The translations under genes were made by a program, and so were the position numbers. The notes beneath the pieces were generated by a model. That model did no database searches. It was not told where the DNA came from and saw only the letters and a list, made by a program, of their open reading frames with translations. A DNA stretch of 64,000 nucleotides from IMG/VR virus record IMGVR_UViG_3300007513_000001, positions 124,001 to 188,000 of that record. One strand, given 5' to 3'. Position 1 is the first letter of the stretch; every line of letters begins with the position of its first letter. Shown piece by piece: positions 1 through 64,000 of this stretch.

Positions 1-1
1 G

Positions 2-475
2 AAAGCTCCTGTGAGTAAAGTCAGAGCTGAGAACGCGGCATTCGACGATACCAGGTTTAGTATTGAAGTTTCCGCTGTTCGAGCTTTAAATGAAGACATT
101 GTTCTCATTATGTCTTCATTAGACTTTTTTAATAATGCTATCGGAAGTCCAGAGCTTCAGTTTGCTGTATCTTATCCCGAGTTAGAAAAAATGCGAAGGA
201 TATATTTTAATAGGCTAGATAAAAAAATGAGTTTCAAACAACTGTTTGAATTCTTTAAATGGTTTGATGATTCTCTTTCAATCATGATTGAAAGGCTAGT
301 ACCACGCCACACTAATTTCCTCGGCATTAACTTTGTAATAGAGTCTCATATGCTAGAAAGAAATAAGATGTGCTATGCATCTCAAGCTGCCGTATATCTC
401 GGAGAAGAAGATAGAAGACAGCTACAGACTGATTTGCTGCTTAGACAAATTGTGATAAACTTGAGGAAGATGTAA
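2..475 (+). CDS. C-terminal end of a large structural (probably baseplate) protein, truncated by the window start
   Basis: The frame is open from base 2 (aaa gct cct gtg...), so the GTG at 11 is probably not the real start. The stop overlaps the next start (TAATG at 473-477). Structural role inferred from context. Confidence 0.55.
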   Translation, partial: KAPVSKVRAENAAFDDTRFSIEVSAVRALNEDIVLIMSSLDFFNNAIGSPELQFAVSYPELEKMRRIYFNRLDKKMSFKQLFEFFKWFDDSLSIMIERLVPRHTNFLGINFVIESHMLERNKMCYASQAAVYLGEEDRRQLQTDLLLRQIVINLRKM

Positions 476-3081
476 TGGCTAGTACTGTATATCCGCCACT
501 AACAGCGTCTTACCCATTCGTCCAAGGATTAAATGTAAAGACTTTTAACATTTTCTCTCAACGACTCATCGGGACCGTGGGTAGAAACTCTAGATCTAAA
601 ATAGTGTCTCTCAAGACAGTGGTTTCAAGTTCTACTAGAGGCCATAATTTACCCGCTGGAGGCTCTGGTTACAAGATAATAAACCAATCTATGCCTGGGT
701 ATTTCGATGATTCTCTCTATTCGCAACAGGGAGTTACTGTAGAAAAAGGCTCGGGCCCAGCAACTAATTCTTATGTCACGATCGAAGTATTAACCGCTTC
801 ATGGACGCAGACCGGCTCTCCATTTATTGAAATTCAGGTTTGGGATAATTCAAATCTTTCTTCTGGTGGAGCAGAAGAAATGACTCACGGAACTGGATCT
901 GGTGGAACAGAAATCGATGGAGTACAAAGATGGACTAATGACTCTAGTGCATATACAGTTAATGACGGCATGTTTGGGGTGTATGGAAGCGAAACTGGGA
1001 CGGACGCGGGGTTCGGTGATGCACATAGGTACACCATAGGAACACCGGTATTTTGCATAACTGGAAGTGATGGAACAACAGTTACAGGCTCACAACATGT
1101 GGCGCAAGATTTATGGACTGTGCTGTCGGGAGCCGTGTATTATGGCAGGGATGGCTATGGTATACCAGGCTATTCTAGTGGATGGAATAATGGTCCGGTT
1201 TTCGAAATGGCCAGTCGCTGGTCTGGATTACCTTTAAATGTTGAATATGCACCAAACGGCTTAAGAAATGTAGTAAGAGTATCCGCAGCATCAGGCAGCA
1301 TTACAATTGGCATTACTTCTTCTTTTCCAGAAGATGCAATAAGAGTAACTTCTGTACCTGCTGGCACGGCCGAAGCATCATTTGCCTCCGAAGTAGGGAT
1401 CGCTTCCTTTTCAGAAACTGAAGGCTCTCTAACCTTTTTGCCACAGTATAATTTAGAAATTGCAAATTTTGGGTACGATCAACCAGAAACTTATGAACCA
1501 TTCGTAGAAAAAGTTTCTCTCCTCGGCCGTGGTTTGTCGGACGGAGGAGGCTTATTTACGAGTGTGGGATCTGGATCTGAAAAGGGCGCTGTTTCTGTAA
1601 GAGCTTCTCAAATGTTCGCTAAAAAATCGGACAATTATTCTGCTGGGGTAGCTAGCTCTAAACATCCCTTTGCCGAGAAGGAAGCTTTCCTGAGGACGAA
1701 ATTTAATAAAGCAGTAAATGTAGAGCATCCTGGAAAACTTTATCTTGTCAGTCAATTTATTTCTGGCGCAGAGTTAAACTATGGCACCGAAGGTTCACCA
1801 TCTTATTTTTATACAGAGGGATTAAAATTCTTTCATTACGATTATGATATAGCTCAAATACCGGGCAGTCGATATGATATAAAAAATAAATTCTATTGGA
1901 ATGGAATAATAGAGCCTTTGGACATAAGAAAAGAAATAACGGGCCTGCATACTTTTGTTGGCGATTTCTATGATCCAATTTCAAACACTCTTAAAGGGTC
2001 AGTAAGCTCTACAGAAAGACAGCTTACTCATTTAGGTTTGACAGTTCCAATAAGCGAAAATTATGATATAGTAAACGATATAAAAATTACTCCTTTTGAA
2101 TTTATAGACAAGGGGGCAAACATATACGGTCTTTCGTTCCCGGTAGAAAAATATGTTGAGTCTATTCCTAAGCAGTACAGGATGACGATAACTAACACGT
2201 TTAGGGATCCCGACACTGGCGATATGTTGACTTACGATCCAATTCTCGAAGAAGTCTCGGCTATTCATCTAGAACGAATAAGCGGTGCTGGCGGAAGTTA
2301 CTCATTTAGCCTGATGGGCAGTATAACACCGCATATAGACGCCACCACAGACCCAGACTATTCGCTGGGCCAATTTAGTATTCGACCGAAAGCAAAAATT
2401 GATATCGCTCGCGAAATTACTTTTGCTATTAATTCGGGAACTATGGGATCGTATCTTTCTGCTTCTTGTGCCGAAAATCCACCAACAGTAATTATAAATG
2501 CAATTTCTGGGTCTGTATCTTCAGGCACATCTACCCCTGTTTCTTGGCCGAGTAGTTTCACCCTTAGAGACTTTAATGAAGTCGTCCAAGGATTCGATCA
2601 ATGGTCTTGGTCTAGCATACCATGTCGAGAATCTACAGGCGGATCTTATAATGACTACTCTATTTACCTTAATTTGTTAGACTTGTCTGAAAATCCAGAC
2701 CCATTTATAGAAATTGAAACAAATGTTGAAAATTACGAAACGCTTCTTAGAACTAGTGATAGAGAACTTCAAGTGATATTAGCAGTATCTAGTTCCGTTG
2801 CGACGATCCGCACCGATAAATATGCCGGGGCTATTCCAGATGAAGCTGGCGTAGCGCGCGCTTCAGATGGTGCTATCATCAGGTTTGGTTCTACAGGGCA
2901 TCCTGGGACCCCAGCCGTCTGGGATCAGCGAGGGTACAATCAAAGAATACAACGGTTCACGTCCAATCGTCGACCGATGGACCCATTTTCTGACACAGAG
3001 AGATCTACACCAAGAGGCATAGTTTATGAAAACACTCCATTTGGATATGATTCTATAGCTTATGGAGGTTATAAAAAATGA
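475..3081 (+). CDS. Hypothetical virion structural protein (868 aa, Ser/Thr/Gly-rich)
   Basis: Long ORF translationally coupled at both ends; many [ST][GA]S motifs; lies in the structural cluster. Confidence 0.6.
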   Translation: MASTVYPPLTASYPFVQGLNVKTFNIFSQRLIGTVGRNSRSKIVSLKTVVSSSTRGHNLPAGGSGYKIINQSMPGYFDDSLYSQQGVTVEKGSGPATNSYVTIEVLTASWTQTGSPFIEIQVWDNSNLSSGGAEEMTHGTGSGGTEIDGVQRWTNDSSAYTVNDGMFGVYGSETGTDAGFGDAHRYTIGTPVFCITGSDGTTVTGSQHVAQDLWTVLSGAVYYGRDGYGIPGYSSGWNNGPVFEMASRWSGLPLNVEYAPNGLRNVVRVSAASGSITIGITSSFPEDAIRVTSVPAGTAEASFASEVGIASFSETEGSLTFLPQYNLEIANFGYDQPETYEPFVEKVSLLGRGLSDGGGLFTSVGSGSEKGAVSVRASQMFAKKSDNYSAGVASSKHPFAEKEAFLRTKFNKAVNVEHPGKLYLVSQFISGAELNYGTEGSPSYFYTEGLKFFHYDYDIAQIPGSRYDIKNKFYWNGIIEPLDIRKEITGLHTFVGDFYDPISNTLKGSVSSTERQLTHLGLTVPISENYDIVNDIKITPFEFIDKGANIYGLSFPVEKYVESIPKQYRMTITNTFRDPDTGDMLTYDPILEEVSAIHLERISGAGGSYSFSLMGSITPHIDATTDPDYSLGQFSIRPKAKIDIAREITFAINSGTMGSYLSASCAENPPTVIINAISGSVSSGTSTPVSWPSSFTLRDFNEVVQGFDQWSWSSIPCRESTGGSYNDYSIYLNLLDLSENPDPFIEIETNVENYETLLRTSDRELQVILAVSSSVATIRTDKYAGAIPDEAGVARASDGAIIRFGSTGHPGTPAVWDQRGYNQRIQRFTSNRRPMDPFSDTERSTPRGIVYENTPFGYDSIAYGGYKK

Positions 3082-6000
3082 AAAGGGATTTTAGAAGATC
3101 AGAAATTCCTGATCTTAATCAAAATTTTCGAAATTATCGTAGCGGTGCATCTCTTTTAGCGCATTATGTTTTTGGTCAATATGATTCTAATACTGGAACT
3201 ATTGAAAATATAGCTAAGGGCAGCAGCTATGCTGCGTTGACTTATGAATCGTCAGTTGATCCTATTACTGAGTCAGTGTATGGATCGCCCTACGTAGGAA
3301 AAACTGATCTAAGATCATTTTCTTTTAAAAAACTTAGAAAACAAAGTGTTAGATTAGTTTATTCAGCGACTGGACTAAGTTCTAACCAAGCGCCTGTTAC
3401 TATAGCTGGCTGGGCCAGAATGCCATCTTTAGACGGAGACGGTGATGCCACGCTCAGCATATTTACGAGTGTTACGGCTGGATCTACTTATAGTGAAAAC
3501 GTTACAGGAGCTTTAAAGTTTACTTATAGACCATCAATAAGCAAATTTTCTTTTTCTATATCTGGTGTCGATTCAAACGGCTCAACAACTACGCTGGTTT
3601 TACCAACTAGAGTAATTCAAAGTTTTAAAAATTCTAAAGCTATAATGGGCGGTAAATGGTTTCATTTTGCAGTAAACATTTCAAATAGTTTAACTAATGG
3701 TGTTAGCGCAGACGATTTTATTTCTTCTCACACCAGTATTTACATTAACGGAGAGAAAGTCGCTGACGGCTCCAACGCAACAGGCGGTGACGGCACATCT
3801 GGAAATAAACTTGCTGGTAATTTTACTATAGCTAATTTATCTACAGATTTAATATTTGCCAAAGGGCCAAGCGACACTGGATTATTAGCTAATTTTTCTA
3901 CTTTAGAAATTCATGAAACAGCTATCTGGTCGAAAGTTCTTGGAGCTGTTGAAATAAAGTCTCTCTATGAAGCTGCTATAATGTTTGTTGGGAGCGGTGT
4001 AGTAAGTTTGCCGCCAAGAGTGCAAATTCAAAACGTTTCCAACAATGCTATTGTTAACCCATTAAATATTTCAGTGGCACAAGACATCCGCTTGTTAAAT
4101 ACTAGCTCATTTTTTGATGACACTATATCTAGAGAGTTTGGTAGCGAAATATTCATAAACTATTCTGCCAAAGTTCCCGTCACAAGTTTTTCTCACATAT
4201 ATTCAGGTGTGGCAGAAAATGTTATATTAAATCATCTAATAACTGCTTCAGTGGCCTCTCCTTCACTTCCACCAGACATTTATGTTTCTGCTTCTTTGGG
4301 ATCTGCGTTCTCTGCTTCGCACAATGTTTCGACTGGCTCCGGTATTTGGAGTGATGAAACTATTAACAGGGCAGATTTTACAGCAATTAATTATGGAGAT
4401 AATTCCGATCGGCGATATTCGTATCTTAACAATTCTAGGCCGAGTGGCTTTATATTTCCATCTTACGGAAGAGGGTATAGTTGGAATACTTCTAAAACCC
4501 CAGCTCCGTATGAGCCGTTTGTAGATTCTGCAGTAACGTTTGATAAGTGGAACCAGGTTTGGACGAAAGATTCTAAAATAGGGTTAACTTTTAGTGCTAG
4601 TCTTGATGCGCCAAGAACAGATCGAAGAATCGTATCTATTCCGTTTACGAACCTCAGCACGAAAAATCTTAGAAGATACGATGCTGGCGCAGAAGATCAG
4701 GACTACGACGGTTTCAAAGGCGCGGGCAACTCTGCAACAGCATCGACTACGGGATTTTGTTTTTTCGACTGGAAGCAGGGCCGGTGGGCAGACAAAGGAG
4801 ACGGCCTTGCAGACGGAACTAATGGTATATACCATTTTAGGTTAATAGCTGAAAGATTCTATCGGTGGAATTGGCTTACGCAATCAGTAGACCCAGGTGA
4901 TCTTTCATCACCATCCTACCCAAGTAACAACTCGACGTTCTACCTATCTGAGTCATACATAGACGGCCGAGGTTCTGGCGGACCAACTATGCCAATCTAC
5001 AAAAGGGATCCTGTCCCCGGCCAAGTCTGGAGAAAATGTTCGCCGCCAATAGCTGGTTTTGATAGTATACCAAGACAATTTTTCCCTGGTTTCAAAGATG
5101 TAGATAGCTTGTTTAGCAGCCGCTCTTATGCAGAAAGCATCAAAATGCCGGCTTTCTTAACATCGAATAAATATGCTGGACACCCTATGGTTCAATACGG
5201 TGCACCGCAAGACACGAGATATTATGCTCCTGATACGCAAGTTATAGATACTTCTAATTACTTAGCGGCTCCATTCATGCTTGAAAAAATAATATTAGAG
5301 CTTCCCGTTGAAGGGATACGAACCTACTCTAATAAAGATAGATATCCAGGAAATGCATATCCGCAAGATGATTATGTGTTTTTCTTATATAGACAAGAAA
5401 GAAATAATCCTGTGTCTTCTAAGGAAACTTCAACCGCAATCCAGGGAGTGCTCTCTGCGAGCAATAGATATTTAATATGCAGCGGAAACGTTGCTGTTTA
5501 CGCCAACGATTGCTGGGATTCGGATTCGAGATCTGTAAATCCATACGGTGGCGCCCCAGTCGGTCTTCGAGGTAAATCTTACACAGACCATTTTTATGAC
5601 ACAGAAACAGGCGCAACCAATCAATTTTCTCCAGTAAATAGCCCAGATCAGGCTTTACCATTATTAAAATGGAAACTTACTGGGGACCCATTTAACACTG
5701 TTCAAGATATAAAATGGAGCGATAAATATCTTTATTATGGATATCCATCCGCTTTCGCTGGTAGCACCCCGGCAAAAGAAGTAACTACGGGCGAAACTAA
5801 TGTAGTTATTTCAATGACGCCGGCAGTTGCGCCAAAGAGAAGATATGGTAGATTTTGGGAACACACTCAAGTTTTAAAAGTTTATTCTGGAAATTATGAA
5901 CAATTGTCTAAATATGGAAGGCTGTACTACCCGGGAGGAGGGGGAACTTACCGTATCCCAGTGAATAATCAAACAGCTATCAGAGACTCCGAAGGCTTAA

Positions 6001-8678
6001 ATATTAACAAATCTTTTCTTTTTGCTTCTTCGGCGATAAGTGCTCGAAACCCCAACGCTAATATAATGACGATGCCTACCGATATATCGTCTTCTTTAAA
6101 TTATAATTGGTGCGCTCCTGTATGGTCAGTCCCTGGCGGTGCGACATACCCTCAGGGCACTCTTGGACCACAGCCCGTAAATGATAGTGGCGCCCCATCC
6201 GGATATAATGTTAGCGCAAATGGTAATTTTCAATTTAAACATTTTGATATTACTAAAGATCCCACTTTTGCACCAAAATCAGATCCAACTAGCAAGAAGT
6301 GGGTAACCGTTATTCCAGGTGAAGTCCCGCCTGATTTCAATAGGGGAATGCCTGTTTTCTGCACTTGGCTAGGTGGAACGTCTACAGTAGGATTCCACCA
6401 GATCAACGAGGGGATAAGAGAACCATCGTTAGTTAAAACTTACCTGACTAAAAAATCTGCAGCCTCAGCAACTCCTTGGTATGGACAGCGTTTTCCATAT
6501 TCAAAACCACCTGTTACTCTTACACCGCTCGGCGTGATAACAGCTTCAAACGAAACATATTTTAATTATTCTAATGAGCCATTTTCTGCAGTTCCCAATA
6601 GGCACCCTAATGCGTTTTTTGAAATAAATCAATTAAACGAAGTTAATACTAAAAGATATTTTTCTGCCGAAGTTAACGATCCAAGAACCGTTAATCACTC
6701 TTTTTCTCATAGATACACACCATATAGAGAAACGGTTTCATCTTCTTTCTTTTCTGGATCTATCGGAGTCGACGATTTTTATGCAACAGCTAGAGATTTT
6801 GATATTGTTTGGAATAGTACGAGATTAAAATTTGATCCACCGCCTGCAGCTTCATCTACAGAAACTGGATATCTACTTTTTCCAGGAGACGAATTAATAC
6901 TTGGCGTCGAAGCAGCGATCGCTGCTCCTTCGTATTATTGCTCTGGAAGTATAACTTGCATAACAGGGTCTTATCTAAAGTTACTGCCCGGGGATTGCAA
7001 GATTACACTGGTCGGATCTTATGTTAAAGACAAAAAGAGAGTTTTAAATAATTCAGCTCAACAGCTATTAAATGCTAATGCTTCATTTGCGATCGGAATG
7101 GATATTGTCACCGATCAGTTTGAAATAGAGTCTAGAGATTCATATACTGGAAATTTCTTATCTCAAGAAATGTCAGGTGCCGTCGTTACACCGGTGGCCA
7201 AGTCCCCGATACAACCATCGACTATTGCAGTTCATCTCCCGCCATATGGCGCTTACCTGAACGGCAGAACTGTTTTAGAATGGCCAGGAATGGAAAATTT
7301 CCGAAACTACAGAAAAGTAGTTTCGGAGACACTCTATGAAAATATGGGAGATACATATGCATTCAATCGATTTGTTAAACTTTCTCAAAGCGGCTCTCTG
7401 TTTTATGATAGTTTAGTCCCCAATGTTCAAGATTTATGGGCGTCTTATACGCCATTCCAAATAGGGTATAATCCCAGTACGGTAACGCCCGTTCTTGGAA
7501 TGACGTTATCTCCAGGTCCAGATGGAATAATTGATACGCGTCATAAACTTTCTGCATTTGGAACTATTTCTAGAGCTTGGCTCCAAGCTCTTTGGCCAGG
7601 AGCTAAAGGAAGCGCTGATGTAATGAATCCAAGACAGTCTGAAATATTTTTAGAAGCTTATAACGAAAACTGGAATAATTCTTTTCCCTATGAGCCAAAA
7701 TATACCAGAAAGATGAAAACTGCAGATGGTGAAGTATTGACTATTCTGCCAACAAGAAATTCAGAGCAGAAGTTTGTAGGCGTGGCAAATGCTCATGACG
7801 GAAATGGCCCATCGCTCAGCCTTCAGCGGGGTATGGTTGGAATAGTTACCCCTCTTAAGATGACGAATGTAAATAATCTGCTTCCAGATCCTGCTAGCCC
7901 GAGAGCTGGAGTAGATCAAGTTAACTTTTTAGATTCTCCCGGTTTAATAATGTGTTCTCCTAAAAAGAAGTCTAAAGGCTCAGTTCCTTATGTTGCAGGC
8001 ACAACCGCAGCCGGCTCCCCCCCAGACATAAATGCCTTTAGGAATGCTTATTTGGCACCAAACCATAAATTTTGGTATCGCTCAGATGACTCTAAGATGC
8101 TTTTGAAATATCTTTACGGAATAGAAACTGGAAATGATTTCTTCGCAACAAGAACTTATACTTCTGGAGCAGCGCTACAGGATTCTAGAGAGTATATGAT
8201 GGGAGCTAGCACCGGTATAATACGTTGCCCTTATGCTCCATCACCGAGAACTTATCCATACTATCATCAAAAATTTATGACTACTAAACCCAGAGGCTGG
8301 AAATATGGAGTGATGAATGCACTTCCAATCGCGCCTTCCGCTATTTTCCGTGGTAATAGGTTCGGGCAGTTTAGAGATATGTTAGAACAGAGAAGAGATT
8401 CGGTGGTTTTCAATGTTGGAGGAGAAAGTGTGGACTTTTCCACACTTCCAGTTGTTGTTACTTTTAAAGAGCCATCTTGGAAGACGAATTTAACTGATCC
8501 TGGAGGCGAAGTATCTGTTTCTCCAGAAGAAACACACAGCTCCAATCTAAGCTTGTACGCCACTAGTTCTGTTCCATATTTTGACGATCCAAAACAAGCT
8601 CAATATCCTACTGGCCGAAATAGATCTTCTGTATGTGATTTTAGAGATTATGTTGAAGTTACAACTGACACGGAATAA
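3078..8678 (+). CDS. Large structural protein (1866 aa) with N-terminal LamG/ConA-like beta-sandwich; putative baseplate or receptor-binding protein
   Basis: LamG-like signatures TIAGWARM...GKWFHFAVNI...TSIYINGEKV...EIHETAIWSKVLGAVEIKSLY. Confidence 0.65.
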   Translation: MKRDFRRSEIPDLNQNFRNYRSGASLLAHYVFGQYDSNTGTIENIAKGSSYAALTYESSVDPITESVYGSPYVGKTDLRSFSFKKLRKQSVRLVYSATGLSSNQAPVTIAGWARMPSLDGDGDATLSIFTSVTAGSTYSENVTGALKFTYRPSISKFSFSISGVDSNGSTTTLVLPTRVIQSFKNSKAIMGGKWFHFAVNISNSLTNGVSADDFISSHTSIYINGEKVADGSNATGGDGTSGNKLAGNFTIANLSTDLIFAKGPSDTGLLANFSTLEIHETAIWSKVLGAVEIKSLYEAAIMFVGSGVVSLPPRVQIQNVSNNAIVNPLNISVAQDIRLLNTSSFFDDTISREFGSEIFINYSAKVPVTSFSHIYSGVAENVILNHLITASVASPSLPPDIYVSASLGSAFSASHNVSTGSGIWSDETINRADFTAINYGDNSDRRYSYLNNSRPSGFIFPSYGRGYSWNTSKTPAPYEPFVDSAVTFDKWNQVWTKDSKIGLTFSASLDAPRTDRRIVSIPFTNLSTKNLRRYDAGAEDQDYDGFKGAGNSATASTTGFCFFDWKQGRWADKGDGLADGTNGIYHFRLIAERFYRWNWLTQSVDPGDLSSPSYPSNNSTFYLSESYIDGRGSGGPTMPIYKRDPVPGQVWRKCSPPIAGFDSIPRQFFPGFKDVDSLFSSRSYAESIKMPAFLTSNKYAGHPMVQYGAPQDTRYYAPDTQVIDTSNYLAAPFMLEKIILELPVEGIRTYSNKDRYPGNAYPQDDYVFFLYRQERNNPVSSKETSTAIQGVLSASNRYLICSGNVAVYANDCWDSDSRSVNPYGGAPVGLRGKSYTDHFYDTETGATNQFSPVNSPDQALPLLKWKLTGDPFNTVQDIKWSDKYLYYGYPSAFAGSTPAKEVTTGETNVVISMTPAVAPKRRYGRFWEHTQVLKVYSGNYEQLSKYGRLYYPGGGGTYRIPVNNQTAIRDSEGLNINKSFLFASSAISARNPNANIMTMPTDISSSLNYNWCAPVWSVPGGATYPQGTLGPQPVNDSGAPSGYNVSANGNFQFKHFDITKDPTFAPKSDPTSKKWVTVIPGEVPPDFNRGMPVFCTWLGGTSTVGFHQINEGIREPSLVKTYLTKKSAASATPWYGQRFPYSKPPVTLTPLGVITASNETYFNYSNEPFSAVPNRHPNAFFEINQLNEVNTKRYFSAEVNDPRTVNHSFSHRYTPYRETVSSSFFSGSIGVDDFYATARDFDIVWNSTRLKFDPPPAASSTETGYLLFPGDELILGVEAAIAAPSYYCSGSITCITGSYLKLLPGDCKITLVGSYVKDKKRVLNNSAQQLLNANASFAIGMDIVTDQFEIESRDSYTGNFLSQEMSGAVVTPVAKSPIQPSTIAVHLPPYGAYLNGRTVLEWPGMENFRNYRKVVSETLYENMGDTYAFNRFVKLSQSGSLFYDSLVPNVQDLWASYTPFQIGYNPSTVTPVLGMTLSPGPDGIIDTRHKLSAFGTISRAWLQALWPGAKGSADVMNPRQSEIFLEAYNENWNNSFPYEPKYTRKMKTADGEVLTILPTRNSEQKFVGVANAHDGNGPSLSLQRGMVGIVTPLKMTNVNNLLPDPASPRAGVDQVNFLDSPGLIMCSPKKKSKGSVPYVAGTTAAGSPPDINAFRNAYLAPNHKFWYRSDDSKMLLKYLYGIETGNDFFATRTYTSGAALQDSREYMMGASTGIIRCPYAPSPRTYPYYHQKFMTTKPRGWKYGVMNALPIAPSAIFRGNRFGQFRDMLEQRRDSVVFNVGGESVDFSTLPVVVTFKEPSWKTNLTDPGGEVSVSPEETHSSNLSLYATSSVPYFDDPKQAQYPTGRNRSSVCDFRDYVEVTTDTE

Positions 8679-8709
8679 CCATTTATAATATCTCTCTTTT
8701 TTAGGCTGC

Positions 8710-8717
8710 ATATTTAT
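8710..8717 (+). promoter_or_regulatory. Putative late promoter core ATATTTAT
   Basis: Matches the ATAnTTAY motif seen in most intergenic gaps; about 40 nt upstream of the ATG at 8759. Confidence 0.4.
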
Positions 8718-8758
8718 GGTATACTTTAGAAACAAGATCACTATCTAAGAGCGAATCT

Positions 8759-11700
8759 ATGGCCAGAATTAAAAAATCTAAGCTTAAAACTAGCGATTTC
8801 TTAACCATATCTAACAGTCGATCTGGAAAAATCGATACTTTAGTAGCTCCTAATGATTTGCAGATCGGTTTAGATGACGCAGGCTTTCGATCTTCTCTTA
8901 CTTCTACTGGAATAATAGTCGCCAAGCAGGGTTTTTCTGGCTCTTTAACTAAATTAGTAGATGGTAGCCCATATCTTAAAGCTGGAAGTAACGTTGCTTT
9001 AGCGACAGGCTCTGATGGAGCAGTAACAATTTCTGCTTCTGGATTTACAAATAATCCATTGACTGCTACAGTTGCTGGCGGTTTATTTTTTGATACTGGC
9101 ACCACTTACGATGGGTCTGCTGCAAAAACTTTAGCTATTGATATATTCCAGTCTCGGGGTCTCAGTATCCATTCAAGCTATGGTCTGCAAATTGATTTTA
9201 CATCAGCTTCATCTGCAACCCCAGTAACTTCAGACAGAATTTTAATCGGTGACGCTGGTTCTTCATATGCTGCAAAATACTGCACAATAAGTGATATATT
9301 AAGCTTAGGGACCACTAGCACACTTTCAAATGCAATAACTTTTGGAAACGGAATAGAAGATTCTGCAGGTGCAGCTTCATCTTATAATAATACGGCTGCA
9401 GTCACTTTAGCAATAACTGCAGAATCTTCTAAGGGTATAGGAGTAACTTCAAGTGGAGTAAAAATAGACCCTTCCACACTATCTTCTGCTACTGTAGCTA
9501 CTGGTGACAAAGTTTTAATTGGAGATGTTGACGACAGCGATAATATAAAGTATGTAACAGCCCAATCAATTGCCAACTTGGCAACAGTTGGAACATTAGA
9601 TAACGCTCTGACCGTTGGAGATGGACTACAGTTAGATTCAGGAACAACTTTTACAGGAGCTAGCGCTAGAACAATTTCAGCCCAAGCTGCTGACGCTACA
9701 ATTTCAGTTGGTGGTTCTGGTTTAAGCGTTTTAAAAGTTCCTAATCATCTTACGAGTGCACGTGGTATTTCTAGTTTTTCTTACGACGGCTCAACTTCTA
9801 GTGTTTCAGTTGCAGTAGCATTAAGGTCGAACGGGGGAATAGGTTTTGACACAGACGATAAATTAGCGCTCAACATCTATAATTTAGCAGACGCAGATAT
9901 TTCTCTTTATGACTATATTCCATTTTATGACTATAGTGGAGGAACTTCAGCAGTTTCAAAAACCTCAGTTGGTCAATTAAAAACTTTAATATCAGGGGAT
10001 ATTACTGCTGTTTTAGCTGGAAACGGTCTCACTGGAGGAGGGACTTCAGGAGATGTTACTTTAGCTATAGACGACAGTATTGTTGCGACGGTGTCTGGAG
10101 CTACTTTTACTGGAGGTGTTAATTTTAATTCTGGTGCAGATTTTACAGGTGCAGCTAAATTTAACACTGGATTAAGTGGCTCATTAACTAAGCTCGCAGA
10201 TGGAAGCGACTTTTTAATACCTGGCGCAAACGTATCTTTGAGTGTCGGTGCAAAAGGCCAAATTACTATTAGCGCAGTCGCTGGCGGCGGCGGAATAGCA
10301 GATGGAAATGCTGAGTATTTAGTGCTGGCAGCTACAGGGTCATTATCTAATGAAAGAGTGCTTACTATGGGCACTGGACTAACTTCTTCTGATTCTGGCG
10401 CAGGAAACAACTATACGCTAACGGTAAGAGATTCTATTTTCGCAGCCTTAACTGGTTCTCAGTTCTCCGGAAACATCGGAGCAACAGGATCTATAGGATC
10501 TACTACTCTCGTAACTTCTCCAGCCTTTTCTGGGTCTTTAACACGCCTTCAAAATGGTTCTTCTTATTTAGTCGCTGGAACTGGAATAACTATAGCATCT
10601 GCATCTAACGGCCAGGTAACAATCACAGGAAACGTTGGCGATATTACAGGCGTCACCGCCGGTACTGGACTTACCGGAGGAGGCACTTCTGGCGATGTTA
10701 CTTTAAATGTAGATGATGGAGTAGTGGCCACAGTTTCTGGATCTACTTTTACAGGCGCTGTCCAGTTTAATTCAGGGATGAGTGGATCTCTTACACAACT
10801 TACAGATGGATCGTCTTATATAGTCGCTGGATCTGGAATCACGATAGCATCTGCTTCAAATGGCGCAATCACTATCACGAATGACGGTACGGTAGGAGAT
10901 ATTACAGGCGTCACCGCTGGAACTGGCTTAAGCGGTGGAGGGACGTCTGGTGATGTAACTCTCAATATAAGAGACTCTATCGTAGCTACCCTAACAGGTT
11001 CTCAGTTTTCTGGAAATGTTGGCGTAACAGGATCGATCGGATCTACTACTCTCATAACAGCTCCATCATTTTCCGGGTCTTTGACTCACTTACAAGATGG
11101 CACTTCATATATTTTAGCTGGCGCTAATATAACTGTAGCTTCTGCCTCGAATGGGTCTATTACAATAACCTCCGCTGATACGACTTATACAGCAGGCGAC
11201 GGCCTAGACCTTTCAGGCACTATTTTCAGTGCAGATTTAAAATCATCTGGCGGTTTGAAAATAGATTCTACTGAGATGGCTATTGATGACTCTGTTGTCG
11301 CTACCGTTTCTGGTTCTACGTTCACAGGTGCAGTTAAGTTTGATTCAGGAATGAGTGGTTCACTTACGCAACTTACAGATGGAACGTCATATTTGATAGC
11401 TGGTTCTGGGATCGGAATTACTTCAGCGTCTAACGGCGCAATTACAATTACAAATGACGGAACCGTTGGAGATATTACCGGAGTTACTGCTGGCACTGGA
11501 TTAACTGGCGGGGGTACCTCTGGGACGGTAACTCTAAACATCAATGATTCTATTGTCGCCACTCTTTCTGGTTCTCAGTTTTCTGGAGAGGTTGGTGTAA
11601 CAGGATCGATCGGATCTACTACAGTCATAACTTCACCAGCATTTTCAGGATCTTTAACAAATCTTCAAGATGGTACTTCATATCTAGTTGCTGGAAACAA

Positions 11701-14700
11701 TATCCAGATAGCAACCGGTTCTTCAGGCGCAATTACAATTACGGGGACTTCTACAGGCGATATTACTTCTGTAGTCGCTGGAATCGGATTATCGGGCGGT
11801 GGAGCTTCTGGAGATGTTACTTTAAATATAGACAATAGCGTTGTAGCTACCCTGACAGGATCTCAGTTCTCCGGGAATGTAGGAGTAACTGGATCTATAG
11901 GGTCAACGACAGCTATTACTTCTCCAGCCTTCTCTGGGTCTTTAACACAACTTCAAAATGGTACTTCTTATTTAGTCGCTGGCGCAAACATAACAATAGC
12001 TTCAGCTTCAAGTGGCCAAATTACTATTACCAGTACAGCAACATCAACTGATTCATATTTCGATAGTCCCTCTAGTGGCAATTTAGTTACAACCGGGTCT
12101 ACTAGCTTTTCTGGCGGAAAAGGTTCTTCTTATGAGACTTCCAACGTTGGAACTGATACTTTTTTCTTTGTTAGCGGATCTTTAACGTCTAAAGATACCA
12201 CAACCCGCGGTACTGCTGTATTTGGTGGCGATCTAGTTGTTTCTGGAACAATGTATGGAACAGGAACTATTGGACCAGCTGAAGATGGAACTTATACTGA
12301 TGGCCTTTTTGCTAGCTTTGTATCTACTACTCCAATAGGTACAGCAATAGACAGGTTTAACGAAGTGCTTAAAGCTCTTTCACCTGCTCCTGCTCCAGAT
12401 CTAGATAATATAAACAGTGCAGAAACCGGTGTTACTTCTTTCCTTTCTTTTGGTACTAGTAATGCTGTTGGTGGTTATACTAATGTGGCGGCTTCAGCAG
12501 GGCTAGGTTCTGCCGTAGATGTCAATGGTGCATATCAAATAACTACAGCTAGTAATAATATTAGAGTTGCAACTTTTGCAGGTTCAACTTCTATGACGGG
12601 AACGCTGAATTCTGATATAGCGGCTAGCAATTACTCTAATGGAGTAACCAACTACTTTACATCTTCTTTTGGCGATGCTAATACTGGCGTTTTAAGATTA
12701 ATGGTTAACGGCTCTAATGTTAAAGAGATAGATTTAACTGTTGGGTCAATAGGCTCTGGTATTCCAGGCGCAGGTACGGGAACTTACACGAATTCTAATG
12801 GCTCTGGGTTTATTCAATTTTCTCAAACTGGATCAGCAGTATTTTCTGATAGCAATACTTTAGCTTTCTTTCAACACCGTACAGGAAAATATGTAGTGTC
12901 TACCACAGACCAAAGAGATGGCTGGAATTATGCAAGAGTTCTCCACGTAGTAACTGGAAGCACAAAACAAACAAATTACATAGAGTGGGTTAATGATTCT
13001 AATGCCAATGCTTTGGCAGCTAGCGGCGAAAAAATTGATAACTTCGATTTAGGAAAGGGGATACACCTTTCCGGAATTCAATATTACATTAGCGGCACTG
13101 CAGACTACAAAGTAAACGTTAGCAATGTCTATAGAAATGTTTATAGCGGATCTTCTACTTTTAATACTACTAATTGTTCTATATCTAGCCAAACAATTCC
13201 ATCTCTTAATACTGGAGCTGGTGAAAATAACACAACAGTTCTTAAAGTTACTGGTTCTGCTACTATTACAGCAACAACTTTATTAAACCAGTCTATAGCA
13301 TCTTCAATTAATGTCGACCATCCAATCAAAAGCAATCTTTCTACTGGGGGTGCAGTAACTTCTGGTGGAATTCTTTTATATAGTGCATCTAATGATTCTA
13401 CTGTATTAGTAGAAACTTTTAAGAGAGAAAACTATAGAATAACATCAGCTTCTTATGACACTCAATCTTCTGTTACTGATGCTGCAGCTTCTTGGAATTC
13501 TACTTTTCATCTTTCTTCTTCGCTTTCTCAATCTGATGGATTAATATTTTATAACCAAAAGCTCTATACACCTACAAATTCTTTGCTTTCGGGAGATTTT
13601 AGAAACAGTGCTGATGGAGGCTCAATCACTTACGCTCCAGCGTCAAATCCAAACTATTCTGGATTGACTTCTGGCATTAAAACATTTTATAGATATTTTC
13701 AAAATACTGGTGCAGCAAAAAGAGACTTTTCTATAGATATTGATGGTTCCGGAACTATAGTTCAACAAGGCACAACTAATGATACTTCAAAAATATCTGT
13801 TTTATTTAAGCTTCCAAATACGAGCACATATCAAACAGGATGGCTTGATTTAAGTCAGGCGTTTGTTGCAGGAAGCTACTCAAATGCAGCTGGGTGTTTA
13901 GTTGGAAGTCTAGATTCTAGCTTAGATGCAGTCAATATAGCAACTTTTGGAACTCAATCTATTGGAACCAATGAATACATTGTGGCGAAAATAGAGGCTA
14001 GCGCTTCTTGGACTGGAAATATAGATGACATTACTATATCTTTTGGCGCTGGAACAGGAGTTGCGCCTTCTGAAGCTCCAGCATTAGATGATATAGATTG
14101 CGACGATTCAGGAACTGGAACAAAACTTTCTTTTGGAAGCGCTCAATCTATCTCTGGGTACACTAATGTAGCGGCTTCTGCTGGTTTAGGTTCGGCAGTA
14201 GATGTAAATGGAAATTATATACAAACTAACTCTGGGAACAATTTAAGAAGAGCAGTTTTTGATGGATCTACTATAGTAAATGGAACTCTTAATGAAGATG
14301 TTTCATCTAATGGATCTAGTTACGTAGCTAATGCTTTTAGCAGTGGATCTTTTGGATCTCTTAAACTAGAAGTTAATGGTTCTGTAGTGCATACTACTAA
14401 CTTAGTGAATTTTAGTTCTGGAAATAGTTTGAATGGAAATAGTTCTGGTTTTAAAAGTTTGCTGTCTGCTACGCCTGGGGAATATAGCGGAAACAGCGTA
14501 CCAGATTATACGTTGATATATAGAACAGGCGAATTTCAAGTTGGAACAGCCGATCAGCGCGACGGCTGGAATTATGTTAGGGTGATTCATTCAGTTAATG
14601 GATCTGATACAGTAACAAATTATGTAGAGTGGGTTAATGATCCAAATTCAGATGCGTTGTCAACATCTGGAGAAGTTTTTGATAACTTTGGATCTAATTC

Positions 14701-15808
14701 TACATTATTTTATCAAAGTGGCGTAAAATACTTTATATCTTGCACATCTAGTTTTGCTTATTCTGCTGAGAATGTTTATAAAAACGTTTATTCTAGAAAC
14801 TCTGCGGCTGTTACATCTCCAGTTAGAAGCAATATAAACGTAACGCAAATATCAATTAACGGAGACGGAGTAACTAACAGCACTAACGCAAACTATTTTA
14901 GCTCTCTTGCTTCTTTAGACACATCTATTGCAAATTGCGAACAAAAAAATATCGGTGTGACAGGATCTATTTCTTTCGGCCAAAGCAATTCTACGGTCGG
15001 TCCATATGGAGCAGGGTATTATACAGCTTCTATTTCTGGACAAGTCCTTCACCCTCTAAAAAGTAACACTACAACTTCTACTTTTGCTAAATCCAACTTT
15101 TTAGTATTTAGCGCTAGCCAAACTTCTACAAAATATACTACAGAAAATTTTGATGACGAAAACTATAGATTAACATCTGGCTCTTTTACAACTCAGTTAT
15201 CAGTCAACAGCGCAACTTGGGACCCTTCTATTTCTATGAATGATGGATCTCAAGCTGCTTATTATGACGGATTGCTAATATATAATGGTCGTTTAATTAG
15301 TCCAAAAACCGGAGCTATGGGCAATGGAGATTTCCGAAGCGTAAGAGATGGAGGAACGCTACAGTCTCCTGATAGCAATGTAAATTATTCTTCTTTGAGC
15401 TTGAGCACTAGAAACTACACAAGATATTTTGAAAACAATACCACAAACGACGTACCCCAAATAAACGTTATGATGACAGGAAGCGCGACATTAGTAGCAC
15501 AATCTGGCCCAAATTCTGGATCTTTAGGAGCTAATAATAATTTTCATTGCTCGGTTAAAATACCTGGAAAGACGGGCTGGCTTGATATCGCAAAACCTTC
15601 TGCTGGAGCTGGTACCACATCAGATAACGATGGAGGCTTAAGCGGAGACTTAACATCTGCAGTTAGTCCTACTGGAATTTTAAATATTTGTACTTTTAAT
15701 GCAGAGACTCAAAATGGTACCACTTCGGGTGCAGAATATGTAGTAATAAGAATAATTGCTCACGAAAATTGGATAGGAAACTTATCTAATATTACAGTTG
15801 GATATTAA
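8759..15808 (+). CDS. Giant repetitive tail-fibre/adhesin-like virion protein (2349 aa)
   Basis: N-terminal half built of GDITxVxAGxGLxGGGxSGxVTL and SGSLTxLxDGxSYLxAG repeats; C-terminal half is a tandem duplication of a ~560 aa unit. Confidence 0.75.
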   Translation: MARIKKSKLKTSDFLTISNSRSGKIDTLVAPNDLQIGLDDAGFRSSLTSTGIIVAKQGFSGSLTKLVDGSPYLKAGSNVALATGSDGAVTISASGFTNNPLTATVAGGLFFDTGTTYDGSAAKTLAIDIFQSRGLSIHSSYGLQIDFTSASSATPVTSDRILIGDAGSSYAAKYCTISDILSLGTTSTLSNAITFGNGIEDSAGAASSYNNTAAVTLAITAESSKGIGVTSSGVKIDPSTLSSATVATGDKVLIGDVDDSDNIKYVTAQSIANLATVGTLDNALTVGDGLQLDSGTTFTGASARTISAQAADATISVGGSGLSVLKVPNHLTSARGISSFSYDGSTSSVSVAVALRSNGGIGFDTDDKLALNIYNLADADISLYDYIPFYDYSGGTSAVSKTSVGQLKTLISGDITAVLAGNGLTGGGTSGDVTLAIDDSIVATVSGATFTGGVNFNSGADFTGAAKFNTGLSGSLTKLADGSDFLIPGANVSLSVGAKGQITISAVAGGGGIADGNAEYLVLAATGSLSNERVLTMGTGLTSSDSGAGNNYTLTVRDSIFAALTGSQFSGNIGATGSIGSTTLVTSPAFSGSLTRLQNGSSYLVAGTGITIASASNGQVTITGNVGDITGVTAGTGLTGGGTSGDVTLNVDDGVVATVSGSTFTGAVQFNSGMSGSLTQLTDGSSYIVAGSGITIASASNGAITITNDGTVGDITGVTAGTGLSGGGTSGDVTLNIRDSIVATLTGSQFSGNVGVTGSIGSTTLITAPSFSGSLTHLQDGTSYILAGANITVASASNGSITITSADTTYTAGDGLDLSGTIFSADLKSSGGLKIDSTEMAIDDSVVATVSGSTFTGAVKFDSGMSGSLTQLTDGTSYLIAGSGIGITSASNGAITITNDGTVGDITGVTAGTGLTGGGTSGTVTLNINDSIVATLSGSQFSGEVGVTGSIGSTTVITSPAFSGSLTNLQDGTSYLVAGNNIQIATGSSGAITITGTSTGDITSVVAGIGLSGGGASGDVTLNIDNSVVATLTGSQFSGNVGVTGSIGSTTAITSPAFSGSLTQLQNGTSYLVAGANITIASASSGQITITSTATSTDSYFDSPSSGNLVTTGSTSFSGGKGSSYETSNVGTDTFFFVSGSLTSKDTTTRGTAVFGGDLVVSGTMYGTGTIGPAEDGTYTDGLFASFVSTTPIGTAIDRFNEVLKALSPAPAPDLDNINSAETGVTSFLSFGTSNAVGGYTNVAASAGLGSAVDVNGAYQITTASNNIRVATFAGSTSMTGTLNSDIAASNYSNGVTNYFTSSFGDANTGVLRLMVNGSNVKEIDLTVGSIGSGIPGAGTGTYTNSNGSGFIQFSQTGSAVFSDSNTLAFFQHRTGKYVVSTTDQRDGWNYARVLHVVTGSTKQTNYIEWVNDSNANALAASGEKIDNFDLGKGIHLSGIQYYISGTADYKVNVSNVYRNVYSGSSTFNTTNCSISSQTIPSLNTGAGENNTTVLKVTGSATITATTLLNQSIASSINVDHPIKSNLSTGGAVTSGGILLYSASNDSTVLVETFKRENYRITSASYDTQSSVTDAAASWNSTFHLSSSLSQSDGLIFYNQKLYTPTNSLLSGDFRNSADGGSITYAPASNPNYSGLTSGIKTFYRYFQNTGAAKRDFSIDIDGSGTIVQQGTTNDTSKISVLFKLPNTSTYQTGWLDLSQAFVAGSYSNAAGCLVGSLDSSLDAVNIATFGTQSIGTNEYIVAKIEASASWTGNIDDITISFGAGTGVAPSEAPALDDIDCDDSGTGTKLSFGSAQSISGYTNVAASAGLGSAVDVNGNYIQTNSGNNLRRAVFDGSTIVNGTLNEDVSSNGSSYVANAFSSGSFGSLKLEVNGSVVHTTNLVNFSSGNSLNGNSSGFKSLLSATPGEYSGNSVPDYTLIYRTGEFQVGTADQRDGWNYVRVIHSVNGSDTVTNYVEWVNDPNSDALSTSGEVFDNFGSNSTLFYQSGVKYFISCTSSFAYSAENVYKNVYSRNSAAVTSPVRSNINVTQISINGDGVTNSTNANYFSSLASLDTSIANCEQKNIGVTGSISFGQSNSTVGPYGAGYYTASISGQVLHPLKSNTTTSTFAKSNFLVFSASQTSTKYTTENFDDENYRLTSGSFTTQLSVNSATWDPSISMNDGSQAAYYDGLLIYNGRLISPKTGAMGNGDFRSVRDGGTLQSPDSNVNYSSLSLSTRNYTRYFENNTTNDVPQINVMMTGSATLVAQSGPNSGSLGANNNFHCSVKIPGKTGWLDIAKPSAGAGTTSDNDGGLSGDLTSAVSPTGILNICTFNAETQNGTTSGAEYVVIRIIAHENWIGNLSNITVGY
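9990..12040 (+). repeat. Intragenic array of ~80-95 aa fibre repeats
   Basis: Five GDITxVxAGxGLxGGG units and seven SGSLTxLx(D/N)G units in this span (an eighth near 8935). Confidence 0.85.
12390..15805 (+). repeat. Tandem duplication of a ~560 aa domain block (about 12390-14047 and 14075-15805)
   Basis: Both halves share GYTNVAASAGLGSAVDVNG exactly, plus DQRDGWNYxRVxHxVxGS, TNYxEWVND, HPxKSN, ENYRxTS, GDFRxxxDGG and TGWLD in the same order. Confidence 0.85.
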
Positions 15809-17908
15809 ATGGCTGGAAAAACTACTACAACTGCTTTAGACTTTGCTTTTAAAAAGCTTTTGGGAAAAGCTAATACTTCTAATCTTAAGTCTGACTCTCA
15901 AGAAACTATAGGGAGCAATATTCAGGTAGGAGCAACTACTGTATTTGGTTTGCCTCTACCGCCATCTCCGTCTAAGAGTTTGTACACAGTTCAAAATAAT
16001 GCAGTAGAATATGTGGTTTTTGATATAAGCGCAATCCCTGGAACGAGCTATGATGCTAACGACCCAGGCGGAGGAGGAGACGAAGGCTCTAATCCAGGCA
16101 CGCACGGTTATGCATTAGCTCTTACCGGTAGTTATCAATCTCTTACAAACAATTCTAAATCTGGAACTTTTCCATTTACTAACAGCCAAGTTCTTTCGGG
16201 GTCTGCTGGAGCGTTGCAAATTGTTCCAGAGCTTTTTTCTTCAGATTCTCCAAACCCATATTCACTAACTCTTTATGAATCAAACGGGTCTGGTGGAATA
16301 GGAGACCAAATACCTTTACTTGACGAAGTAGACTGGCTAATAGATACATTTAGCGGAGTTTTATTTCTTCAAGAATATGATTCTACTAAAATACCAGCGT
16401 ATGCAAAAGCGTTTATATACGTTGGAGATATGATGAGTTCGCTCACTGGTTCCGGCGGCGGCTCTGGACCCGGGGATGCGAATGCAGAATATTTAGTTTT
16501 GTCTGCTACTGGTTCATTAAATGCAGAAAGAGTTTTAACTGCTGGAACAGGAATAAAATCAGTTGATTCTGGAGCAGGGTCTGCTTTTACTTTGTCCATC
16601 GACAATTCTGTTGTAGCCACTCTGACAGGCTCTCAGTTTTCTGGAAACCTTGGGGTAACAGGATCTATAGGATCAACGACCGCTATTACTTCTCCAGCTT
16701 TTTCTGGGTCTTTAACGCAACTTTTAGATGGAACTAGTTATCTAGTTGCCGGTTCCAATGTTACAATAACTTCTGCTTCTAATGGTTCTGTTACGATAGC
16801 TTCTACCGGAGGTGGAGGCGGCTCAGGTGATGGAGATTCAAAAGCTGAATACTTAGTAAGCAAAATTACTGGCTCTTTATCTAACGCAAAATTAATAGAA
16901 GCTGGTTCTGGAATTACTATAGTAACTGGGTCTAATTCTCTTACTATTTCTTCTAACTCTTCTAACATTACTGGTAGAAGCAAACAAAGTTATTTTATAA
17001 CAAGTTCTATACCTGCAAACTCTCAAATAGAAACTCAGTTTTCTAACTTTTCTGATGTTCTTTTTGATAAAGACTTAATAGATGTTTATTTAAACGGACA
17101 ACTACTACATTCTGGTACGGCTGCCGAAGTTTCTTCTTCAGACAAAGACTATACTGTTTTTACTTCTGGGAGCGTTAAGCTAGCTTTCGGCCTTGAGGAT
17201 GACGATCAACTAGACGTAATACTTTCAAAGCTGTCTGGAAACGCAACTGGCACTGGAGATACAAGCGCTCAGTATTTAGTGTTGCAGGCAACTGGATCTT
17301 TAAGTGCTGAAAGAGTTTTAACTGCTGGTACCGGAATAAAATCAGTTGATTCTGGAGCTGGGAGTCCATTTACTCTATCAGTAGACAATTCTGTTGTAGC
17401 CACTCTGACAGGCTCTCAGTTCTCCGGAAACATAGGAATAACAGGATCTATAGGATCTACTACTTTCGTAACTTCTCCGGCTTTTTCTGGGTCTTTAACA
17501 AACATACAAGATGGTACTTCGTATTTAGTTGCTGGCTCTGGAATAACTATTACTTCTGCTTCTAATGGATCTATCAATATATCTTCTTCTGGTGGTACTA
17601 TTACAGGAGTTACGGCTGGAAATGGATTATCTGGCGGAGGGTCTAGCGGAAATGTTACTCTAGCAACGGCACCTAGTTCTAGTTTATATTTTGTTACCGG
17701 CACTCATGCTTCTGATAGCACTCTTTCAATTCCAAGTGCAGATTTTTCTAAAAATTCTTATGATTATGAAAAAACACAAATTTTTGTAAACGGAGTATGC
17801 ATGATATCTGGTTCTTCTTTAGATTATGAATTAGATGGAAACACCACTGACATAACATTTAAATTCACGTTAGAATCAGACGATATTATTTTAGTGAAAT
17901 ACTTGTAG
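15809..17908 (+). CDS. Tail-fibre-like repetitive structural protein (699 aa)
   Basis: Shares YLVLxATGSLxxERVLT and VATLTGSQFSGN...SGSLTxLxDG modules with the upstream 2349 aa protein; carries two (Y/F)xNG...DY domains. Confidence 0.7.
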   Translation: MAGKTTTTALDFAFKKLLGKANTSNLKSDSQETIGSNIQVGATTVFGLPLPPSPSKSLYTVQNNAVEYVVFDISAIPGTSYDANDPGGGGDEGSNPGTHGYALALTGSYQSLTNNSKSGTFPFTNSQVLSGSAGALQIVPELFSSDSPNPYSLTLYESNGSGGIGDQIPLLDEVDWLIDTFSGVLFLQEYDSTKIPAYAKAFIYVGDMMSSLTGSGGGSGPGDANAEYLVLSATGSLNAERVLTAGTGIKSVDSGAGSAFTLSIDNSVVATLTGSQFSGNLGVTGSIGSTTAITSPAFSGSLTQLLDGTSYLVAGSNVTITSASNGSVTIASTGGGGGSGDGDSKAEYLVSKITGSLSNAKLIEAGSGITIVTGSNSLTISSNSSNITGRSKQSYFITSSIPANSQIETQFSNFSDVLFDKDLIDVYLNGQLLHSGTAAEVSSSDKDYTVFTSGSVKLAFGLEDDDQLDVILSKLSGNATGTGDTSAQYLVLQATGSLSAERVLTAGTGIKSVDSGAGSPFTLSVDNSVVATLTGSQFSGNIGITGSIGSTTFVTSPAFSGSLTNIQDGTSYLVAGSGITITSASNGSINISSSGGTITGVTAGNGLSGGGSSGNVTLATAPSSSLYFVTGTHASDSTLSIPSADFSKNSYDYEKTQIFVNGVCMISGSSLDYELDGNTTDITFKFTLESDDIILVKYL

Positions 17909-17938
17909 CAAGACCTAAGAAACTGTTCGTTTTTCTTT

Positions 17939-17947
17939 ATACTTACA
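17939..17947 (+). promoter_or_regulatory. Putative late promoter core ATACTTACA
   Basis: ATAnTTAY motif about 40 nt upstream of 17986; the identical 9-mer recurs at 18219. Confidence 0.4.
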
Positions 17948-17985
17948 GATGCAGGTCATGTTTCTTCTACGGGGTAAATTAATCG

Positions 17986-18207
17986 ATGTTTATTATTAAC
18001 GATTTAGGACTAGCAGCTTATTTTATGATAAATGGGCTGGTTTTGAAAGACGCCCGCGTAAATGACCGAGGAGTTTTTGTTTTTGAGTTTGATGATCCAA
18101 ACAAAGAAGCAAAAAAACTTTCAATAAATTTTTTAAACTCTGAGTGTTCAAGATTTGACCAGCAGGTAAGAAATTTAAGAACTCTTCTAAAAACTTCTGG
18201 AAATTAA
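17986..18207 (+). CDS. Small protein resembling DUF5659 family (73 aa)
   Basis: Pattern DLGLAAYF..NG..L......G.FVFEF.D resembles DUF5659 small phage proteins (from memory, not searched). Confidence 0.5.
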   Translation: MFIINDLGLAAYFMINGLVLKDARVNDRGVFVFEFDDPNKEAKKLSINFLNSECSRFDQQVRNLRTLLKTSGN

Positions 18208-18218
18208 TCTAGTTTTTA

Positions 18219-18227
18219 ATACTTACA
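18219..18227 (+). promoter_or_regulatory. Putative late promoter core ATACTTACA
   Basis: ATAnTTAY motif at the start of the ~90 nt U-rich leader of the 690 aa gene. Confidence 0.45.
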
Positions 18228-18317
18228 TTCGTTACGTTAAATCGTTTTATTTCGTTTTTTTAGTTAGTTTAGGTTTTTTTATACGTTTAGCCTAATTTTT
18301 AAAAAAAGGAGTAAATA

Positions 18318-20390
18318 ATGGCTAATAGAACACAATTAAGATTGACCCAACTCACCGCATCTTTTGGTACGGCAGCTGGCGAGATCAATGATCAAATCAG
18401 TTCATCCCAGACAGGATCTGCACTAAATGTTGATTTCACCGGAGTGATGAGCATGGTAGCTGGTGCTATTAAAAGAATTAACGGAGCTGACTCATTCAGT
18501 CAGTCGGCCGCTGGTCTTTTTACCCACGCCACGTCGACCTTCTCTGGAGATATCAGACTTAATGGTAACGACATTCAGGCTTCTGATGGCGTAGCTACTT
18601 TAACAATGTCTGGTAGAGATCTTACTGTTGCTGGAGATCTTACTGTTACTGGTAATGATATTAAAGGCTCTGGCGGAACAGTAATCACGCTAGATGGTTC
18701 CAACAACGCAGCTTTTGCAGGCGACGTTAGTGTTAATGGCGGAGACATTGTAGTAACAGCAGCCAATGATACAGGTGCCACTCTTAATCTTCAAGCTGAT
18801 AATAATGATGATAATGGAGACGCTTGGACACTTGGAGCTCAAACATCTCAAGCCTTTGGAGTTTTAAACAATATCAGTGGCACGCCAGCTACTATGTTGA
18901 GTATCGTTCCACACGCTACTCCAACAAACTCAGTTACAAATGTTGCTGGTAAGCTTAAGGTTTCTGGTCTTGAGATTCAGAACGCTGACGGTGAAGCTTG
19001 CATTAGTATTGATGCAGATCAAAATGCTACAGTTGCCGCTGACCTTACTGTTGCTGGTAATGATATTGACTTTTCTGCTGCAAATGCTGCAATTGGTGCT
19101 AGTGTTGGAGCTAACGTTCTTTCGCTTGGTGCAGCTACTTCTACAGTTGCTGCTCTTAACCACCTACGCGTTGACGGTAACATCCTCGCTGACGCCAACG
19201 AAGCTAAAGAAATTTTTGCTGCTGTAACAAGCGCAAATATTACTCTTGGTGGCGGTGGTAAAGTTATCATTCCCGGTGACCTAAATGTTGAAGGAACAAC
19301 TACTACTATTGACTCTGTCAATCTTTTAGTTAAAGATCCAGTTATTGCGATGGGCGCTGGTAACACTACTGCTGACTCTAATGGCGGTATGGCAATCATC
19401 TCTGGTTCATCTGCAGGTACTGATTTAGTTTTTGGTAGGGTTGCTGCTGACACCATGGCCGTTGGTATCCTTGATACCCAGAGTGGCTCTGTAGCTTCAG
19501 TTGCAGGTATGGCGGTTACTAACTTCCGTGCTGGAAGACTAGAAGTCGACACTGCTACTAACTACATTGATAGAAATGCTGAGAACCACATGATAGTTGT
19601 TTCTGCTGCAGATCTAATTCTTGATCCAGGCGGTAGCGATGTGTTGGTCGATGGTCATTTAATACCATCTACTTCTAACGGTGGTGCTCTTGGCTCCGCG
19701 ACGATGCAGTGGCAAGACCTCTTCCTTGCGGAAGGTGGTGTTATTAACTGGGACGGCGGCGATATGACGATGACTCAAGCTAGCAACGTTCTTACTGTTG
19801 CTGGTGGCGATCTCAACATGGACGGCGCCCAGAAAGTAACTTTTGGTGGATCTAGTAACTCAATTCAGTTAGATACTGATCTTAAGATTGTTGCTGCTGC
19901 TGATATCCGTATGGATGCTGGTGGTAATGACGTTCAGCTGGTGTCAGTTGGAACAAATCCATTCTTGCAGTTCAATCGTGCATCCGCTAACACTTCATAT
20001 TTGAACTTTAGCACAAACGATGGTGCGGCGATCGGTAACGGTTCCGCTGGTTTTGGTATTCGCAACAACAATGGTACTATGCAGTTTAAAAATAGTACTG
20101 GAGCCTGGACTACTTTCGGAGCCGGTGCAACTGCAGACAAGAAAACTCTCGAAGTTTCTGGTTCGGGCATTGCGTCTGGTGATAGAGCCCACATTGGAGC
20201 TTTAGATCTCAGCTCTATTCCAGTTGCTGACAGAGAAGACCGTGTTGATGCATACGTTAATGGACAGCTTCTGCTTTCTGGATCTAGCAAAGATTACATT
20301 CTTGACCAGACTGATGGCGCTGCCGCGACTGATATTAGAGTTCAGTTCGCCCTTGTAAACGATGACGTTCTTACTGTTATCGTTAGATAA
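18318..20390 (+). CDS. Probable abundant fibre or decoration structural protein (690 aa)
   Basis: Strong SD (AAGGAG); codon choice resembling the capsid genes (ggt, gct, aac, gac); DLTVAG/NDI repeats; LNVEGTTTTIDSVNLLVKDPVI fibre-type motif; own terminator. Confidence 0.7.
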   Translation: MANRTQLRLTQLTASFGTAAGEINDQISSSQTGSALNVDFTGVMSMVAGAIKRINGADSFSQSAAGLFTHATSTFSGDIRLNGNDIQASDGVATLTMSGRDLTVAGDLTVTGNDIKGSGGTVITLDGSNNAAFAGDVSVNGGDIVVTAANDTGATLNLQADNNDDNGDAWTLGAQTSQAFGVLNNISGTPATMLSIVPHATPTNSVTNVAGKLKVSGLEIQNADGEACISIDADQNATVAADLTVAGNDIDFSAANAAIGASVGANVLSLGAATSTVAALNHLRVDGNILADANEAKEIFAAVTSANITLGGGGKVIIPGDLNVEGTTTTIDSVNLLVKDPVIAMGAGNTTADSNGGMAIISGSSAGTDLVFGRVAADTMAVGILDTQSGSVASVAGMAVTNFRAGRLEVDTATNYIDRNAENHMIVVSAADLILDPGGSDVLVDGHLIPSTSNGGALGSATMQWQDLFLAEGGVINWDGGDMTMTQASNVLTVAGGDLNMDGAQKVTFGGSSNSIQLDTDLKIVAAADIRMDAGGNDVQLVSVGTNPFLQFNRASANTSYLNFSTNDGAAIGNGSAGFGIRNNNGTMQFKNSTGAWTTFGAGATADKKTLEVSGSGIASGDRAHIGALDLSSIPVADREDRVDAYVNGQLLLSGSSKDYILDQTDGAAATDIRVQFALVNDDVLTVIVR

Positions 20391-20415
20391 TTTTTAGCTT
20401 TTAGCTATTTTGTCT

Positions 20416-20447
20416 GTGGGGACCTCTTCGGGGGTCCCCACTTTTTT
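20416..20447 (+). terminator. Rho-independent terminator with cUUCGg tetraloop
   Basis: GTGGGGACCTC-TTCG-GGGGTCCCCAC (11 bp stem, one G-U) followed by TTTTTT, just after the 20390 stop. Confidence 0.9.
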
Positions 20448-20500
20448 ACTTTGGTATGAAAGAAGATATTTTTTATCTGTATTTTTATTTTGGAGAAAAA

Positions 20501-21025
20501 ATGTCAAGTACTATTTCTGACAAAGTTACAAACTTTATAAAAAATGCAGAAAATGATTTAACTAAATGCAATCAAGACCTAGCAAAATTATTAGATTCTA
20601 AAAGTCAGATTTCAAGTTTATGTAATTCTATTTCTTCTTATTTAACTAACGTTATTAATGGAGTAACTACAGTAGAGAACTTAGAAGATCAGGCAACGAT
20701 GCTGCTTAATTCTTTTGGCGAGCTTTTACAGTTTTCGCAAAAATATCCAGCAGAAATAAATGATAGCTTTAATATTTTGAACGCTAAAAAAGAAATTCAA
20801 ATAAAGAATCTACAGGATCTTAGCGTTCTTTTAGTAGAGATAAAAGAAGTAGAAAAGCATCAAAAAGAAATAATGGAGCAATTAGAGATTGGAAATTCCG
20901 GCTCTAACAAAACTAAAAAATCCCGTCGAAAACCAGGCCAGCGGCCGGAAAGTGTGAAAACTAAAAGATCTTCCTTGCCAAATGTTAAAGAAGAAGATGG
21001 AGAAATTGCTCTCGAAGATATTTAG
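20501..21025 (+). CDS. Hypothetical coiled-coil protein with basic C-terminal tail
   Basis: GGAG SD at 20492-20495 favours ATG 20501 over 20456; helical composition; tail contains KKSRRKPGQRPE. Confidence 0.6.
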   Translation: MSSTISDKVTNFIKNAENDLTKCNQDLAKLLDSKSQISSLCNSISSYLTNVINGVTTVENLEDQATMLLNSFGELLQFSQKYPAEINDSFNILNAKKEIQIKNLQDLSVLLVEIKEVEKHQKEIMEQLEIGNSGSNKTKKSRRKPGQRPESVKTKRSSLPNVKEEDGEIALEDI

Positions 21026-21043
21026 TCTAAGAAGGAACATATT

Positions 21044-22000
21044 ATGGCCGGCATATTAGACAACAAAACTCGAGTAATGGACGTTATAATCACTCCGCTC
21101 GGAAGATCTCAGATGGCTTCTGGTAGGATGAAAATTGAATATGCATCTTTTACAGACAGACAGATTATTTATGAATCTGGTTCTTCAGGAGCTCTTTTAG
21201 ATTTAACAGATAATCTCTATTTTGAAGCTTCTCATACTGAAAATGATCAAATAATTTATGAAATTGATCCCGACGGCAATCTTGCGCCATTTCAGTCTGG
21301 AGAGTATGTAATAAACGGGCAAGATGTTACATTTACGACTGGGTCTGCTCAGGGTGCAGCTTATACCGGATCAATTGATTTAATATCGGAAACTATTTGC
21401 AATAATGCTACAGATCATTTTAGGGCTCAAAGAATTATTGGCACCAGAGACCTCTTCAAAGAAGACAAAGGGGCAACATTTAAAATAAATCCAACTACTG
21501 CATCATTTTATGTCTCCGACGACGGTCCTTTAAACGAAGACGAAGATTTAACTAGTATTTCTCAAGATGATGTAGAATGTGTCTTTCAATCTTCTATGTT
21601 TTCTCACTTACCAAATTTTAAATATTTGCCCCCTATGTCTAAACCGCATCTCGACGCTCCGGACGGAGCAGTCTTAGCTGAATATACTCAAATTAACGGT
21701 GTGGGAACAACCGAGTGGTCTACTGTTGAAAGTTATCTCTCAAAATACGATTATCAAACTATAGACTTTGAAGAAACTTCTGGAGAAAATAATATACTGT
21801 GCCAAATTTTTGAAGAAATTTCTGATAGTAGCTCAGGTGGCACCTTGGAAAAACTTTCCGTAATAGATTATGGTACTTTTAATATAGAGTCAGACAGGTC
21901 AGCTCACGTATTTTTTGTGGGTAAGTTATTTAGAGATTCAGTAGGGTCTTTATGTTTCGCAAATTTGATGACTTTAGTATTTGACGATGAGGCAGACTAA
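21044..22000 (+). CDS. Putative baseplate/tail structural protein; N-terminus paralogous to 33005..33709
   Basis: N-terminus MAGILDNKTRVMDVIITPLGRSQMASG..KI...FTD..I.Y aligns with MGFLDHSTNNIIVDAVLTDIGRKKLAEG..SI....GD..V.Y. Confidence 0.55.
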   Translation: MAGILDNKTRVMDVIITPLGRSQMASGRMKIEYASFTDRQIIYESGSSGALLDLTDNLYFEASHTENDQIIYEIDPDGNLAPFQSGEYVINGQDVTFTTGSAQGAAYTGSIDLISETICNNATDHFRAQRIIGTRDLFKEDKGATFKINPTTASFYVSDDGPLNEDEDLTSISQDDVECVFQSSMFSHLPNFKYLPPMSKPHLDAPDGAVLAEYTQINGVGTTEWSTVESYLSKYDYQTIDFEETSGENNILCQIFEEISDSSSGGTLEKLSVIDYGTFNIESDRSAHVFFVGKLFRDSVGSLCFANLMTLVFDDEAD

Positions 22001-25000
22001 TGGGTGGATTCGGTGATTCGATACTTGACTCAGAGGGCGACGGGTCTTCTGGTACAGACAGCGATAGTGAAACTTTCACTCCAGAGACTCACGGTCGAAC
22101 TTTCGCTGAGCCCGGTGGGCCCACCTCGGGCCCCGGTGGGTACACTACTCCCGGGGGCACGACGGGCACCGATGAAGGAAGCTGTGTTATAGAGGGAACG
22201 CTAATTCAAACTCAAAGAGGCTCTATACCTGTTGAGTGGGTTGAGCTTGGAGATAAAGTATATTCTTATGATTTTGATTCTTGTAAATTCGGGTATTTCG
22301 AAGTCTTAGAAATTTTACTACCTGTTAAAAAAGCTTCATGGTTTAAAATAACTACGGCTCTTGGATATACTCTTAGTTGCACAGCTGATCACCCTATTTT
22401 TAGTACTAGCATAGAATCTGGTGAGCTTCCAGTGTCAGAAGCTGAAATAGGAGATCCAGTTTATGTTTTTCAAGATGGAGAAATTGTTAAAGATTTCTTA
22501 GTTTCAAAAGAAAAAATAATCGAAGAAACGATAGTATATAACTTTGAAATCGATATCGTTCATTCTTATTTTAGTGATGGCATCCTTTCCCACAACGCTG
22601 GCACCAAAGGCAGAACTGCAGAAGAAACTATGGAATCTGCCACTGACGCAGCTAGCGCTTCTAGTAAATCGACGTGGCTTGGCGAAGTCGCAGACACCAC
22701 TTCAACGTTCGTGTCGGCAGGGAGGGTCATGGGTGGCTACTATGCCATGGACGCAGCAGATGGCTCAGAGTTATCCACAACAATACCGACCGAAGTGGAC
22801 GGGTGGTCCGGCTCAAGCTATTATATTAATAGTGATGTCGGTCCCTGTATTACTGATATGAAAATAGATTTAGTCGGGACCGATGCAGATTCTGGCAGAA
22901 GTAATTACTTGATGACTCTAGAGTGCACCGCTTGGATAAGAGAGATAGATTTATACAACATTGGCGTTTCCACAGTAGTCGGCCAGCTTTGCAAAAGCTC
23001 TGGTGGAACCACAGCTGATTATTTTTCTTCTGTAGATCCATCTTCTGCCGATGTTATATTTTCGACAATGTCTACGGGTGGACCAGGTCAAGAATTCGTA
23101 GACGAAATTGAAGAAACAGATTATTCTGTAGTTGAAGTATGCAGCGATTGGCCATCTGATCCAGGTATAGTGTTCGGTGACAATATTTCTCTCGATTCGA
23201 GCCACCGTCTTTCGCTTGAATACAACCAAAGAGATACTGCCACTAACGTATTGTTGGAAGCAAGCGCTCTTTTAGAGAGAAGCGGTGACTCTACACCTAC
23301 GCTGATCAATTCTCTTATGGAATTCAATATAGATCCAGCCCTGATAGGCACACTTCAATCTCCAATAGAGACTTGGGAACAATATTATGCAGGGACCCTT
23401 TCGCCGTCCGGCCTGTATACAGTCGAAGGACATGAGTATAGAACACAATATCGATTGTTATATGAGTACCAAGATAGTTTAACTGAGGTTAGCAGCCCCG
23501 TGGCCGCAGGTATTCGTAGTACTTCGCTAAACTTAGCGTATACTCCAATGAAGTTTTATTTTGTTGGATCTATGAGTGACACTCAATTTGAAGATTTCGC
23601 TAGTGACGATTTATTTCTTCGACTTACGTATGTTGCTAGTCCAATGGGTACTTTTACTGAAGCTGATTTAACTTCAGATTTAAAACAAGGGGCCACTAGC
23701 GTTTCATTAGACATACAGGCCGCAGCTAGGGGATATTTTGCTAGAGATTTTGAAACAGTTAACATTAGCGTAGATTCAGCAAACGCTGAAAGACCTTATG
23801 ATATTATTGAATTAGTAAATCCGAATCCGTTTTATGTAAATTGCACAGTAGAAGAAATATCTTATCTTCCGTCCTATGAAAGAACAGCTCAAACTGTGAA
23901 AATGGAACCACTTTCTACCACTTCGATCCATTCACTCAATAATTATCAATTAACTGACACTAGATTTTATAGGTGTGCAGCAACAAGCGCTTTAGATACA
24001 GAGATACAAGTTTACGACGCTGCTGAGTTCAACTCTTGGACCAGGTCAGTATGTATAGCGAGAGCGGATGTATCTATAGACTCTAATGGAGATACTTGGT
24101 TTATTAATTTGCCATCATCATGCACTAAAATAAAGTGGGTAGCTTTTGAAAAGGGAAAAGAAGGAGCTACCGGAATTGAAAAATCGGTACCCTCTCAAAA
24201 TACGATTTATAAAGGGACTATATCTGTTACTACTGAAGAACAAATATCATCATCGTTCACGCGGCGACTCGATATAGGATATGGTAACGGCGCAACTTAT
24301 ACTGTCGAATTTATTTTTCAAGATTCGGATGGTACTATGTTGGGATATTGGGATGCTGCGTATACTACTGCGAGAACTTTTATGGACGCACCAGTGCAGC
24401 CGATTTCTTTTGCGGTAGTGTACGATGCAGATGAGTCGACTGGCTCTGTTAGCATCACCATAGCCGAAGCGATATCTTCTAATTTAACAAGCGAATATAT
24501 GACCGCAGCTACATTTGGAAGCTCTGGTGGAGCGTGGCAGTCAGAAGTAGAATCGATAAAAAATAATGCTGGTATGGTTACAACTTATACAATAACACGC
24601 CAAGATTGTATTACTGGCGAAGAAGAAGTTTTGTCGTCAAATGCCATTGCGGGAGCTACGACTTCATATTCTATTAATAGCGGTGGAGAGTCTAGTAGAA
24701 AAGTAAAATTTAAAGTTGCTCTAAAAGTTGCTTCGTTAGCCGCAGCTTCTGAACAAACAGCAGTCACAACAAAAGAAACAAGGAGTGGAGTAGGAGACGT
24801 GCAATTTGCTTATTTAGCTCAAGAATTAAACTGGCCGCAACTTTTCTACGGCGCAGCTAATCCTGGCCAAGTGTATGGTTTAACAGATTATTTTGAGCAA
24901 CTTTATACGCAAAAAGAAGTTTATTTCACCATAGACCCTAGAGGAGAACTTTCTACCCCGTATGTTATTTCTGTAGATGTAGAAAGAAGCCTAATAGCGC

Positions 25001-25332
25001 AAGCTAATATTGTTACTGTTACGGTTGGTGGAACTTTAGATGAAATAGATCATATTATTTTATATTTGGATCACAATGGTGTTGTCGCTCCTTATAAAGT
25101 CGGCTCGCCGCTGAATTCTAAAGTAGTGTTTGTAGATAAAGACCACTACGATTCGATTGGATACCTATATTATAGGGCCTCTATTTTCTTTGGCACAGAT
25201 AAAACTTATACTCCGGCGAGCGACAGTCCCGCGGGACAAATATTTAGATATAGCGATATCGACTTAAATACAGCTTCCGATGGAATTTGGGGAAGTACAG
25301 ATACCATAGAATCGCTAGAAGGAACGGGGTGA
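22000..25332 (+). CDS. Acidic structural protein (1110 aa) with an N-proximal Hint (intein-like) domain
   Basis: Hint blocks CVIEGTLI (A), SCTADHPIF (B) and VYNFEIDIVHSYFSDGILSHN (F/G). Confidence 0.75.
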   Translation: MGGFGDSILDSEGDGSSGTDSDSETFTPETHGRTFAEPGGPTSGPGGYTTPGGTTGTDEGSCVIEGTLIQTQRGSIPVEWVELGDKVYSYDFDSCKFGYFEVLEILLPVKKASWFKITTALGYTLSCTADHPIFSTSIESGELPVSEAEIGDPVYVFQDGEIVKDFLVSKEKIIEETIVYNFEIDIVHSYFSDGILSHNAGTKGRTAEETMESATDAASASSKSTWLGEVADTTSTFVSAGRVMGGYYAMDAADGSELSTTIPTEVDGWSGSSYYINSDVGPCITDMKIDLVGTDADSGRSNYLMTLECTAWIREIDLYNIGVSTVVGQLCKSSGGTTADYFSSVDPSSADVIFSTMSTGGPGQEFVDEIEETDYSVVEVCSDWPSDPGIVFGDNISLDSSHRLSLEYNQRDTATNVLLEASALLERSGDSTPTLINSLMEFNIDPALIGTLQSPIETWEQYYAGTLSPSGLYTVEGHEYRTQYRLLYEYQDSLTEVSSPVAAGIRSTSLNLAYTPMKFYFVGSMSDTQFEDFASDDLFLRLTYVASPMGTFTEADLTSDLKQGATSVSLDIQAAARGYFARDFETVNISVDSANAERPYDIIELVNPNPFYVNCTVEEISYLPSYERTAQTVKMEPLSTTSIHSLNNYQLTDTRFYRCAATSALDTEIQVYDAAEFNSWTRSVCIARADVSIDSNGDTWFINLPSSCTKIKWVAFEKGKEGATGIEKSVPSQNTIYKGTISVTTEEQISSSFTRRLDIGYGNGATYTVEFIFQDSDGTMLGYWDAAYTTARTFMDAPVQPISFAVVYDADESTGSVSITIAEAISSNLTSEYMTAATFGSSGGAWQSEVESIKNNAGMVTTYTITRQDCITGEEEVLSSNAIAGATTSYSINSGGESSRKVKFKVALKVASLAAASEQTAVTTKETRSGVGDVQFAYLAQELNWPQLFYGAANPGQVYGLTDYFEQLYTQKEVYFTIDPRGELSTPYVISVDVERSLIAQANIVTVTVGGTLDEIDHIILYLDHNGVVAPYKVGSPLNSKVVFVDKDHYDSIGYLYYRASIFFGTDKTYTPASDSPAGQIFRYSDIDLNTASDGIWGSTDTIESLEGTG
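22183..22596 (+). other. Hint / bacterial intein-like (BIL or PT-HINT type) autoprocessing domain, 138 aa, no homing endonuclease
   Basis: Starts at Cys62 (TGT 22183), has the TxxH motif, ends His-Asn (22591-22596); the +1 residue is Ala. Confidence 0.85.
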
Positions 25333-25336
25333 ATAA

Positions 25337-28300
25337 ATGTCTGGCACTAATGACTCTACTAATTTTAATTTATGGACTACAGATAATCTAAGCACTACTA
25401 GCGGAGAATCTGCAGTTGATATTTCAGCTTCTAGCGTTGCTTTGGATTCATCAGTCAGTGATATTCCAAGTACGACTAATTCTTCTTCTGGGCTGTCTAC
25501 TACATCTGCAACGATTGATAATGCGGGCACAAATAGAATGCTGACTGAAGTGTTACTTAATCCATTACGCCCAGAGCTTTTAGCAATTTTAGACCTAAAG
25601 TCTTTTAAAGAGTCATCTGATGGTGGCCTGACTCGCACCGATAGTTCTTTTTATGATTACGCCGTAGCAAAACTTGCAGTAAGAGCGTCTGATGCATCGA
25701 CAGTTGCAGAAACTATAGAAAGTCTTTCTACTAGTTATCCAGATGAATTTAGGTCTGCGCTGGCGCAATATGAAACTTCACTTTCTTCTTCTTCTAGCGA
25801 AATAGAGATGCTTAAGCTAGCGTATATGCTAAAACAATATGCTATTTTAGGACCAAATTTTCGTGATTTTTTAGAGATCTTTGATTTCGAAGGTTCAACT
25901 AGCGTAGACCTTGGTCTTGTCACAGATGACGAATACAACGTTTATGATTATTATAGAAAAGTTTTTGGAATTCGAGAGGATGACGATATTTACGTTCCTA
26001 GTAGTACGTTTTTTGCTGAAGCAATTCAACAAACTGCTTTTATGACAGTTATTGGTGCCCCCTATACTATCATGGGCTTTGATCTCAAATCATATGATTC
26101 CGATCTCCGCCCCACAATGTCCCGCAGTTATGTCGGGTGGTCTAATAATTTTGCACTTCCTGAATCTTCAGGCCCCGGCAAATATAACGTTTTCCGCCGC
26201 GGCGGACGATCTACGGAGATGGGTAATATCTCAACCATGCGCCGCGGCGGAAATAGGGGATATTTAGATGCTGAGCGGGCTGTCAGAATAAGAGTTGCCG
26301 TATACAATTCTTTAGATGGTGAATCAGAAAACGCATATCAATCTAAGCATTATCCGCACACTCAAGTATTTTCTTCTATATTGGGAAATAATTTAAACTC
26401 AAGCTATGTAGTAAAACAATGCCAAAAAACCGATGGAGCTTTTGACACTGTTTTGTGGAGCATATTAAAAAAGAAAGCGGGCGCGATCGTTAACACTTCT
26501 TTTTCTACACCTGGAGCGTCAATTTTTAAAAGCTTGGCTGGTTGGGATCCATATTTACAGACACGCTTTAATTCTTCAAAACTGGAAGATGATTCGTTGA
26601 TTAATAGACAGTTTTTACCTGATTTGACCATGTTCGAAAATGGAATTATGGGAGCTGCTTTTGAAGAAAATGAATGCTATGTAGAAAAATGTAAGGTTCA
26701 ATACACAAGCGACACAGGAGACACTGTAGAAACTTCTTCTATCAGAAAAACAATCAATGAAGCTTTTGGTAGTGTAGACGGATCAATATCTTTTGGTGAT
26801 TATGAATCGATTGCAAATAACTTGAGTTCTGCTTGCAAGGATTTTGGCAAAGCGATGGGAAAAATGCATCGATCTGGTAAATACCAAAACTTAAACAAAG
26901 CAGAACAAAATGCTCCTATGAATAAGGGTATTTTTAAAAATTATCCACAGACAGCTTTTGACCCAGGCTCTGTATTTAGCGCGTGTCTTGAGACATTCAA
27001 AGAGAGATTTGCAGAAAATTTTGAAGAATATTATCTTTGGTATGGATTTCAGTTAGATCCAACAATCCCAGACGCATCCACTTCATGGCCCAGGGGAATG
27101 CACGCCACAAGCACTGAAAACATGCTTGGCATGTTCAGTCAACCAGATCCACATCATATTAAAAGGTTTGCTTCTTTGATGGCGTACGGAATAATAAATT
27201 CTGATGACCAAGTAGGAAACAATAACGCAAGATGTTTCGGCCTCGCTATAGCTAAACAAATAGCGGGAGCTTTTGTTGGAGACTTTTATAAAGGCCACTT
27301 AACATTCAGCAACGAAACTGAGGAAGTTGTAGAATTTGAAACCGTTACGTCTACAGATAGCGAAGGGAATCCAACCACAAGCGTACAAGAAACTAAATTC
27401 ATGGCAAAAGTGAACGCCAATCCACTCACTGGCGCGCCAGCGTCGTTAAGAGGCTCATCAAGCGGGGTTTGGGGTGTTTTAGTTCCTCCTAAAGATTTAG
27501 TCGCTTCAGATGGGTCGATAATGAAAAATGTTGCAGATATGAATGTAGACACCGATAAGGCGACAGTCAGCTCAGATTATTTAGCTATCTATCAAAGATC
27601 TGCACACGGTAATGGTTTCATAGCAGATAATGCTTTTGCTGGTGAATCGCTGGGCGGAACCAATTTTTCCGATATGCAGCTGTCTGGCTGGATGCAGTGG
27701 GCCCCATGGTTTAATCCAGAAGCAGATAATATATACGGTGGCGGAGCTCACTTTTTTACCAAACAGTTCTGCTCTTTACGCTCAGCCGGAGGGGGCGGCC
27801 AAGCCTATCTCAAGGATAAGTTCGATGAGCTCTTAGAGTCTTCTTATCAAGAAGCAGAAATCTCTTGGGGCGCTGACACCCTCCACGCGAGCGGTAAGAC
27901 TTTTACTCCCAAGGACTCTCTTTTTGAAGCTTGCAACATGTGGAAATATTCTTGGCATTGGGCGAAAGATTTCCACGAAGAGTCAGATGTTCCTTACATT
28001 CCACTTTTGGCAAATTTATGGGCTGCTGAAATGATAGAGATGTGTTTATTGACTTTTAGAAAAATTTTAAAAACAAGAGGACATAATATTGGACCAGCAA
28101 GCCCAGCTGATCTTTGTTTTCCATTCGAAGCTAATACAGCTCCATATACAGACTCGGGTGGATATGCAGATATAATAATGGACAACTTAGAACGAGTTGG
28201 CGAAACGGATTGTGAAGATTTTCCAGCCAGCGAGTGTTTCTGGCAGGCTGAGGCGCACGATCAAGATTATTCTACTGGGATTGGGTTTAGATACTGGGTA

Positions 28301-31138
28301 CCAACAATGAGATCTATCCACGAGAACTTTTGTAATGATGATGGTACTTTAGCTGCTACTGGAAAACCATTAGCAGAAATATTCGGCCATATTATTGATA
28401 ATATGGCAATGATAATGAAGCAGACTTATCCATTTTTTCATGTTGCTTATATACAATGGGAAGGGGTTGGTACCTCAAATGCCTATACGCGTTTTCCAAT
28501 ACTCGGAAATTATCACAACATGGTAGACGGAGATGCTGTTGCATCTGGAGAAACTCGAGAAAAAGTCGGCGCGCCCGTTTATCCCAGGATGCTGTACCCC
28601 TATTACAATTCCCACCACGATGATGCACTCGACAATGACAAGTTGTTGAAATACACTGACCACCTCGTTGAGCAATGGATTGAAATGAACCTGAGACAGA
28701 ACGACGATACCGCGACACATCTTGCAGTCGATATGCAAAATGTGACAACTAGCTGGTATGGTATGGAACAGACTGACTCGAATAAGATAGGCGAGGGCGT
28801 GGGTACCGCCATCAGCGGCGAACGAAGCCGTACGGGTGACACGATTAGATCAAATTTTGTTGGCGAAGAGGTTATATGGAACCGCGTTACTTTTCCAGAA
28901 ATTCTTGAAGCCGATGATATTATTTATTGGGATTCTACTTCGAATCACGACGACCAGGATATTTCATTAATAGATTTTTCTGTGCTTTTTGCCTTGACAG
29001 GAAACACGAGTTTAGATTCATTCGCGGATTCGGAAGTAAACGATCTCACAGACTTCACCGGAAGAGCTAGGTGGATAAAGGGAGGCTATTATAATAGCGA
29101 CGACGAAAACGTCGATGCATGGGGAGACATCATCTCATCTGGAGATACCGGTATGACGCCTCGCGCTTTTTGGGTGCCATGGTATATAGCTGCGATTCCC
29201 ACTATTATTGAAAAGCTACTAGAGTTAGAAATAACTCCTGCTGATACTGGTGCGCTCTCTTATACTTCATCTGATAGTGTTCTACAACGAATGATGGGTG
29301 GATTGGTTGAAAACAGTTCGGGGATATATAGTTTTGGAGATGACGGGATATTATTGGGTGTAGCCCCAATGTTATCTTTAACAGGCTACACCCCTTATTT
29401 AAACTCTGGAGGCACCGGGCCGACCGGTTATGCTGGCGTCGGTGGCCTGGGTCAAACAGGTAATGGGGGTGATGCTCGATTTGGTGGCACAGTCACCAAC
29501 GGCCATCTCCGATACATAAATAATTATATAAATAAGCTTTGGAGAGGTTTGATTTTATCCTGTAGAGAACCATATTTTAAAGCTATAGCTTTTAATTTGT
29601 TTGATAAGTTCGGCGAAAGAATCGAAGATTATTCTGGCACCGCTATTAAAGCTTTTAACAGAGACGGCGATGCGAAGAACCTCGAGCCGGTGGTTGAATA
29701 TATTAGTGATCTTATAGAGTCAGGCGAAGCTGGTGCCGATATATTGCAGAATTTAACAGATCAGCAGATGGCTTTGAAATATTTATCTTTTTATCGTCAG
29801 AAAGGAGATAGCAGCAGTGGATTGATACCAGCACAAGAGACCATAGACTCTAAATTAATGGCGGCAATTAATTTAATGTTTGACACCCGTGATATGTCAA
29901 AAGAGGGTTTGAGAACGTTGTGTTTTGGTATACCTGCTACCGGCGTAGAAGAGTTTGATGATTCCTCAAGTGCTAGTAATACCCTGGGTGGCTCTAGATA
30001 TATCCCACAAAACATGTGGATAGGAATTACAGGTTACAATTTTGAATACCCTCAAGTGTCACTAGAGCCCATTTGCATACCTTTTAATGCCAATTTGTTC
30101 GTTGTTACTGAAAGTTTTGAAGACTTAACTATTGAAGATATATTGTCTTATGGATCGATTAGCGATATAAGAGATAATATGAAATTCTTAAAAGCAGAAT
30201 TAAGCGTACAAGAAGGCGAAGGGGAATCGACTCAAATAATAGTGAATGATGACGTTAGGATTGCTACTTTATCTGATTTGTATGGAGATGATTTAAATGA
30301 TAGAATTCTTGTATCAGCATACCATATTCTAAGAAGCTATTTGTTAGAAAATTATTATAGGATAGTTTTAGGTGTCAGCATAAATGAAGACACATTCCCA
30401 AGCACCTCAGAAGAACTTGGTCTAGGAATTAATGATTATGCTTCTAATTTTGCTGAAGCTCTTTCATCTGAATTTTCATCCTACAATTCTGGAGTTTCAT
30501 CGGCAGTTTCTCAAGTGATGAGCTCATTATCAACTTCAGTTTCAAATTACAATACAATCGCTTCTGGATTTAGCACAACGTTGGGAGCAACTAGATTTGA
30601 AGATCTTTCAGATGAAATTTTAGATTCTGCCACTAATGCTGTGGGGTCAAGATTATATACTGCGGAATCTATGCGGCAGCAAATTATCGGAGCTAAGAGA
30701 TTTGATAGAGTTATATTTTTCCCATTTCATCCAGACGATTTTTGCGTACGCTGGGAAAACTCAGTGGGCACAACTGCGGGATCTCCAGCATGGGATGATA
30801 TGGTGCCTTATACTACTGGTGATGATGTCAGAGAATTGATAGGCTACCGCTTCACTGGCGAAACCGAGACCGCCGTCACTTTAGACGATGAGGGCTGGAT
30901 TTTAACTACCGGAGTAGAAGAAGCTGCAGACGGTGATGACACTGTACAAGAAAGTGATTATAATAATCTTTATGATAATATGCTCTTCAGCTACTCCGGT
31001 CTCGTGGAATACAGTTCCTGGGGCACTGTGATTGACACAGGGATAAAATTTAAAGCTCGTGACGGTGAAAATAGTATTAATTTCTTTAGAGCTTCCGTAA
31101 TTATATACGACGGAAATACGTTGGGAGACGATGCATAA
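25337..31138 (+). CDS. Giant acidic hypothetical protein (1933 aa), probably virion-associated
   Basis: Long ORF coupled to its neighbours in the structural cluster; no catalytic motif recognised. Confidence 0.55.
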   Translation: MSGTNDSTNFNLWTTDNLSTTSGESAVDISASSVALDSSVSDIPSTTNSSSGLSTTSATIDNAGTNRMLTEVLLNPLRPELLAILDLKSFKESSDGGLTRTDSSFYDYAVAKLAVRASDASTVAETIESLSTSYPDEFRSALAQYETSLSSSSSEIEMLKLAYMLKQYAILGPNFRDFLEIFDFEGSTSVDLGLVTDDEYNVYDYYRKVFGIREDDDIYVPSSTFFAEAIQQTAFMTVIGAPYTIMGFDLKSYDSDLRPTMSRSYVGWSNNFALPESSGPGKYNVFRRGGRSTEMGNISTMRRGGNRGYLDAERAVRIRVAVYNSLDGESENAYQSKHYPHTQVFSSILGNNLNSSYVVKQCQKTDGAFDTVLWSILKKKAGAIVNTSFSTPGASIFKSLAGWDPYLQTRFNSSKLEDDSLINRQFLPDLTMFENGIMGAAFEENECYVEKCKVQYTSDTGDTVETSSIRKTINEAFGSVDGSISFGDYESIANNLSSACKDFGKAMGKMHRSGKYQNLNKAEQNAPMNKGIFKNYPQTAFDPGSVFSACLETFKERFAENFEEYYLWYGFQLDPTIPDASTSWPRGMHATSTENMLGMFSQPDPHHIKRFASLMAYGIINSDDQVGNNNARCFGLAIAKQIAGAFVGDFYKGHLTFSNETEEVVEFETVTSTDSEGNPTTSVQETKFMAKVNANPLTGAPASLRGSSSGVWGVLVPPKDLVASDGSIMKNVADMNVDTDKATVSSDYLAIYQRSAHGNGFIADNAFAGESLGGTNFSDMQLSGWMQWAPWFNPEADNIYGGGAHFFTKQFCSLRSAGGGGQAYLKDKFDELLESSYQEAEISWGADTLHASGKTFTPKDSLFEACNMWKYSWHWAKDFHEESDVPYIPLLANLWAAEMIEMCLLTFRKILKTRGHNIGPASPADLCFPFEANTAPYTDSGGYADIIMDNLERVGETDCEDFPASECFWQAEAHDQDYSTGIGFRYWVPTMRSIHENFCNDDGTLAATGKPLAEIFGHIIDNMAMIMKQTYPFFHVAYIQWEGVGTSNAYTRFPILGNYHNMVDGDAVASGETREKVGAPVYPRMLYPYYNSHHDDALDNDKLLKYTDHLVEQWIEMNLRQNDDTATHLAVDMQNVTTSWYGMEQTDSNKIGEGVGTAISGERSRTGDTIRSNFVGEEVIWNRVTFPEILEADDIIYWDSTSNHDDQDISLIDFSVLFALTGNTSLDSFADSEVNDLTDFTGRARWIKGGYYNSDDENVDAWGDIISSGDTGMTPRAFWVPWYIAAIPTIIEKLLELEITPADTGALSYTSSDSVLQRMMGGLVENSSGIYSFGDDGILLGVAPMLSLTGYTPYLNSGGTGPTGYAGVGGLGQTGNGGDARFGGTVTNGHLRYINNYINKLWRGLILSCREPYFKAIAFNLFDKFGERIEDYSGTAIKAFNRDGDAKNLEPVVEYISDLIESGEAGADILQNLTDQQMALKYLSFYRQKGDSSSGLIPAQETIDSKLMAAINLMFDTRDMSKEGLRTLCFGIPATGVEEFDDSSSASNTLGGSRYIPQNMWIGITGYNFEYPQVSLEPICIPFNANLFVVTESFEDLTIEDILSYGSISDIRDNMKFLKAELSVQEGEGESTQIIVNDDVRIATLSDLYGDDLNDRILVSAYHILRSYLLENYYRIVLGVSINEDTFPSTSEELGLGINDYASNFAEALSSEFSSYNSGVSSAVSQVMSSLSTSVSNYNTIASGFSTTLGATRFEDLSDEILDSATNAVGSRLYTAESMRQQIIGAKRFDRVIFFPFHPDDFCVRWENSVGTTAGSPAWDDMVPYTTGDDVRELIGYRFTGETETAVTLDDEGWILTTGVEEAADGDDTVQESDYNNLYDNMLFSYSGLVEYSSWGTVIDTGIKFKARDGENSINFFRASVIIYDGNTLGDDA

Positions 31139-32907
31139 TGACAACTAGTTATCCATCATACGGAGCCTTTGTTTTTGACGTACCAGAACCAGGCAGTTTT
31201 TCTGGGCAATTTATATACAATTTTTATGTTTCTAATGAAAGAACTTCTATAAATACGCATATAGTTGAAGAAGTTGATGGCGAAGAAAAAGATTATGGCT
31301 ACGCTCGATATATTCAATTAGAGCTTACACCTCCAGTAGATGCTTCACTGTTATCGGCAGTAGAAACTATTGACATTGAAGCTGCAGAAAAAGCAGCTAT
31401 TCTAAACACATACTATGACACACTGAATTCTGAACATACAATTCAAGGAAACAATTTTTCTACTATTACGTTAGAAGATTCTGAAATTTCTGGAGATGTT
31501 ACGGCAGCCATTATTGAAGCAGCCGCAACCCAGTCTGGATTCACTAATCTTGGTTTGGCAGATGCTTTGAGTTTGATGTCTACAACCAAAGATGTTCTTG
31601 ACGTAGATGCTTTAATGAATGGAGCTCAAATAGATTCTGCGAATGAATATTCTTATTACGATCCATCTTTGGGAACGGCTGTTCAATACTCTCAAACAGA
31701 AGAAAATGGTGAATTTTCGATGACGTTTGCTGTTAATAATAAATTTTTATCTGATATTTTAGCCTTTTCAGAATCTGCTCCATTGAGCTCCCTGTTTGGA
31801 AAAATAGATTCAGATTTATCATCTGCTGCATCCACTCAGGCTGGTGCTAGAGCAGGTCAAGATTCTTCTTTGCTGTCTATAGACCAATATATGCCAACAA
31901 TGCAGGTTATGTCTGAAGAATCTTCTACATCTTCAGATTCTGGTTTTATGCCAGGAATTGCTTTCATGGGGTATGTAGTTGATAAAAGCGAAATAATAGA
32001 TTCTTCTACAGAAGAATTCATTACCAGAGCATTTTTTACTGGAGATAACACGGATGCTTTAGACAGCGTTGCAGATTACGAAGTTAAATACGGCTCCACT
32101 TATTGTTATCAAATAAGTACGGTTTATTTGCTACGGTGGAATGAATATTCTGCTTCTGGTGAGGATACAATAACAACACAAAAATATTCTTTAGTTAAGT
32201 CTCGCTCTGCTCCAAAAGCTGTTGTAGAGTGTGTCGAAAAAATACCACCAGAGCCACCATCTGGAGTCGAGTTTCATAGAAATTCTAATGGAACTATAAA
32301 AATAATTTGGACTCCAGGCGCAAACCCTCAATTAGACGTTGTAAAATATCAAGTTTTTAGAAGGTCTTCTATTGATGATCCATTCGTTCTTCAAATGGAA
32401 ATAGATTTTGACTACACCGAAGATCAACAAGAACCATCTGAAAATGTTCCATCTCAATATATCAACAAAGTAGAATACCAAATATGTTCTTATACTGATT
32501 CTGGCTTTGATAATGAATCTGATTATATTTACGCTATTTGTGCTGTCGACACGCATATGCTGAGCTCAAACTATTCAGCGCAATATAGAGTAAAATATGA
32601 TAAAACTAACGGCCAGCTCGATATTTCATGGATTTCTCCTAAAGGGTCTCCGAAGCCATATCCAAATTTTTTAATTCCGGGTATTTTAACAGAAGATTCA
32701 ATTAAAGACAGCTTACATAGTTATCTTAAGATATATTTTACGCCAGACTATTATAAAATATTAGATGCTGATGGTGTTGACAGTCAATTTATTCCTTGGA
32801 CTAATGCTAATGATATCGGTGGCGCTAGAATGCAAATAATTAACTTAGATAGGCAAAATAGTAAAAATATAAGAATTAGATTCAAAGATCAGAGGACTAT
32901 ATCTTAA
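31138..32907 (+). CDS. Structural protein with fibronectin type III-like domain(s)
   Basis: PPEPPSGV...IKIIWTP...VVKYQVFRR...YTDSGFDNESDYIYAICAVD...SSNYS is an FN3 pattern; a second partial pattern reads DYEVKYGSTYCYQISTV. Confidence 0.65.
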   Translation: MTTSYPSYGAFVFDVPEPGSFSGQFIYNFYVSNERTSINTHIVEEVDGEEKDYGYARYIQLELTPPVDASLLSAVETIDIEAAEKAAILNTYYDTLNSEHTIQGNNFSTITLEDSEISGDVTAAIIEAAATQSGFTNLGLADALSLMSTTKDVLDVDALMNGAQIDSANEYSYYDPSLGTAVQYSQTEENGEFSMTFAVNNKFLSDILAFSESAPLSSLFGKIDSDLSSAASTQAGARAGQDSSLLSIDQYMPTMQVMSEESSTSSDSGFMPGIAFMGYVVDKSEIIDSSTEEFITRAFFTGDNTDALDSVADYEVKYGSTYCYQISTVYLLRWNEYSASGEDTITTQKYSLVKSRSAPKAVVECVEKIPPEPPSGVEFHRNSNGTIKIIWTPGANPQLDVVKYQVFRRSSIDDPFVLQMEIDFDYTEDQQEPSENVPSQYINKVEYQICSYTDSGFDNESDYIYAICAVDTHMLSSNYSAQYRVKYDKTNGQLDISWISPKGSPKPYPNFLIPGILTEDSIKDSLHSYLKIYFTPDYYKILDADGVDSQFIPWTNANDIGGARMQIINLDRQNSKNIRIRFKDQRTIS

Positions 32908-32955
32908 CAAGCATGCTTGTTTTTAATATGATTCTCTTGTTTATTAGGGTTGAAT

Positions 32956-32963
32956 ATATTTAT
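32956..32963 (+). promoter_or_regulatory. Putative late promoter core ATATTTAT
   Basis: Within TGAATATATTTAT, about 40 nt upstream of ATG 33005; a GGAG SD follows. Confidence 0.45.
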
Positions 32964-33004
32964 TTGATGAGTAGTATTGCTATAATTAAAGCATTGGAGA
33001 AAAA

Positions 33005-33709
33005 ATGGGATTTTTAGATCACTCTACCAACAATATTATTGTGGATGCAGTTTTAACTGACATTGGAAGAAAAAAACTCGCTGAAGGAACCTTTTCAATA
33101 TCAAAATTTGGTTTGGGCGATGACGAAGTAGACTACACTATTATTAAAAAGTTTGGTAGAACAGTCGGTAAAGAGAAAATAGAGAAGAACACGCCCGTGT
33201 TCGAAGCTCAGACTAACGCTGATTTAGCTTTAAAACATAAGTTAGTAACAGTCAGCAATCCATATTTAACGAAACTGCCGTATTTAGAAGTTTCTTCAAC
33301 ATCAAATGTTACGGAAGCAACTAGAGGAGTAACTTCAACTATTTCAGTAGTTCAGAAACCAGATGATCTGTTTTCGTCTTCTACTGCGACGGGTGCTTCT
33401 GATGTAAGAGATACTCTTTTTACAATTGAATATGATTCTAGATTTTTGTCCCTATCGACTGCGAGCTCTACTGTTGGTAATAACAATATAGCTACTGCGA
33501 CAGTTGACTATTCCGGAAACGCTAGCGCCTCAGGTTGGAACGGAGCGGCTGTTACGCTATCGTTTACAGTGAGAAGCTTTTCTGATTCTTATTTTGCGTA
33601 TTATTCTACTAACGCTTCTAACAGCACTATAACGACTTATGTTGAAATTACTGGCGTGTTCAGTGGCCAACGAGTAGTTCAAGCAGTAAACATCGTTAAA
33701 TCATCATAA
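33005..33709 (+). CDS. Putative baseplate/tail structural protein (234 aa)
   Basis: DAVLTDIGRKKLAEG...KFGLGDDEVDY N-terminus, paralogous to 21044..22000; GGAG SD. Confidence 0.6.
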   Translation: MGFLDHSTNNIIVDAVLTDIGRKKLAEGTFSISKFGLGDDEVDYTIIKKFGRTVGKEKIEKNTPVFEAQTNADLALKHKLVTVSNPYLTKLPYLEVSSTSNVTEATRGVTSTISVVQKPDDLFSSSTATGASDVRDTLFTIEYDSRFLSLSTASSTVGNNNIATATVDYSGNASASGWNGAAVTLSFTVRSFSDSYFAYYSTNASNSTITTYVEITGVFSGQRVVQAVNIVKSS

Positions 33710-33723
33710 TGGAGAAATTTTAA

Positions 33724-35109
33724 ATGGCAACTTTTACTAGCATAAATGCCAGCGCTGGAGATTCTACTACGTCTACTAGCGATTTGACTCAATTAGTAGA
33801 CGTCATCCAAGAAGATGTCTCGGGGTCTAGTACCAGAAGAGCATATCAAGTTTTTGTTACGGGGGGTATCGGCCCTGGGGTGACTTCTTCTTTGTTTCAA
33901 ACAGTGTATGATCAAGATTTCTCTCTGCAGACTTCTAACGCGATCATGGATATGACTTTTGGGATATTTAGCGGAAGCTCTATGGTTACCGATGTAAGAA
34001 CTGGTATTGACACTAATGGAAAATACATGTTTCCATCCGAGTCTTTGATGATGCGAGAAAAACTCTCAAACTACGGTCAATATGCGCAAGTTCTATTAGG
34101 AAATGCAAACAAGCAGTTTTACGCCCCTGGAGTCACTGCCTTTGATAGCAGCTTAAGCAGTAACTCGCAACTTGGAATAAAGGGAGATAGAATAGAGCAG
34201 GCGCTATTTTTGAACTTCAGAAGACTTTTTGCTCGAGATGAGATCAAAAAAGAAACTTTTGCAATGAGATTATTTCAATCTGCCACTTTTGATAATTTTG
34301 ACTATTGGGACTCTTCTACAAATAGAAGATCTGATGAAGCAACCGCACTTCAAAAAGTCGGATGGTATCTTACAGGGTCTACTGGAATTTTTAATGGGTT
34401 AGATGCGTTTACTGGCTCTTGGGGATCTAATGTTTCGCGCACTTCTACCAGCGGATCATCTATTTATGCGGATATCAATGCTTCTACAAGACAGCTTAAA
34501 TCAGATGGAGGAGATGTAGCTTATATAGTCAACACTTCTAACACTAGCGAATATGTTGGATTAATGTTTTATGATCAAGGAATCGCAGTACTTGATATGG
34601 GTAAAATTTTCATGTATGATCAGCATATGTCGGGGACTATCTCGGCTATGCGAGCCGGCTCGACAACCAGCGACGGCATAACTATTAATCCGGGACAAAC
34701 TGTTATAGGAAATGGTAGATTTGGAAATCCAAATGCTCTCTTTATGCCAGACTTTTTATGTTCTGGGTCTATTGATAACATTATAGACCATCTTGCAACT
34801 TGCAGATTTGGTTCTGGTAGTTTAACATCAGCTACTTTTCAAAATGTCACTAAGATTAATTCTAACATCTATTTCTGCCGTGCTAAATCAAGTGAATACA
34901 ATTATTCATCTAACCCAAGTTATACGGACGAATCAGGAAATATTAATGTAATAGATGACCCCACGACAGACCAGAGAACGTTTACATATATCACAACTGT
35001 TGGATTATATGATTCTGCTAACAATCTATTGGCGGTCGCTAAGTTGTCTAGACCAATTGAAAAGAACGATGAAAAAGATCTTACTTTGAGAGTTCGTCTG
35101 GATTTCTAA
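33724..35109 (+). CDS. Putative baseplate protein with C-terminal tail-collar/fibre-attachment-like domain
   Basis: C-terminus SSNPSY...YITTVGLYDSANNLLAVAKLSRPIEK...LRVRLDF resembles the P2 gpH N-terminal/DUF3751-type 'xGLYDxxxxLxAVA' module. Confidence 0.6.
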   Translation: MATFTSINASAGDSTTSTSDLTQLVDVIQEDVSGSSTRRAYQVFVTGGIGPGVTSSLFQTVYDQDFSLQTSNAIMDMTFGIFSGSSMVTDVRTGIDTNGKYMFPSESLMMREKLSNYGQYAQVLLGNANKQFYAPGVTAFDSSLSSNSQLGIKGDRIEQALFLNFRRLFARDEIKKETFAMRLFQSATFDNFDYWDSSTNRRSDEATALQKVGWYLTGSTGIFNGLDAFTGSWGSNVSRTSTSGSSIYADINASTRQLKSDGGDVAYIVNTSNTSEYVGLMFYDQGIAVLDMGKIFMYDQHMSGTISAMRAGSTTSDGITINPGQTVIGNGRFGNPNALFMPDFLCSGSIDNIIDHLATCRFGSGSLTSATFQNVTKINSNIYFCRAKSSEYNYSSNPSYTDESGNINVIDDPTTDQRTFTYITTVGLYDSANNLLAVAKLSRPIEKNDEKDLTLRVRLDF

Positions 35110-35122
35110 GCGATGGATATAA

Positions 35123-37657
35123 ATGTCAATTATAGCATTAAATGCAAAGAATTTTGATGTCGTAACCCTACAGATGCATCCGAAGAGAATGTTCTCTTCA
35201 TCATCTAACGGAATTACGGGATCTATCTTCGTATATGCAGAGAGATCAACGTCTATAAAAGATCAAGCTCACCCGACTTATTCTTCATCTGCGGGAGCTT
35301 CTGGGTTTAATGATAGCAGTTTAGACGAATTTAGAAGCGTGTTGTGGGCTACAGCTTCTGTTGCCGAAGAGATAATGCAAGATGGAAATAGAAACTCTCA
35401 TGGAGTTCTTTTATCAGATCTAGGATTATCAACCACTCTCTTTCCATCTTCGTCGGTTCAGCCGATGGTCTCTAGCGGCTCCCTACACGATTCATTCGTT
35501 CACTATCTCACGGGAGTAAATGAAGTTGTTCAGTCTCCAAACTTGAAAAAATATGTAGAGATTTTAAGGTTTAAACCAACTAATAAATTTACTTCAGACA
35601 CTCTTAGAAAAACTGTAGTAGTCAATAATCTTTTCAAATATTACAGAGTTCAATATCCGCAAGCTCAATTTTCTTACACTAACTATAATGCTATTAATTT
35701 CTTTACAGCATCGTCGGTTTCTCCAAACAGAGCGCTAATTTATCCTTCGCCTTCTACTACAGCCGATCCAAGCGTAGGGACTTATGCTATAACTGGTTCG
35801 TTTAATATTAGTTTTTATATAAACCCTAGATACACCACTGAAGGTCCTGAACTAGAATATAAAGCGGGCACCCTTATGCACATGAGTTCCTGCTATGCTG
35901 TGACTCTCCATACGGGCTCAGGACTAAACATGAAAGGGCTGCCTAACACTTTCCGAGTGGCACTTCAGCTATCATCGTCAGCCGATACAAAACCTTCTGA
36001 GATAGATTTAAGCATTAAAAATAATTCTAGATCTTACCCGCAAGATTTAATATTTGTCTCAGACGAGCATTCTTTAAAATTAAATCACTGGCATCATGTG
36101 TCGATCAACTATATGGGCAAAGCGGCCTGGGCTGAGGGGGGAACTGGGTCTTTTTGGATAGACGGTGTGGAACAGAATAAATCTATGTTTAGTGTCCCAT
36201 CTAGTTCTTTCAACGAACCGTTTTATACGAAGTTTAATCCGTTGTTTATCGGAAATTATTACGATGGCCAGAACTCTGGAGCGACATCAGATCTCCGCGC
36301 GTTTTTTAACGAAAATGCAGCGTCAACAGAAGGTGTACAAGATTGGGGCGTTGGTTTTTCATCAGACCCAACTGCCACTCTTTTAAATCATCCACTAAAT
36401 GCAGAATTTCACGATCTTAGAATATACAATAGAGTTAATACTACTAACGAAATTATAACTGCTAGCATCAAAGGTCCCTCAAGAGAAGTGTTGGATGCGT
36501 CGATTAAATTTTATTTACCCCCATTTTTTACTAAAGATAGCACATCTAGAAAAGTTTTGAGAACACCGTTTCAGTCTATAAAACAAAAAACCGAGCAGCC
36601 ATTTAATACTTGGTTATCTTTTGACGTAGATGGAAAAGATATAAATTTGCAAAATTTTGTTAGAGATCATCGTCATCACACGTTCCCCCGGTTGTTTCAT
36701 CTTACATCTTCAGAAATATCTGATACGACTAAAGATTGGCAGACCGCGAATCGACTTCTTTACGAATTTGGCGTTCAGTCTTCTTATGTTAGGGCAAGAA
36801 ATCTTACTATTGTTCCATGCGACAATGGGTTATTTAGTCCATCTTTCGATCTTTTAATGACAGCTTCAGATCCGAATGGAGTTACTTCTATTTTGGGTTC
36901 TGCACCGGCCTCAGGATCTTTTATAAGTTCTTATGTTGATGATTTGGGCCTCTCTAATCTTTCTTTGATAACTTTGAGAGATATGCATAAGATGCCTATG
37001 TTGGTCACAGGCACAATGCAAGACGATTCTGATAGCTCTTATGTAGTTCAAATGACAGAATCTGGTGATTGGTCAAGTCGTTCCGAACCGCAGATATTGC
37101 AGCTTACAAGAGATAATTCTTCTGATGAAGTAGTATTTTTTGATTCTTCTAATTTATTCTATGGTCAATCTATTAAACCTGGAACTTATTCTTTGTTCGA
37201 TAAAGCTATTACTGGGTCTAATGGAAAAGTTTCGATGAGAATAGTTGATGACCTAAGAGGAAATCTATATAGGGCTGACTCTGCAACTCCACCAGCCACT
37301 TGGAATTCAGTTGGAAATGTTCTTTACGAAGAAGGTATCTCTATTATAAAATCTCCAAATATTCTATTTTTTGGAAGAGATCAATTTGAAGTAAATCTAG
37401 AAGGCTACCAAAATGTCCATTCGCAAGAAGTGAATATTAACGCCAACGTAGGAAGAATTAACTCATCTTCAAATCCCACGTTTCATCCCATGAAACCAGA
37501 TAATTACGCGAATACTGACACGGATGTATTCGTTGCGATTAGTGAAGTCTTGCTTCATGATAATAACTTGAATGTCGTTGGTAGAGCACAGCTTTCTCAG
37601 CCAGTAGTTAAAAAAATAACTGATAAATATCTTTTTAGGATTAAAATGGATTATTAA
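35123..37657 (+). CDS. Putative baseplate protein with LamG-like domain and the same C-terminal module as 33724..35109
   Basis: FNISFYINP...NHWHHVSI...FWIDG...EFHDLRIYNR is LamG-like; C-terminus SSNPTF...ISEVLLHDNNLNVVGRAQLSQPVVK...FRIKMDY. Confidence 0.6.
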   Translation: MSIIALNAKNFDVVTLQMHPKRMFSSSSNGITGSIFVYAERSTSIKDQAHPTYSSSAGASGFNDSSLDEFRSVLWATASVAEEIMQDGNRNSHGVLLSDLGLSTTLFPSSSVQPMVSSGSLHDSFVHYLTGVNEVVQSPNLKKYVEILRFKPTNKFTSDTLRKTVVVNNLFKYYRVQYPQAQFSYTNYNAINFFTASSVSPNRALIYPSPSTTADPSVGTYAITGSFNISFYINPRYTTEGPELEYKAGTLMHMSSCYAVTLHTGSGLNMKGLPNTFRVALQLSSSADTKPSEIDLSIKNNSRSYPQDLIFVSDEHSLKLNHWHHVSINYMGKAAWAEGGTGSFWIDGVEQNKSMFSVPSSSFNEPFYTKFNPLFIGNYYDGQNSGATSDLRAFFNENAASTEGVQDWGVGFSSDPTATLLNHPLNAEFHDLRIYNRVNTTNEIITASIKGPSREVLDASIKFYLPPFFTKDSTSRKVLRTPFQSIKQKTEQPFNTWLSFDVDGKDINLQNFVRDHRHHTFPRLFHLTSSEISDTTKDWQTANRLLYEFGVQSSYVRARNLTIVPCDNGLFSPSFDLLMTASDPNGVTSILGSAPASGSFISSYVDDLGLSNLSLITLRDMHKMPMLVTGTMQDDSDSSYVVQMTESGDWSSRSEPQILQLTRDNSSDEVVFFDSSNLFYGQSIKPGTYSLFDKAITGSNGKVSMRIVDDLRGNLYRADSATPPATWNSVGNVLYEEGISIIKSPNILFFGRDQFEVNLEGYQNVHSQEVNINANVGRINSSSNPTFHPMKPDNYANTDTDVFVAISEVLLHDNNLNVVGRAQLSQPVVKKITDKYLFRIKMDY

Positions 37658-38205
37658 TGATACTTGGACTTGACATATCAACTAGTTGCACGGGGTGGTG
37701 TTTGGTCGACGTTTCTGGAAAATTAATAAAAATGGGATACGTCGATCTTCAAAAAGAGAAGTCTTCGTTTGCGAAAGCAAAAAAAGTTAGAAGTCTTCTT
37801 GGGCAGCTAAATATTGATTATGAAATTGAAAGAATTTGTATTGAAGAAAACTTGCAAGCTTTTCGCCCAGGGCTCTCTTCTGCAAAAACACTTTTAACGC
37901 TAGCTCGATTTAATGGAGTAGTTAGCTATCTAGCCCAAGATGAGTTTTGCGTAGCTCCAGAATTCATAAACGTAAACACGGCTAGGAAATCGTTGGGGAT
38001 TAAAATTGTTAGGGGAAAGAAGGCAGAAAAATCTACTAAAGAACAAGTTTTAGACTGGGTAGATTCTCAACTGAAAACTTTCGATTGGCCGGTTAAAATT
38101 CTTAAAAGCGGACCCAGAAAAGGGCAATCGGTTTTAGAATCTAGCTGTTATGATATGGCAGACGCTTATGTTATTTCCATGGCTGGGATCGTTCTTGAAC
38201 AATAG
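37657..38205 (+). CDS. ruvC: RuvC-like Holliday junction resolvase
   Basis: ILGLDISTSCTGW (catalytic D), ICIEE (catalytic E) and DMADAY (DxxD) give the RNase H-fold RuvC pattern. Confidence 0.85.
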   Translation: MILGLDISTSCTGWCLVDVSGKLIKMGYVDLQKEKSSFAKAKKVRSLLGQLNIDYEIERICIEENLQAFRPGLSSAKTLLTLARFNGVVSYLAQDEFCVAPEFINVNTARKSLGIKIVRGKKAEKSTKEQVLDWVDSQLKTFDWPVKILKSGPRKGQSVLESSCYDMADAYVISMAGIVLEQ

Positions 38206-38230
38206 CATAAATTAAGTTACTATTTATTAG

Positions 38231-39190
38231 ATGCAACAAAATTTATCTGCGAAAGCCGCTTTTTTACAAGCTACATTTGGACCCGGAATAGTTAACGGCG
38301 AAAGCATAGCTCTCACATGTCCACAGTGTTCTAAAGACAGGAAAGATAAAAAAAAGCTAATAGTTAAATTGATCAATGGAATGCATCACTGTTGGGTTTG
38401 CGGGCTAAAGGGAAAAACTCTCAAATACACTATTAGAAAATACGCTCCTAAAAAATACAGTGAATACCAATCTCTGTTTTTTGAGGGCGAATCTGAAGAA
38501 GTGATAGAGCCAGAAGCTTTTATTAAAGTAGAAATTCCAAAAGGGTTTGTATTGCTAGCACAAAATTTAAAATCTAGAGATCCAGATATTAGAAGCACTA
38601 TAGAATATGCAGTCTCTAGAGGCTTATCTGAAAAAGATTTATGGTTTTATAAATTTGGAACTTGTCGATCTGGAAGTTTCAGGCGTAGATTGATTATGCC
38701 TTCTTTTGATAAACTTGGAAATTTAAATTATTACACGGGAAGAAGCATAGACGGTTCTAGTCGTAGAAAATACTTGAATGCTAAAGCCAAAAAGAAAGAT
38801 TTAATCTTTAATGAAATAAATATTGATTGGGATAAAGAGCTTACGATCGTTGAGGGCCCTCTAGATTTGGTGAAGTGCAATTATAATGCAACTTCAATTT
38901 TAGGGTCTTTTTTAAACAAAGATTATGCTTTGTTTCAAGAAATTGTAGCTCACTCCACGCCTGTAATTCTGGCTTTAGATATAGACGCAAAGCTTAAACA
39001 ACAGAAAATATGCCAATCTTTATATTCGTATGGGATAAAAGTCAGAATTTTAAATGTTGAAAATTATGATGACGTCGGCGAAATGACAAGGGCGCAATTT
39101 ATAAAATTGAAAGATACCGCAAAAATTTGGAGCCCTAGAGATATTCTAAAATATAGAATAAAATCTATTAAAAGCGGATCTTTGGTGTAG
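38231..39190 (+). CDS. dnaG: DnaG-type DNA primase (Zn-binding + TOPRIM)
   Basis: CPQC...HCWVC zinc ribbon; RLIMPSFD...YYTGRS...KYLN; TOPRIM motifs IVEGPLD and ALDIDA. Confidence 0.85.
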   Translation: MQQNLSAKAAFLQATFGPGIVNGESIALTCPQCSKDRKDKKKLIVKLINGMHHCWVCGLKGKTLKYTIRKYAPKKYSEYQSLFFEGESEEVIEPEAFIKVEIPKGFVLLAQNLKSRDPDIRSTIEYAVSRGLSEKDLWFYKFGTCRSGSFRRRLIMPSFDKLGNLNYYTGRSIDGSSRRKYLNAKAKKKDLIFNEINIDWDKELTIVEGPLDLVKCNYNATSILGSFLNKDYALFQEIVAHSTPVILALDIDAKLKQQKICQSLYSYGIKVRILNVENYDDVGEMTRAQFIKLKDTAKIWSPRDILKYRIKSIKSGSLV

Positions 39191-39198
39191 GAAAAAAT

Positions 39199-42100
39199 AT
39201 GTCTTTTAAATGTATCCACCTTTCTGATGTTCACTTCCGCGGGTTATCTCGTCACGAAGAATACAGAGAATCTTTTTTAGATTTCTTTGAAAAAGCTAGG
39301 AAAATTAACCCTGATTTAATATTTGTCGGTGGAGATATAGTCCATTCAAAAACACAGGGAATATCTCCAGAGTTAATTGATATTTTATCTTGGTGGTTTG
39401 AAGAATTAGCTAAAGTAGCTCCAACTCATGTTATTCTTGGAAATCACGATGGCTTAATTTCTAACCCACACAGGCAAGATGCTATATCTCCTATAATTTC
39501 AGCCCTTAATAACAGCAATTTGCACTTGTATAAGGATTCTGGAACTTACTCAACTGGCATCCCTGGCTTTAACTGGGGAGTTTTTTCTTGCTTTGATGAA
39601 GAGAATTGGGAAAATGTTAAGCCTGTAGAGGGAGAAGTAAATATTGCTCTGTTTCACGGTGGAGTGCTCGGATCTTTTACGGATATCAATTGGGAAATTG
39701 AGGGTGAAGTAGAGCACACATTCTTTAAAGATTTTGAGTTTGCTTTTCTTGGAGACATCCATAAATTTCAGTTTTTAAATGAGTCTAAAACTATAGCGTA
39801 CCCCGGATCTACTATACAACAAAACTACGGAGAAGATCCTGGAAAAGGATTTTTAGTGTGGGACATAAGATCAGCTGATGATTTTGACGTTGACTTTGTT
39901 GAAGTTTTTCACTCTAAGCCTTTCGCCACTATAGACTGGAAAGACACTGTTGTAGATACCGTTAGGGAATCTAGCAAATATCCAGATGGTTCGAGATTTA
40001 GGATTAGATCGCAATTTCAAATACCCCAAACCGAGATAAAGCATTTATATTCTGAGCTAAAAGAAAAGAAAAAAGCTTCTGAAATAGTTTTTAAATTCGA
40101 CGATATAAAATCTCAAATTATAGAATCATCAACTAACGATGAGTCTTTTTCTAATTTTAGAGACCCTTCAGTTATTTTAGACTTACTAAAGCAATACTAC
40201 AAAGAAGCGTCTATATCTGAAGAAGAATGGCAAGAAATTTCAGTGTTGTTGAAAAAATATACAGGCTCAGTAATAGAAAATGACACCCCCAGAAACGTTA
40301 AATGGTCAATAAAAAAGCTTCAATTTGACAATGTTTTTTCTTATGGAAAAAATAACGTTATCAACTTTGATTCTCTTCACGGCGTGGTGGGTCTTTTCGG
40401 TAAAAATAGATCTGGAAAATCTTCTATTCCAGGATCGATCATGTATGGTCTTTATAACACAACGGATCGAGGATCTATTAAAAATCTTCACGTAATCAAT
40501 ACCCGAAAGGGCCACTGTAAAGTTGAGCTTGATTTTTTAGTAAACGGAGTTTGTCACAGATTGGAGCGCCAATCAGTAAAACACCAAAACCGACGTGGCG
40601 AGATCAATGCTGTCACTCACTTAAACCTCTATCGTGTAGACACCAATGGAGAACTCAAGGATTTATCTGGTGGCCAACGAAGGGAAACTGACGCAATATT
40701 AAGATCTTTAGTTGGAACTTACGAAGACTTTATGTTAACTTCCTTTGCGTCGCAGGGAGGGATAAACACTTTTATAAAGCACCGCGCGACTAAAAGAAAA
40801 GAAATTTTAGCTAGTTTTTTAGATTTGAATATATTCGAAACTATTTTGAACAACGCAAAAGAAGACTCTATTCATATTAAGGCTTTACTAGACAAATCTC
40901 CTGAAAGAGAGTGGAACACTCTTATATTAGAAAAGGGCTTGATTTTAAAAAGTCTAAAAGAAGAGAGGCTGAAAATCGATTCTGATTTAGCTTCTGCAAA
41001 TTCTAAAATTCAAGAAATAAAAGTTGAATCAGCATCTTCTTTTTCTGAAATCATAACAGAAGCTGATTTAACTAAATCAGAAAGCGAGATATCTGAAAAT
41101 AGAGAACGAATTTCTGAGCTAAATTCAGCTGTAGAAACTAACCAGATAACTCTGGACAATCTCGATGCAAAATTAACTAAAATAGATCAACTAAAGAACC
41201 AGTTCCCAATTGATCAATTAAAAGAAAAATATGGAGCTCAACTTGAGCTAGAAAAGACTTTATTGGTTTTGGAGGGTAGTCTAGATCAAGAAAAATCTAC
41301 TTTAAAAAATAAGAGAGACTCTATCTCGCTTTTAGACCAAGTTCCCTGTGGAGATAAGTTTCCAACATGCAAATTTATTAAAAGATCTCATCTCGACAAA
41401 AGTCTAATTGAAGAACAAGTTAATTTAGTAGAAAATATAGAGAAGCAAATCCAATCAGCGAAAAAAGCTTTTTCTATATTGCTTGACGAAGATTTAAAGT
41501 CTAAAATTGATAAATACCAAAACCTTTTAGAAAAAGAGAGTAATTTCAAAATAGAAAGATCTACGTTAGAAGCTAAATCTAGAGAGGCAGAATCTGCAAA
41601 AGATAGAATTTCTTTGCTTATATTAGAATTAGAAAAAGAGTATGAAAGTCTAAAATCTAGAGTGGATATGTCAGATAAATCTGAGAGGATTAATTCTATA
41701 AAAATAGAGCTTATGAAACTCGAAAAAACAGCTAGAGATTTAGACGCTCAAAGAATAAGTACAAGTGAATCTATCGGACTAACGACTTCAGAGCTAGCTA
41801 AGCTAAAAGAAGAAAAAACTAGCTATGAAAATCTATTGATGGAGTGGAGGATATACGAAATTTTGATGAATGGCGTGAACAAAAAGGGCATACCACTTCA
41901 TATTTTGACAATGCAGCTTCCTAAAATCAATAAAGAAATTGCAAAGATACTACATGGAGTTGTAGAGTTTACTGTTGAGCTTGAAGCTGACTTAAAATCA
42001 AATTCTATGGATGTTTTTATAAATTATGGAGACTCAAAGAGAATTATTGAATGCGCTTCAGGCATGGAGAAAATGATATCCTCTATAGCTATTAGAGTGG

Positions 42101-42330
42101 CGTTAGTAAATGTTTCTTCTTTACCAAAGTGCGACACGTTTATAATTGATGAAGGATTCGGAGCTTTAGATGAAACTAACGTCGAAGCTTGTAATAGACT
42201 TCTTCAATCATTGAAAAAATGGTTTAAGAATATTTTAGTTATTTCTCACGTAGATGCTGTGAAAGATAGCGTAGATACTATTTTAGATATATTTTCAAAA
42301 GGTATTGATTCGCAGGTGATTCATGAATAA
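39199..42330 (+). CDS. Fused SbcD/Mre11 nuclease - SbcC/Rad50 ATPase (T4 gp47-gp46-like) in one polypeptide
   Basis: Phosphoesterase motifs SDVH, GGDIVH, GNHD, FHG, LGDIH and YPGS; then Walker A GKNRSGKS, Q-loop FASQG, coiled coil, signature ASGMEK, Walker B/D-loop IIDEGFGALD and H-loop ISH. Confidence 0.92.
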   Translation: MSFKCIHLSDVHFRGLSRHEEYRESFLDFFEKARKINPDLIFVGGDIVHSKTQGISPELIDILSWWFEELAKVAPTHVILGNHDGLISNPHRQDAISPIISALNNSNLHLYKDSGTYSTGIPGFNWGVFSCFDEENWENVKPVEGEVNIALFHGGVLGSFTDINWEIEGEVEHTFFKDFEFAFLGDIHKFQFLNESKTIAYPGSTIQQNYGEDPGKGFLVWDIRSADDFDVDFVEVFHSKPFATIDWKDTVVDTVRESSKYPDGSRFRIRSQFQIPQTEIKHLYSELKEKKKASEIVFKFDDIKSQIIESSTNDESFSNFRDPSVILDLLKQYYKEASISEEEWQEISVLLKKYTGSVIENDTPRNVKWSIKKLQFDNVFSYGKNNVINFDSLHGVVGLFGKNRSGKSSIPGSIMYGLYNTTDRGSIKNLHVINTRKGHCKVELDFLVNGVCHRLERQSVKHQNRRGEINAVTHLNLYRVDTNGELKDLSGGQRRETDAILRSLVGTYEDFMLTSFASQGGINTFIKHRATKRKEILASFLDLNIFETILNNAKEDSIHIKALLDKSPEREWNTLILEKGLILKSLKEERLKIDSDLASANSKIQEIKVESASSFSEIITEADLTKSESEISENRERISELNSAVETNQITLDNLDAKLTKIDQLKNQFPIDQLKEKYGAQLELEKTLLVLEGSLDQEKSTLKNKRDSISLLDQVPCGDKFPTCKFIKRSHLDKSLIEEQVNLVENIEKQIQSAKKAFSILLDEDLKSKIDKYQNLLEKESNFKIERSTLEAKSREAESAKDRISLLILELEKEYESLKSRVDMSDKSERINSIKIELMKLEKTARDLDAQRISTSESIGLTTSELAKLKEEKTSYENLLMEWRIYEILMNGVNKKGIPLHILTMQLPKINKEIAKILHGVVEFTVELEADLKSNSMDVFINYGDSKRIIECASGMEKMISSIAIRVALVNVSSLPKCDTFIIDEGFGALDETNVEACNRLLQSLKKWFKNILVISHVDAVKDSVDTILDIFSKGIDSQVIHE

Positions 42331-42586
42331 ATTTGAATTTTTAAACATAGTAGACAAAACAAACAAAGAAAATTTTATTCCTTTCGATTGTCCGGTTTGT
42401 CTTACTTTAATGAGAGATAATCATGATTGCTCTACGATTAATAAATATGGATGTTGCTCTCTTTGCGTAGACGAAGTAGTGTGGCCAAATAAGAAGCGCT
42501 GGGATCGAAATTGGAGGCCTGGCAAAAGAAAGAAGGCACAGATGAGAAAAAAACGATTAGAGTTGCCTAGTTATTATGTGAAGTAG
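42323..42586 (+). CDS. Small putative zinc-finger protein
   Basis: CPVC...CCSLC followed by a Trp/basic tail; start overlaps the SbcCD stop. Confidence 0.6.
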   Translation: MNKFEFLNIVDKTNKENFIPFDCPVCLTLMRDNHDCSTINKYGCCSLCVDEVVWPNKKRWDRNWRPGKRKKAQMRKKRLELPSYYVK

Positions 42587-42597
42587 AGGATTACAAA

Positions 42598-42969
42598 ATG
42601 CTTTCAATTCAACAAACCAATGTACTCGGACAGATTTTAGAAACTTCTTGGGGTAAGAGTAGCCAAACTTATAGCTGTAAAGCTAATTTAGTTGGAGAAA
42701 ATACTCTTAGAGTAATGTTTAGCACGATAGTGTATTTAGCATCAGAGCGAGGAATGGAAGTTCAAATTCCAAGAGTTGCCGAAGAAGCAAATGAACGAAT
42801 CGCGGGACTCATATCAAACTGTAAACAACAGTATAAAGATATTTCAGGCGAAGCTTTAGGACTAAAAGAAGAATCTCAAAGAGACAGTGTAGAGCTAGTT
42901 CAAGCATCTTCAGTAAATCCCCGTCGAGTAGCGCTCTATAGAAAATTTGTAGATTTTTCCATAAGCTAA
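42598..42969 (+). CDS. Hypothetical protein (123 aa)
   Basis: GAGG SD; fills the gap before terL. Confidence 0.6.
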   Translation: MLSIQQTNVLGQILETSWGKSSQTYSCKANLVGENTLRVMFSTIVYLASERGMEVQIPRVAEEANERIAGLISNCKQQYKDISGEALGLKEESQRDSVELVQASSVNPRRVALYRKFVDFSIS

Positions 42970-42985
42970 CTAACGATGGGTAGAG

Positions 42986-44581
42986 ATGGCTCCGCAAAAT
43001 AAAAAAAGACAAGTTAAAGAAATAATAAAGTGCGGAAAAGACCCTCTTTACTTCATTAACACTTATGTCAAAATTCAGCATCCTTTGCGAGGGACTATAG
43101 ATTTTAAAACGTACCCTTTTCAAAATGATTGCGTTAATGATTTTGTTGAACACAGGTTCAACGTTGTTTTAAAGTCTAGACAGCTCGGCTTATCTACTCT
43201 TGCGGCAGCTTACGCCGCTTGGTTAGCTTTATTCTATAAAGATAAAAATGTCTTAATTATTGCGACAAAATTAAGCGTGGCTATGAACTTTATTAAAAAA
43301 GTTAAAACAGCTATGCGGGGATTACCTCCATGGTTAGTTTTGCCAGAGATAACTGGAAACAATAAGCAGAGCGTAGAATTTAGTAATGGCTCACAAATAA
43401 AAGCTGTTCCAACTTCCGAAGACGCTGGTAGATCTGAAGCGTTATCACTGCTTATCGTAGATGAGGCTGCATTTGTTAGAAATTTTGATGAGCTTTGGAT
43501 GGGGCTATATCCCACTTTGTCCACTGGCGGTAGAGCAATAATACTTTCGACACCAAATGGCGTGGGAGGACAATATTATGATCTTTATATTAAGGCCGAA
43601 TCTAAAGAGAATGAATTTAACCCTATAAAACTTCAATGGGACGTGCATCCGGAAAGAGACGATGCATGGTTTGAAGAAGAGTGCAAAAACCTTTCCGACA
43701 AACAAGTCGCTCAAGAGCTGTTGTGTGATTTTGCTGCTTCTGGAGAAACATTTTTAAAAGCAGAAGATGTAGAATATCTTCGATACATGGTAAAATCGCC
43801 CATGGAAAGATGGGGTCCTGAAATGGCTTGTTGGCAATGGAAATATTCTCTTACTGATCACGATTATATCATTTCCGCAGATGTTTCTAGGGGAGACTCT
43901 AAAGACTATTCAGCTTTTCATGTTATAGACACTAATGAATCTGAAATAGTTTGCGAATTTAAAGGAAAAATCCCGCCAGACCAATTTGGAATATTGTTAG
44001 TTGAAGCTGGAAAAAGATTTAACAACGCCGTGATCTGTCCAGAGTCTAATACATACGGTTATGCAGTTTTAGTTAAATTAAAAGAACTTGGATACACCAA
44101 CATATATTTTGCAAAAGAGAAAGAAAAATATGACGTCTTATATGGAAATGGAAGCATCGGCAAAGCTGGTTTTTCTACCCAGGGTAATAACCGTGGAAAA
44201 ATTCTTACTCGTCTAGAAGAAGTTTTAAGAAACAAGCAGATAAAAATATATTCTTCCAGATTTTATGAAGAGATGAAAACTTTTATTTGGAAAAACAATA
44301 AAGCGCAAGCTATGCGTGATAAAAACGATGATCTAGTTATGGCTTTAGCTATAGGGTTATGGCTTTATGACACCAGTGAAGCCTTCAACAAACAGAGTGT
44401 CGATCTCAACCAAGCAATGCTTCAAGCTATGGGCGTGATGAGTAATGCTCCAAAGGGCATTTTAGATCCTAAGCTTAAAACAGTCAATCAAATCAATCCA
44501 TTTAAGCCAGTCATTTTAGATGAAGCTGATATGGAAGATGACGAAAAAAAGCCATATAGTTTTGGCTGGCTGTTGAAATAG
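42986..44581 (+). CDS. terL: Terminase large subunit (T4 gp17-like)
   Basis: YPFQ Q-motif, Walker A KSRQLGLST, Walker B LLIVDEAAF, coupling motif STPNG, nuclease ISADVSRGDSKDYS and DDLVMA. Confidence 0.95.
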   Translation: MAPQNKKRQVKEIIKCGKDPLYFINTYVKIQHPLRGTIDFKTYPFQNDCVNDFVEHRFNVVLKSRQLGLSTLAAAYAAWLALFYKDKNVLIIATKLSVAMNFIKKVKTAMRGLPPWLVLPEITGNNKQSVEFSNGSQIKAVPTSEDAGRSEALSLLIVDEAAFVRNFDELWMGLYPTLSTGGRAIILSTPNGVGGQYYDLYIKAESKENEFNPIKLQWDVHPERDDAWFEEECKNLSDKQVAQELLCDFAASGETFLKAEDVEYLRYMVKSPMERWGPEMACWQWKYSLTDHDYIISADVSRGDSKDYSAFHVIDTNESEIVCEFKGKIPPDQFGILLVEAGKRFNNAVICPESNTYGYAVLVKLKELGYTNIYFAKEKEKYDVLYGNGSIGKAGFSTQGNNRGKILTRLEEVLRNKQIKIYSSRFYEEMKTFIWKNNKAQAMRDKNDDLVMALAIGLWLYDTSEAFNKQSVDLNQAMLQAMGVMSNAPKGILDPKLKTVNQINPFKPVILDEADMEDDEKKPYSFGWLLK

Positions 44582-44598
44582 TTTATTCTAGAATAAAA

Positions 44599-44610
44599 AT
44601 GAATATTTAT
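44599..44610 (+). promoter_or_regulatory. Putative late promoter ATGAATATTTAT
   Basis: Identical 12-mer at 59834; lies upstream of the portal gene. Confidence 0.6.
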
Positions 44611-44635
44611 TGTAAGAACAAGAGTGATATAGAAA

Positions 44636-46636
44636 ATGGCTGATAACTCACCAAGTTTATTTAGAAGATTAACTGCTCTTTTTAGAGCTGGTCCGTCTAT
44701 TAAAAGAAGAATAAAGTCTTTTGATGGTAAAAATCCTGGACCCGCGAGTTCTTTACAGCAGTTTAGGAAATCACATAGCGACATATACACAAATACAATG
44801 TCCGCATATGGGTCTTTTGACAGGATGGCAAGATATTCTGATTTTTCAGAAATGGAAGCCACTCCAGAGATTTCTTCTGCTTTAGACATATATTCAGAAG
44901 AAACTGCATCAGTAGACGATAAAGGGAATGTACTCCACATATATTCTGAAAATAGAAAAATAAGAGAGCTATTGTTTACTCTTTTTTATGATACTCTGAA
45001 TTTAGATTTTAATCTTCCAATGTGGGTTAGAAATTTATGTAAGTACGGAGATTTTTTCTTGTTTAACGATGTTTCTCCTGAGTTTGGTGTAATAGCTTGC
45101 TATCCAATTCCAATCTCTGAAATAGAAAGAGAAGAAGGTTACGATCCTGAAAATCCAGGAGCGGTTAGGTTTCGCTGGATGACGCAAGGAAATCAGATTC
45201 TTGAAAATTGGCAAATCACCCACTTTCGCTTACTTGGCAACGACGCGTTTCTTCCATACGGCTCTAGCGTATTAGAGTCAGCTCGAAGAATTTGGAGACA
45301 GTTGATTCTCATCGAAGATGCGATGTTAGTTTATCGTATCATACGCGCACCTGAGCGCCGTGTATTTAAAATTGACGTAGGAAATGTTCCACCGGAAAAT
45401 GTGGCCGAATATCTTGAGCAAGCTAAAACTTCTCTTAAGAGAGAGCCAGTTGTTAATAAATCGGATGGCAGAGTAGATCTCAGATATAACCCTCTTTCCG
45501 TGGATGAGGATTACTTCATCCCGGTTCGCGGAGGTGACTCAGGGACCGATATATCTTCTCTGGCTGGAGGACAAAACACGTCAGCTATTGAAGATGTAGA
45601 GTATATTCAAAAGAAATTATTTGCAGCTCTTAAAATTCCAAAAGCATATCTTGGATATGACGAAGAAATAGGGTCAAAAGCAACGTTGGCTCAAGAAGAT
45701 ATAAGATTTAGTAGGACAATTCAAAGAATTCAAAAAACGGTTATATCAGAGTTGAATAAGCTTGCAATGATTCATCTTTATTCTCATGGATTTACTGGCG
45801 ATGATTTGGTAGATTTTGACTTAAAACTCTCTAACCCCTCAAGCATAGCCCAGCAACAGAAACTAGAACTAATTTCTCAAAAATTCGACATTGCTGGAAA
45901 AGTGCCAGAAGGAATGTTGGATAAAGATTGGGTTAGAAAAAATGTTTTAGGTCTTACTAATGAAGAAATAGCATTAGTGGAAGAGGGAAGAGCAAATGAC
46001 AAAAAGAGAGACGCAGAACTTGAAGCTTCGGGTGGAGAGGGCGGTGGTGACGACGCTGGTGGCGGAGATGAAGGCGGAGATGAAGGTGGCTTATTCGCAG
46101 CTGATCAAGTAGTTGGTGATGTACTAGATGGTAACGTCCTCCCAATAGGAGTTTCTCCACTTCCAGAAGCAGATTCAATAAATGAAGATGACGATGAAGA
46201 TGACGATGAAGATGACGATGAAATTATAAAGTTTTCTTTAGATGATGAATCAGGACCAGCTCGTGTAGACAACATGGTTAAAAATATATGGAATGAACCT
46301 ATAAAAAAATCTAGATCTTCTAAATCGCAAAGATTGCATTCTCCAGATTTTAAATCTATGACCGGAGTAGGGTCTTCTACAAGGAAGAGGGATTCTATGA
46401 ACAGCCCTTACGATTCTGAATTTTTTAAAAATCCTTTTGGCGAAAACATGAATTCAGAAGTATCGACACTTTTAGATCATAGCGTAAATGCGCCGAGAAT
46501 GGATGCTTCTATGAAAGATGTTATAAGTAACCTTTCAAATATTATAGATAATCATAGTAGGGGTCTTCTTTCTGAACAAGATGACTCTGCTTTAGAATTT
46601 GATCTAGAAGATTTAAACGAAATGGATGAAGGATAA
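44636..46636 (+). CDS. Portal protein (T4 gp20-like) with acidic C-terminal extension
   Basis: PEISSALDI, WVRNLCKYGDFF, LIEDAMLVYRIIRAPERRVFKIDVGNVP, EDYFIPVRG and DVEYIQKKLFAALKIPK. Confidence 0.95.
   Translation: MADNSPSLFRRLTALFRAGPSIKRRIKSFDGKNPGPASSLQQFRKSHSDIYTNTMSAYGSFDRMARYSDFSEMEATPEISSALDIYSEETASVDDKGNVLHIYSENRKIRELLFTLFYDTLNLDFNLPMWVRNLCKYGDFFLFNDVSPEFGVIACYPIPISEIEREEGYDPENPGAVRFRWMTQGNQILENWQITHFRLLGNDAFLPYGSSVLESARRIWRQLILIEDAMLVYRIIRAPERRVFKIDVGNVPPENVAEYLEQAKTSLKREPVVNKSDGRVDLRYNPLSVDEDYFIPVRGGDSGTDISSLAGGQNTSAIEDVEYIQKKLFAALKIPKAYLGYDEEIGSKATLAQEDIRFSRTIQRIQKTVISELNKLAMIHLYSHGFTGDDLVDFDLKLSNPSSIAQQQKLELISQKFDIAGKVPEGMLDKDWVRKNVLGLTNEEIALVEEGRANDKKRDAELEASGGEGGGDDAGGGDEGGDEGGLFAADQVVGDVLDGNVLPIGVSPLPEADSINEDDDEDDDEDDDEIIKFSLDDESGPARVDNMVKNIWNEPIKKSRSSKSQRLHSPDFKSMTGVGSSTRKRDSMNSPYDSEFFKNPFGENMNSEVSTLLDHSVNAPRMDASMKDVISNLSNIIDNHSRGLLSEQDDSALEFDLEDLNEMDEG
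46184..46222 (+). repeat. Perfect in-frame 12 bp tandem repeat (GAAGATGACGAT)x3 + GAA, encoding EDDD repeats
   Basis: Seen directly; a second small repeat (GGCGGAGATGAA)x2 lies at 46061-46084. Confidence 0.85.
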
Positions 46637-46637
46637 A

Positions 46638-47477
46638 ATGCCGAAGCATAATAAAAAAAGAAATGTTGGAATTATCTATGAACAACTACTTTCTTCTCTA
46701 TCACGCGCTTTAGTAGAGGGCAAAAATGGAGAAGTTAAAATAGTAAAAGGAATCATTGATAAACACTTCAAGCCTGGAACAGAGCTCTATAAAGAGTTTA
46801 GGCTTTTTCAAGCTATGGTTAAAACAAAGGTGCCTCGAGAGTCTTTAGCTATTAAAATATTAGGAGAGGCAAAAACAGCTTCTGTTAATAGAAATGCAAA
46901 AAAACTCCAAAGAGAAAAATCTATGTTGATAAAAGACATAAATTACAAAATGGGCAATTCTAATTTTTATAACCAGAGAGTCCAAGAATATAAAGAATAC
47001 GCAACCGTTCAAAATCTTTTAAACTTGTGGGAAAAAGGTGAGGCGGGATCGCTACAAGAAGCCATCAGATATGAATCTTTAGTGCAGGACATGCTTCTAA
47101 GAGAAGAAGACCAGCATAATTTCGAAGATGAAAAAACTGAAGATGTAAATAAGCTAACTGTGAAAATAATGTTAGAAAAATTTAATAAAAAATATGATTC
47201 TAGCTTAAATCAAATGCAAACAAAAATAATTAAAGAATACGTTTTTTGTTCTGGAGAAAATTCTTTAAAGAGTTTATTAAACGAAGTAAAAATTGCTGCC
47301 ATGCACGAAATATCCCAAGTTCCAAATTCGCATAGCAATAAGGTCATTTGTGAAAAAGTTAACAAAGTTAAAAATAACATTTCTAGATTAGACGAAAATA
47401 TTCATGATGACGAAAATATTTCTAGATTCTTGTTGCTTTCTAAACTTTCAGAAGAACTTAAGGAGGATTCAGTATGA
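46638..47477 (+). CDS. Hypothetical head-module protein between portal and protease
   Basis: Start moved from 46626 to 46638 (AAGGA SD); N-terminus KHNKKRNVGIIYEQL; helical, Lys/Glu-rich. Confidence 0.65.
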   Translation: MPKHNKKRNVGIIYEQLLSSLSRALVEGKNGEVKIVKGIIDKHFKPGTELYKEFRLFQAMVKTKVPRESLAIKILGEAKTASVNRNAKKLQREKSMLIKDINYKMGNSNFYNQRVQEYKEYATVQNLLNLWEKGEAGSLQEAIRYESLVQDMLLREEDQHNFEDEKTEDVNKLTVKIMLEKFNKKYDSSLNQMQTKIIKEYVFCSGENSLKSLLNEVKIAAMHEISQVPNSHSNKVICEKVNKVKNNISRLDENIHDDENISRFLLLSKLSEELKEDSV

Positions 47478-48085
47478 GCGATTCTAAATTACATTTGCTC
47501 ACGAGTTGGACTCCGTTTGAATATACTGTAGATCAAATTAAAGAATCTAGAGAAAATAACGGCGGAAAAATTTTAATGCGAGGCGTACTTCAAAAGTCTG
47601 ATACGCTTAATCAAAACGGCAGAGTCTATCCTCGCGTTATCTTAGATAGAGAAGTTAGAAACTATCAAAAATTCATAGCAGAAAATCGAGCGCTTGGAGA
47701 GTGCGATCATCCCGACTCTTCAGTTGTCGAACTTAAAAACGTGTCTCACATAGTAAGAGAAGCTTATATGGACGGAGATATATGCTATGGAACTGTAGAG
47801 CTTTTAGATACTCCAGCTGGAAAAATACTCCAGAGTTTAGTCGAATCTGGAGTGACTTTAGGTATATCATCTCGAGGAGTTGGATCTACTAAAAATGAGG
47901 GAGATCACCAAGTAGTTCAAGACGATTTTCAATTAATTTGCTGGGATTTCGTTAGTGAGCCTTCGACTCCAGGAGCTTTTATGATGCGTGAAGGTGTAGA
48001 AGTTAGAAGGTCTGATTTAAATAAGCATTTTAATAAAACAGATAGAATTGATAGAATATTTAACGATATTTTAGATTGGGAGTAA
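47474..48085 (+). CDS. Prohead maturation protease (T4 gp21-like)
   Basis: GVLQKSDTLNQNGRVYP, ALGECDHP, VSHIV, LGISSRGVGS and WDFVSEPSTPGAF. Confidence 0.93.
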   Translation: MSDSKLHLLTSWTPFEYTVDQIKESRENNGGKILMRGVLQKSDTLNQNGRVYPRVILDREVRNYQKFIAENRALGECDHPDSSVVELKNVSHIVREAYMDGDICYGTVELLDTPAGKILQSLVESGVTLGISSRGVGSTKNEGDHQVVQDDFQLICWDFVSEPSTPGAFMMREGVEVRRSDLNKHFNKTDRIDRIFNDILDWE

Positions 48086-48088
48086 AAA

Positions 48089-48544
48089 ATGTCAAATTAT
48101 AGAACTGGCCCCGGTTGGAACTTTGCGCCGGAATACCAGTGTTCTGGCACGCCTTTTGTAACATCAAGCAATTATGATGAAATCAGCAGTAGTGGTGTGG
48201 TAAGTGTTAAGTTTCCAACTGTTACAAGATGGGTCCAAATTAGAAATATCGGCGCTAAAGAATTAAGAGTTGGTTTTACCGAAAATGGAGTTGATGGAAG
48301 AGGCGGGTCTGTTTCAGGCTCAGCCGTTGAAGCACAGGGTAATAGCCGCAATTATTATATAATACCAACCGGCTCACTTGACGGAACTTCCACTGTTTTG
48401 TGGGAGCTTCGTTGCGATAAATTGTTTTTTACATCGGGTGAATCTGGCGGAACTGGATTTTCATTGGTAGCTGGGCTTACTAATATTAGACCTTCAGAAT
48501 TCTTTAAACTCACAGGATCCCTTGGTTTCCGAGGAGTTGGATAA
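48089..48544 (+). CDS. Hypothetical beta-rich protein, possible capsid decoration protein
   Basis: 151 aa, beta-strand pattern, three [ST]GS motifs, located in the head module. Confidence 0.5.
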   Translation: MSNYRTGPGWNFAPEYQCSGTPFVTSSNYDEISSSGVVSVKFPTVTRWVQIRNIGAKELRVGFTENGVDGRGGSVSGSAVEAQGNSRNYYIIPTGSLDGTSTVLWELRCDKLFFTSGESGGTGFSLVAGLTNIRPSEFFKLTGSLGFRGVG

Positions 48545-48975
48545 TGGCAAAAATTTCAAAATCTATGTTGAAGGGCATCGTAAAAGAGTGCTTGGTAGAA
48601 ATTCTTGCAGAGGGCCTTCTTGCAGACAGCCCTGCTTCAAGTCTAAAAGAGTCTAGATCTAAAACAAGAACCAAAGCCGGCTCTAAAAAATCAACCCCCA
48701 CTACTCGAAGGCCCGCATTAGATCATATTAAAATGCAGAAAAGAGAAGAATCTATCAATCCGATAGTACCAGATGTAAAAGATCCCATAATGGCGAGTAT
48801 TTTTGCAGATACTGCTGCTAATACATTTCAAACACAAGTATTAGCTGAGACAAAAAATTCTACCGCCCAAAGGATGACCCACGGCGATGCTGCAACTAAA
48901 GCAATGGCCCAAAATGACCCAATGGACATCTTTGACGGTGCAGATAATTGGGCAAAATTAGCGTTTGATAAGTAA
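48544..48975 (+). CDS. Hypothetical head-module protein
   Basis: TAATG coupling; LKGIVKECLVEILAEG N-terminus and basic linker. Confidence 0.6.
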   Translation: MAKISKSMLKGIVKECLVEILAEGLLADSPASSLKESRSKTRTKAGSKKSTPTTRRPALDHIKMQKREESINPIVPDVKDPIMASIFADTAANTFQTQVLAETKNSTAQRMTHGDAATKAMAQNDPMDIFDGADNWAKLAFDK

Positions 48976-49032
48976 AAAAAACGCGGGAAGATGATAAGTA
49001 ATAAGGAACAACCCCGTTCTAGGAGTTTTAAA

Positions 49033-49323
49033 ATGTCGAAAAGAAGAAGCACAAAGAAATTAACACCATCCCTTTTAAGAAGATTGGTATTGCAAGAAAG
49101 AAAGAAAATGGTAGAGACTTCTGACCCAGTTGCGTCAGGAGTTGAAGATCCATCTTATGTTCACGCTGAAGAAGTAGATGCCGACGAACTTGCAGGTAGT
49201 TTAGAGAAAGATTTAGACCATCTCAAAGCTCTTAAAATTAAGGAAGGCAAACTTAGACGCGAACTTACTAAAGTTCACGAAGCAAGAAAGCGCCTTGGTC
49301 GAAGAGTACTTAAAGCACTTTAA
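49033..49323 (+). CDS. Hypothetical small head-module protein
   Basis: AGGAG SD at 49021 favours ATG 49033 over 48991; basic-acidic-basic architecture. Confidence 0.6.
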   Translation: MSKRRSTKKLTPSLLRRLVLQERKKMVETSDPVASGVEDPSYVHAEEVDADELAGSLEKDLDHLKALKIKEGKLRRELTKVHEARKRLGRRVLKAL

Positions 49324-49344
49324 TATTTTTTCAGGAGAAAACAA

Positions 49345-49869
49345 ATGCCCACCCACAAACAAGGAACCGTTACTCCAATTCCGGGAACCGGATACGGAAC
49401 AGGAACCGCAAGATCTAAAGGATCCGCTAATCATGGAGAAATTATAGCTAGTTTCCCTGGTTCGCCATTGAATAATGCTGACCAACTCTTAGATGATGGA
49501 AGCGGTTCTCCATCGACAATGGCTGCATGGTATACTGCAAATGTACTCCAAGCGACTATCAACGATGGTGGGCATACTTTCGGCGAGCAGCCGATGGATT
49601 GGGGATTAAATATTCCAGCTGGAGATATTTCTAATGATGGTGGAGGAGCTCCAGCAAACCAATGGGTGCCCAACACTGTATCTCCGGGCGAAGGCAGCTC
49701 AAACCCAGCAGATCAGCCTGCTGCTCCAGACAGCTTAGCTAACATGGAGCCAAGCGATCCGCCTGGCGTTGGAGTTGGTTCTGGCTTGAGCATTACTGAT
49801 TCTTCCACGGCACAAAATACATCTGCTATCGGAGAACTCGCGTTTGGTAGTTCACCTTACGGAACTTGA
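49345..49869 (+). CDS. Hypothetical Gly/Pro/Ser-rich low-complexity protein
   Basis: AGGAG SD; 174 aa ORF. Confidence 0.6.
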   Translation: MPTHKQGTVTPIPGTGYGTGTARSKGSANHGEIIASFPGSPLNNADQLLDDGSGSPSTMAAWYTANVLQATINDGGHTFGEQPMDWGLNIPAGDISNDGGGAPANQWVPNTVSPGEGSSNPADQPAAPDSLANMEPSDPPGVGVGSGLSITDSSTAQNTSAIGELAFGSSPYGT

Positions 49870-49885
49870 CGAGTTAGAGTGAGTA

Positions 49886-50470
49886 ATGCCACTAAAAAAT
49901 CATGGCCTCGGTCACCCCGCACCTTATGATCCACGGGATGACCTGGGCTATGGTCGTCTAAAAAGAAAGTTTGATTTATCGCGATCTTTTGTTCAGTATC
50001 CAGAAAAAGACGAAGAGGATATAGAAGCTGAAGAGTTTATAGATGATGATACTTACGAATCTATACTGACTAAAGCTTTAGGCTATGAGCCTTCTGATCC
50101 ATACGCCAAATATGGAAATGATCCGTTTCATTTTGTTGATGGAGCTACAAAAATGTCAGAAAATTCGACATCTAAAGGAATGGTTCCTTTTCCAAAAATG
50201 TATAGAGGAAGGACTGGCTCTGGAACTGGCGGGTCGGGTGCTGCTTTACCACACCCCGGTCCAACTAATACTTTTAGAACAGTTTCTAGACCAACGGGCA
50301 CAAAAAAAGGTTATTCTTCTGCACCAGAGCCAATTGAAATTTTACAAGACTTAAATGGCCCCAACTATTCTTTAGAAGATATTATTTTTGGAGATGAAGA
50401 CTTGGCGCACATAGAAAGACTTCAAAATCAAACTGAAAAAATTCATCAAATTCAAAAATATGGGAAATAA
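49886..50470 (+). CDS. Hypothetical head-module protein
   Basis: 194 aa ORF in the operon before the scaffold gene. Confidence 0.55.
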   Translation: MPLKNHGLGHPAPYDPRDDLGYGRLKRKFDLSRSFVQYPEKDEEDIEAEEFIDDDTYESILTKALGYEPSDPYAKYGNDPFHFVDGATKMSENSTSKGMVPFPKMYRGRTGSGTGGSGAALPHPGPTNTFRTVSRPTGTKKGYSSAPEPIEILQDLNGPNYSLEDIIFGDEDLAHIERLQNQTEKIHQIQKYGK

Positions 50471-50502
50471 TTTGGCTTATAGAATTAAATCTTCGCTTTT
50501 AG

Positions 50503-50514
50503 ATGAATATTTAC
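50503..50514 (+). promoter_or_regulatory. Putative late promoter ATGAATATTTAC
   Basis: Matches TGAATAnTTAY; upstream of the scaffold-MCP unit. Confidence 0.6.
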
Positions 50515-50555
50515 GAATACATAGTGATATTAGTTTCTTCTAAAGAGAGAGGGAA

Positions 50556-52244
50556 ATGAGCAAAAATCTTTATAACGAAGCCATCGCAGAAGCAAAACAA
50601 CTGCGTGACATGGCTGAACAAAACGCAAAAAATAAAATTATTGAAGCCGTTACTCCTAGAATCAGAAGTCTTATTGAACAGCAGCTTATTGATGATGTTG
50701 AAGAAGAATCAGATTTAGTAATAGGGGATGAAGCAGAAGAATCTGCAGAAGAAATGGTAGATTTAGCAATTGAAGAATTGCCAATGGCTGCGCCGGCAGA
50801 AGAGCCACCCCCCGCTGCTCCCACTGTATCGATTACTGTTCAGGGTGATCTAGATATGGATCTTGGCGAGGGTGATGATGACGAAGAAGAAGATCTTATT
50901 TTAAGTCAAGAGTCTTTTTTGCGTTTAGAGAATTTTTTGCATAATGTGTCAAAAACAAAGAATATTTCTGGCCGTGTTGTTTCTTTATCTAGAAAATTCA
51001 ACATGCTAAGAGAAGCGATTGATGGAGTAAATCTTAATAGATGTAGCTCTGTTGAAAAACAAACAGCGATTATATTTTATGGTCGTCTGTTAGAAGAAGT
51101 TATTACTTTATCTAATAATTTAATACTTATGAAAGAGTCCATTGACAATAGACTCGAATTACAATTAACTCAACTAATAAAGGAGATGAGCAAAATGTCT
51201 AGAAGACGTGACGCAGCAGCTTTCAGGAGACTCTTTGAAGAGTTAACAAAGGATGAGAGTCTTGAGGAAGTGGGCATGTTTGAACAAGAAGAAGAAGAAG
51301 TTGACCTCGATGTAGATGTCGAGGAAGACGTAGAAGTCGCAGCTGAACCCGATGTGGAAGCAGCTGAAGACGCAATATTAGATCTTGGGGCCGCACTCGG
51401 TCTCGACGTTGAAGTCGCACCAGCCGAAGAAGAGGTTGAAGTCGAGGAAGATGTCGAAGAAGAAGAAGAAATTACTTTAGAAAGTGATGATTCTGACGAC
51501 GGGGACGGAGAAGATCTTGACGAAGTTTACGAAATTGATGAAGCTGCGCTACGTCGTGAGCTCTTTAAAATGAGAAGACTTCGTGAGCAAGAAGAGGGAA
51601 GAGCTGCCGCAGCCGATCCTGCACTTGCACATGGTGGAGAAGATGAAGGTGACGTTATTGTCGATGTCGACGAAGACGCTCTTCTTAACGCTCTCGCTGA
51701 TGAACTAGGTGATCCTGGAGTTCCTGCACCGCAGGTTGAAGCTTTTATTCGCCGTAGACTCCGCAGAGCAAGCCGCCAGTTAGCTGAATCACAGCGACGT
51801 AATCGTAGAACTCGTGGAACTCGTAGAAACAGAAGAATTTCAGAGTCACGTCGCACCAGAAGAGCTGCTCCAGCCCGTAACACTAAAAGAGCCGTCATGG
51901 CTGAAAGAACTGTTACTAAATTAAAGAAGCAGCTTGCAGAAATGAATCTTTTTAACGCTAAGCTTCTGTTTGCTAATAAGCTCATGCAAAATCGTGGGCT
52001 TTCAACAAAGCAGCAGCGTGTAGTAGTCGAAGCACTCGACAAAGCACGCACAATCAGAGAAGCCAAACTCCTTTATAAGAGTTTGAGTGCATCTCTAAAT
52101 CGGGGTTCCGGTAAGACTCTATCTGAGAGTCGCTCCCGATTGCTCGCATCTTCATCCAAATCAACCCGGTCAGGCGCGCCTGCCAGCAATGGGAATGAGG
52201 TAGATCGTTGGGCTTTACTCGCCGGGTTAACGTCAGACAAATAG
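50556..52244 (+). CDS. Prohead scaffold/core protein
   Basis: Directly upstream of MCP; very acidic, with coiled-coil C-terminus (LAEMNLFNAKLLFANKL) ending RWALLAGL. Confidence 0.75.
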   Translation: MSKNLYNEAIAEAKQLRDMAEQNAKNKIIEAVTPRIRSLIEQQLIDDVEEESDLVIGDEAEESAEEMVDLAIEELPMAAPAEEPPPAAPTVSITVQGDLDMDLGEGDDDEEEDLILSQESFLRLENFLHNVSKTKNISGRVVSLSRKFNMLREAIDGVNLNRCSSVEKQTAIIFYGRLLEEVITLSNNLILMKESIDNRLELQLTQLIKEMSKMSRRRDAAAFRRLFEELTKDESLEEVGMFEQEEEEVDLDVDVEEDVEVAAEPDVEAAEDAILDLGAALGLDVEVAPAEEEVEVEEDVEEEEEITLESDDSDDGDGEDLDEVYEIDEAALRRELFKMRRLREQEEGRAAAADPALAHGGEDEGDVIVDVDEDALLNALADELGDPGVPAPQVEAFIRRRLRRASRQLAESQRRNRRTRGTRRNRRISESRRTRRAAPARNTKRAVMAERTVTKLKKQLAEMNLFNAKLLFANKLMQNRGLSTKQQRVVVEALDKARTIREAKLLYKSLSASLNRGSGKTLSESRSRLLASSSKSTRSGAPASNGNEVDRWALLAGLTSDK

Positions 52245-52268
52245 AATAAACATAAAGGAGAAATTCAA

Positions 52269-54167
52269 ATGTCTAAGAAATTTACACTGAATCAGTTAAC
52301 CGAGGGTATTCGTCAACGTAATGTTGGAACGGGTAACAGAAGGTTAATTGAAAAGTGGTCCCGCACTGGTCTCCTTAGAGGCCTTGAGGGCACCACTCGC
52401 GAAAATATGGCTACGCTGCTTGAAAATCAGGCATCACAGGTCTTACGCGAGGCTAACTCAATTTCCACCGGTGGTGGAAACTTAACTAGTTCTGGAGACC
52501 TCCGCGGTTTTCAAAACATTGCATTCCCAATCGTTCGTAGAGTTTTCGGCGGCCTGGTTGCTAATGAGCTTGTATCTGTACAGCCCATGAGCCTTCCATC
52601 TGGCCTCCTTTTCTATCTTGATTACACCTACGGAACCAACGTTGGTGGTCGCGACGACTCAGGTATCGATGCATCTTACCCATCTGGAAGTTCAATTTAC
52701 AATTCTCCAGTCGGTAAAGGCATACGTTCTGGTTCTCTTGGAATCGGCGGTCAGTATAATCTTGCTGGCTCTGGTTATTCAAGAGTACATAAGATTGCTT
52801 CGAGCGTAACGCTCCTTGCATCTGGCGCCTATATGGGGAATACAACATTCTCAGCTGACGCTATCGATGAAGTAAGACGTATGGTCGCTACTGGTTCTGA
52901 TGGCAAGCTTCTACAGTTCGATGAGCAGATTTGTAGAATTATTGAAGATAACCCCAACGATGCAGGCCTCGGCGTATTCAAGGCTTACTTTGTTGACTTT
53001 AGTTCAGGCAAGTTTAGTAATGCAGACGCCACTATGGTAAAAGACTTTGCTCTTATACCACCTGATGGCACTGCGCCGACTATTCTTTCACCAACCTTGA
53101 AATCTCAGGATATTCAAGCAAGTGGCGATAGAGTGCTTAATGTTCGTAGGCTTAATCAGCTTGGTAAGTGGGATGGAACTTCGTTCACCGCAGATCCGCT
53201 AGTTAGAGCTGGTGATGCTAACGCAGCTATTCTAATGATCGTTTCTGGTACTAAGGGCAGCACGGCCGAGCAGACTTATAGCGTTGACTATGTTCTCAGC
53301 CCAAGTCTTGATGCAGGGTCAGATGGTGATGCTCTTACTATTCCAACCTTTGAGTCTAACTTCGCTACTTCGCCTTCACCAGAGATCCCAGAGATCGACA
53401 TTAAGGTAGAGTCAATCGCAGTTACTGCAGTAACCCGTAAGCTCCGCGCTCGCTGGTCACCAGAACTCGCACAGGACTTGAATGCTTATCACAGTCTTGA
53501 CGCTGAAGTTGAGCTTACTCAGATCCTTTCCGAGCAGATTGCTCTTGAGCTTGATAGAGAGATCCTTAATGATCTACTCACTCAGGCTAAGACGAACTTC
53601 TACTGGTCACGTTCACCAGGCAAGTTCATGAACAAGAGAAATGGTAACCTTGTCACTCCTGGTGGAGCTGGTTCTATTGGTCCAAGCTTCACAGGCACCG
53701 TCCGCGAATGGTATGAGACTCTGGTCGAGACCATTATTGATGTTGCTAATGAGATCCACAGACTTACTCTAAGAGGATCAGCTAACTTCATCGTAGTGTC
53801 ACCCGACATCGCGACTATTCTTGAAGCGTCTGTTCTTTACCGTCCAAGCTACAGCTTAGATGGTGATGGCCAGGTTGGTACTCCAATGAGCATTGGTGCA
53901 GAGAAGATGGGAACCCTTAGTAACCGTTTCACGGTATACAAAGATCCTTACTTCCCACGCAACAAAGTTCTCGTAGGATTCAAGGGCGGAAGCTATCTTG
54001 AGACCGGTTATGTATACGCTCCATACGTACCACTTATTGTCACTCCAACAATCTTCGCTCCAGAGGACTTCACCCCACGTAAGGGTGTTATGACTCGCTA
54101 TGGTAAGAAGATGGTTCGTTCTGACTTCTATGGTACTGTTACAGTTGCAGATCTTAACGTAATCTAA
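52269..54167 (+). CDS. Major capsid protein, copy 1 (T4 gp23-like HK97 fold)
   Basis: FPIVRRVFGGLVANELVSVQPMSLPSGLLFYL, TRKLRARWSPELAQDLNAYHSLDAEVEL, ELDREIL, YAPYVPL and PRKGVMTRYG; strong AAGGAG SD. Confidence 0.95.
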   Translation: MSKKFTLNQLTEGIRQRNVGTGNRRLIEKWSRTGLLRGLEGTTRENMATLLENQASQVLREANSISTGGGNLTSSGDLRGFQNIAFPIVRRVFGGLVANELVSVQPMSLPSGLLFYLDYTYGTNVGGRDDSGIDASYPSGSSIYNSPVGKGIRSGSLGIGGQYNLAGSGYSRVHKIASSVTLLASGAYMGNTTFSADAIDEVRRMVATGSDGKLLQFDEQICRIIEDNPNDAGLGVFKAYFVDFSSGKFSNADATMVKDFALIPPDGTAPTILSPTLKSQDIQASGDRVLNVRRLNQLGKWDGTSFTADPLVRAGDANAAILMIVSGTKGSTAEQTYSVDYVLSPSLDAGSDGDALTIPTFESNFATSPSPEIPEIDIKVESIAVTAVTRKLRARWSPELAQDLNAYHSLDAEVELTQILSEQIALELDREILNDLLTQAKTNFYWSRSPGKFMNKRNGNLVTPGGAGSIGPSFTGTVREWYETLVETIIDVANEIHRLTLRGSANFIVVSPDIATILEASVLYRPSYSLDGDGQVGTPMSIGAEKMGTLSNRFTVYKDPYFPRNKVLVGFKGGSYLETGYVYAPYVPLIVTPTIFAPEDFTPRKGVMTRYGKKMVRSDFYGTVTVADLNVI

Positions 54168-54169
54168 TA

Positions 54170-54237
54170 ATGTTTGATTAATCGAATGGCGGCGTCCTGC
54201 GCATAGCGTCGGGGCGCCGTCTCAGATTAAAAAGCAT
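54170..54237 (+). promoter_or_regulatory. Long imperfect RNA stem-loop between the two capsid genes, no U-tract
   Basis: Core GGCGGCGTCCTGCGC-ATA-GCGT(C)GGGGCGCCGTC (54188-54221) with several G-U pairs, extended by TTAATC/GATTAA and ATGTTT/AAGCAT. Confidence 0.65.
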
Positions 54238-54260
54238 CCATTTAAAAGGAATAAAACAAA

Positions 54261-56150
54261 ATGTCAAAAAAATTTACACTGAATCAGTTAACTGAAGGTA
54301 TTCGCCAACGCAACGTTGGAACGGGTAACAGAAGGTTAATTGAAAAGTGGTCCCGCACTGGTCTCCTTAGGGGATTGGAAGGTACCACTCGCGAAAATAT
54401 GGCGACCTTACTTGAAAACCAAGCATCGCAAGTACTTCGTGAAGCCAACTCAATTTCCACCGGTGGTGGAAACTTAACTTCGTCTGGAGATCTTCGTGGT
54501 TTTCAGAATATCGCATTTCCAATTGTTCGCAGAGTTTTCGGCGGACTAGTTGCTAATGAATTAGTGTCAGTTCAGCCAATGAGCCTTCCGTCTGGATTGC
54601 TTTTTTATCTAGACTACACATATGGAACCTCTGTAGGTGGCCAGTCTGATGGTGATTCTGCTACGTACCCTTCAGGAAGCTCTATTTATAATGCTCCTAC
54701 GGGTAAAGGCGTACGTTCTGGTTCTCTTGGAATCGGTGGCCAGTACAATCTTGCTGGCTCTGGTTATTCAAGAGTCCACCAGTTAGCTAACACTATTACT
54801 CTACTTGCTTCTGGAGCATACCAGGGAACTACTACGTTCTCGGGCGGTGGCACTAGCTATAAACGCATGACCGCTACCGGTTCTGATGGTAAGCTTCTCC
54901 AGTTTGACGAACAGATTTGTAGGCTGATCGAAGATCATCCAAACAGCGAAGGCTTAGGCGTTTTCACTGCTGTTTTTGTAGACCTGAACTCTACTCAGTT
55001 TAGTAATGGTGATCTTTCAATGGTTAAGGATTTCGCTCTTATACCATCGGCATCCGCTATTAACTTTGCAGGTCCCTCGCAGACTCTTAAAGATCAAGAC
55101 GTTCAAATTTCAGGAAACAAGGTTATTAACGTTAGACGACTTAACCAGATTGGTAAATGGGATGGAACTTCATTCACTCACGATCCGTTAACTAAGGCGG
55201 GTGATTCAAACGCTGCAATATTGATGATTATCTCAGGTACAGATTCTTTCTCTGAGGGAATGGATATTGATTATATTTTATCACCAAGCTTAAATGTCGG
55301 CAGTGATGGAGACGCGCTAACGATTCCAACCTTTGAGTCTAACTTCGGTACTACACCTTCACCAGAGATTCCAGAGATTGATATTAAAGTTGAATCTATT
55401 GCGGTTACTGCAGTTACTAGAAAGCTCCGCGCTCGCTGGTCACCAGAGCTTGCTCAAGATCTTAACGCGTATCACTCTTTAGACGCAGAAGTTGAGCTTA
55501 CTCAGATCCTTTCTGAACAAATTGCTCTTGAGTTGGATCGTGAAATTCTTAATGATCTACTCACTCAGGCTAAGACGAACTTCTACTGGTCGCGCTCACC
55601 AGGTAAGTTCATGAACAAGCGGAGTGGCGCTCTAGTTACTCCAGGCGGAGCAGGGAACATTGGTCCAAGCTTCACCGGTACAGTTCGTGAATGGTATGAG
55701 ACTCTAGTTGAGACCATTATTGATGTTGCTAATGAGATTCATAGGCTTACATTACGCGGATCAGCTAACTTCATCGTAGTTTCTCCAGATATTGCAACTA
55801 TCCTCGAAGCTTCAGTTCTGTATAGACCTACTTATAGCTTGGACGGAGACGGCCAAGTCGGAACTCCAATGAGTATTGGAGCCGAACAGGTTGGAACCCT
55901 TAGTAACCGTTTCACGGTATACAAAGATCCTTACTTCCCAAGAAATAAGGTTCTCGTAGGATTCAAGGGCGGAAGCTATCTTGAGACCGGTTATGTATAC
56001 GCACCTTATGTGCCTCTAATCGTTACTCCAACAATCTTCGCTCCAGAGGACTTCACGCCGCGTAAGGGCGTTATGACTCGCTATGGCAAGAAGATGGTTA
56101 GAAGCGATTTTTATGGTACTGTTACGGTTGCAGATCTTAACGTAATCTGA
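54261..56150 (+). CDS. Major capsid protein, copy 2 (T4 gp23-like HK97 fold)
   Basis: First 123 aa identical to copy 1; last 264 aa differ at 6 positions; central ~245 aa insertion is divergent. Confidence 0.95.
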   Translation: MSKKFTLNQLTEGIRQRNVGTGNRRLIEKWSRTGLLRGLEGTTRENMATLLENQASQVLREANSISTGGGNLTSSGDLRGFQNIAFPIVRRVFGGLVANELVSVQPMSLPSGLLFYLDYTYGTSVGGQSDGDSATYPSGSSIYNAPTGKGVRSGSLGIGGQYNLAGSGYSRVHQLANTITLLASGAYQGTTTFSGGGTSYKRMTATGSDGKLLQFDEQICRLIEDHPNSEGLGVFTAVFVDLNSTQFSNGDLSMVKDFALIPSASAINFAGPSQTLKDQDVQISGNKVINVRRLNQIGKWDGTSFTHDPLTKAGDSNAAILMIISGTDSFSEGMDIDYILSPSLNVGSDGDALTIPTFESNFGTTPSPEIPEIDIKVESIAVTAVTRKLRARWSPELAQDLNAYHSLDAEVELTQILSEQIALELDREILNDLLTQAKTNFYWSRSPGKFMNKRSGALVTPGGAGNIGPSFTGTVREWYETLVETIIDVANEIHRLTLRGSANFIVVSPDIATILEASVLYRPTYSLDGDGQVGTPMSIGAEQVGTLSNRFTVYKDPYFPRNKVLVGFKGGSYLETGYVYAPYVPLIVTPTIFAPEDFTPRKGVMTRYGKKMVRSDFYGTVTVADLNVI

Positions 56151-56170
56151 TAACTGTTTAGATAATAGTT

Positions 56171-56205
56171 GGGGCGGCACTTAATGTGCCGCCCCTTTTG
56201 TTTTT
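56171..56205 (+). terminator. Rho-independent terminator
   Basis: GGGGCGGCAC-TTAAT-GTGCCGCCCC perfect 10 bp stem followed by TTTTGTTTTT. Confidence 0.92.
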
Positions 56206-56260
56206 ATTAAACGTTTCTGAGAAAAAAATATAATCTAATCTGAATTTGGAGATTCTTATC

Positions 56261-56539
56261 ATGCCTGAAACTACTAAAACTACGAAACCTCGCACAACTA
56301 GAAAAACAACTGCAAAAAAAGAAACCAACACTGATCTTGATGCAGTAAAAAATGCGTTGGCTCGACTTCAACTTCGCGTTGATACCCTTGAAGCTAAGTG
56401 TGCTAAGTTGGAAAAGGCTAAACCAGTAGCTAATTCAGGCGGCGGACTTTCTGAAGAGAGATGGAGTTCACTTAAGCTATTCTTAGAAAAAAAGTTTGGA
56501 AGAGAGCTCTTGAAAAGCAGTGGTATTTGGTTTAAATAA
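56261..56539 (+). CDS. Small hypothetical protein (Lys/Thr-rich N-terminus, coiled coil)
   Basis: GGAG SD at 56248 favours ATG 56261. Confidence 0.6.
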   Translation: MPETTKTTKPRTTRKTTAKKETNTDLDAVKNALARLQLRVDTLEAKCAKLEKAKPVANSGGGLSEERWSSLKLFLEKKFGRELLKSSGIWFK

Positions 56540-56569
56540 GTTTTTTTGAAAAAAATATAGTCTTAATGA

Positions 56570-56581
56570 ATGAGTATTTAT
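56570..56581 (+). promoter_or_regulatory. Putative late promoter ATGAGTATTTAT
   Basis: One mismatch to ATGAATATTTAT; upstream of the neck genes. A second candidate ATAGTTAG lies at 56649. Confidence 0.45.
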
Positions 56582-56677
56582 GTGATTAATTACACGTAGA
56601 AATTTGTTAGGGCAACAATCTAGCTCGGTAATTATGAACTTTAACTTAATAGTTAGTCATAGTTGCCGAGTTTTTTT

Positions 56678-57865
56678 ATGTCAAAATTTTTTCAAACATT
56701 AAATCCAACGCCTTTTGGCTTTTTTGACGACGATTTAGATTTTCAAAAAGAAGCTGATTCTATGATCACGTATGTTAAAAGAAAGCTAGGCGACGATATT
56801 TTAAGTGTAGAGTTAACTAAAAAACAAATATGGGCGTGTTTGGAAGAATCAACATTAGAGTATGGCTCTTTAGTAAACGAATTTCAAACTAAATCGCAGC
56901 TTAGTAACGTTTTAGGGGCTTCTACAGGTTCTAATATTCAGGGTAAATATGCTCATGAAACTCTTGATTTCATCCTTAGATTAGCTGAGCCTTATGCTCA
57001 AGATGCAGGGATTGGAGGGTCTTATAATACGCTGTCTGGATCTATTAAATTGGAATCTGGACGTCAAGATTATGATATTTACAGCGAACTAAAAGACGAT
57101 TCAGGAAATTTAATTTTTTCTTCTAGTTTGAACAATAATGGTTCTGGAAAAATGAAAATACTAGAAGTTTTCCACTTCAGTCCCCAAGCAGCCTATAGAT
57201 TCTTTGATACAACTTCAGCAATAAATTATCTCAATAACGAATTTTCTTTTGAGTCATTTACTCCAGAGACAGTGTTTTATGTTCTTCCAGTTTTCGAAGA
57301 CGTCCTCCGCGGAGGTCAAATGAGCTTATCTAATCGAGTAAGAAGATCTAACTACTCTTTCAGGACTCAGGGAACGAAAATAAGAATTTTTCCATCTCCA
57401 ACTTTTAATGATGGAAATAGTGTGGCTGAAAAAAATAGAAAGCTTTGGATAAGAGTTGGGTTTGGGAGCGATCCATTTAACCCAGCTTATAATGACGGAA
57501 CCATAAATGGTGTAAGCGATTTTTCTAACATTCCATACGATAATATAAAATTTGAAAATATTAACAGTATGGGTCGACAGTGGATTAGAGAGTTTTGTTT
57601 AGCTTCTTCTAAAGAGCTGCTTGGTTTAGTTCGCAGTAAATTCTCTTCAGTTCCTATACCAGGTGGAGATTTGCAATTAGATGGGTCTAATTTAGTCTCT
57701 CAGGGCAGGGAAGACCAAGAGAAACTAAGAACCTCAATGAAAGAACTGCTAGATAGTCTGACTTACGATAAGATGCTAGAGGGCGAAGCTGGAAAAGCTG
57801 GAAACTTACAAACTGTCTTAAAGACAATACCCATCCCTATGGGTAAATGCATTATAATTGGATGA
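56678..57865 (+). CDS. Neck / head-completion protein (T4 gp13-like)
   Basis: YVKRKLGDDILSVELTKKQI N-terminus and WIREFCLASSKELLGLVRSKFSSVPIPGGDLQLDG C-terminus; ATG 56678 preferred to TTG 56663. Confidence 0.8.
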   Translation: MSKFFQTLNPTPFGFFDDDLDFQKEADSMITYVKRKLGDDILSVELTKKQIWACLEESTLEYGSLVNEFQTKSQLSNVLGASTGSNIQGKYAHETLDFILRLAEPYAQDAGIGGSYNTLSGSIKLESGRQDYDIYSELKDDSGNLIFSSSLNNNGSGKMKILEVFHFSPQAAYRFFDTTSAINYLNNEFSFESFTPETVFYVLPVFEDVLRGGQMSLSNRVRRSNYSFRTQGTKIRIFPSPTFNDGNSVAEKNRKLWIRVGFGSDPFNPAYNDGTINGVSDFSNIPYDNIKFENINSMGRQWIREFCLASSKELLGLVRSKFSSVPIPGGDLQLDGSNLVSQGREDQEKLRTSMKELLDSLTYDKMLEGEAGKAGNLQTVLKTIPIPMGKCIIIG

Positions 57866-57874
57866 ATTAAATAA

Positions 57875-58543
57875 ATGGCTAGACTTTTTATTACCCCCAG
57901 AGAAATAGATCTAATTTCCGATATTAATAAGGAGATTGTCAAAGACGTCATTGGGCAAAAAGTTTATTATTATAAAGTCCGTGAAGATTTATCTGAAGTT
58001 CATGACGTTTATGAAGAATCACACCAAAAAATATTCGATCCGCCAATAGATTTAGATGCGAGAATTGAATGGAATCAAGCAGAAATACGAACCAATCAAT
58101 TCGGCTCAGAAGAATATAGCACTATAACGGTTTACGTACAATATAGAGACGTGCTAGATAAAGAAATAGACGTTCAAGAAGGTGATTATGTAAGTTACGG
58201 AGATACTTTTTTTGAAATAGTTACATCGGTTATTGATAGTACTATTTTCGGCGAAATAGAATATTCTACTGGCTATAAAATGACTTGTAAGCAAGCTAGA
58301 AAGGGTCTTATAGATAAAATTCCGCTCGGTCCTACTGACGAAGCATATTCAGACGCTGATGCAGTTGAGAAAACATTTGTTCAGCAGAGAGGGTTTAAAG
58401 AAAATAAAAATGGACCAACTGGTGACGTGAGAGTCCTTCAACAACAGGGAAAACTTCAAAAAGCTCCCGATGGTCCAGTAGAAGTTTCTCCAAAGGGAGA
58501 TGAAGAAGGTATTTCTTCTTCGTTTTATGGAGATGATTGTTAA
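57875..58543 (+). CDS. Neck / head-closure protein (T4 gp14-like)
   Basis: EIVKDVIGQKVYYY...DVYEES...F...NQFG...EGDYV.Y.DTFFEI pattern, located after the gp13-like gene. Confidence 0.7.
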   Translation: MARLFITPREIDLISDINKEIVKDVIGQKVYYYKVREDLSEVHDVYEESHQKIFDPPIDLDARIEWNQAEIRTNQFGSEEYSTITVYVQYRDVLDKEIDVQEGDYVSYGDTFFEIVTSVIDSTIFGEIEYSTGYKMTCKQARKGLIDKIPLGPTDEAYSDADAVEKTFVQQRGFKENKNGPTGDVRVLQQQGKLQKAPDGPVEVSPKGDEEGISSSFYGDDC

Positions 58544-59817
58544 TGTCTACTAGAAAAGAAACTTCTCCAAACTTTATGCCAATGGGCTCGAGTATAGATC
58601 CTGATTTTAATCTTCCTTCTTGCACCGTAGAAGATGTAGATAGGGCTCTGTTTAATTTGTTTGACAAAGATTTAAATTTAATTTTTGAGCAAAAGAAAAC
58701 TACTAAAAAAGTTCCGATAATTTTTGCCACCGGAGAAAGATTTGCGGTTTTGAGAAGAAAGCAACCACTTAGAGACAAAGCTGGCGCTATAATTTTGCCG
58801 CTTATATCTATTCAAAGAACTGGAATAGAGCAATCTCCAACAAAGGGCAACGCTACAAATCAAACATCTCCTATAACAATTAAGAAAAAGCTTTCTCCTG
58901 GAGATTCTACATATCAACAAATTTTAAACAAAGAAAGATTACAAAACTCAGATGAGAGAGCTACCCCTAACCACGAATTAACGACTAGCGAAACCAAAGG
59001 CGGCCAAGGCCGCGGCGCTTCTCCTGGCACCGTTGCGACTCGAAGAAAAGCTCCTAATAAAAAGCAGAAATTCTCTGAGGGAAAACTAATTTCTGATAGT
59101 TTATCAAATAATATTTACGAAATTTACACGCTTCAACCGCCGAAGTATTTTGTCGCTCAATATGAAATAACTGTTTGGGCACAATATACTCAGCAAATGA
59201 ATAATCTTTTAACTGCCATTATGACTTCTTATCACTCTTATGGGCAAAGAACTTTTAGAATAGAGACTGAAAAAGGTTATTATTTTGTTGCTTATTTTGG
59301 AGCATCTATTGGAACTGATAATAATTTTGATGATTTTACGGATAGCGAAAGAATAGTTAGAAACACGTTCACGGTAGAAGTTCCGGGATATATAGTCAAT
59401 CCAGAGTATCCCGGGTCTATGCCGACCCACCGCCGGTATATATCGGCTCCATCGATTTCATTTGATATGACACAAGTAAACGCAATACCGAATAAGATAA
59501 TGGTAGAGGGAATTCCAAGTGGAAATCCAAACGACTATATTTTGCAAGATATTTCTTCTATAGAAGATCCGTCTATTTCAAGCTTAGTTGGTGGAAAAGG
59601 CGTGGTTCCAGGAAAATATTTTAAAAATACCAGCGTTGGTGGTTCACAAGCTGGTAATGTGCCCTTAACAGTAAAAAGAATAGAAATTGACCCTGTTACC
59701 GGGCAAACAATTAAAAAACAACTCACAGTGAGAACTAGAAACCAAAGAAAAGGTGAAACAGTTTATAAAGAATTGCTAACTTATGACTTGGGAGATCTAG
59801 TAATTGAACCAGAATGA
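58543..59817 (+). CDS. Tail terminator / sheath stabiliser (T4 gp15-like)
   Basis: KVPIIFATGERF...LPLISIQRTGI...PKYFVAQYEITVWAQYTQQMNNLL; lies before the sheath; TAATG coupling at 58541-58545. Confidence 0.65.
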   Translation: MSTRKETSPNFMPMGSSIDPDFNLPSCTVEDVDRALFNLFDKDLNLIFEQKKTTKKVPIIFATGERFAVLRRKQPLRDKAGAIILPLISIQRTGIEQSPTKGNATNQTSPITIKKKLSPGDSTYQQILNKERLQNSDERATPNHELTTSETKGGQGRGASPGTVATRRKAPNKKQKFSEGKLISDSLSNNIYEIYTLQPPKYFVAQYEITVWAQYTQQMNNLLTAIMTSYHSYGQRTFRIETEKGYYFVAYFGASIGTDNNFDDFTDSERIVRNTFTVEVPGYIVNPEYPGSMPTHRRYISAPSISFDMTQVNAIPNKIMVEGIPSGNPNDYILQDISSIEDPSISSLVGGKGVVPGKYFKNTSVGGSQAGNVPLTVKRIEIDPVTGQTIKKQLTVRTRNQRKGETVYKELLTYDLGDLVIEPE

Positions 59818-59833
59818 GATTTTTGGGTTTGAA

Positions 59834-59845
59834 ATGAATATTTAT
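59834..59845 (+). promoter_or_regulatory. Putative late promoter ATGAATATTTAT
   Basis: Identical to 44599-44610; upstream of sheath 1. Confidence 0.6.
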
Positions 59846-59879
59846 GAAAGACAGCAAATATGCTTGAGGAGAGATTTAA

Positions 59880-62800
59880 ATGGCTGAACAGACCTTCCGT
59901 TCTCCAGGGTTTTTTGAACAAGAGATAGATCTTTCACAGAGAGAGAAAGCTCCTGTAGGTACTCCTGCGGGTATTATTGGAACCTCACAAAAGGGTCCAG
60001 CTTTCGTACCTGTGATTGTCGGTTCTTTTGCAGATTTCGAAACGCGATTTGGTACATTAGATTCAAACCGTTTTGGTCCCTATGCAGTTAGAGAATACTT
60101 AAAAAACAAAGATGCAATAACTTATCTAAGAGTACTTGGTGCAGGATCTAACGACACCAGTTCTGAAATAAGCAACACACAAAATTATGGAATCGTTTCC
60201 AAAGCTGGATTCGTTGTTTCCGGGTCTCGGGTAGTTGGCTCTACCGGAGCGGGCAGTGGAGATCAGCGACATCGCGGATGCGTGCAGTTCTTATGCGCTC
60301 GCCACTACCTTTCAGCTTCTGAAGGCTCAGTTGGATATCCAATTTTCGACGATAACGATTCCTTTCCGGGGCTGTCTTCTGTTAGTACCCGTGGAACTAT
60401 CAACGTTATCAACTTAGTTCGTGGAATGATAATTCCAGCATCAGGAACTAGAGTTATGTTAGCTAATTGGGATGAATCTATTGGGGGGTCTTCATATTCG
60501 CCTCCAACTGAAGATATTGCTACTAGAAACGATAATCCAACCGCTGAAGCTTATAATACTTTTAAAATTATTATTTCTTCTTCGGCAGGTACAGGTTTTG
60601 CAAATGATGATGCTGTAGCTGGCTTTAGAATTTATTCAGCCTCTTTAGATCCGAATAATGACAATTATATTTCTAAAGTCTTAAATACAGATCCGTGGAA
60701 GTTTGGAGAAGAGCAACATATCTTATGGGCTGATTTCCCTGTAGAAAATGAATTGGCTCCAGTATCCGAGGGCGCAGGCGCCATTGGGATTCTTTCCGGT
60801 ACAAACGCTACAAATGGGATTGGATTAAGCGAGAATTGGAGAGATTCTTTCGGTAGATTTGATACTAGATACACGGCACCACGAACACCATCTCTTATAT
60901 CACAGCCTTTCGGTGGCACAGAATATGATCTGTTCCACTTTGAGTCTCTTTCTGATGGTTCCTATGCAAACTCGAAGCATAAGGTCTCTATTGCCAATCT
61001 CCGGGCTTCTACAGACGAAAATTACCCATATGGTACTTTCGAAGTTCAGCTAAGAAAATTTGATGATAACGACCTTTCAAAAGAAGTGATTGAGGTTTAT
61101 CCAGAGTGTACTCTTGATCCTAAGAGTGATAGATTTATTGGACTTCAGATTGGTGATAAAAAAGTATTTTATGATTTTGACTCTGAAGATCCAGAAGAGC
61201 GTAGACTAGTAGTCGAAGGGAAATATCCTAATCGCTCTCCAAATATTAGAGTGGTAGTTAATAACGCTGTATATAACGGAGAAGTTCCGAAAGCTTCCTT
61301 GCCTTTCGGTTTCCGCGGTATTCCAGTACTTAAAACCACTGATACATTTACTGATATTCCAAGCAGTACAATTACTGGCTGGGAAGGAGGCTGGGGTTCG
61401 ACCGGCACAAGGGTTTGCGGAGTTTTGAACCGGGACACAGCTTCTGGACTTTCTGGTTCTATTTTACCTCCACTACCATATAGATTTAAGTGCACAAGAG
61501 GTCAAGTGGATTCATCTCCGGCATTTGCTGGTGATCCAGGCAAAAACGAGAGAGCAGATTCAAGACTTTATTGGGGAACAATGCCCACGCGTTTACCTCT
61601 CACAGCTTCAGTAACTCACGCTACTTATGATGCTAATATCGGAAGCTTAACCAACAACTTGGTTAAGGGATATACAACATTCCAGGGGATTGTGAAACTA
61701 GACAACTTAGTTACTGGCTCTGGTGCAGATGCGTTTAATAATAACAAGTTTACTCTTGCTAGAGTAGCTCTTTATAACACTGAGACAAACTTGAGCAAAA
61801 TTACTGGCTCTGCCAATGAGCACATGCTCGATGCTGCGTATATTAGAAACGGAATTTATAGTTCTACTGATTATACACTTAGTGATGGCGTCAGGTCTGG
61901 AAGACTTACTTTGGCGACTTTAATAAATTCTAGTTCTATTAAGTTTAACCGGTTCCAAGATTACGCGAAGTTTACTCTTCCGTTCTATGGCGGTTTTGAT
62001 GGACTAAACGTTTTAAATAAAGCTAACGCGCTTATGAATGATAGAGCAGCCTCTACAGATCCAAAAGGTCTTGCTGGGGATGATCCACCGGGCGGTGGAC
62101 TCGGTCTTGGCGGAACAGCTGGAAACGGATCAATGTCTGGGCTGGGACGCCAAAACAACGTAGTTTTCTCTTACAGAAAAGCTGTAGAGATTATGACTGA
62201 TCCAATGATAGTCAACACTAATCTTCTTGCGGTACCAGGCATAAGAGATCCATTCATTACTGATCTTGCTGCTGATAGAACTAGAGATTATTCAATGGCT
62301 ATGTATGTTATGGACATTCAGCAGTACGACGAAGATGAAAATAGACTGTTTGATTCTGACACTGCGAAGCGAGATGTAAGAGAAACTGCCGAGCAGTTTG
62401 AAGGCCGTAGAGTTAATAACAACTATGCTGCGACTTACTTCCCCGACGTATATATCGATGACCCAGTTAATAATAAGAGTGTTTTAGTTCCTTCATCTGT
62501 AGTTGCTATGGGGGCTTTGGGTTATAACGACACTGTAGCATATCCTTGGTTCGCGCCTGCTGGATTTAACCGCGGATCATTAGACAACGTTAGAAATACT
62601 GCGGTGAGATTAACTGCTGGAGATAGAGATGAGCTATATGATGCTAGAGTTAATCCTATAGCTAATTTTCCAAATGGCGGATTCGTCATCTTCGGCCAAA
62701 AGACCCTGCAGATCAACAAGAGTGCGCTTGACAGGGTAAACGTTCGAAGAATGTTACTTGAAGTCAAGAGATTAGTGGTTCAAGTAGCAGATAGACTGTT

Positions 62801-63044
62801 ATTCGAACCAAACACACCGGCAACAAGATCGAGATTTATTTCTCAAGTTGCACCAATTTTAGCACTAGTTCAATCACAGGCAGGTATAGAGAAGTTTTCT
62901 GTGGTCATGGACGACACAAACAATTCGCCACAAGATGTAGAGCAAAATAAACTGAATGGTAGAATAGTGGTTGTTCCCACTCGTTCTGTTGAATTCATTG
63001 CTATTGACTTTATTATCACAAATAGTGGCGTATTGTTCATGTAA
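59880..63044 (+). CDS. Contractile tail sheath protein, copy 1 (1054 aa)
   Basis: SPGFFEQEIDLS, KGPAFVP, PWFAPAGFNRG, VNPIANFP, IFGQKTLQ, ALDRVNVRRML and LFEPN. Confidence 0.95.
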   Translation: MAEQTFRSPGFFEQEIDLSQREKAPVGTPAGIIGTSQKGPAFVPVIVGSFADFETRFGTLDSNRFGPYAVREYLKNKDAITYLRVLGAGSNDTSSEISNTQNYGIVSKAGFVVSGSRVVGSTGAGSGDQRHRGCVQFLCARHYLSASEGSVGYPIFDDNDSFPGLSSVSTRGTINVINLVRGMIIPASGTRVMLANWDESIGGSSYSPPTEDIATRNDNPTAEAYNTFKIIISSSAGTGFANDDAVAGFRIYSASLDPNNDNYISKVLNTDPWKFGEEQHILWADFPVENELAPVSEGAGAIGILSGTNATNGIGLSENWRDSFGRFDTRYTAPRTPSLISQPFGGTEYDLFHFESLSDGSYANSKHKVSIANLRASTDENYPYGTFEVQLRKFDDNDLSKEVIEVYPECTLDPKSDRFIGLQIGDKKVFYDFDSEDPEERRLVVEGKYPNRSPNIRVVVNNAVYNGEVPKASLPFGFRGIPVLKTTDTFTDIPSSTITGWEGGWGSTGTRVCGVLNRDTASGLSGSILPPLPYRFKCTRGQVDSSPAFAGDPGKNERADSRLYWGTMPTRLPLTASVTHATYDANIGSLTNNLVKGYTTFQGIVKLDNLVTGSGADAFNNNKFTLARVALYNTETNLSKITGSANEHMLDAAYIRNGIYSSTDYTLSDGVRSGRLTLATLINSSSIKFNRFQDYAKFTLPFYGGFDGLNVLNKANALMNDRAASTDPKGLAGDDPPGGGLGLGGTAGNGSMSGLGRQNNVVFSYRKAVEIMTDPMIVNTNLLAVPGIRDPFITDLAADRTRDYSMAMYVMDIQQYDEDENRLFDSDTAKRDVRETAEQFEGRRVNNNYAATYFPDVYIDDPVNNKSVLVPSSVVAMGALGYNDTVAYPWFAPAGFNRGSLDNVRNTAVRLTAGDRDELYDARVNPIANFPNGGFVIFGQKTLQINKSALDRVNVRRMLLEVKRLVVQVADRLLFEPNTPATRSRFISQVAPILALVQSQAGIEKFSVVMDDTNNSPQDVEQNKLNGRIVVVPTRSVEFIAIDFIITNSGVLFM

Positions 63045-63055
63045 TGAATAGTTAC
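63044..63055 (+). promoter_or_regulatory. Putative late promoter ATGAATAGTTAC
   Basis: Matches TGAATAnTTAY; about 30 nt upstream of the sheath 2 start. Confidence 0.55.
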
Positions 63056-63085
63056 TTGTAAGAGAAATTTTAGGAGCACAAATAA

Positions 63086-64000
63086 ATGGCTGAATTAACT
63101 TTTAAAAGTCCGGGAGTTGCAACAAGGGAGATTGACCTTTCAGGTCCGACTAGTGTTGCCCCTCAAGGTACCCCAGCTGGAATAATCGCTACGGCAAATC
63201 AAGGTCGAGCTTTTGTTCCAGTGACAGTTGCTACTTACCAAGATTTCATCGCAACATTCGGAGCTTCCGATGGCGAGAAATTTGGACCGTTAGCTATGAA
63301 CGAATGGATGAGAAATGCAAAGGCGGGTACTTATCTAAGAGTTCTCGGCGTTGGCGATGGAAAAAAGAGAATTACATCGCAAACAACAGATGCTGGTGGT
63401 TACGACATTTATCCTGGAGCAGTAAAAAATGCAGGATTTATTGTAGGGACCAAACAATTAAACGATAAAGGATACCTCAACACTAACGTTTATGCTTACG
63501 ACTATGGTGTAGCTGGCGGAACATATATGTTTGGCGCACTAATGTCTGAATCTGCAGGAAGTACAATATTTTCCGATGCGGGTTTGCAGAGCAAAAATTA
63601 TTCGTGGATTGGATATGGCGCAAAAGCAGTTCCAATTTTAAGAGCTGTTTTAATGGTTGCATCTGGTGTTACTTTAGGACTTTCTGGCAACTTAGTTAAA
63701 GGGCCGGGCGCTGGAGTTGTAACAGCTTCTGCCACAGGAACAAAGGGAATATTAAGCTCTGCGTTTGACGGCGGTGCAAGTTGGGGAGAGCTAGATCTTA
63801 CCTCGGCAAACCACTACAACTTTACAATGCTGTTAAACGGGCACAAGAACACCTCGGCTTATCCAAATACAATTACAGCTTCTATGTCTCCTTGGAGCCC
63901 TTCATATTTTACAAATGTATTCAACACAGATCCAACTAAACTACAGCAAGCTGGATATTATATGTACACGCATTATGATATTGCTCCAACTCTTGCGGTT
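63086..64000 (+). CDS. Contractile tail sheath protein, copy 2 (partial, runs off the window; absent from the ORF track)
   Basis: AGGAG SD then ATG 63086. Hand translation gives MAELTFKSPGVATREIDLSGPTSVAPQGTPAGIIATANQGRAFVPV...FGP...TYLRVLGVG...VFNTDP, colinear with sheath 1. Confidence 0.9.
   Translation, partial: MAELTFKSPGVATREIDLSGPTSVAPQGTPAGIIATANQGRAFVPVTVATYQDFIATFGASDGEKFGPLAMNEWMRNAKAGTYLRVLGVGDGKKRITSQTTDAGGYDIYPGAVKNAGFIVGTKQLNDKGYLNTNVYAYDYGVAGGTYMFGALMSESAGSTIFSDAGLQSKNYSWIGYGAKAVPILRAVLMVASGVTLGLSGNLVKGPGAGVVTASATGTKGILSSAFDGGASWGELDLTSANHYNFTMLLNGHKNTSAYPNTITASMSPWSPSYFTNVFNTDPTKLQQAGYYMYTHYDIAPTLAV

Follow-up and report, generated by a model that had tools for sequence, protein, structure and literature searches.

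The window analysed here, a 64,000-nucleotide stretch (positions 124,001 to 188,000 of IMG/VR record IMGVR_UViG_3300007513_000001), carries structural-module genes of a 293-kb T4-like ("Far-T4") phage. It encodes baseplate-region and fibre proteins, a protein with a LamG/pentraxin-like lectin jelly roll, head proteins, two copies of the major capsid protein and a tail sheath, together with an SbcC-like protein, terminase and portal (Table 1). Many of the outer particle proteins share the short tripeptide [ST]-[GA]-S, which the sequence-only reading had proposed as a virion-wide sequon for glycosylation or another modification. Additionally, a glycan-synthesis island of roughly 31 kb ends about 10.7 kb upstream of window base 1.

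Table 1. Features of the window and of the surrounding genome with their motif content (window positions unless marked genome; observed against expected counts are for [ST]GS unless stated otherwise)
Position	Strand	Feature	Motif content	Observations
475..3081	+	868-aa protein of the baseplate region	7 [ST]GS (10 [ST][GA]S)	7 against 2.6 expected, p 0.005; no family match, no Pfam or PHROG hit
3078..8678	+	1866-aa structural-module protein	5 [ST]GS (12 [ST][GA]S)	Weak excess only: 5 against 3.1, p 0.19; by global shuffle 12 against 5.6
8759..15808	+	2349-aa fibre protein of repeated modules that each carry several motifs	32 [ST]GS	Modules such as F-SGS-LTxLxDG and L-TGS-QFSGNxGV-TGS-IGS; after masking, 60% is redundant with paralogues and the remaining 950 aa give 5 against 3.6
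15809..17908	+	699-aa fibre paralogue	15 [ST]GS	97% aligns to other fibre ORFs
18318..20390	+	690-aa fibre paralogue	5 [ST]GS	
21044..22000	+	318-aa protein	3 [ST]GS	3 against 0.6, p 0.01
25337..31138	+	1933-aa structural-module protein	0 [ST]GS	0 against 3.5 expected; no family hit
33724..35109	+	461-aa protein of unknown fold	7 [ST]GS (7 [ST][GA]S)	Sites at 33820-33828, 34450-34458, 34762-34770 and 34813-34821 nearly invariant among homologues of about 50% identity; family average 4.0 against 0.9 expected in 78 homologues; AF2 model pLDDT 63.5, no PDB fold match
35123..37657	+	844-aa protein with LamG/pentraxin-like lectin jelly roll	7 [ST]GS plus 4 [ST]AS	Conserved sites at 35216-35224, 35912-35920, 36143-36151 and 37211-37219; family average 6.8 against 1.4 expected in 75 homologues
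39199..46636	+	SbcC-like protein (1043 aa), terminase (531 aa) and portal (666 aa), negative controls	1 [ST]GS together ([ST][GA]S: 2, 0 and 1)	Homologues in 51-62 relatives at 0.5x of expectation
48089..48544	+	151-aa head-region protein	3 [ST]GS (3 [ST][GA]S)	3 against 0.7, p 0.02
52269..54167	+	Major capsid protein copy 1 (gp23 family)	3 [ST]GS, in the insertion region	3 against 1.3, p 0.14, not significant alone; sites not conserved in other Far-T4 capsid proteins
54261..56150	+	Major capsid protein copy 2		88% identical to copy 1
59880..63044	+	Tail sheath copy 1 (1054 aa)	8 [ST][GA]S (4 [ST]GS)	All 8 at residues 114-642, outside the conserved C-terminal core; 4 against 1.7, p 0.1
genome 82,049-113,345		Glycan-synthesis island		At least 8 glycosyltransferases
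genome 110,935-113,345		Tandem GT4a/GT4b pair		Predicted heterodimer
genome 225,460		Thymidylate-synthase-family gene		

The observation made from the sequence alone is confirmed, and it proved sharper than first stated. The hand counts of [ST][GA]S were reproduced exactly, with 3 and 4 copies in the two capsid proteins, whereas the fibre-region proteins hold 45, 17, 12 and 10. In an unbiased scan of all 8000 tripeptides of the proteome, SGS (104 against 51.5 expected) and TGS (77 against 35.9) rank 3rd and 4th, while permutations of the same residues (GSS, SSG, TSG, GTS) are near expectation. With shuffling inside 10-residue blocks, the count is 181 against 98 (z 8.5). After masking of every BLAST-detectable repeat or paralogue it is 124 against 78 (z about 5), and block sizes of 6 to 10 residues keep z at 4.8-5.2. 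When the non-redundant set is split by class, virion proteins hold 88 [ST]GS against 42 expected (z 7.7), 46 [ST]AS against 30 (z 2.9) and 134 [ST][GA]S against 71 (z 8.4), whereas non-virion proteins hold 64 [ST][GA]S against 71. Thus, the enrichment survives control for local Ser/Thr/Gly content and for repeats, which had been set beforehand as a test of the idea.

All three positions of the motif are specific. In xGS only S (2.7x) and T (2.5x) stand out, in SGx only S does, and in SxS it is G (2.7x) followed by A (1.6x). In virion proteins SGT, SGN, SGD, NGS and DGS sit at 0.7-1.5x, the same level as SGT/SGN/SGS in six unrelated phages pooled (1.3-1.5x). Hydrophobic residues are enriched at -3 to -1 and I/L at +1, with alternating hydrophobicity after the motif, and the codons vary. 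However, three points of the sequence-only reading are weakened. First, the fibre, capsid and sheath proteins are paralogues: the fibre proteins (genome ORFs 77424, 132759, 139809, 142318) share repeated modules and account for a third of all copies, and the near identity of the two capsid proteins means that retention of the motifs in both copies carries no weight. Second, the capsid and sheath counts are not significant on their own, and the capsid sites are not kept in immuto, Mel-JY01 or RM378. Third, 'virion-wide' is an overstatement, as the 1933-aa, 1110-aa, 589-aa and 234-aa proteins of the same module show no excess.

The signal is limited to part of the Far-T4 clade. This phage stands at 1.85x (z 10.3), 80 uncultured relatives at 2.18x, Flavobacterium phage immuto at 2.25x (z 9.5) and Rhodothermus phage RM378 at 2.63x (z 8.2). 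In contrast, T4 is at 0.58x, crAss001 at 0.65x, PTm1 at 0.84x and KVP40 at 1.02x, and the others, including cyanophages, are at most 1.47x; the signal is therefore not generic to beta-rich virions or to Bacteroidota hosts. In 51-78 homologues per family, the families of the 461-aa and 844-aa proteins are at 4.5-4.7x, while the neighbouring terminase, SbcC and other families are at 0.5-0.85x. Conserved sites vary only within the motif (S<->T at the first position, G/A/S at the second, S(T) at the third). Furthermore, lineage-specific insertions of the 844-aa family are still 2.85x enriched (37 against 13 in 19 alignment columns). The same tripeptide appears in unrelated folds and, in the AF2 models, in different settings, including hairpin-like turns, strand ends, loop starts, long loops and helix N-caps. 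It also occurs in immuto tail-spike proteins with no detectable homology to the proteins here.

The search of the remaining genome for glycosyltransferases and sugar-nucleotide genes, also set beforehand as a test of the idea, came out in its favour. Besides its glycosyltransferases, the island encodes PseB/PseC/PseF-like proteins, a NeuB/PseI-family synthase, HldD (281 bits, above the 274.6-bit cut-off), a heptose-7-phosphate kinase and a GT9-like protein, although all Pse-model hits fall below the equivalog cut-offs. The tandem GT4 pair is syntenic in 4 large relatives and in immuto, and both proteins keep the EX7E signature. Their predicted heterodimer scores ipSAE 0.85 against a best control of 0.00, a mark reached by 51 of 78 solved complexes and 2 of 108 mismatched pairs. 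However, no glycosyltransferase follows the motif cleanly across genomes. GT4a homologues also occur in Mel-JY01 (split into two ORFs; motif at 1.22x) and LR756508 (1.18x over 142 kb that include its structural region), which are not enriched. GT4b is absent from RM378 and LR756508, GT9 is absent from immuto and RM378, and no Maf-type flagellin glycosyltransferase is present in the genome.

The interpretation as a modification sequon is only partly supported. The element Phi-[ST]-G(>A)-S-Phi (Phi = hydrophobic residue) is best explained as a short linear motif kept by selection in a subset of exposed particle proteins, namely the fibres and spikes, the baseplate periphery, the LamG protein, the sheath insertion domains and small head proteins, in one branch of the Far-T4 phages. 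Restriction to virion proteins and to one clade, together with occurrence in unrelated folds and lineage-specific insertions, is what a recognition site for a trans-acting factor would look like, and recognition by such a phage factor made during infection is considered the most likely reason. 'Convergent accumulation' of the motif, as first proposed, is only partly right, because several sites are ancient and nearly invariant. The leading, still tentative candidate is O-glycosylation of one of its hydroxyl residues in the cytoplasm, possibly by the GT4a/GT4b pair (GT4a alone in RM378). In this view, sugar donors would come from the adjacent island, with its pseudaminic/neuraminic-type nonulosonate synthesis, ADP-heptose synthesis, dTDP- and UDP-sugar steps, a carbamoyltransferase and a formyltransferase. 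What the analysis establishes is the reality and position-by-position specificity of the motif, its restriction to virion proteins and to this branch, the conservation of some sites with continuing gain of new ones, the existence of the island and the predicted pairing of the GT4 proteins. That any enzyme touches these sites, which residue is the acceptor, and which enzyme and sugar are involved are inferred from sequence alone, without chemical data. Moreover, the island could instead serve modification of the host surface or glycosylation of DNA, since a thymidylate-synthase-family gene is present and phage DNA glycosylation is documented (10.1101/2023.12.21.572611). No candidate late-promoter motif lies inside the island.

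A purely structural reading is possible and almost as well placed. [ST]-G-S would be a favoured tight turn or beta-arc, with Gly in a left-handed conformation, Ser at the second turn position and Ser/Thr closing the preceding strand, used by the beta-rich fibre, spike and jelly-roll modules typical of this branch. Its abundance would then reflect common descent, internal duplication and shuffling of such modules, with no modification involved. The hydrophobic flanks, the nearly invariant Gly with S<->T at the strand end, and regular repeats such as V-TGS-LxV-SGS-LIV in the fibres resemble a beta-strand/tight-turn/beta-strand unit. In the model of the 844-aa protein two sites sit in short strand-turn-strand connections and the others lie at strand ends, and the overall AlphaFold context (strand ends, loop starts, helix N-caps) also fits a structural turn. 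The lack of a co-varying enzyme also fits. However, turn physics is universal, yet the equally beta-rich virion proteins of T4, KVP40, S-PM2, HTVC008M, PTm1, crAss001 and Mel-JY01 are at 0.6-1.4x. Other good turn formers (N, D and T at the third position; N and D at the first) are not enriched, sites also lie ahead of helices and inside long loops, and enrichment persists in non-homologous proteins of immuto and RM378 and in lineage-specific insertions.

Recognition by a different trans-acting factor, such as a Ser/Thr kinase, another modifying enzyme or a clade-specific assembly chaperone binding Phi-[ST]GS-Phi segments of fibre and baseplate proteins, appears unlikely. It shares the general arguments for a trans-acting factor, and the imperfect tracking by glycosyltransferases leaves room for it, but no candidate gene was identified, albeit without a systematic search, and the one large, obviously relevant gene set next to the virion module is for glycan synthesis. 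Finally, although the motif-rich proteins are rich in Ser, Thr and Gly and fibre repeats contribute many copies, an artefact of composition, repeats or a motif chosen after the fact is effectively refuted by the unbiased scan, the masked local shuffles and the independent replication in immuto and RM378.

Several described systems offer points of comparison. The Gly-Ser tight beta-turn (type II'-like hairpin) likewise places Gly followed by a small polar residue between two hydrophobic strands, but a generic turn preference should appear in all beta-rich virions and include N, D and T, which is not observed. In flagellin O-glycosylation with pseudaminic or legionaminic acid by Maf-type transferases, the known sites have hydrophobic residues upstream of Ser/Thr, and a nonulosonate pathway is present here, though without a Maf/MptE-like domain in the genome. 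Autotransporter heptosyltransferases (TibC/Aah; PMC4358343) O-heptosylate Ser in the cytoplasm on loops of a beta-helix substrate using ADP-heptose. This genome encodes HldD, the heptose kinase and the GT9-like protein, yet the latter shows no sequence match to TibC and is absent from the motif-carrying immuto and RM378. Chloroviruses encode their own sugar and glycosyltransferase machinery, and their capsid protein is glycosylated by these virus-encoded cytoplasmic glycosyltransferases at non-canonical sequons. GT4a gives a weak sequence hit to the chlorovirus GT4 protein B736L (PDB 3oy2; E 4.3e-6), no better than hits to other GT4 enzymes, and those are eukaryotic giant viruses with N-linked glycans. 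GtfA/GtfB and SdgA/SdgB, the cytoplasmic O-GlcNAc transferases of serine-rich-repeat and SD-repeat adhesins, are GT4-type enzymes that act on Ser in short S-x-S-like repeats, and GtfA works as a two-subunit complex, which recalls the predicted GT4 heterodimer. However, the hits to the GtfA and SdgA models lie far below the family cut-offs (29.8 against 574.6 bits; 21.2 against 800 bits), those to the Gtf1 structures are also weak, and similarity is only at the generic GT4 level. Both phage proteins keep EX7E, and the acceptor motifs here would be single sites at strand ends rather than long disordered repeats. The precedent among phages is virion O-glycosylation in mycobacteriophages (Freeman et al. 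2023; reference 80 in PMC12582341), where phage-encoded glycosyltransferases likewise lie near the structural genes and exposed particle proteins are the proposed targets. Those phages are actinobacterial siphoviruses whose sites are reported to lie in Ser/Thr-rich C-terminal extensions of the capsid and tail-tube proteins without a defined tripeptide, whereas in the present case, with modification only inferred, the phage is a T4-like myovirus and the motif is a defined Phi-[ST]GS-Phi.

The virus record from which bases 124,001-188,000 were taken is 293,409 bp long, has direct terminal repeats, is estimated to be complete, and has a GC content of 39%. It represents a T4-like myovirus. It encodes a gp23-family capsid protein (Pfam Gp23, E 7.8e-75), sheath domains, a gp6-like baseplate wedge just upstream of the window, and a portal with weak DNA matches to Tevenvirinae. 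Based on a tblastn search with the capsid protein, its nearest named relatives are Microcystis phage Mel-JY01, the uncultured phage LR756508, Flavobacterium phage immuto, and Rhodothermus phage RM378. Moreover, its capsid proteins of 632 and 629 aa are longer than that of T4 (521 aa). These features place it in the 'Far-T4' group of Roux et al. 2015 (PMC4360716).

The sequence-only reading had counted the tripeptide [ST][GA]S by hand in individual proteins, and every one of these counts is reproduced. To find out whether the motif would emerge without prior knowledge, all 8000 tripeptides were scored over 376 crudely called ORFs against per-protein composition. SGS was found 104 times against 51.5 expected and TGS 77 times against 35.9, which are ranks 3 and 4, behind only the start-of-protein MKI and IRE. 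In the whole proteome, SAS and TAS are near expectation, and so are permutations of the same residues such as GSS, SSG, and TSG. Shuffling of residues only inside 10-residue blocks, which controls for local Ser/Thr/Gly richness, still gives 181 observed against 98 expected (z 8.5). An all-against-all BLAST showed that four fibre-like ORFs share repeated modules and that the capsid, sheath, and several small genes are duplicated. After masking the later copy of every aligned residue, 124 remain against 78 (z about 5). When this non-redundant set is split by class, virion proteins hold [ST]GS 88/42 (z 7.7), [ST]AS 46/30 (z 2.9), and [ST][GA]S 134/71 (z 8.4), whereas non-virion proteins hold 64/71 for [ST][GA]S. 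Thus, the observation is confirmed, and in a sharper form than originally stated.

Each position of the motif is specific. Before GS, only S (2.7x) and T (2.5x) are enriched, and after SG or TG only S is strongly enriched, with T, N, and D at 1.1-1.5x. Between S/T and S, the order is G (2.5-2.7x) followed by A (1.6-1.7x). Hydrophobic residues rise from a background of 32% to 40, 47, and 53% at positions -3 to -1 and to 51% at +1, where they are mostly I or L. The codons are diverse, with only a modest TCT preference at the last Ser. A DNA-level cause is therefore rejected, and the signal lies at the protein level, as the sequence-only reading had said.

Most of the excess sits in a few proteins, namely the paralogous fibres, three baseplate-region proteins, and the 461-aa and 844-aa proteins, with small contributions from the 318-aa and 151-aa proteins. 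The capsid proteins (3 against 1.3) and sheath 1 ([ST]GS 4 against 1.7) are not significant alone. Additionally, the two capsid copies are 88% identical and their sites are not kept in other Far-T4 capsid proteins, so that the capsid sites were rejected as uninformative evidence. The two sheath paralogues are diverged (35% identical). All eight [ST][GA]S of sheath 1 lie outside the conserved C-terminal core. Several large proteins of the same module have no excess. The 1933-aa protein holds none against 3.5 expected and has no family match, a PHROG search of the motif-free giant proteins returned no hits, and the neighbouring 1110-, 589-, and 234-aa proteins also show no excess. This may reflect an inner/outer or a substrate/non-substrate division. 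The earlier description of the motif as 'virion-wide' and as present in 'unrelated' proteins is therefore overstated. The coordinates of the features are collected in the following table.

Coordinates of the motif-bearing proteins, the glycan island, and other features
Feature	Record	Position	Details
Glycan-synthesis island	This phage, genome	82,049-113,345	About 31 kb; ends about 10.7 kb upstream of window base 1
Tandem GT4 pair	This phage, genome	110935-113345	416 and 387 aa
Baseplate-region protein	This phage, genome	119,449
Baseplate-region protein (LamG)	This phage, genome	120,984
Baseplate-region protein	This phage, genome and window	genome 124,475 (window 475-3081)
Structural-module protein without [ST]GS	This phage, window	25337-31138	1933 aa
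461-aa and 844-aa proteins with shared C-terminal domain	This phage, window	33724-37657	Domain of about 90 aa
Major capsid gene, tandem duplicate	This phage, window	52269-56150	632 and 629 aa
Tail sheath, two paralogues	This phage, window and genome	window 59880-63044; genome 187086-190235	1054 and 1049 aa
Thymidylate-synthase-family gene	This phage, genome	225460-225969	Pfam E 4e-17, partial coverage
Virion genes preceded by the candidate late-promoter element (examples)	This phage, window and genome	window 8759, 33005, 44636, 48089, 50556, 59880; genome 77424, 117100, 192370	Element about 20-56 nt upstream
Early regions with clustered extended -10 elements	This phage, genome	13-45 kb and 245-284 kb	TGGTATAAT-type
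Shared C-terminal domain	Mel-JY01	173-181 kb	Five proteins
Shared C-terminal domain	immuto	92-93 kb
Shared C-terminal domain	RM378	116 kb
Shared C-terminal domain	LR756508	115-119 kb
GT4a homologue	Mel-JY01	83441-84932	Annotated as two adjacent ORFs
UDP-galactopyranose-mutase-like gene and, a few genes away, the protein with the shared C-terminal domain	RM378	112985-117526

One IMG/VR scan with the 461-aa protein found 280 related loci, of which 80 were fetched at 48-72% identity. Across 51-78 homologues per family, the 461-aa family carries 4.0 [ST]GS against 0.9 expected and the LamG family 6.8 against 1.4, while the flanking terminase, SbcC-like, and four other families are at 0.5-0.85x. 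Several sites are nearly invariant at about 50% identity and vary only within the motif definition, with S<->T at the first position, G or A or S at the second, and S or rarely T at the third. There are also many sporadic sites, with 80 distinct alignment columns in the LamG family. Furthermore, lineage-specific insertions (column occupancy below 30%) are still 2.85x enriched, with 37 against 13 in 19 columns. The pattern is therefore a mix of ancient conserved sites and continuing gain, not pure convergence. The 461-aa and 844-aa proteins share a conserved C-terminal domain (..FNYSxNPT..TTVGLYD..LLAVAKLSxP..K....DF/Y), which recurs at the end of several differently sized proteins in other Far-T4 phages and is probably a common attachment module. 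In Mel-JY01 and LR756508, only this shared domain is detectable, which precludes an orthologue-level comparison of site loss there. A tblastn search with a fibre protein against cultured phages gave no match.

The signal is not generic, as indicated by whole-genome values from the same crude gene calling and 10-residue shuffles.

Whole-genome [ST]GS enrichment in this phage and other phages
Phage	Observed/expected	z
This phage	1.85	10.3
immuto	2.25	9.5
RM378	2.63	8.2
Cellulophaga phi14:2	1.47
S-PM2	1.37
Flavobacterium 11b	1.27
HTVC008M	1.26
Cellulophaga phi38:1	1.23
KVP40	1.02
Tenacibaculum PTm1	0.84
crAss001	0.65
T4	0.58

Regional samples gave 1.22 for Mel-JY01, 1.18 for LR756508, and 1.13 for P-HM1, and the 80 relatives pooled gave 2.18. 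In T4, [ST]GS is under-represented (18 against 31, z -2.5), and in crAss001 it is low (11 against 17). The two cultured phages immuto, whose host is Flavobacterium sp. LMO8, and RM378, whose host is Rhodothermus marinus, show the same sharp signature (SGS 2.7x, TGS 2.2-2.9x) with the same hydrophobic flanks, in proteins with no detectable homology to the motif-rich proteins of this phage. For instance, in immuto these include the 1053-aa 'tail spike' gp101 with 26 copies and the 373-aa protein gp056 with 12. A host-phylum effect (Bacteroidota) is rejected, because crAss001, PTm1, phage 11b, and phi38:1 are not enriched. The effect follows part of one phage clade, and it follows neither host phylum nor beta-richness.

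The sequence-only reading had noted that no modifying enzyme lies in the window. Immediately upstream of the virion module, however, the genome holds a glycan-synthesis island with at least 8 glycosyltransferases, comprising three GT2 and four GT4 proteins and a GT9-like protein. Additionally, it contains PseB-, PseC-, and PseF-like proteins, a NeuB/PseI-family nonulosonate synthase, ADP-glyceromanno-heptose 6-epimerase (HldD), a heptose-7-phosphate kinase domain, an RmlB-like dehydratase, an FdtA-like isomerase, a UDP-glucose dehydrogenase, a formyltransferase, a carbamoyltransferase, and a methyltransferase. A fibre-like 1463-aa ORF with 16 motifs lies directly upstream of the island. The last two genes before the baseplate genes are a tandem GT4 pair, which is syntenic in four large relatives and in immuto, where it lies at 49.2-51.7 kb of the record, and both proteins keep the EX7E signature. 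They are predicted to bind each other, with an ipSAE of 0.85 against a best control of 0.00, a mark reached by 51 of 78 solved complexes and 2 of 108 mismatched pairs; this supports binding but does not show it. In RM378, a UDP-galactopyranose-mutase-like gene sits among genes that are probably structural, so that a sugar-nucleotide gene is found in such a setting in a second motif-enriched phage.

The promoter sequences were also examined for the timing of island expression. The T4 late consensus TATAAATA is under-represented (8 per strand against about 24 expected) and was therefore not usable for this purpose. A candidate late-promoter element, GAATATTTA or ATATTTA[CT], precedes many virion genes, and lies 30-50 nt upstream of several of them and of the 1463-aa fibre-like gene, but it lies upstream of none of the island genes. 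No terminator-like site was found between that fibre-like gene and the island. The TGGTATAAT-type extended -10 elements cluster in the early regions.

The glycosyltransferases track the motif only loosely across genomes. In the cultured-phage collection, GT4a homologues occur only in the Far-T4 genomes immuto, RM378, Mel-JY01, and LR756508, and they are absent from ten other phages tested. GT4a is thus present in every enriched genome, but also in Mel-JY01 and LR756508, which are not enriched. In Mel-JY01, the tblastn match comes in two pieces, which could represent a split or broken gene or a sequencing error. GT4b is missing from RM378 and LR756508, and GT9 is missing from immuto and RM378.

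The LamG protein was modelled well by AF2 (pLDDT 79.5), and its central domain matches pentraxin/LamG lectin folds. Of its seven [ST]GS sites, two lie in short strand-turn-strand connections, one at the start of a strand, one immediately before a strand, two just ahead of helices in lower-confidence regions, and one inside a long loop. In the model of the 461-aa protein, which is of medium quality (pLDDT 63.5) and has no PDB fold match, the sites sit at strand-to-helix, helix-to-helix, and helix-to-strand junctions. Judged from the secondary structure of the models alone, there is no single stereotyped element, but all sites are at the edges of secondary-structure elements, at strand ends, at loop starts, and just before helices.

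The sequence-only reading took the motif for the recognition site of an enzyme that modifies the particle, and this interpretation is partly supported. The analysis itself establishes the enrichment, its position specificity, its restriction to virion proteins and to part of one clade, and the existence of the island. In contrast, a covalent glycan on the Ser or Thr of the motif and any action of the GT4 pair on it are inferred, and the pairing of the two GT4 proteins is a prediction only. A trans-acting factor that recognises the tripeptide best explains four things together, namely the restriction to virion proteins, the restriction to part of one clade, the occurrence in unrelated folds and insertions, and the specificity for Ser over the other turn-forming residues. 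Given the island and the conserved, probably heterodimeric GT4 pair, O-glycosylation is the leading version, although it is held only tentatively. However, the island could also serve modification of the host surface or of DNA. The divergent thymidylate-synthase-family gene could be a ThyA or a pyrimidine hydroxymethylase, which bears on whether some island glycosyltransferases act on DNA, and phage DNA glycosylation by glycosyltransferases is documented (10.1101/2023.12.21.572611).

The closest competitor, possible and only slightly less favoured, is a purely structural Gly-Ser turn inherited and multiplied with the beta-rich modules of the clade. It explains the hydrophobic flanks, the invariant Gly, and the lack of a co-varying enzyme. 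Recognition by another factor, such as a kinase or a chaperone, is considered unlikely. An artefact of composition or repeats is excluded by the local shuffles, by the masking of repeats and paralogues, and by replication in other genomes.

Particle glycosylation changes how phages are recognised by hosts, grazers, immune systems, and particle surfaces. Here, a simple sequence statistic flags a candidate site code in a large, environmentally abundant, and mostly uncultured group. A more far-reaching possibility, which is considered less likely than not, is that a branch of the Far-T4 phages coats the exposed parts of its particle with glycans by means of a phage-encoded, two-subunit GT4 O-glycosyltransferase that reads a defined sequon, Phi-[ST]-G-S-Phi. 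In this view, sugar donors, possibly including a nonulosonic acid or a heptose, would come from the phage glycan island. If the motif proves to be purely structural, it would still be a distinctive, clade-specific building rule for fibres and spikes, useful for annotating exposed virion proteins.

Among phages, particle glycosylation is documented only for some actinobacteriophages, and no sequon has been defined. The proposed system would thus differ in having a defined sequon, the first described for phage virion glycosylation, and would be the first such system in T4-like phages of aquatic bacteria. For a generic Gly-Ser beta-turn, comparable enrichment was not found in other beta-rich phage virion proteomes, as the nine other phages are at 0.58-1.47x and their pooled SGS is 1.3x. 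Compared with Maf-type nonulosonate flagellin glycosylation, no Maf/MptE-like transferase domain (PF01973) was matched in the phage's own genome at E<=0.1. With respect to autotransporter heptosyltransferases (BAHT), an ADP-heptose supply pathway is present, as HldD scores 281 bits against a 274.6-bit cut-off and the heptose-7-phosphate kinase domain is hit at E 1.6e-36, below its cut-off. However, a phmmer search against PDB found no TibC chain at E<=1, and a BAHT-like heptosyltransferase is rejected as the common enzyme, since GT9 is absent from two enriched phages. The similarities of the GT4 proteins to the GtfA, SdgA, and chlorovirus B736L proteins are at the generic GT4 level, and the score to the GtfA family model (TIGR02918) is 29.8 bits against a 574.6-bit cut-off. 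Nevertheless, like the two-subunit O-GlcNAc transferase GtfA/GtfB, the phage encodes two adjacent GT-B proteins that are predicted to form a complex.

What the first reader, a model, noticed from the sequence alone, without database searches (positions are those of the whole stretch)
22000..22810. Hint domain ending HN-Ala near the N-terminus of a structural-region protein: self-cleaving or ligating module rather than an intein
Seen: a 61 aa acidic Gly/Pro/Thr leader, then a 138 aa Hint domain with intact Cys1, TADH and terminal HN, but Ala at +1 and no endonuclease, followed by ~910 aa. The Hint DNA is AT-rich while both flanks (about 22080-22180 and 22600-22810) look GC-richer. Established: canonical splicing needs Cys/Ser/Thr at +1; BIL, PT-HINT and Hedgehog Hint domains instead mostly cleave or transfer the N-terminal part to another nucleophile. 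Inference: autoprocessing during assembly or infection that frees a new N-terminus (AGTKG...) and could attach the 61 aa leader to another molecule via the thioester.
Basis: partly seen in the sequence, partly recalled or inferred. Interest (0 to 1): 0.62.

Follow-up and report, generated by a model that had tools for sequence, protein, structure and literature searches.

The report
Intein-like self-processing domain, phage tail-region protein
A large protein of an uncultured marine giant phage, probably part of the virus particle, carries near its start a small intact self-cutting Hint domain of the known "bacterial intein-like" type, which cannot splice like a true intein and most likely cuts itself and a short leader off the mature protein.

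Summary
ORF 22000-25332 (1110 aa) has a 61-aa acidic Gly/Thr/Ser leader. A 138-aa mini Hint domain follows (C62, T128-A-D-H131, H198-N199), then Ala200 and 911 more residues.

The domain folds confidently (pLDDT 88). Its best structural and sequence matches are bacterial intein-like (BIL) domains and mini-inteins.

It belongs to a large metagenomic family. Of 179 complete copies, 178 keep Cys1 and 178 keep His-Asn, but only 8 have Cys/Ser/Thr at +1. None of the 33 closest copies do. That profile is type-A BIL, not an intein.

Two syntenic orthologs carry the Hint at the same place, with +1 Val or Ala. A third lacks both leader and Hint and starts with a region that resembles the post-Hint linker.

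The Hint is twice as conserved as the rest of the protein. It has no indels, dN/dS is 0.14-0.23, and its tree matches the host gene's. So it is an old, selected resident rather than a recent insertion.

The GC contrast is real, but it comes from Gly/Ala/Pro-rich flanks. The Hint itself has ordinary GC for this genome.

Most likely the domain self-excises, leaving a mature N-terminus at A200. Splicing or transfer of the leader remains possible. No biochemistry was done. This is a new member of a known kind in a little-described setting.

The parts
21044..22000 (+). Upstream 318-aa gene. Its stop overlaps the target's start codon (TAATG). It is syntenic in all orthologous loci.
22000..25332 (+). 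Target ORF, 1110 aa (P0001): leader, Hint, low-complexity linker, conserved body.
22000..22182 (+). 61-aa acidic Gly/Thr/Ser/Pro leader (the N-flank of the Hint), net charge -10, with Ser at -1. Only the first ~12 residues resemble the 17-20-aa leaders of the orthologs.
   Evidence: A strain variant carries a 3-nt insertion after 22169.
22183..22596 (+). 138-aa mini Hint domain of the type-A BIL kind. Cys62 is at 22183-22185, T128-A-D-H131 at 22381-22392, block F VYNF at 22534-22545, and His198-Asn199 at 22591-22596.
22597..22599 (+). Ala200, the +1 residue. It has no side-chain nucleophile. It is the predicted mature N-terminus after Asn199 cyclisation.
22597..22842 (+). Variable Ser/Ala/Thr/Gly-rich linker (residues 200-281), GC-rich because of its amino-acid composition.
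22843..25329 (+). Conserved body (residues 282-1110), 27-36% identical to the orthologs. FN3-like beta-sandwiches lie at about 24046-24378 and 24949-25251. It is probably a virion (tail or baseplate periphery) protein whose exact role is unresolved.
25337..31138 (+). Downstream 1933-aa gene, syntenic in the Hint-bearing orthologous loci (2021-2023 aa there).
3078..8678 (+). 1866-aa ORF of the same gene block. Its homologs in other phages (P0030, P0040, P0051, P0117) end with a Hint of this family, three of them followed by a 26-45-aa tail. The window's copy lacks that module.

Best explanation
Residues 62-199 are a genuine mini Hint domain with its catalytic residues intact. It is of the bacterial intein-like type A kind: Cys1, block-B Thr-x-x-His, block F/G ending His-Asn, and no nucleophile at +1.

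It sits in the disordered N-terminal region of a 1110-aa FN3-rich protein. That protein is probably a virion component of an uncultured marine 293-kb T4-like phage. The domain has been inherited with the gene and is under stronger purifying selection than the rest of the protein.

Inferred mechanism, by analogy with characterised BILs:
1. After translation, Cys62 attacks the Ser61 carbonyl (N-S acyl shift) and forms a thioester.
2. Asn199 cyclises and breaks the N199-A200 bond.
3. With no +1 nucleophile, no branched intermediate forms, so cleavage dominates.

The body is released with Ala200 as its new N-terminus. This matches the natural N-terminus of the Hint-less ortholog. The leader and the Hint are discarded. 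A minor share may be re-joined by attack of the new alpha-amine on the thioester.

Shown: domain identity, residue conservation, family-wide lack of a +1 nucleophile, ortholog pattern, selection. Inferred: that the reactions occur, and which product dominates.
For: **Fold and sequence.**
- The closest PDB sequence is the C. thermocellum BIL domain 2lwy, at E 7.7e-7.
- The AF2 model has pLDDT 88.
- The Foldseek top hits are 2lwy and the Tetrahymena BUBL BIL2 domain, followed by the gp41-1 mini-intein.

**Catalytic residues.** Of 179 complete copies, 178 keep Cys1 and 178 keep His-Asn. The block-B His is invariant in a 30-sequence alignment.

**+1 residue.** Across the family it is K 124, A 18, V 6, M 6, and C/S/T only 8. 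In the closest subfamily it is C/S/T in 0 of 33.

**Orthologs.**
- Two syntenic orthologs carry the Hint at the same site, with Ser at -1 and Val or Ala at +1.
- A third, seen in two independent assemblies, has neither leader nor Hint. It starts at the same TAATG junction. Its first 140 residues (A/S/T/G-rich) resemble the post-Hint linker rather than the leader.

**Selection and descent.**
- Hint identity is 63-81%, against 31-50% for the body.
- The Hint alignment has no indels.
- dN/dS is 0.14-0.23, and synonymous sites are near saturation.
- The three Hints form a clade with the same branching as the host genes, support 95/93.
- A strain variant shows 14 third-position, 10 first-position and 0 second-position changes among the 24 differences listed inside the Hint.

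**Same pattern in another gene.** Homologs of the window's 1866-aa ORF exist with and without a terminal Hint module.

**Known chemistry.** In type-A BILs cleavage products dominate and splicing is minor (PMC4031507).
Against: - No biochemical or proteomic data exist, and the phage is uncultured.
- If only release of the body were needed, Cys62 would not be required. Yet Cys1 and His-Asn are both kept in 178 of 179 copies, whether the Hint sits near an N- or a C-terminus. That hints that the thioester has a use of its own, such as splicing or transfer.
- The first ~12 leader residues are loosely conserved among the three Hint-bearing orthologs.
- The first residues of the Hint-less ortholog (MAGY) could equally be matched to the leader's MGGF.
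- The virion role of the host protein is inferred only. The body model is poor (pLDDT 50.6), and no Pfam or PHROG family matched it.
Confidence: 0.6

Rival explanations
1. BIL-type splicing is the main outcome. After thioester formation and Asn199 cyclisation, the free alpha-amine of Ala200 attacks the thioester. The 61-aa leader ends up joined to the body and only the Hint is removed.
For: - Type-A BILs can splice without a +1 nucleophile by this route (PMC4031507).
- Cys1 and His-Asn are both conserved in 178 of 179 copies wherever the domain sits, as expected if both reactions matter.
- The leader start is loosely conserved in the three orthologs.
Against: - The Hint-less ortholog has no leader-like sequence fused to its body.
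- Leader length ranges from 17 to 61 aa, and the stubs of relatives are unconserved Gly-rich sequence.
- In studied type-A BILs, cleavage products dominate (PMC4031507).
Confidence: 0.15
2. Enzyme-free conjugation. The thioester at Ser61 is resolved by an external nucleophile, such as a lysine of another virion or host protein or a small molecule. The leader is then covalently transferred, as in Hedgehog cholesteroylation or Tetrahymena BUBL ubiquitin-like conjugation.
For: - The BUBL BIL2 domain is among the top structural matches, and it forms Lys isopeptide bonds to other proteins (PMC8616854).
- Cys1 is strictly conserved even in N-terminal Hints.
- Lys is the commonest +1 residue in the family, and a Lys sits at +4 in the three orthologs.
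Against: - The would-be cargo is a disordered, poorly conserved peptide of variable length, with no recognisable domain.
- No acceptor can be named.
- There is no sterol-recognition region and no ubiquitin-like flank.
Confidence: 0.1
3. A catalytically silent or decaying remnant: a former mini-intein that lost its +1 nucleophile and is now tolerated as an extra N-terminal domain of the virion protein.
For: - It sits at a terminus, in a low-complexity region where an extra domain could be tolerated.
- One ortholog does without it.
- The Pfam score is below the cut-off.
Against: - It is the most conserved part of the protein. It has no indels and dN/dS is 0.14-0.23.
- All catalytic residues are intact in three lineages whose bodies share only 31-50% identity.
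- The family-wide profile of C1, HN and a non-nucleophilic +1 is itself conserved.
Confidence: 0.08
4. A conventional, mobile class 1 intein that splices normally.
For: It has the Hint fold, Cys1, TxxH and a terminal His-Asn.
Against: - +1 is Ala, and Val or Ala in the orthologs.
- There is no homing endonuclease.
- It is not inserted in a conserved host motif.
- The Hint-less ortholog also lacks the N-extein.
- It co-diverged with the host gene.
- No Hint-less junction appeared in contigs from four studies.
Confidence: 0.02

Closest known systems
Type-A bacterial intein-like (BIL) domains (Amitai et al. 2003; Dassa et al. 2004; structure 2lwy, C. thermocellum)
   Same: - Hint fold.
- Cys1, block-B TxxH, and a block F with Asn (VYNF in both).
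- Terminal His-Asn and no +1 nucleophile.
- Location in a variable, low-complexity region of a non-conserved protein.
- 2lwy is the best sequence match (E 7.7e-7) and the best structural match.
   Different: - The host is a phage protein, probably of the virion, not a bacterial secreted or surface protein.
- Identity to 2lwy is only 25%.
- The domain is vertically inherited and more conserved than its host protein.
- Activity is untested.
Pretoxin HINT (PF07591) of polymorphic toxins
   Same: It is the best-scoring Pfam model (25.5 bits). Relatives pass its cut-off (P0010 at 34.4 bits; viral copies at 33-86 bits). The proposed role, autoproteolytic release of a flanking part, is the same.
   Different: - This protein scores below the gathering cut-off of 27.7 bits.
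- The domain is N-terminal and followed by a 911-aa FN3-rich body, not placed before a C-terminal toxin.
- No toxin or secretion domain was detected.
Tetrahymena BUBL BIL2 domain (6y75, 6tmm)
   Same: It is a top structural match (TM 0.76-0.80 by target). It is a Hint that resolves its thioester with an amine rather than a +1 side chain (PMC8616854).
   Different: It is flanked by ubiquitin-like domains, and its cargo is a folded Ubl. Here the N-flank is a disordered 61-aa peptide. Sequence identity is 15-17%.
Mini-inteins such as gp41-1 (6qaz) and Ssp/Npu DnaB
   Same: Same fold and size, Cys1, terminal His-Asn, and no endonuclease.
   Different: Inteins have Cys/Ser/Thr at +1, sit in conserved sites of replication or repair proteins, and leave a contiguous host protein. 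None of these holds here.
Peptidase S74 intramolecular chaperone of phage tail fibres and spikes
   Same: Functional analogy only. It is a self-cleaving terminal module on large phage tail proteins rich in low complexity (PMC7824862).
   Different: The fold and chemistry are unrelated (Ser-Lys dyad), it sits at the C-terminus, and it has a known chaperone role.

Membership tests
HINT superfamily | Hint fold (horseshoe beta structure) | tested here: met
   The AF2 model has pLDDT 88. Foldseek gives probability 1.00 and TM 0.75-0.91 (by target) to BILs, inteins and the Hedgehog Hog domain.
Class 1 intein | Cys/Ser at position 1, block-B TxxH, terminal His-Asn | tested here: met
   C62, T128-H131 and H198-N199.
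Class 1 intein | Cys/Ser/Thr at +1 of the C-extein | tested here: not met
   Ala200 here and Val or Ala in the orthologs. In the closest subfamily 0 of 33 copies have a nucleophile.
Class 1 intein | Insertion in a conserved site, so that intein-less homologs show contiguous exteins | tested here: not met
   The domain lies in a low-complexity N-terminal region. The Hint-less ortholog lacks the leader as well.
Type-A BIL domain | Intein-like N-terminal motifs plus C-terminal His-Asn, without a +1 nucleophile | tested here: met
   The definition is taken from PMC4031507 and PMC7765530.
Type-A BIL domain | Located in variable regions of non-conserved proteins | tested here: met
   The flanks are unalignable low complexity, and the host protein has only a few metagenomic homologs.
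Type-A BIL domain | Sequence membership in the family as originally defined | tested here: inconclusive
   No BIL-A profile was on hand. The closest solved sequence is the C. thermocellum BIL, at 25% identity and E 7.7e-7.
Type-A BIL domain | Autocleavage at one or both junctions | not testable with these tools
   This needs expression and mass spectrometry.
PT-HINT (PF07591) | Score above Pfam's gathering cut-off | tested here: not met
   25.5 bits against 27.7. The collection's precomputed table nevertheless lists PF07591 for this protein.
PT-HINT (PF07591) | Sits directly upstream of a C-terminal toxin domain in a secreted polymorphic toxin | tested here: not met
   It is N-terminal, with no toxin domain in the 911 aa that follow.
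Hedgehog Hog domain | Hint followed by a sterol-recognition region, with no Asn-mediated C-terminal cleavage | tested here: not met
   It ends in His-Asn and is followed by a disordered linker.
BUBL-type BIL | Flanked by ubiquitin-like domains | tested here: not met
   The N-flank is a 61-aa low-complexity peptide, modelled at low confidence.

The most novel reading that the evidence does not exclude
In marine giant phages, BIL-type Hint domains at the ends of large virion proteins may act as built-in, ATP-free ligases. The thioester they create would be resolved by an amine of another virion component or of a host molecule. That would covalently cross-link the tail or baseplate, or tag a target. 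It would be a viral counterpart of Hedgehog or BUBL chemistry rather than simple self-removal.
Probability: 0.1. Interest if true: 0.8.

Novelty: new member of a known kind. Interest (0 to 1): 0.42.

Why it matters
[quoted passage not shown] In this case the domain is clearly selected: it is twice as conserved as its host protein, and it recurs at the ends of large phage proteins, including gpJ-like tail proteins in other viral contigs. A natural Hint-less ortholog is available for comparison. Together these give a clean, testable system for asking whether such domains only remove themselves or also ligate. Small Hint domains that need no side-chain nucleophile at +1 are also of interest as protein-engineering tools. 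For genome annotation, the practical point is that the mature protein probably starts at Ala200.

Tried and rejected
**Searches that found little or nothing**
- GenBank phage searches with the whole protein and the surrounding DNA found nothing.
- With the Hint alone they found only 32% identity or less, mostly true inteins in terminases and helicases. No cultured relative exists.
- The upstream 318-aa protein also had no match.
- The word-based protein search returned only the protein itself.
- IMG/VR and JGI scans with the body alone added only P0004's own contig and DNA for the P0003-type ortholog.
- The diverse Hint alignment A3 was too variable for a locus scan. A closer four-sequence alignment worked.

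**Identity of the body**
- AF2 with 7 sequences gave pLDDT 50.6.
- Fold searches showed only generic FN3-like sandwiches.
- Language-model leads to tip attachment protein J scored below 0.9.
- Profile comparison with a gpJ-like viral protein did not confirm those leads (probability 0.2).
- Pfam did not confirm them either.

**Interpretations rejected**
- GC contrast as a mark of foreign origin. The flanks, not the Hint, are the outliers. Orthologs show the same pattern (Hint 0.33-0.34, linker 0.51-0.55). GC3 is raised in the flanks only in this phage.
- A population variant without the Hint. Contigs of four runs from four studies showed no joint skipping 22183-22596, and contigs bridge both junctions. 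Contigs drop rare variants, so this is weak evidence.
- Other Hint copies in this genome. None was found.

**Other**
- The MAFFT alignment that placed the Hint-less ortholog's N-terminus under the Hint is an artefact of low complexity. HMMER finds no Hint in that protein or in its locus.
- The two annotated phage loci that were looked up carried only hypothetical proteins.
- No alternative genetic code was used.
- Read laying was given 4401 letters.
Full report
**Setting.** The window is bases 124001-188000 of a 293,409-bp virus record with direct terminal repeats, rated complete. It encodes these T4-type functions:
- a T4-type portal;
- a large terminase;
- two gp23-like major capsid genes;
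- a head-tail adaptor, a sheath stabiliser and a tail sheath;
- a fused SbcD/SbcC-like nuclease.

The portal is only about 40-43% identical to those of Microcystis phage Mel-JY01 and Flavobacterium phages. The DNA is held by marine and seawater metagenome runs from several studies. The phage is therefore an uncultured, distant T4-like marine jumbo phage.

The target gene lies in a co-oriented run of very large unannotated ORFs between 475 and 37657, ranging from 189 to 2349 aa. The only weak hints in this block are a PHROG 'tail protein' match for the 189-aa ORF and a Laminin_G_3 match for the 844-aa ORF.

- ORF 22000-25332 gives 1110 aa.
- The start codon overlaps the stop of the upstream gene (TAATG) and follows a GAGG.
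- Residues 1-61 are acidic and rich in Gly, Thr, Ser and Pro, with net charge -10.
- Residues 62-199 begin with Cys62, contain T128-A-D-H131 and V179-Y-N-F, and end in H198-N199.
- Ala200 follows.

The segment is a real Hint domain on several counts:
- The best PDB sequence match is the C. thermocellum bacterial intein-like domain 2lwy (E 7.7e-7), followed by the gp41-1 mini-intein.
- An AlphaFold2 model built on 30 family sequences has pLDDT 88.
- Its best Foldseek matches are 2lwy and the Tetrahymena BUBL BIL2 domain, then gp41-1 and DnaB mini-inteins, all at probability 1.00.
- Pfam's PT-HINT model scores 25.5 bits, just under its 27.7 cut-off.
- The genome has no second Hint.

**The family.** An exhaustive HMMER search of 1.84 billion representative proteins found 2086 proteins at E<=1e-3. 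Apart from a few orthologs and fragments, the listed hits share only the Hint.

I cut out the 179 complete copies found in 124 of the best 150 proteins. The counts are:
- Cys at position 1 in 178;
- His-Asn at the end in 178;
- +1 residue: Lys 124, Ala 18, Val 6, Met 6, and Cys/Ser/Thr only 8.

In the closest subfamily, which ends in Ser-His-Asn (33 copies), none has a +1 nucleophile. There the domain usually lies 26-100 residues from the C-terminus of proteins of 1200-2750 aa. Less often it lies 17-61 residues from an N-terminus.

The short stubs beyond the domain are unconserved and Gly-rich.

This residue profile is the published definition of type-A BIL domains. They have intein-like motifs with terminal His-Asn and no +1 nucleophile. 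They occur in variable regions of non-conserved proteins. Cleavage products dominate, and splicing by attack of the freed alpha-amine on the thioester is minor (PMC4031507; PMC7765530).

**Orthologs.** Three related host proteins were found.
- P0003 (1098 aa) and P0004 (1142 aa) carry the Hint at residues 18-155 and 21-158. Both have Ser at -1. Their +1 residues are Val and Ala, and their leaders are 17 and 20 aa.
- P0006 (961 aa), with a 99%-identical copy from an independent assembly, has no Hint and no leader.

Gene order is the same in all loci: a protein of about 690 aa, one of about 175-189 aa, one of about 320 aa, then the target. In the Hint-bearing loci a protein of about 2000 aa and one of about 600 aa follow the target. 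Each target starts at the stop of the ~320-aa gene.

In the Hint-less locus the start is at the same TAATG junction, and no frame of the 13.9-kb locus encodes a Hint. Its first 140 residues (A 18%, S 15%, T 14%, G 10%) resemble the linker that follows the Hint in the other three. They do not resemble the leader (G 26%, T 18%, S 13%, D 10%, P 8%).

So leader plus Hint behaves as one N-terminal add-on. The Hint-less protein begins roughly where the predicted cleavage product would begin.

**Selection and history.** Pairwise figures:

| Pair | Hint identity | Body identity |
|---|---|---|
| Window vs each ortholog | 63-64% | 31-33% |
| The two orthologs | 81% | 50% |

- There are no indels in the 138 Hint codons.
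- Hint dN/dS is 0.14-0.23, and synonymous sites are near saturation.
- In a tree of 42 Hint copies the three form a clade (support 95/93) with the same branching as the host genes.
- Contigs from four runs in four studies showed no joint that skips the Hint.
- A diverged strain variant shows 24 listed differences inside the Hint, of which 14 are at third, 10 at first and none at second codon positions.

The domain is therefore an old, vertically inherited part of the gene and its most constrained part. It is neither a recent insertion nor a decaying remnant.

**The GC contrast.** It is real: leader 0.60, Hint 0.34, next 214 nt 0.556, genome 0.394. The Hint is at the 12th percentile of genome windows, while the flanks are in the top 0.1-1%.

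The orthologs show the same pattern (Hint 0.33-0.34, linker 0.51-0.55). [quoted passage not shown]

The contrast follows from Gly/Ala/Pro/Thr-rich codons in the flanks. GC3 is raised in the flanks only in this phage, which I leave unexplained.

**A wider theme.**
- Homologs of the window's 1866-aa ORF (3078-8678) in other phages end with a Hint of this subfamily. In three of them (P0030, P0040, P0051) a 26-45-aa tail follows it. The window's copy stops just before that point.
- A related phage contig carries the Hint inside a 2022-aa protein of the same kind of gene block.
- A scan of IMG/VR gave 52 complete copies, of which only 3 have Cys at +1.
- One 1681-aa viral ORF has two N-terminal Hints followed by FNIII-A_GpJ and Phage-tail_3 domains.
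- A 1798-aa viral ORF has a Hint upstream of a Phage-tail_3 domain.

So BIL-type Hints recur in large phage proteins, some of which carry recognised tail-protein domains.

In the paper library I found no description of Hint or BIL domains in phage virion proteins. A broad jumbo-phage review names only the S74 autopeptidase for such proteins. Absence from that library does not prove the association is new.

**The host protein.** The body model is poor, at pLDDT 50.6. Its better-modelled parts match FN3-like sandwiches at model residues 484-594 and 785-885 (Z about 10, rmsd 2.0-2.6 A over 83-94 residues). The viral structure library returns FN3-rich phage tail proteins only at very low TM-scores.

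Language-model leads to tip attachment protein J scored below 0.9. Profile comparison and Pfam did not confirm them. I call the body a probable virion protein, of the tail or baseplate periphery, by inference only.

**Mechanism.** The main reading is self-excision:
1. A thioester forms at Ser61-Cys62.
2. Asn199 cyclises and breaks the N199-A200 bond.
3. The body is released starting at Ala200.

The Hint-less ortholog and the disposable look of leaders and stubs support this.

One point counts against pure cleavage. Cys1 and His-Asn are each kept in 178 of 179 copies whichever end of the protein the domain sits at. That fits better if the thioester has its own use.

Two such uses are possible. 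One is BIL-type re-ligation of the leader. The other is transfer to another amine, as shown for the BUBL BIL2 domain (PMC8616854).

I give about 0.6 to cleavage-dominated self-removal, 0.15 to splicing, 0.1 to conjugation, 0.08 to an inactive domain and 0.02 to a true intein. Only expression with C62A and N199A controls plus mass spectrometry can decide.

**Verdict.** Its ligation idea remains open. This is a new member of a known kind (type-A BIL or PT-HINT-like) in a little-described setting, and it is of moderate interest.

Noticed in passing
P0008, P0011, P0024, P0045 (hits): Proteins of 850-1100 aa carry 2-5 tandem N-terminal Hint domains separated only by Lys-Gly-Gly (…VHN-KGG-CFLPGT…), followed by Tim44-like domains. 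What such arrays yield after processing is unclear.
   Followed up: partly
L025-L037 (IMG/VR contigs), e.g. L025:7624-9384: Viral ORFs of 587 and 916 aa end with a Hint followed by a single Lys and then the stop codon (…YLVHN-K*). Asn cyclisation there would release only one residue.
   Followed up: partly
L048:7955-12997 and L039:6934-12327: Tail proteins of other viral contigs carry BIL-type Hints. The L048 ORF has two N-terminal copies followed by FNIII-A_GpJ and Phage-tail_3 domains. The L039 ORF has one copy upstream of a Phage-tail_3 domain. In L039 the neighbouring 438-aa ORF has a Hint too.
   Followed up: partly
window 3078-8678: This 1866-aa ORF has homologs (P0030, P0040, P0051, P0117) that end with a Hint, in three of them followed by a 26-45-aa tail, after the conserved motif SS-C/V-PY-x-D. 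The window's copy lacks that module.
   Followed up: partly
window 52269-54167 and 54261-56150: Two adjacent gp23-like major capsid genes (632 and 629 aa). The Gp23 match covers only the C-terminal ~270 residues, so each has a long N-terminal extension of about 350 aa.
   Followed up: no
window 39199-42330: A single 1043-aa ORF joins a Metallophos (SbcD/gp47-like) domain to an SMC/SbcC (gp46-like) part. A 1049-aa counterpart lies in the related contig L008.
   Followed up: no
window 22450-22490; protein P0005: P0005 is a 225-aa database fragment that matches residues 1-178 of the target at 98% identity and then diverges into unrelated sequence. One run shows short contigs with loose ends at 22453 and 22487. 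These are probably assembly breaks or chimeras in the AT-rich Hint.
   Followed up: no
window 22115-22518: A strain variant in an independent marine run has a CGA insertion after 22169 in the leader and about 15% nucleotide divergence across part of the Hint.
   Followed up: partly
L006:5929-9148: In the contig of the Hint-less ortholog, no gene is called for 3.2 kb downstream of the target. The Hint-bearing relatives have a gene of about 2000 aa there.
   Followed up: no
window 22000-22182 and 22597-22810: Third-position GC is 0.52 in both flanks of the Hint, against about 0.30 for the rest of the gene. The orthologs do not show this (0.27 and 0.39), so amino-acid composition alone does not explain it.
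   Followed up: partly

Follow-up and report, generated by a model that had tools for sequence, protein, structure and literature searches.

In a marine, T4-like jumbo phage (genome 293 kb), two major capsid genes stand in tandem, and the part of them that encodes the shared assembly core is a mosaic of identical tracts and densely recoded patches. The mosaic is attributed, with a probability of roughly three in four, to old synonymous divergence, purifying selection on the shared core, and recent, short conversion in both directions. The age of the duplication, the selection, the non-random nature of the mosaic, its restriction to copies within one genome and the freedom of the tracts from nucleotide-level constraint are directly supported by the data given below. 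The window is the whole stretch of 64,000 nt that was analysed; all coordinates refer to it.

Locus and gene content

Both copies lie inside a T4-like head module with genes for terminase, portal, protease, scaffold, major capsid proteins, neck and sheath. The pair is preceded by Portal_T4, Peptidase_S77 and an acidic protein of 562 aa, and genes for neck, gp15-like and sheath proteins follow downstream. A RecA/UvsX-family gene is located elsewhere in the same genome.

39199..42330, plus strand: Mre11/Rad50-like fusion protein (Pfam Metallophos and SMC_N/SbcC)
47474..48085, plus strand: prohead protease, T4 gp21 type (Pfam Peptidase_S77, E 5e-24)
50556..52244, plus strand: ORF directly 5' of copy A; acidic, repeat-rich 562-aa protein (acidic repeat families D5-D9), syntenic in relatives
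52269..54167, plus strand: copy A, gp23-type major capsid protein (ORF, 632 aa)
54170..54236, plus strand: GC-rich stem-loop in the 93-nt A-B spacer (fold -37.4 kcal/mol, z -6.3), without a T-run behind it
54261..56150, plus strand: copy B, gp23-type major capsid protein (ORF, 629 aa)
56171..56205, plus strand: intrinsic terminator 3' of B, a 10-bp GC stem followed by a T-run

Both copies matched Pfam PF07068 (Gp23) with E ~1e-75 (copy A, 7.8e-75), and scores of 253 and 254 bits against a curated cut-off of 24.4 place them in this family. The capsid copies also matched phrog_138 (E 1e-70), and T4 gp23 chains in the PDB were matched by the capsid family profile (E ~1e-35). The AlphaFold model of the capsid protein was of low quality (pLDDT 58.6) and gave no Foldseek match at E <= 0.001; VIA-align on this poor model returned weak capsid matches over residues ~390-632 (Z 6.3 for phage S6, Z 4.8 for T4 gp23). 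In gp23-type capsid proteins, the prohead protease removes an N-terminal propeptide; here, L-x-E motifs are present at residues 38-61 of both copies, and the module also holds the protease gene. Family searches with the acidic 562-aa protein gave no match; judged by its position, it is presumed to be a gp22-like scaffold. The Mre11/Rad50-like fusion is a predicted component of the phage recombination machinery. The spacer stem-loop is likely to serve as an attenuator or RNA-end stabiliser, with some of the transcription continuing into B. In the sister phage L094, a comparable hairpin, likewise without a T-run, lies 3' of the first copy (A2), and a terminator hairpin with a T-rich motif, as behind B, is found 3' of the second (B2).

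Core and middle domain of the two proteins

In the protein alignment, 550 of 634 columns are identical. Residues 1-123 agree completely and the last 284 residues differ at nine sites, that is, the core differs at 9 of 407 residues; all other differences fall in the middle domain.

52638..53312, plus strand: variable middle (insertion) domain of A, residues 124-348 (B counterpart, 54630-55295)

This domain of ~225 aa stands where the Pfam Gp23 profile has ~50 positions and is the least conserved part among 49 relatives as well. The preliminary description had called the two products the same protein; this is correct for the core, but not for residues ~124-348, which are only 69% identical. The dN/dS ratio is 0.007-0.04 in the core, at dS ~1 to saturated, and 0.06-0.21 in the middle domain; B-type middle domains from three lineages gave 0.06-0.11, which indicates that they too are under purifying selection. 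Amino-acid identity of the A and B cores is the highest among 587 pairs of comparable synonymous divergence, and together with the low core dN/dS this supports the strong purifying selection that had been proposed.

Age of the duplication

The tandem pair is also present in L094 (copies A2 and B2) and in a third lineage, L093, while 48 other, more distant relatives have a single copy; the duplication is therefore old. Dual-copy lineages were found three times in all. The middle-domain tree follows orthology (B clade, 99% SH-aLRT), and the separation of these domains into orthologous A-type and B-type groups also agrees with the early duplication assumed in the preliminary description. The core tree groups by genome and joins A2 with B2 at 92%. 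Informative amino-acid sites behave likewise: in the middle domain, 12 sort by orthology, three by genome and two otherwise, and in the core six sort by genome, none by orthology and one otherwise. Phylogenetic resolution in the core is limited by saturation, nucleotide site patterns of its C-terminal part being nearly star-like (28, 23, 22).

It is very unlikely that B was instead acquired from another phage, a diverged allele having recombined into the variable slot that follows the capsid gene and having later exchanged sequence with A or outside alleles to give the mosaic. The slot between capsid and neck genes is indeed variable in relatives (0.15 to 4.7 kb), and A is closer to A2 than B is to B2. 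However, the A-type and B-type sequences fall together in a single clade (98%) that is nested within the single-copy relatives, in the middle-domain tree as well as in the core tree. A B-type middle domain was found in none of the single-copy relatives, and the divergent patches are without long exact matches to outside orthologs, except for a 53-nt run shared by A and L007.

Synonymous divergence and codon usage

The DNA was recoded where the protein is the same, as had been noticed from the sequence at the outset: 232 codons for identical amino acids differ synonymously, nucleotide identity is 77%, and ~40% of the degenerate core codons differ between A and B. Switches between codon families affect 6 Ser, 9 Arg and 15 Leu codons, and include the examples quoted then, Ser AGT/TCG at codon 74 and CGT TCT versus AGA AGC at codons 619-620.

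Codon usage of A is typical of the capsid family, and where the two copies differ, orthologs more often have A's codon than B's (0.42 vs 0.28, p = 3e-5). Codons of B are more typical of the genome and richer in third-position A, and its synonymous sites are nearer the genome average. Outside the tracts, the B-B2 distance is 0.238 and the A-A2 distance 0.154; silent sites have thus changed faster in B. Presumably, A is the more highly expressed of the two copies.

A young duplication with rapid, selected synonymous recoding, mostly in B, that counteracts homologous deletion has some points in its favour but is quite unlikely. B's codons are atypical in comparison with orthologs, B lineages are faster at silent sites, the longest A/B identity is 56 nt here and below 30 nt in L094, and T4-type phages recombine and rearrange readily (10.1101/2022.04.14.488369). 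Yet the pair was already present before L094 and L093 split off, with orthologous middle domains, and the changes in B move towards the average codon usage of the genome, as is expected under relaxed codon selection. Selection for breaking homology, moreover, predicts even spacing of the differences, whereas they are clustered, that is, the opposite.

Identical tracts and statistics of the mosaic

Four tracts of at least 40 nt are shared by the two copies; the 56-nt match and the matches of roughly 44-53 nt in the 3' third that had been reported are exact.

52323..52378 (= 54315-54370), plus strand: tract 1, 56 nt, exact match, A-type sequence
53565..53608 (= 55548-55591), plus strand: tract 2, 44 nt, exact match; A2 and B2 differ at 7/44
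53910..53957 (= 55893-55940), plus strand: tract 3, 48 nt, exact match; A2 and B2 differ at 11/48
53967..54019 (= 55950-56002), plus strand: tract 4, 53 nt, exact match, B-type sequence

Tract 1 has 6 mismatches to A2 and 14 to B2 (A2 and B2 differ at 14/56), which suggests conversion from A to B. Tract 4, with 11 mismatches to A2 and 4 to B2, suggests conversion from B to A.

Clustering was assessed by permutation, codon states being shuffled inside each amino-acid class. The C-terminal core contains 76 codon-state runs against 136 +/- 8 expected (p < 5e-5) and the N-terminal core 45 against 60 (p = 0.003); for tracts of at least 40 nt, the expectation was 0.1. Difference counts in sliding windows of seven degenerate codons are bimodal, with 64 windows free of differences (10 expected) and 34 with six or seven (8 expected). 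A chance distribution of tract lengths under a random synonymous model, named beforehand as the outcome that would speak against conversion, is rejected. In the middle domain, the patchwork between A and B was not significant (z -0.7).

The clustering is a within-genome property. For the A-B core, z is -7.45; 120 ortholog pairs of similar synonymous divergence gave a mean of -1.22 and a minimum of -3.61. Among the ten pairs formed by five dual-copy sequences, A-B (-7.9) and A2-B2 (-3.7) are the two most extreme. A Sawyer-type test, similar to the GENECONV-type check that had been suggested, gave p 0.0006 for A-B (top-4 sum, p 0.0002) and p 0.0006 for A2-B2; ortholog pairs gave p > 0.1, and most cross-genome pairs were non-significant.

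Conservation of the tracts at the nucleotide level, by RNA structure, regulatory signals or position-specific codon preference, was weighed as another cause and is given very little credence. Exact runs of 30-53 nt do occur between orthologs in the C-terminal part (53 nt for A and L007), the A2-B2 distance is somewhat lower in tracts of at least 20 nt (0.155 vs 0.236), and ortholog pairs are mildly clustered (mean z -1.2), but none of them comes near z -7.5. In the four long tracts, A2 and B2 differ at 43/201 nt (21%) and at 55% of degenerate codons, compared with 57% outside; since the L094 copies differ there as much as elsewhere, nucleotide constraint does not explain the tracts. Codon entropy across 63 orthologs is the same at codons where A and B agree and where they differ, once the amino acid is accounted for, and no Rfam match was obtained. 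The short-tract gene conversion proposed in the preliminary description is thus upheld by the within-genome clustering, the Sawyer-type test (p <= 0.0006), the lack of constraint in L094 and the grouping of the core tree by genome.

Assemblies and contigs

The assemblies L087, L091 and L092, from other samples, are 100% identical to the window over the capsid pair, and L095, also from another sample, matches it base for base over copy A. Logan contigs from four runs in two studies bridge the junction of A, spacer and B. The tandem is therefore no assembly duplication, as had been argued from the patchwork. Logan k=31 contigs from four runs in two studies break exactly 30 nt into long tracts, at 52352 and 54344 in tract 1, at 55577 in tract 2, and at 53939 and 55922 in tract 3 (three runs); such a break at k=31 means that the reads share at least 31 bases there.

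Two patches vary between assemblies:

54020..54041, plus strand: 8 consecutive synonymous A/B differences; B version within copy A in L005/L088 and one Logan contig
54737..54746, plus strand: 3 A/B differences in copy B; A version in the L003/L004 strain

In the first patch, all eight paralog differences are switched and the flanks are identical over 53 and 32 nt, so that an assembler path switch may be responsible. The second has flanks identical over only 25 and 29 nt, and path switching at k >= 31 would hardly produce it; the L003/L004 strain differs from the window outside the capsid pair as well. L006, a 2.1-kb contig of which both ends repeat one chimeric A/B sequence, is clearly a collapsed repeat unit. 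Among the Logan data, X1 has a contig with the B patch in A context and no contig across B 55986-56146, and X2 and X3 show the reverse mixing at 55941-55949. These variants, seen in contigs only, fit ongoing conversion, but bubble-popping or path switches could be their source.

An assembly artefact, in which the copies really differ at scattered sites and bubble-popping or path switching made the tracts or the tandem, is quite unlikely as the cause of the mosaic as a whole. X1, X2 and X3 mix the copies, L006 is chimeric, and almost every variant between assemblies makes A equal to B. Against this stand the base-for-base repetition of the window version in L087, L091 and L092 (L095 over A), the contigs ending 30 nt into the tracts in four runs, and the bridged junction from the end of A to the start of B. 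Of all assemblies compared, the window shows the most A/B differences. The assembly of L094 has the tandem without a tract of 30 nt or longer, so that assembling such a pair does not by itself create tracts.

Proposed origin of the mosaic

According to the conversion model, the tandem duplication of a gp23-type gene, as a unit reaching from the ribosome-binding site through the 3' hairpin, would go back to an ancestor that this marine jumbo phage shares with at least two related lineages. Both copies would have been retained, with the N-terminal 123 and C-terminal 284 residues, which contain the predicted capsid-fold core, kept near-identical by purifying selection and the ~225-aa middle insertion domain diverging into A-type and B-type forms. 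Silent sites of the core would have drifted near saturation, more quickly in B. Homology-dependent conversion events of ~20-60 nt, in both directions and presumably driven by the phage RecA/UvsX and Mre11-Rad50 proteins, would recently have made the two copies alike again over about a quarter of this phage's core, with identical tracts alternating with densely recoded patches as the outcome. The two proteins would share one scaffold, assemble together into a single shell and differ on its outer surface. It is reasonable to suppose that synonymous divergence may help to protect the tandem from deletion.

Core replacements occur in both copies of a genome (the six sites by genome and none by orthology given above). 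Ser24 of L094 is encoded by AGT in one copy and TCT in the other, the same residue with different codons, and at site 462 (Val/Ile) the third base follows orthology though the amino acid is concerted. Concerted states of this kind are not simple conversion footprints; they point to selection-driven parallel replacement or to micro-conversion of 1-2 nt. Tentatively, co-assembly may couple the two capsid proteins, their cores evolving in lockstep even where the DNA has not been homogenised, a reading with which the paired replacements agree. If this were true, two alternative surface domains would be carried on a single lattice, for instance to vary decoration, adhesion, or the way in which capsid-sensing host defences recognise the shell, and short-tract conversion would keep the lattice-forming parts matched.

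Significance

Shells of tailed phages normally contain one major capsid protein, sometimes together with a highly diverged vertex paralog. Here, a pair with a near-identical assembly core and two conserved, distinct middle domains has been kept in at least three marine jumbo-phage lineages, which suggests capsids with two surface variants. The mechanism of short-tract conversion is already known; the twin-capsid setting is uncommon. Three forces can be told apart cleanly within these 4 kb: purifying selection at the protein level, relaxed selection on the codons of one copy, and conversion in very short, homology-dependent tracts. The locus also lets the length and direction of conversion tracts be read off in a T4-like phage that is uncultured. 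Such pairs will mislead g23 diversity surveys and, as seen here, can give chimeric metagenome contigs.

Comparison with known systems

In T4, the hexon protein gp23 and the vertex paralog gp24 are encoded by adjacent genes. The present pair resembles them in that gp23-family genes, presumably of the HK97 type, are involved, the second paralog lies directly downstream, and the surrounding head module is T4-like; both T4 proteins belong to the Pfam Gp23 family. The T4 paralogs, however, are old, highly diverged and separate in role, whereas A and B are both gp23-like with cores ~98% identical. By sequence, B does not qualify as a gp24-type vertex paralog: the family profile matched gp23 at ~1e-35 and gp24 at 1e-3, and the core of B differs from that of A at 9/407 residues. 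In relatives, only one Gp23-family gene is present, even where the record spans 175-318 kb (one such record is 93% complete); with the gp23-like match, a penton role for B is thus neither needed nor indicated.

Adjacent capsid-protein genes are also found in Mycobacterium phage Jabs, in which MCPh (hexon) and MCPp (penton) build one HK97-type shell (bioRxiv 10.64898/2026.07.24.740622). The Jabs proteins, with 594 and 257 aa, are very unequal in size and have proven locations; A and B have 632 and 629 aa.

The repeats of diversity-generating retroelements are similar in that two near-identical repeats with patterned differences lie in a phage structural region. A retroelement target was rejected, the differences involving all bases (row totals A 100, C 126, G 78, T 121). 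Retroelement pairs differ in an adenine-specific, codon-targeted manner, whereas A and B differ mostly synonymously over 1.9 kb.

Concerted evolution of duplicated genes by gene conversion has been described (PMC8022953, PMC6209878). As in bacterial rRNA operons and globin duplicates, the paralogs share identity runs that are absent in orthologs (Sawyer-type test), and some regions escape and follow orthology. The capsid pair differs from these systems in its very short tracts (20-60 nt), in a nearly saturated silent background and in being a virus structural gene, the protein of which is kept identical even where the DNA differs.

Capsid locus and gene context

The virus record carrying the tandem capsid genes A and B is 293,409 bp long with direct terminal repeats; the window covers its bases 124001-188000, and the sequencing runs containing the stretch are marine or seawater metagenomes. 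Both genes hit the Pfam Gp23 model at E about 1e-75 as well as the major-head-protein family PHROG 138, and are surrounded by a T4-like head and neck module.

Features of the capsid locus
A: 52269-54167, + strand, ORF, 632 aa
B: 54261-56150, + strand, ORF, 629 aa, in tandem with A
Prohead protease: 47474-48085, head module
Presumed scaffold: 50556-52244, 562 aa, acidic, repeat-rich, directly upstream of A
Large terminase and portal: head module
Neck-adaptor-like protein, gp15-like protein and tail sheath: head/neck module

The acidic 562-aa protein gave no Pfam or PHROG match; it is syntenic in relatives (30-58% identity) and is presumably the scaffold. Its DNA contains several degenerate GAA/GAT-rich direct repeat families (D5-D9). 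Cultured phages, such as Flavobacterium phage immuto, are at most about 47% identical. GC content is the highest in the window over the two capsid genes at 52001-56000 (0.44-0.47 versus about 0.36-0.42 around), where GC skew is near zero within a region of positive skew; both fit a distinct codon usage of highly expressed genes. A sigma-70 promoter scan yielded fewer sites than shuffled sequences. AlphaFold2, given an alignment of 54 sequences, produced a poor model (pLDDT 58.6); with it, Foldseek returned no PDB match at E ≤ 0.001, and VIA-align gave weak capsid matches only, with nothing clear for the middle domain.

Mosaic divergence of A and B

Of 634 aligned columns, the A and B proteins agree in 550. 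No difference falls in residues 1-123, and the last 284 residues differ at nine sites (together, the core); the middle domain (residues about 124-348) is 69% identical. The DNA differs synonymously at 232 codons for identical amino acids, with codon-family switches at 6 Ser (AGY vs TCN), 9 Arg and 15 Leu codons, among them the examples quoted in the preliminary description. Interspersed, just where that description placed them, are four identical tracts (A coordinates): 52323-52378 (56 nt), 53565-53608 (44 nt), 53910-53957 (48 nt) and 53967-54019 (53 nt).

As a null model, codon states were permuted among codons of the same amino-acid class. Codon-state runs numbered 76 in the C-terminal core versus 136 ± 8 expected (p < 5e-5) and 45 versus 60 in the N-terminal core (p = 0.003), and four tracts of at least 40 nt were observed versus 0.1 expected. 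Difference counts in sliding windows of seven degenerate codons were bimodal. The empirical control was a set of 120 ortholog pairs of related phages at comparable synonymous divergence; their mean clustering z was -1.22 (sd 0.98, minimum -3.61), against -7.45 for A-B. Shuffles and ortholog pairs thus show that the synonymous differences are not randomly distributed: a chance origin of the mosaic is rejected, and the patchwork DNA over a near-identical core, noted in the preliminary description, is confirmed. A diversity-generating retroelement as source of the A/B differences was likewise rejected.

Relatives and age of the duplication

Among 80 loci retrieved with A as query, two copies were found only in near-identical contigs; 48 related loci (up to 75% identity, each with at least 1.5 kb downstream) have a single copy. 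No second Gp23-family gene was found in the larger single-copy records (175-318 kb; one 93% complete), and none beyond A and B in the window phage's own genome. Single-copy loci have the order capsid gene, variable slot, neck gene. The slot (about 0.15 kb to 4.7 kb in single-copy relatives, L007-L081) is a cargo hotspot; in the window phage it contains B and a 97-aa ORF.

A search with the B middle domain brought up L094, a sister phage on a 242-kb contig that has the tandem as well (A2, 678-2588; B2, 2650-4533), and a third lineage, L093, with a B-type copy (B3) preceded by the end of another copy. Middle-domain identities were 74% for A-A2, 76% for B-B2, 77% for B-B3 and 69% for A-B, and the B clade received 99% SH-aLRT support. 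Since the middle domains follow orthology, the duplication predates the split of the three lineages and is old, as had been proposed. All five dual-copy sequences form one clade (98%) among the single-copy relatives, which places the duplication after the split from those sampled. A search for outside donors of the divergent patches of B gave no long exact matches.

Probable gene conversion in the core

The core protein tree joins A2 to B2 (92%), and the branches of A and B are near zero. Informative amino-acid sites in the core group by genome (6 by genome, 0 by orthology, 1 other), and those of the middle domain mostly by orthology (3, 12 and 2). In a Sawyer-type test with 760 polymorphic sites, the longest A-B run was 17 versus a null of 7.9 (p = 0.0006), and the four longest together came to 60 versus 26 (p = 0.0002); for A2-B2 the maximum run was 14 (p = 0.0006). 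Ortholog pairs gave p > 0.1, the only other pair below 0.05 being B-A2 (0.0096). The most extreme clustering z values belonged to A-B (-7.9) and A2-B2 (-3.7), both of them within-genome pairs.

The 56-nt tract is A-type (6 mismatches to A2, 14 to B2) and the 53-nt tract B-type (11 and 4), pointing to conversion in both directions. Across 26 nt (693-718 of the five-sequence alignment) the L094 paralogs are concordant at 14 polymorphic sites; this stretch, inside a middle domain that is diverged elsewhere, suggests an independent conversion event.

Nucleotide constraint could in principle also have kept the tracts identical. Within the four tracts (65 codons), however, 55% of degenerate codons differ between A2 and B2, versus 57% outside, as do 43 of 201 bases; A and A2 differ at 46% of degenerate codons, and A2-B2 has no identical tract of at least 30 nt. 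In 63 non-redundant orthologs, compared amino acid by amino acid, codon entropy does not differ between A=B and A≠B codons, the amino-acid positions of the tracts are as variable among orthologs as others (0.871 vs 0.862), and Rfam has no match in 50400-56800. The divergence in L094, the codon entropy and the Rfam result exclude constraint; the tracts are thus young and lineage-specific rather than conserved elements. Within-genome runs and clustering, the genome-wise core tree and the unconstrained tracts together support short-tract gene conversion.

Assemblies and contigs

The pair is identical to the window in three independent IMG/VR assemblies from other samples (L087, L091, L092), and a fourth (L095) is identical across A. 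In Logan contigs (k = 31) from four runs of two studies, ends occur at 52352, 53939, 54344, 55577 and 55922, exactly 30 nt inside long tracts, as happens where a repeat of 31 nt or more is shared; contigs spanning the end of A, the spacer and the start of B are present. Tandem and tracts are therefore features of the reads, independent of any single assembler, and the tandem is no assembly duplication, as had been argued from the divergence.

Patches cannot be phased in the k = 31 contigs, where bubble-popping is evident and the copies are mixed between tracts. In one run (X1) an A-context contig carries a B patch, and the corresponding part of B has no contig. The 2102-bp record IMGVR_UViG_3300009128_001297 (L006) has the same chimeric B-then-A sequence at both ends (overlap about 119 nt); here one repeat unit was collapsed into an assembly that looks circular, which illustrates how twin capsid genes corrupt metagenome contigs. 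Given such mixing and collapse, patch variants between assemblies are not to be taken at face value. One X1 contig runs from 53548 straight on to 53943, leaving out 394 nt inside A, with only 21 nt on one side; the joint is no A/B hybrid and is probably a graph artefact.

Population variants

One strain (assemblies L003/L004) differs from the window at seven sites within the pair and at others outside it. In B, three neighbouring changes (54737, 54740, 54746) are to the A version, switching 3/3 paralog differences at 54737-54746 with flanks identical over only 25 and 29 nt. In L005/L088, 8/8 differences at 54020-54041 of A are switched to the B version, giving a would-be identity of 107 nt. 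Both patches look like conversion tracts (10-64 nt and 22-107 nt, respectively); path switching at k ≥ 31 is a hard fit for the former and possible for the latter. The single-site variants of L003 at 53189 and 53867 match the paralog; given maximal tracts of 6-8 nt, ordinary transitions are the better reading. The L003/L004 strain also has three same-direction changes within 16 nt, in or just after the terminator hairpin behind B (56181, T>G; 56189, C>G; 56196, T>G).

Selection and asymmetry of A and B

Core dS is about 1 overall for A-B and saturated for A2-B2 (pS 0.75), at a dN of about 0.03, part of which represents Ser, Arg and Leu family switches scored as non-synonymous paths. When 587 pairs differing synonymously at 33-48% of codons are ranked by core identity, A-B comes first at 0.978, ahead of 0.956 for the next pair and a typical value of about 0.83. 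Strong purifying selection is thus supported. The B-type middle domains of the three lineages have a dN/dS of 0.06-0.11, and this conservation marks B as a maintained gene.

At codons differing between the copies, orthologous capsid genes have the A codon more often (0.42) than the B codon (0.28; p = 3e-5); B codons are nearer the genome average, with third positions richer in A and poorer in C. Outside the tracts the distance is 0.154 for A-A2 and 0.238 for B-B2. The start is preceded by AAGGAG in A and AAGGAA in B. A strong hairpin without T-run lies 3′ of A (-37 kcal/mol, z -6.3) and a canonical terminator 3′ of B, a layout shared by L094. From these features we infer that A may be the more strongly expressed copy, with B reached by read-through.

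Recombination and matched cores

The window phage encodes a RecA/UvsX-family recombinase and a 1043-aa ORF (39199-42330) with an Mre11-type phosphoesterase domain and Rad50/SbcC-type ATPase parts. The T4 counterparts are two separate proteins, gp47 and gp46; the single ORF here therefore looks like an Mre11/Rad50-like fusion. It is plausible that silent divergence may shield the tandem from deletion, as had been proposed. In T4, recombination declines once homology is shorter than roughly 50 bp, a length near that of the longest tract here. The clustered pattern itself is what would be expected of conversion, and not of selection for evenly broken homology. T4-type phages undergo frequent recombination-driven amplification and deletion (10.1101/2022.04.14.488369). 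No deletion joint of roughly 1.99 kb was present in the Logan contigs of the four runs; contigs drop rare forms, so this absence says little.

One observation is more than simple conversion would give: some genome-specific core residues have different codons in the two copies. Ser24 of L094 is AGT in A2 and TCT in B2, and at site 462 the first base follows genome (Val vs Ile) and the third orthology (C in A/A2, T in B/B2). Concordance within genomes is stronger for amino-acid patterns than for nucleotide patterns (6:0:1; Fisher p = 0.005, on small numbers). These residues fit parallel replacement under a requirement for matched cores, as expected if lattice, scaffold and protease are common to both proteins.

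Comparison with known systems

The gene order of A-B resembles that of g23-g24 in T4 and of MCPh-MCPp in phage Jabs. A penton role for B was considered; its codon usage, nearer the genome average, is one observation compatible with a minor-copy role. Against T4 structures, however, the family profile of A and B matches gp23 (E about 1e-35) far better than the vertex protein gp24 (1e-3); B is gp23-like with a core nearly identical to that of A, and relatives lacking B make capsids with a single Gp23 gene. Membership of B in the vertex-paralog class is thus unsupported. The literature searched, with incomplete coverage, holds hexon/penton capsid pairs and general work on gene conversion; tailed-phage capsid twins with near-identical cores are not described in it. 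Trees, dN/dS and the Sawyer-type test agree with the preliminary description on the age of the duplication, purifying selection and gene conversion. As an evolutionary process this is concerted evolution of the usual kind, driven by gene conversion; what is unusual is where it takes place, in an uncultured jumbo phage whose twin capsid genes have alternative middle domains.
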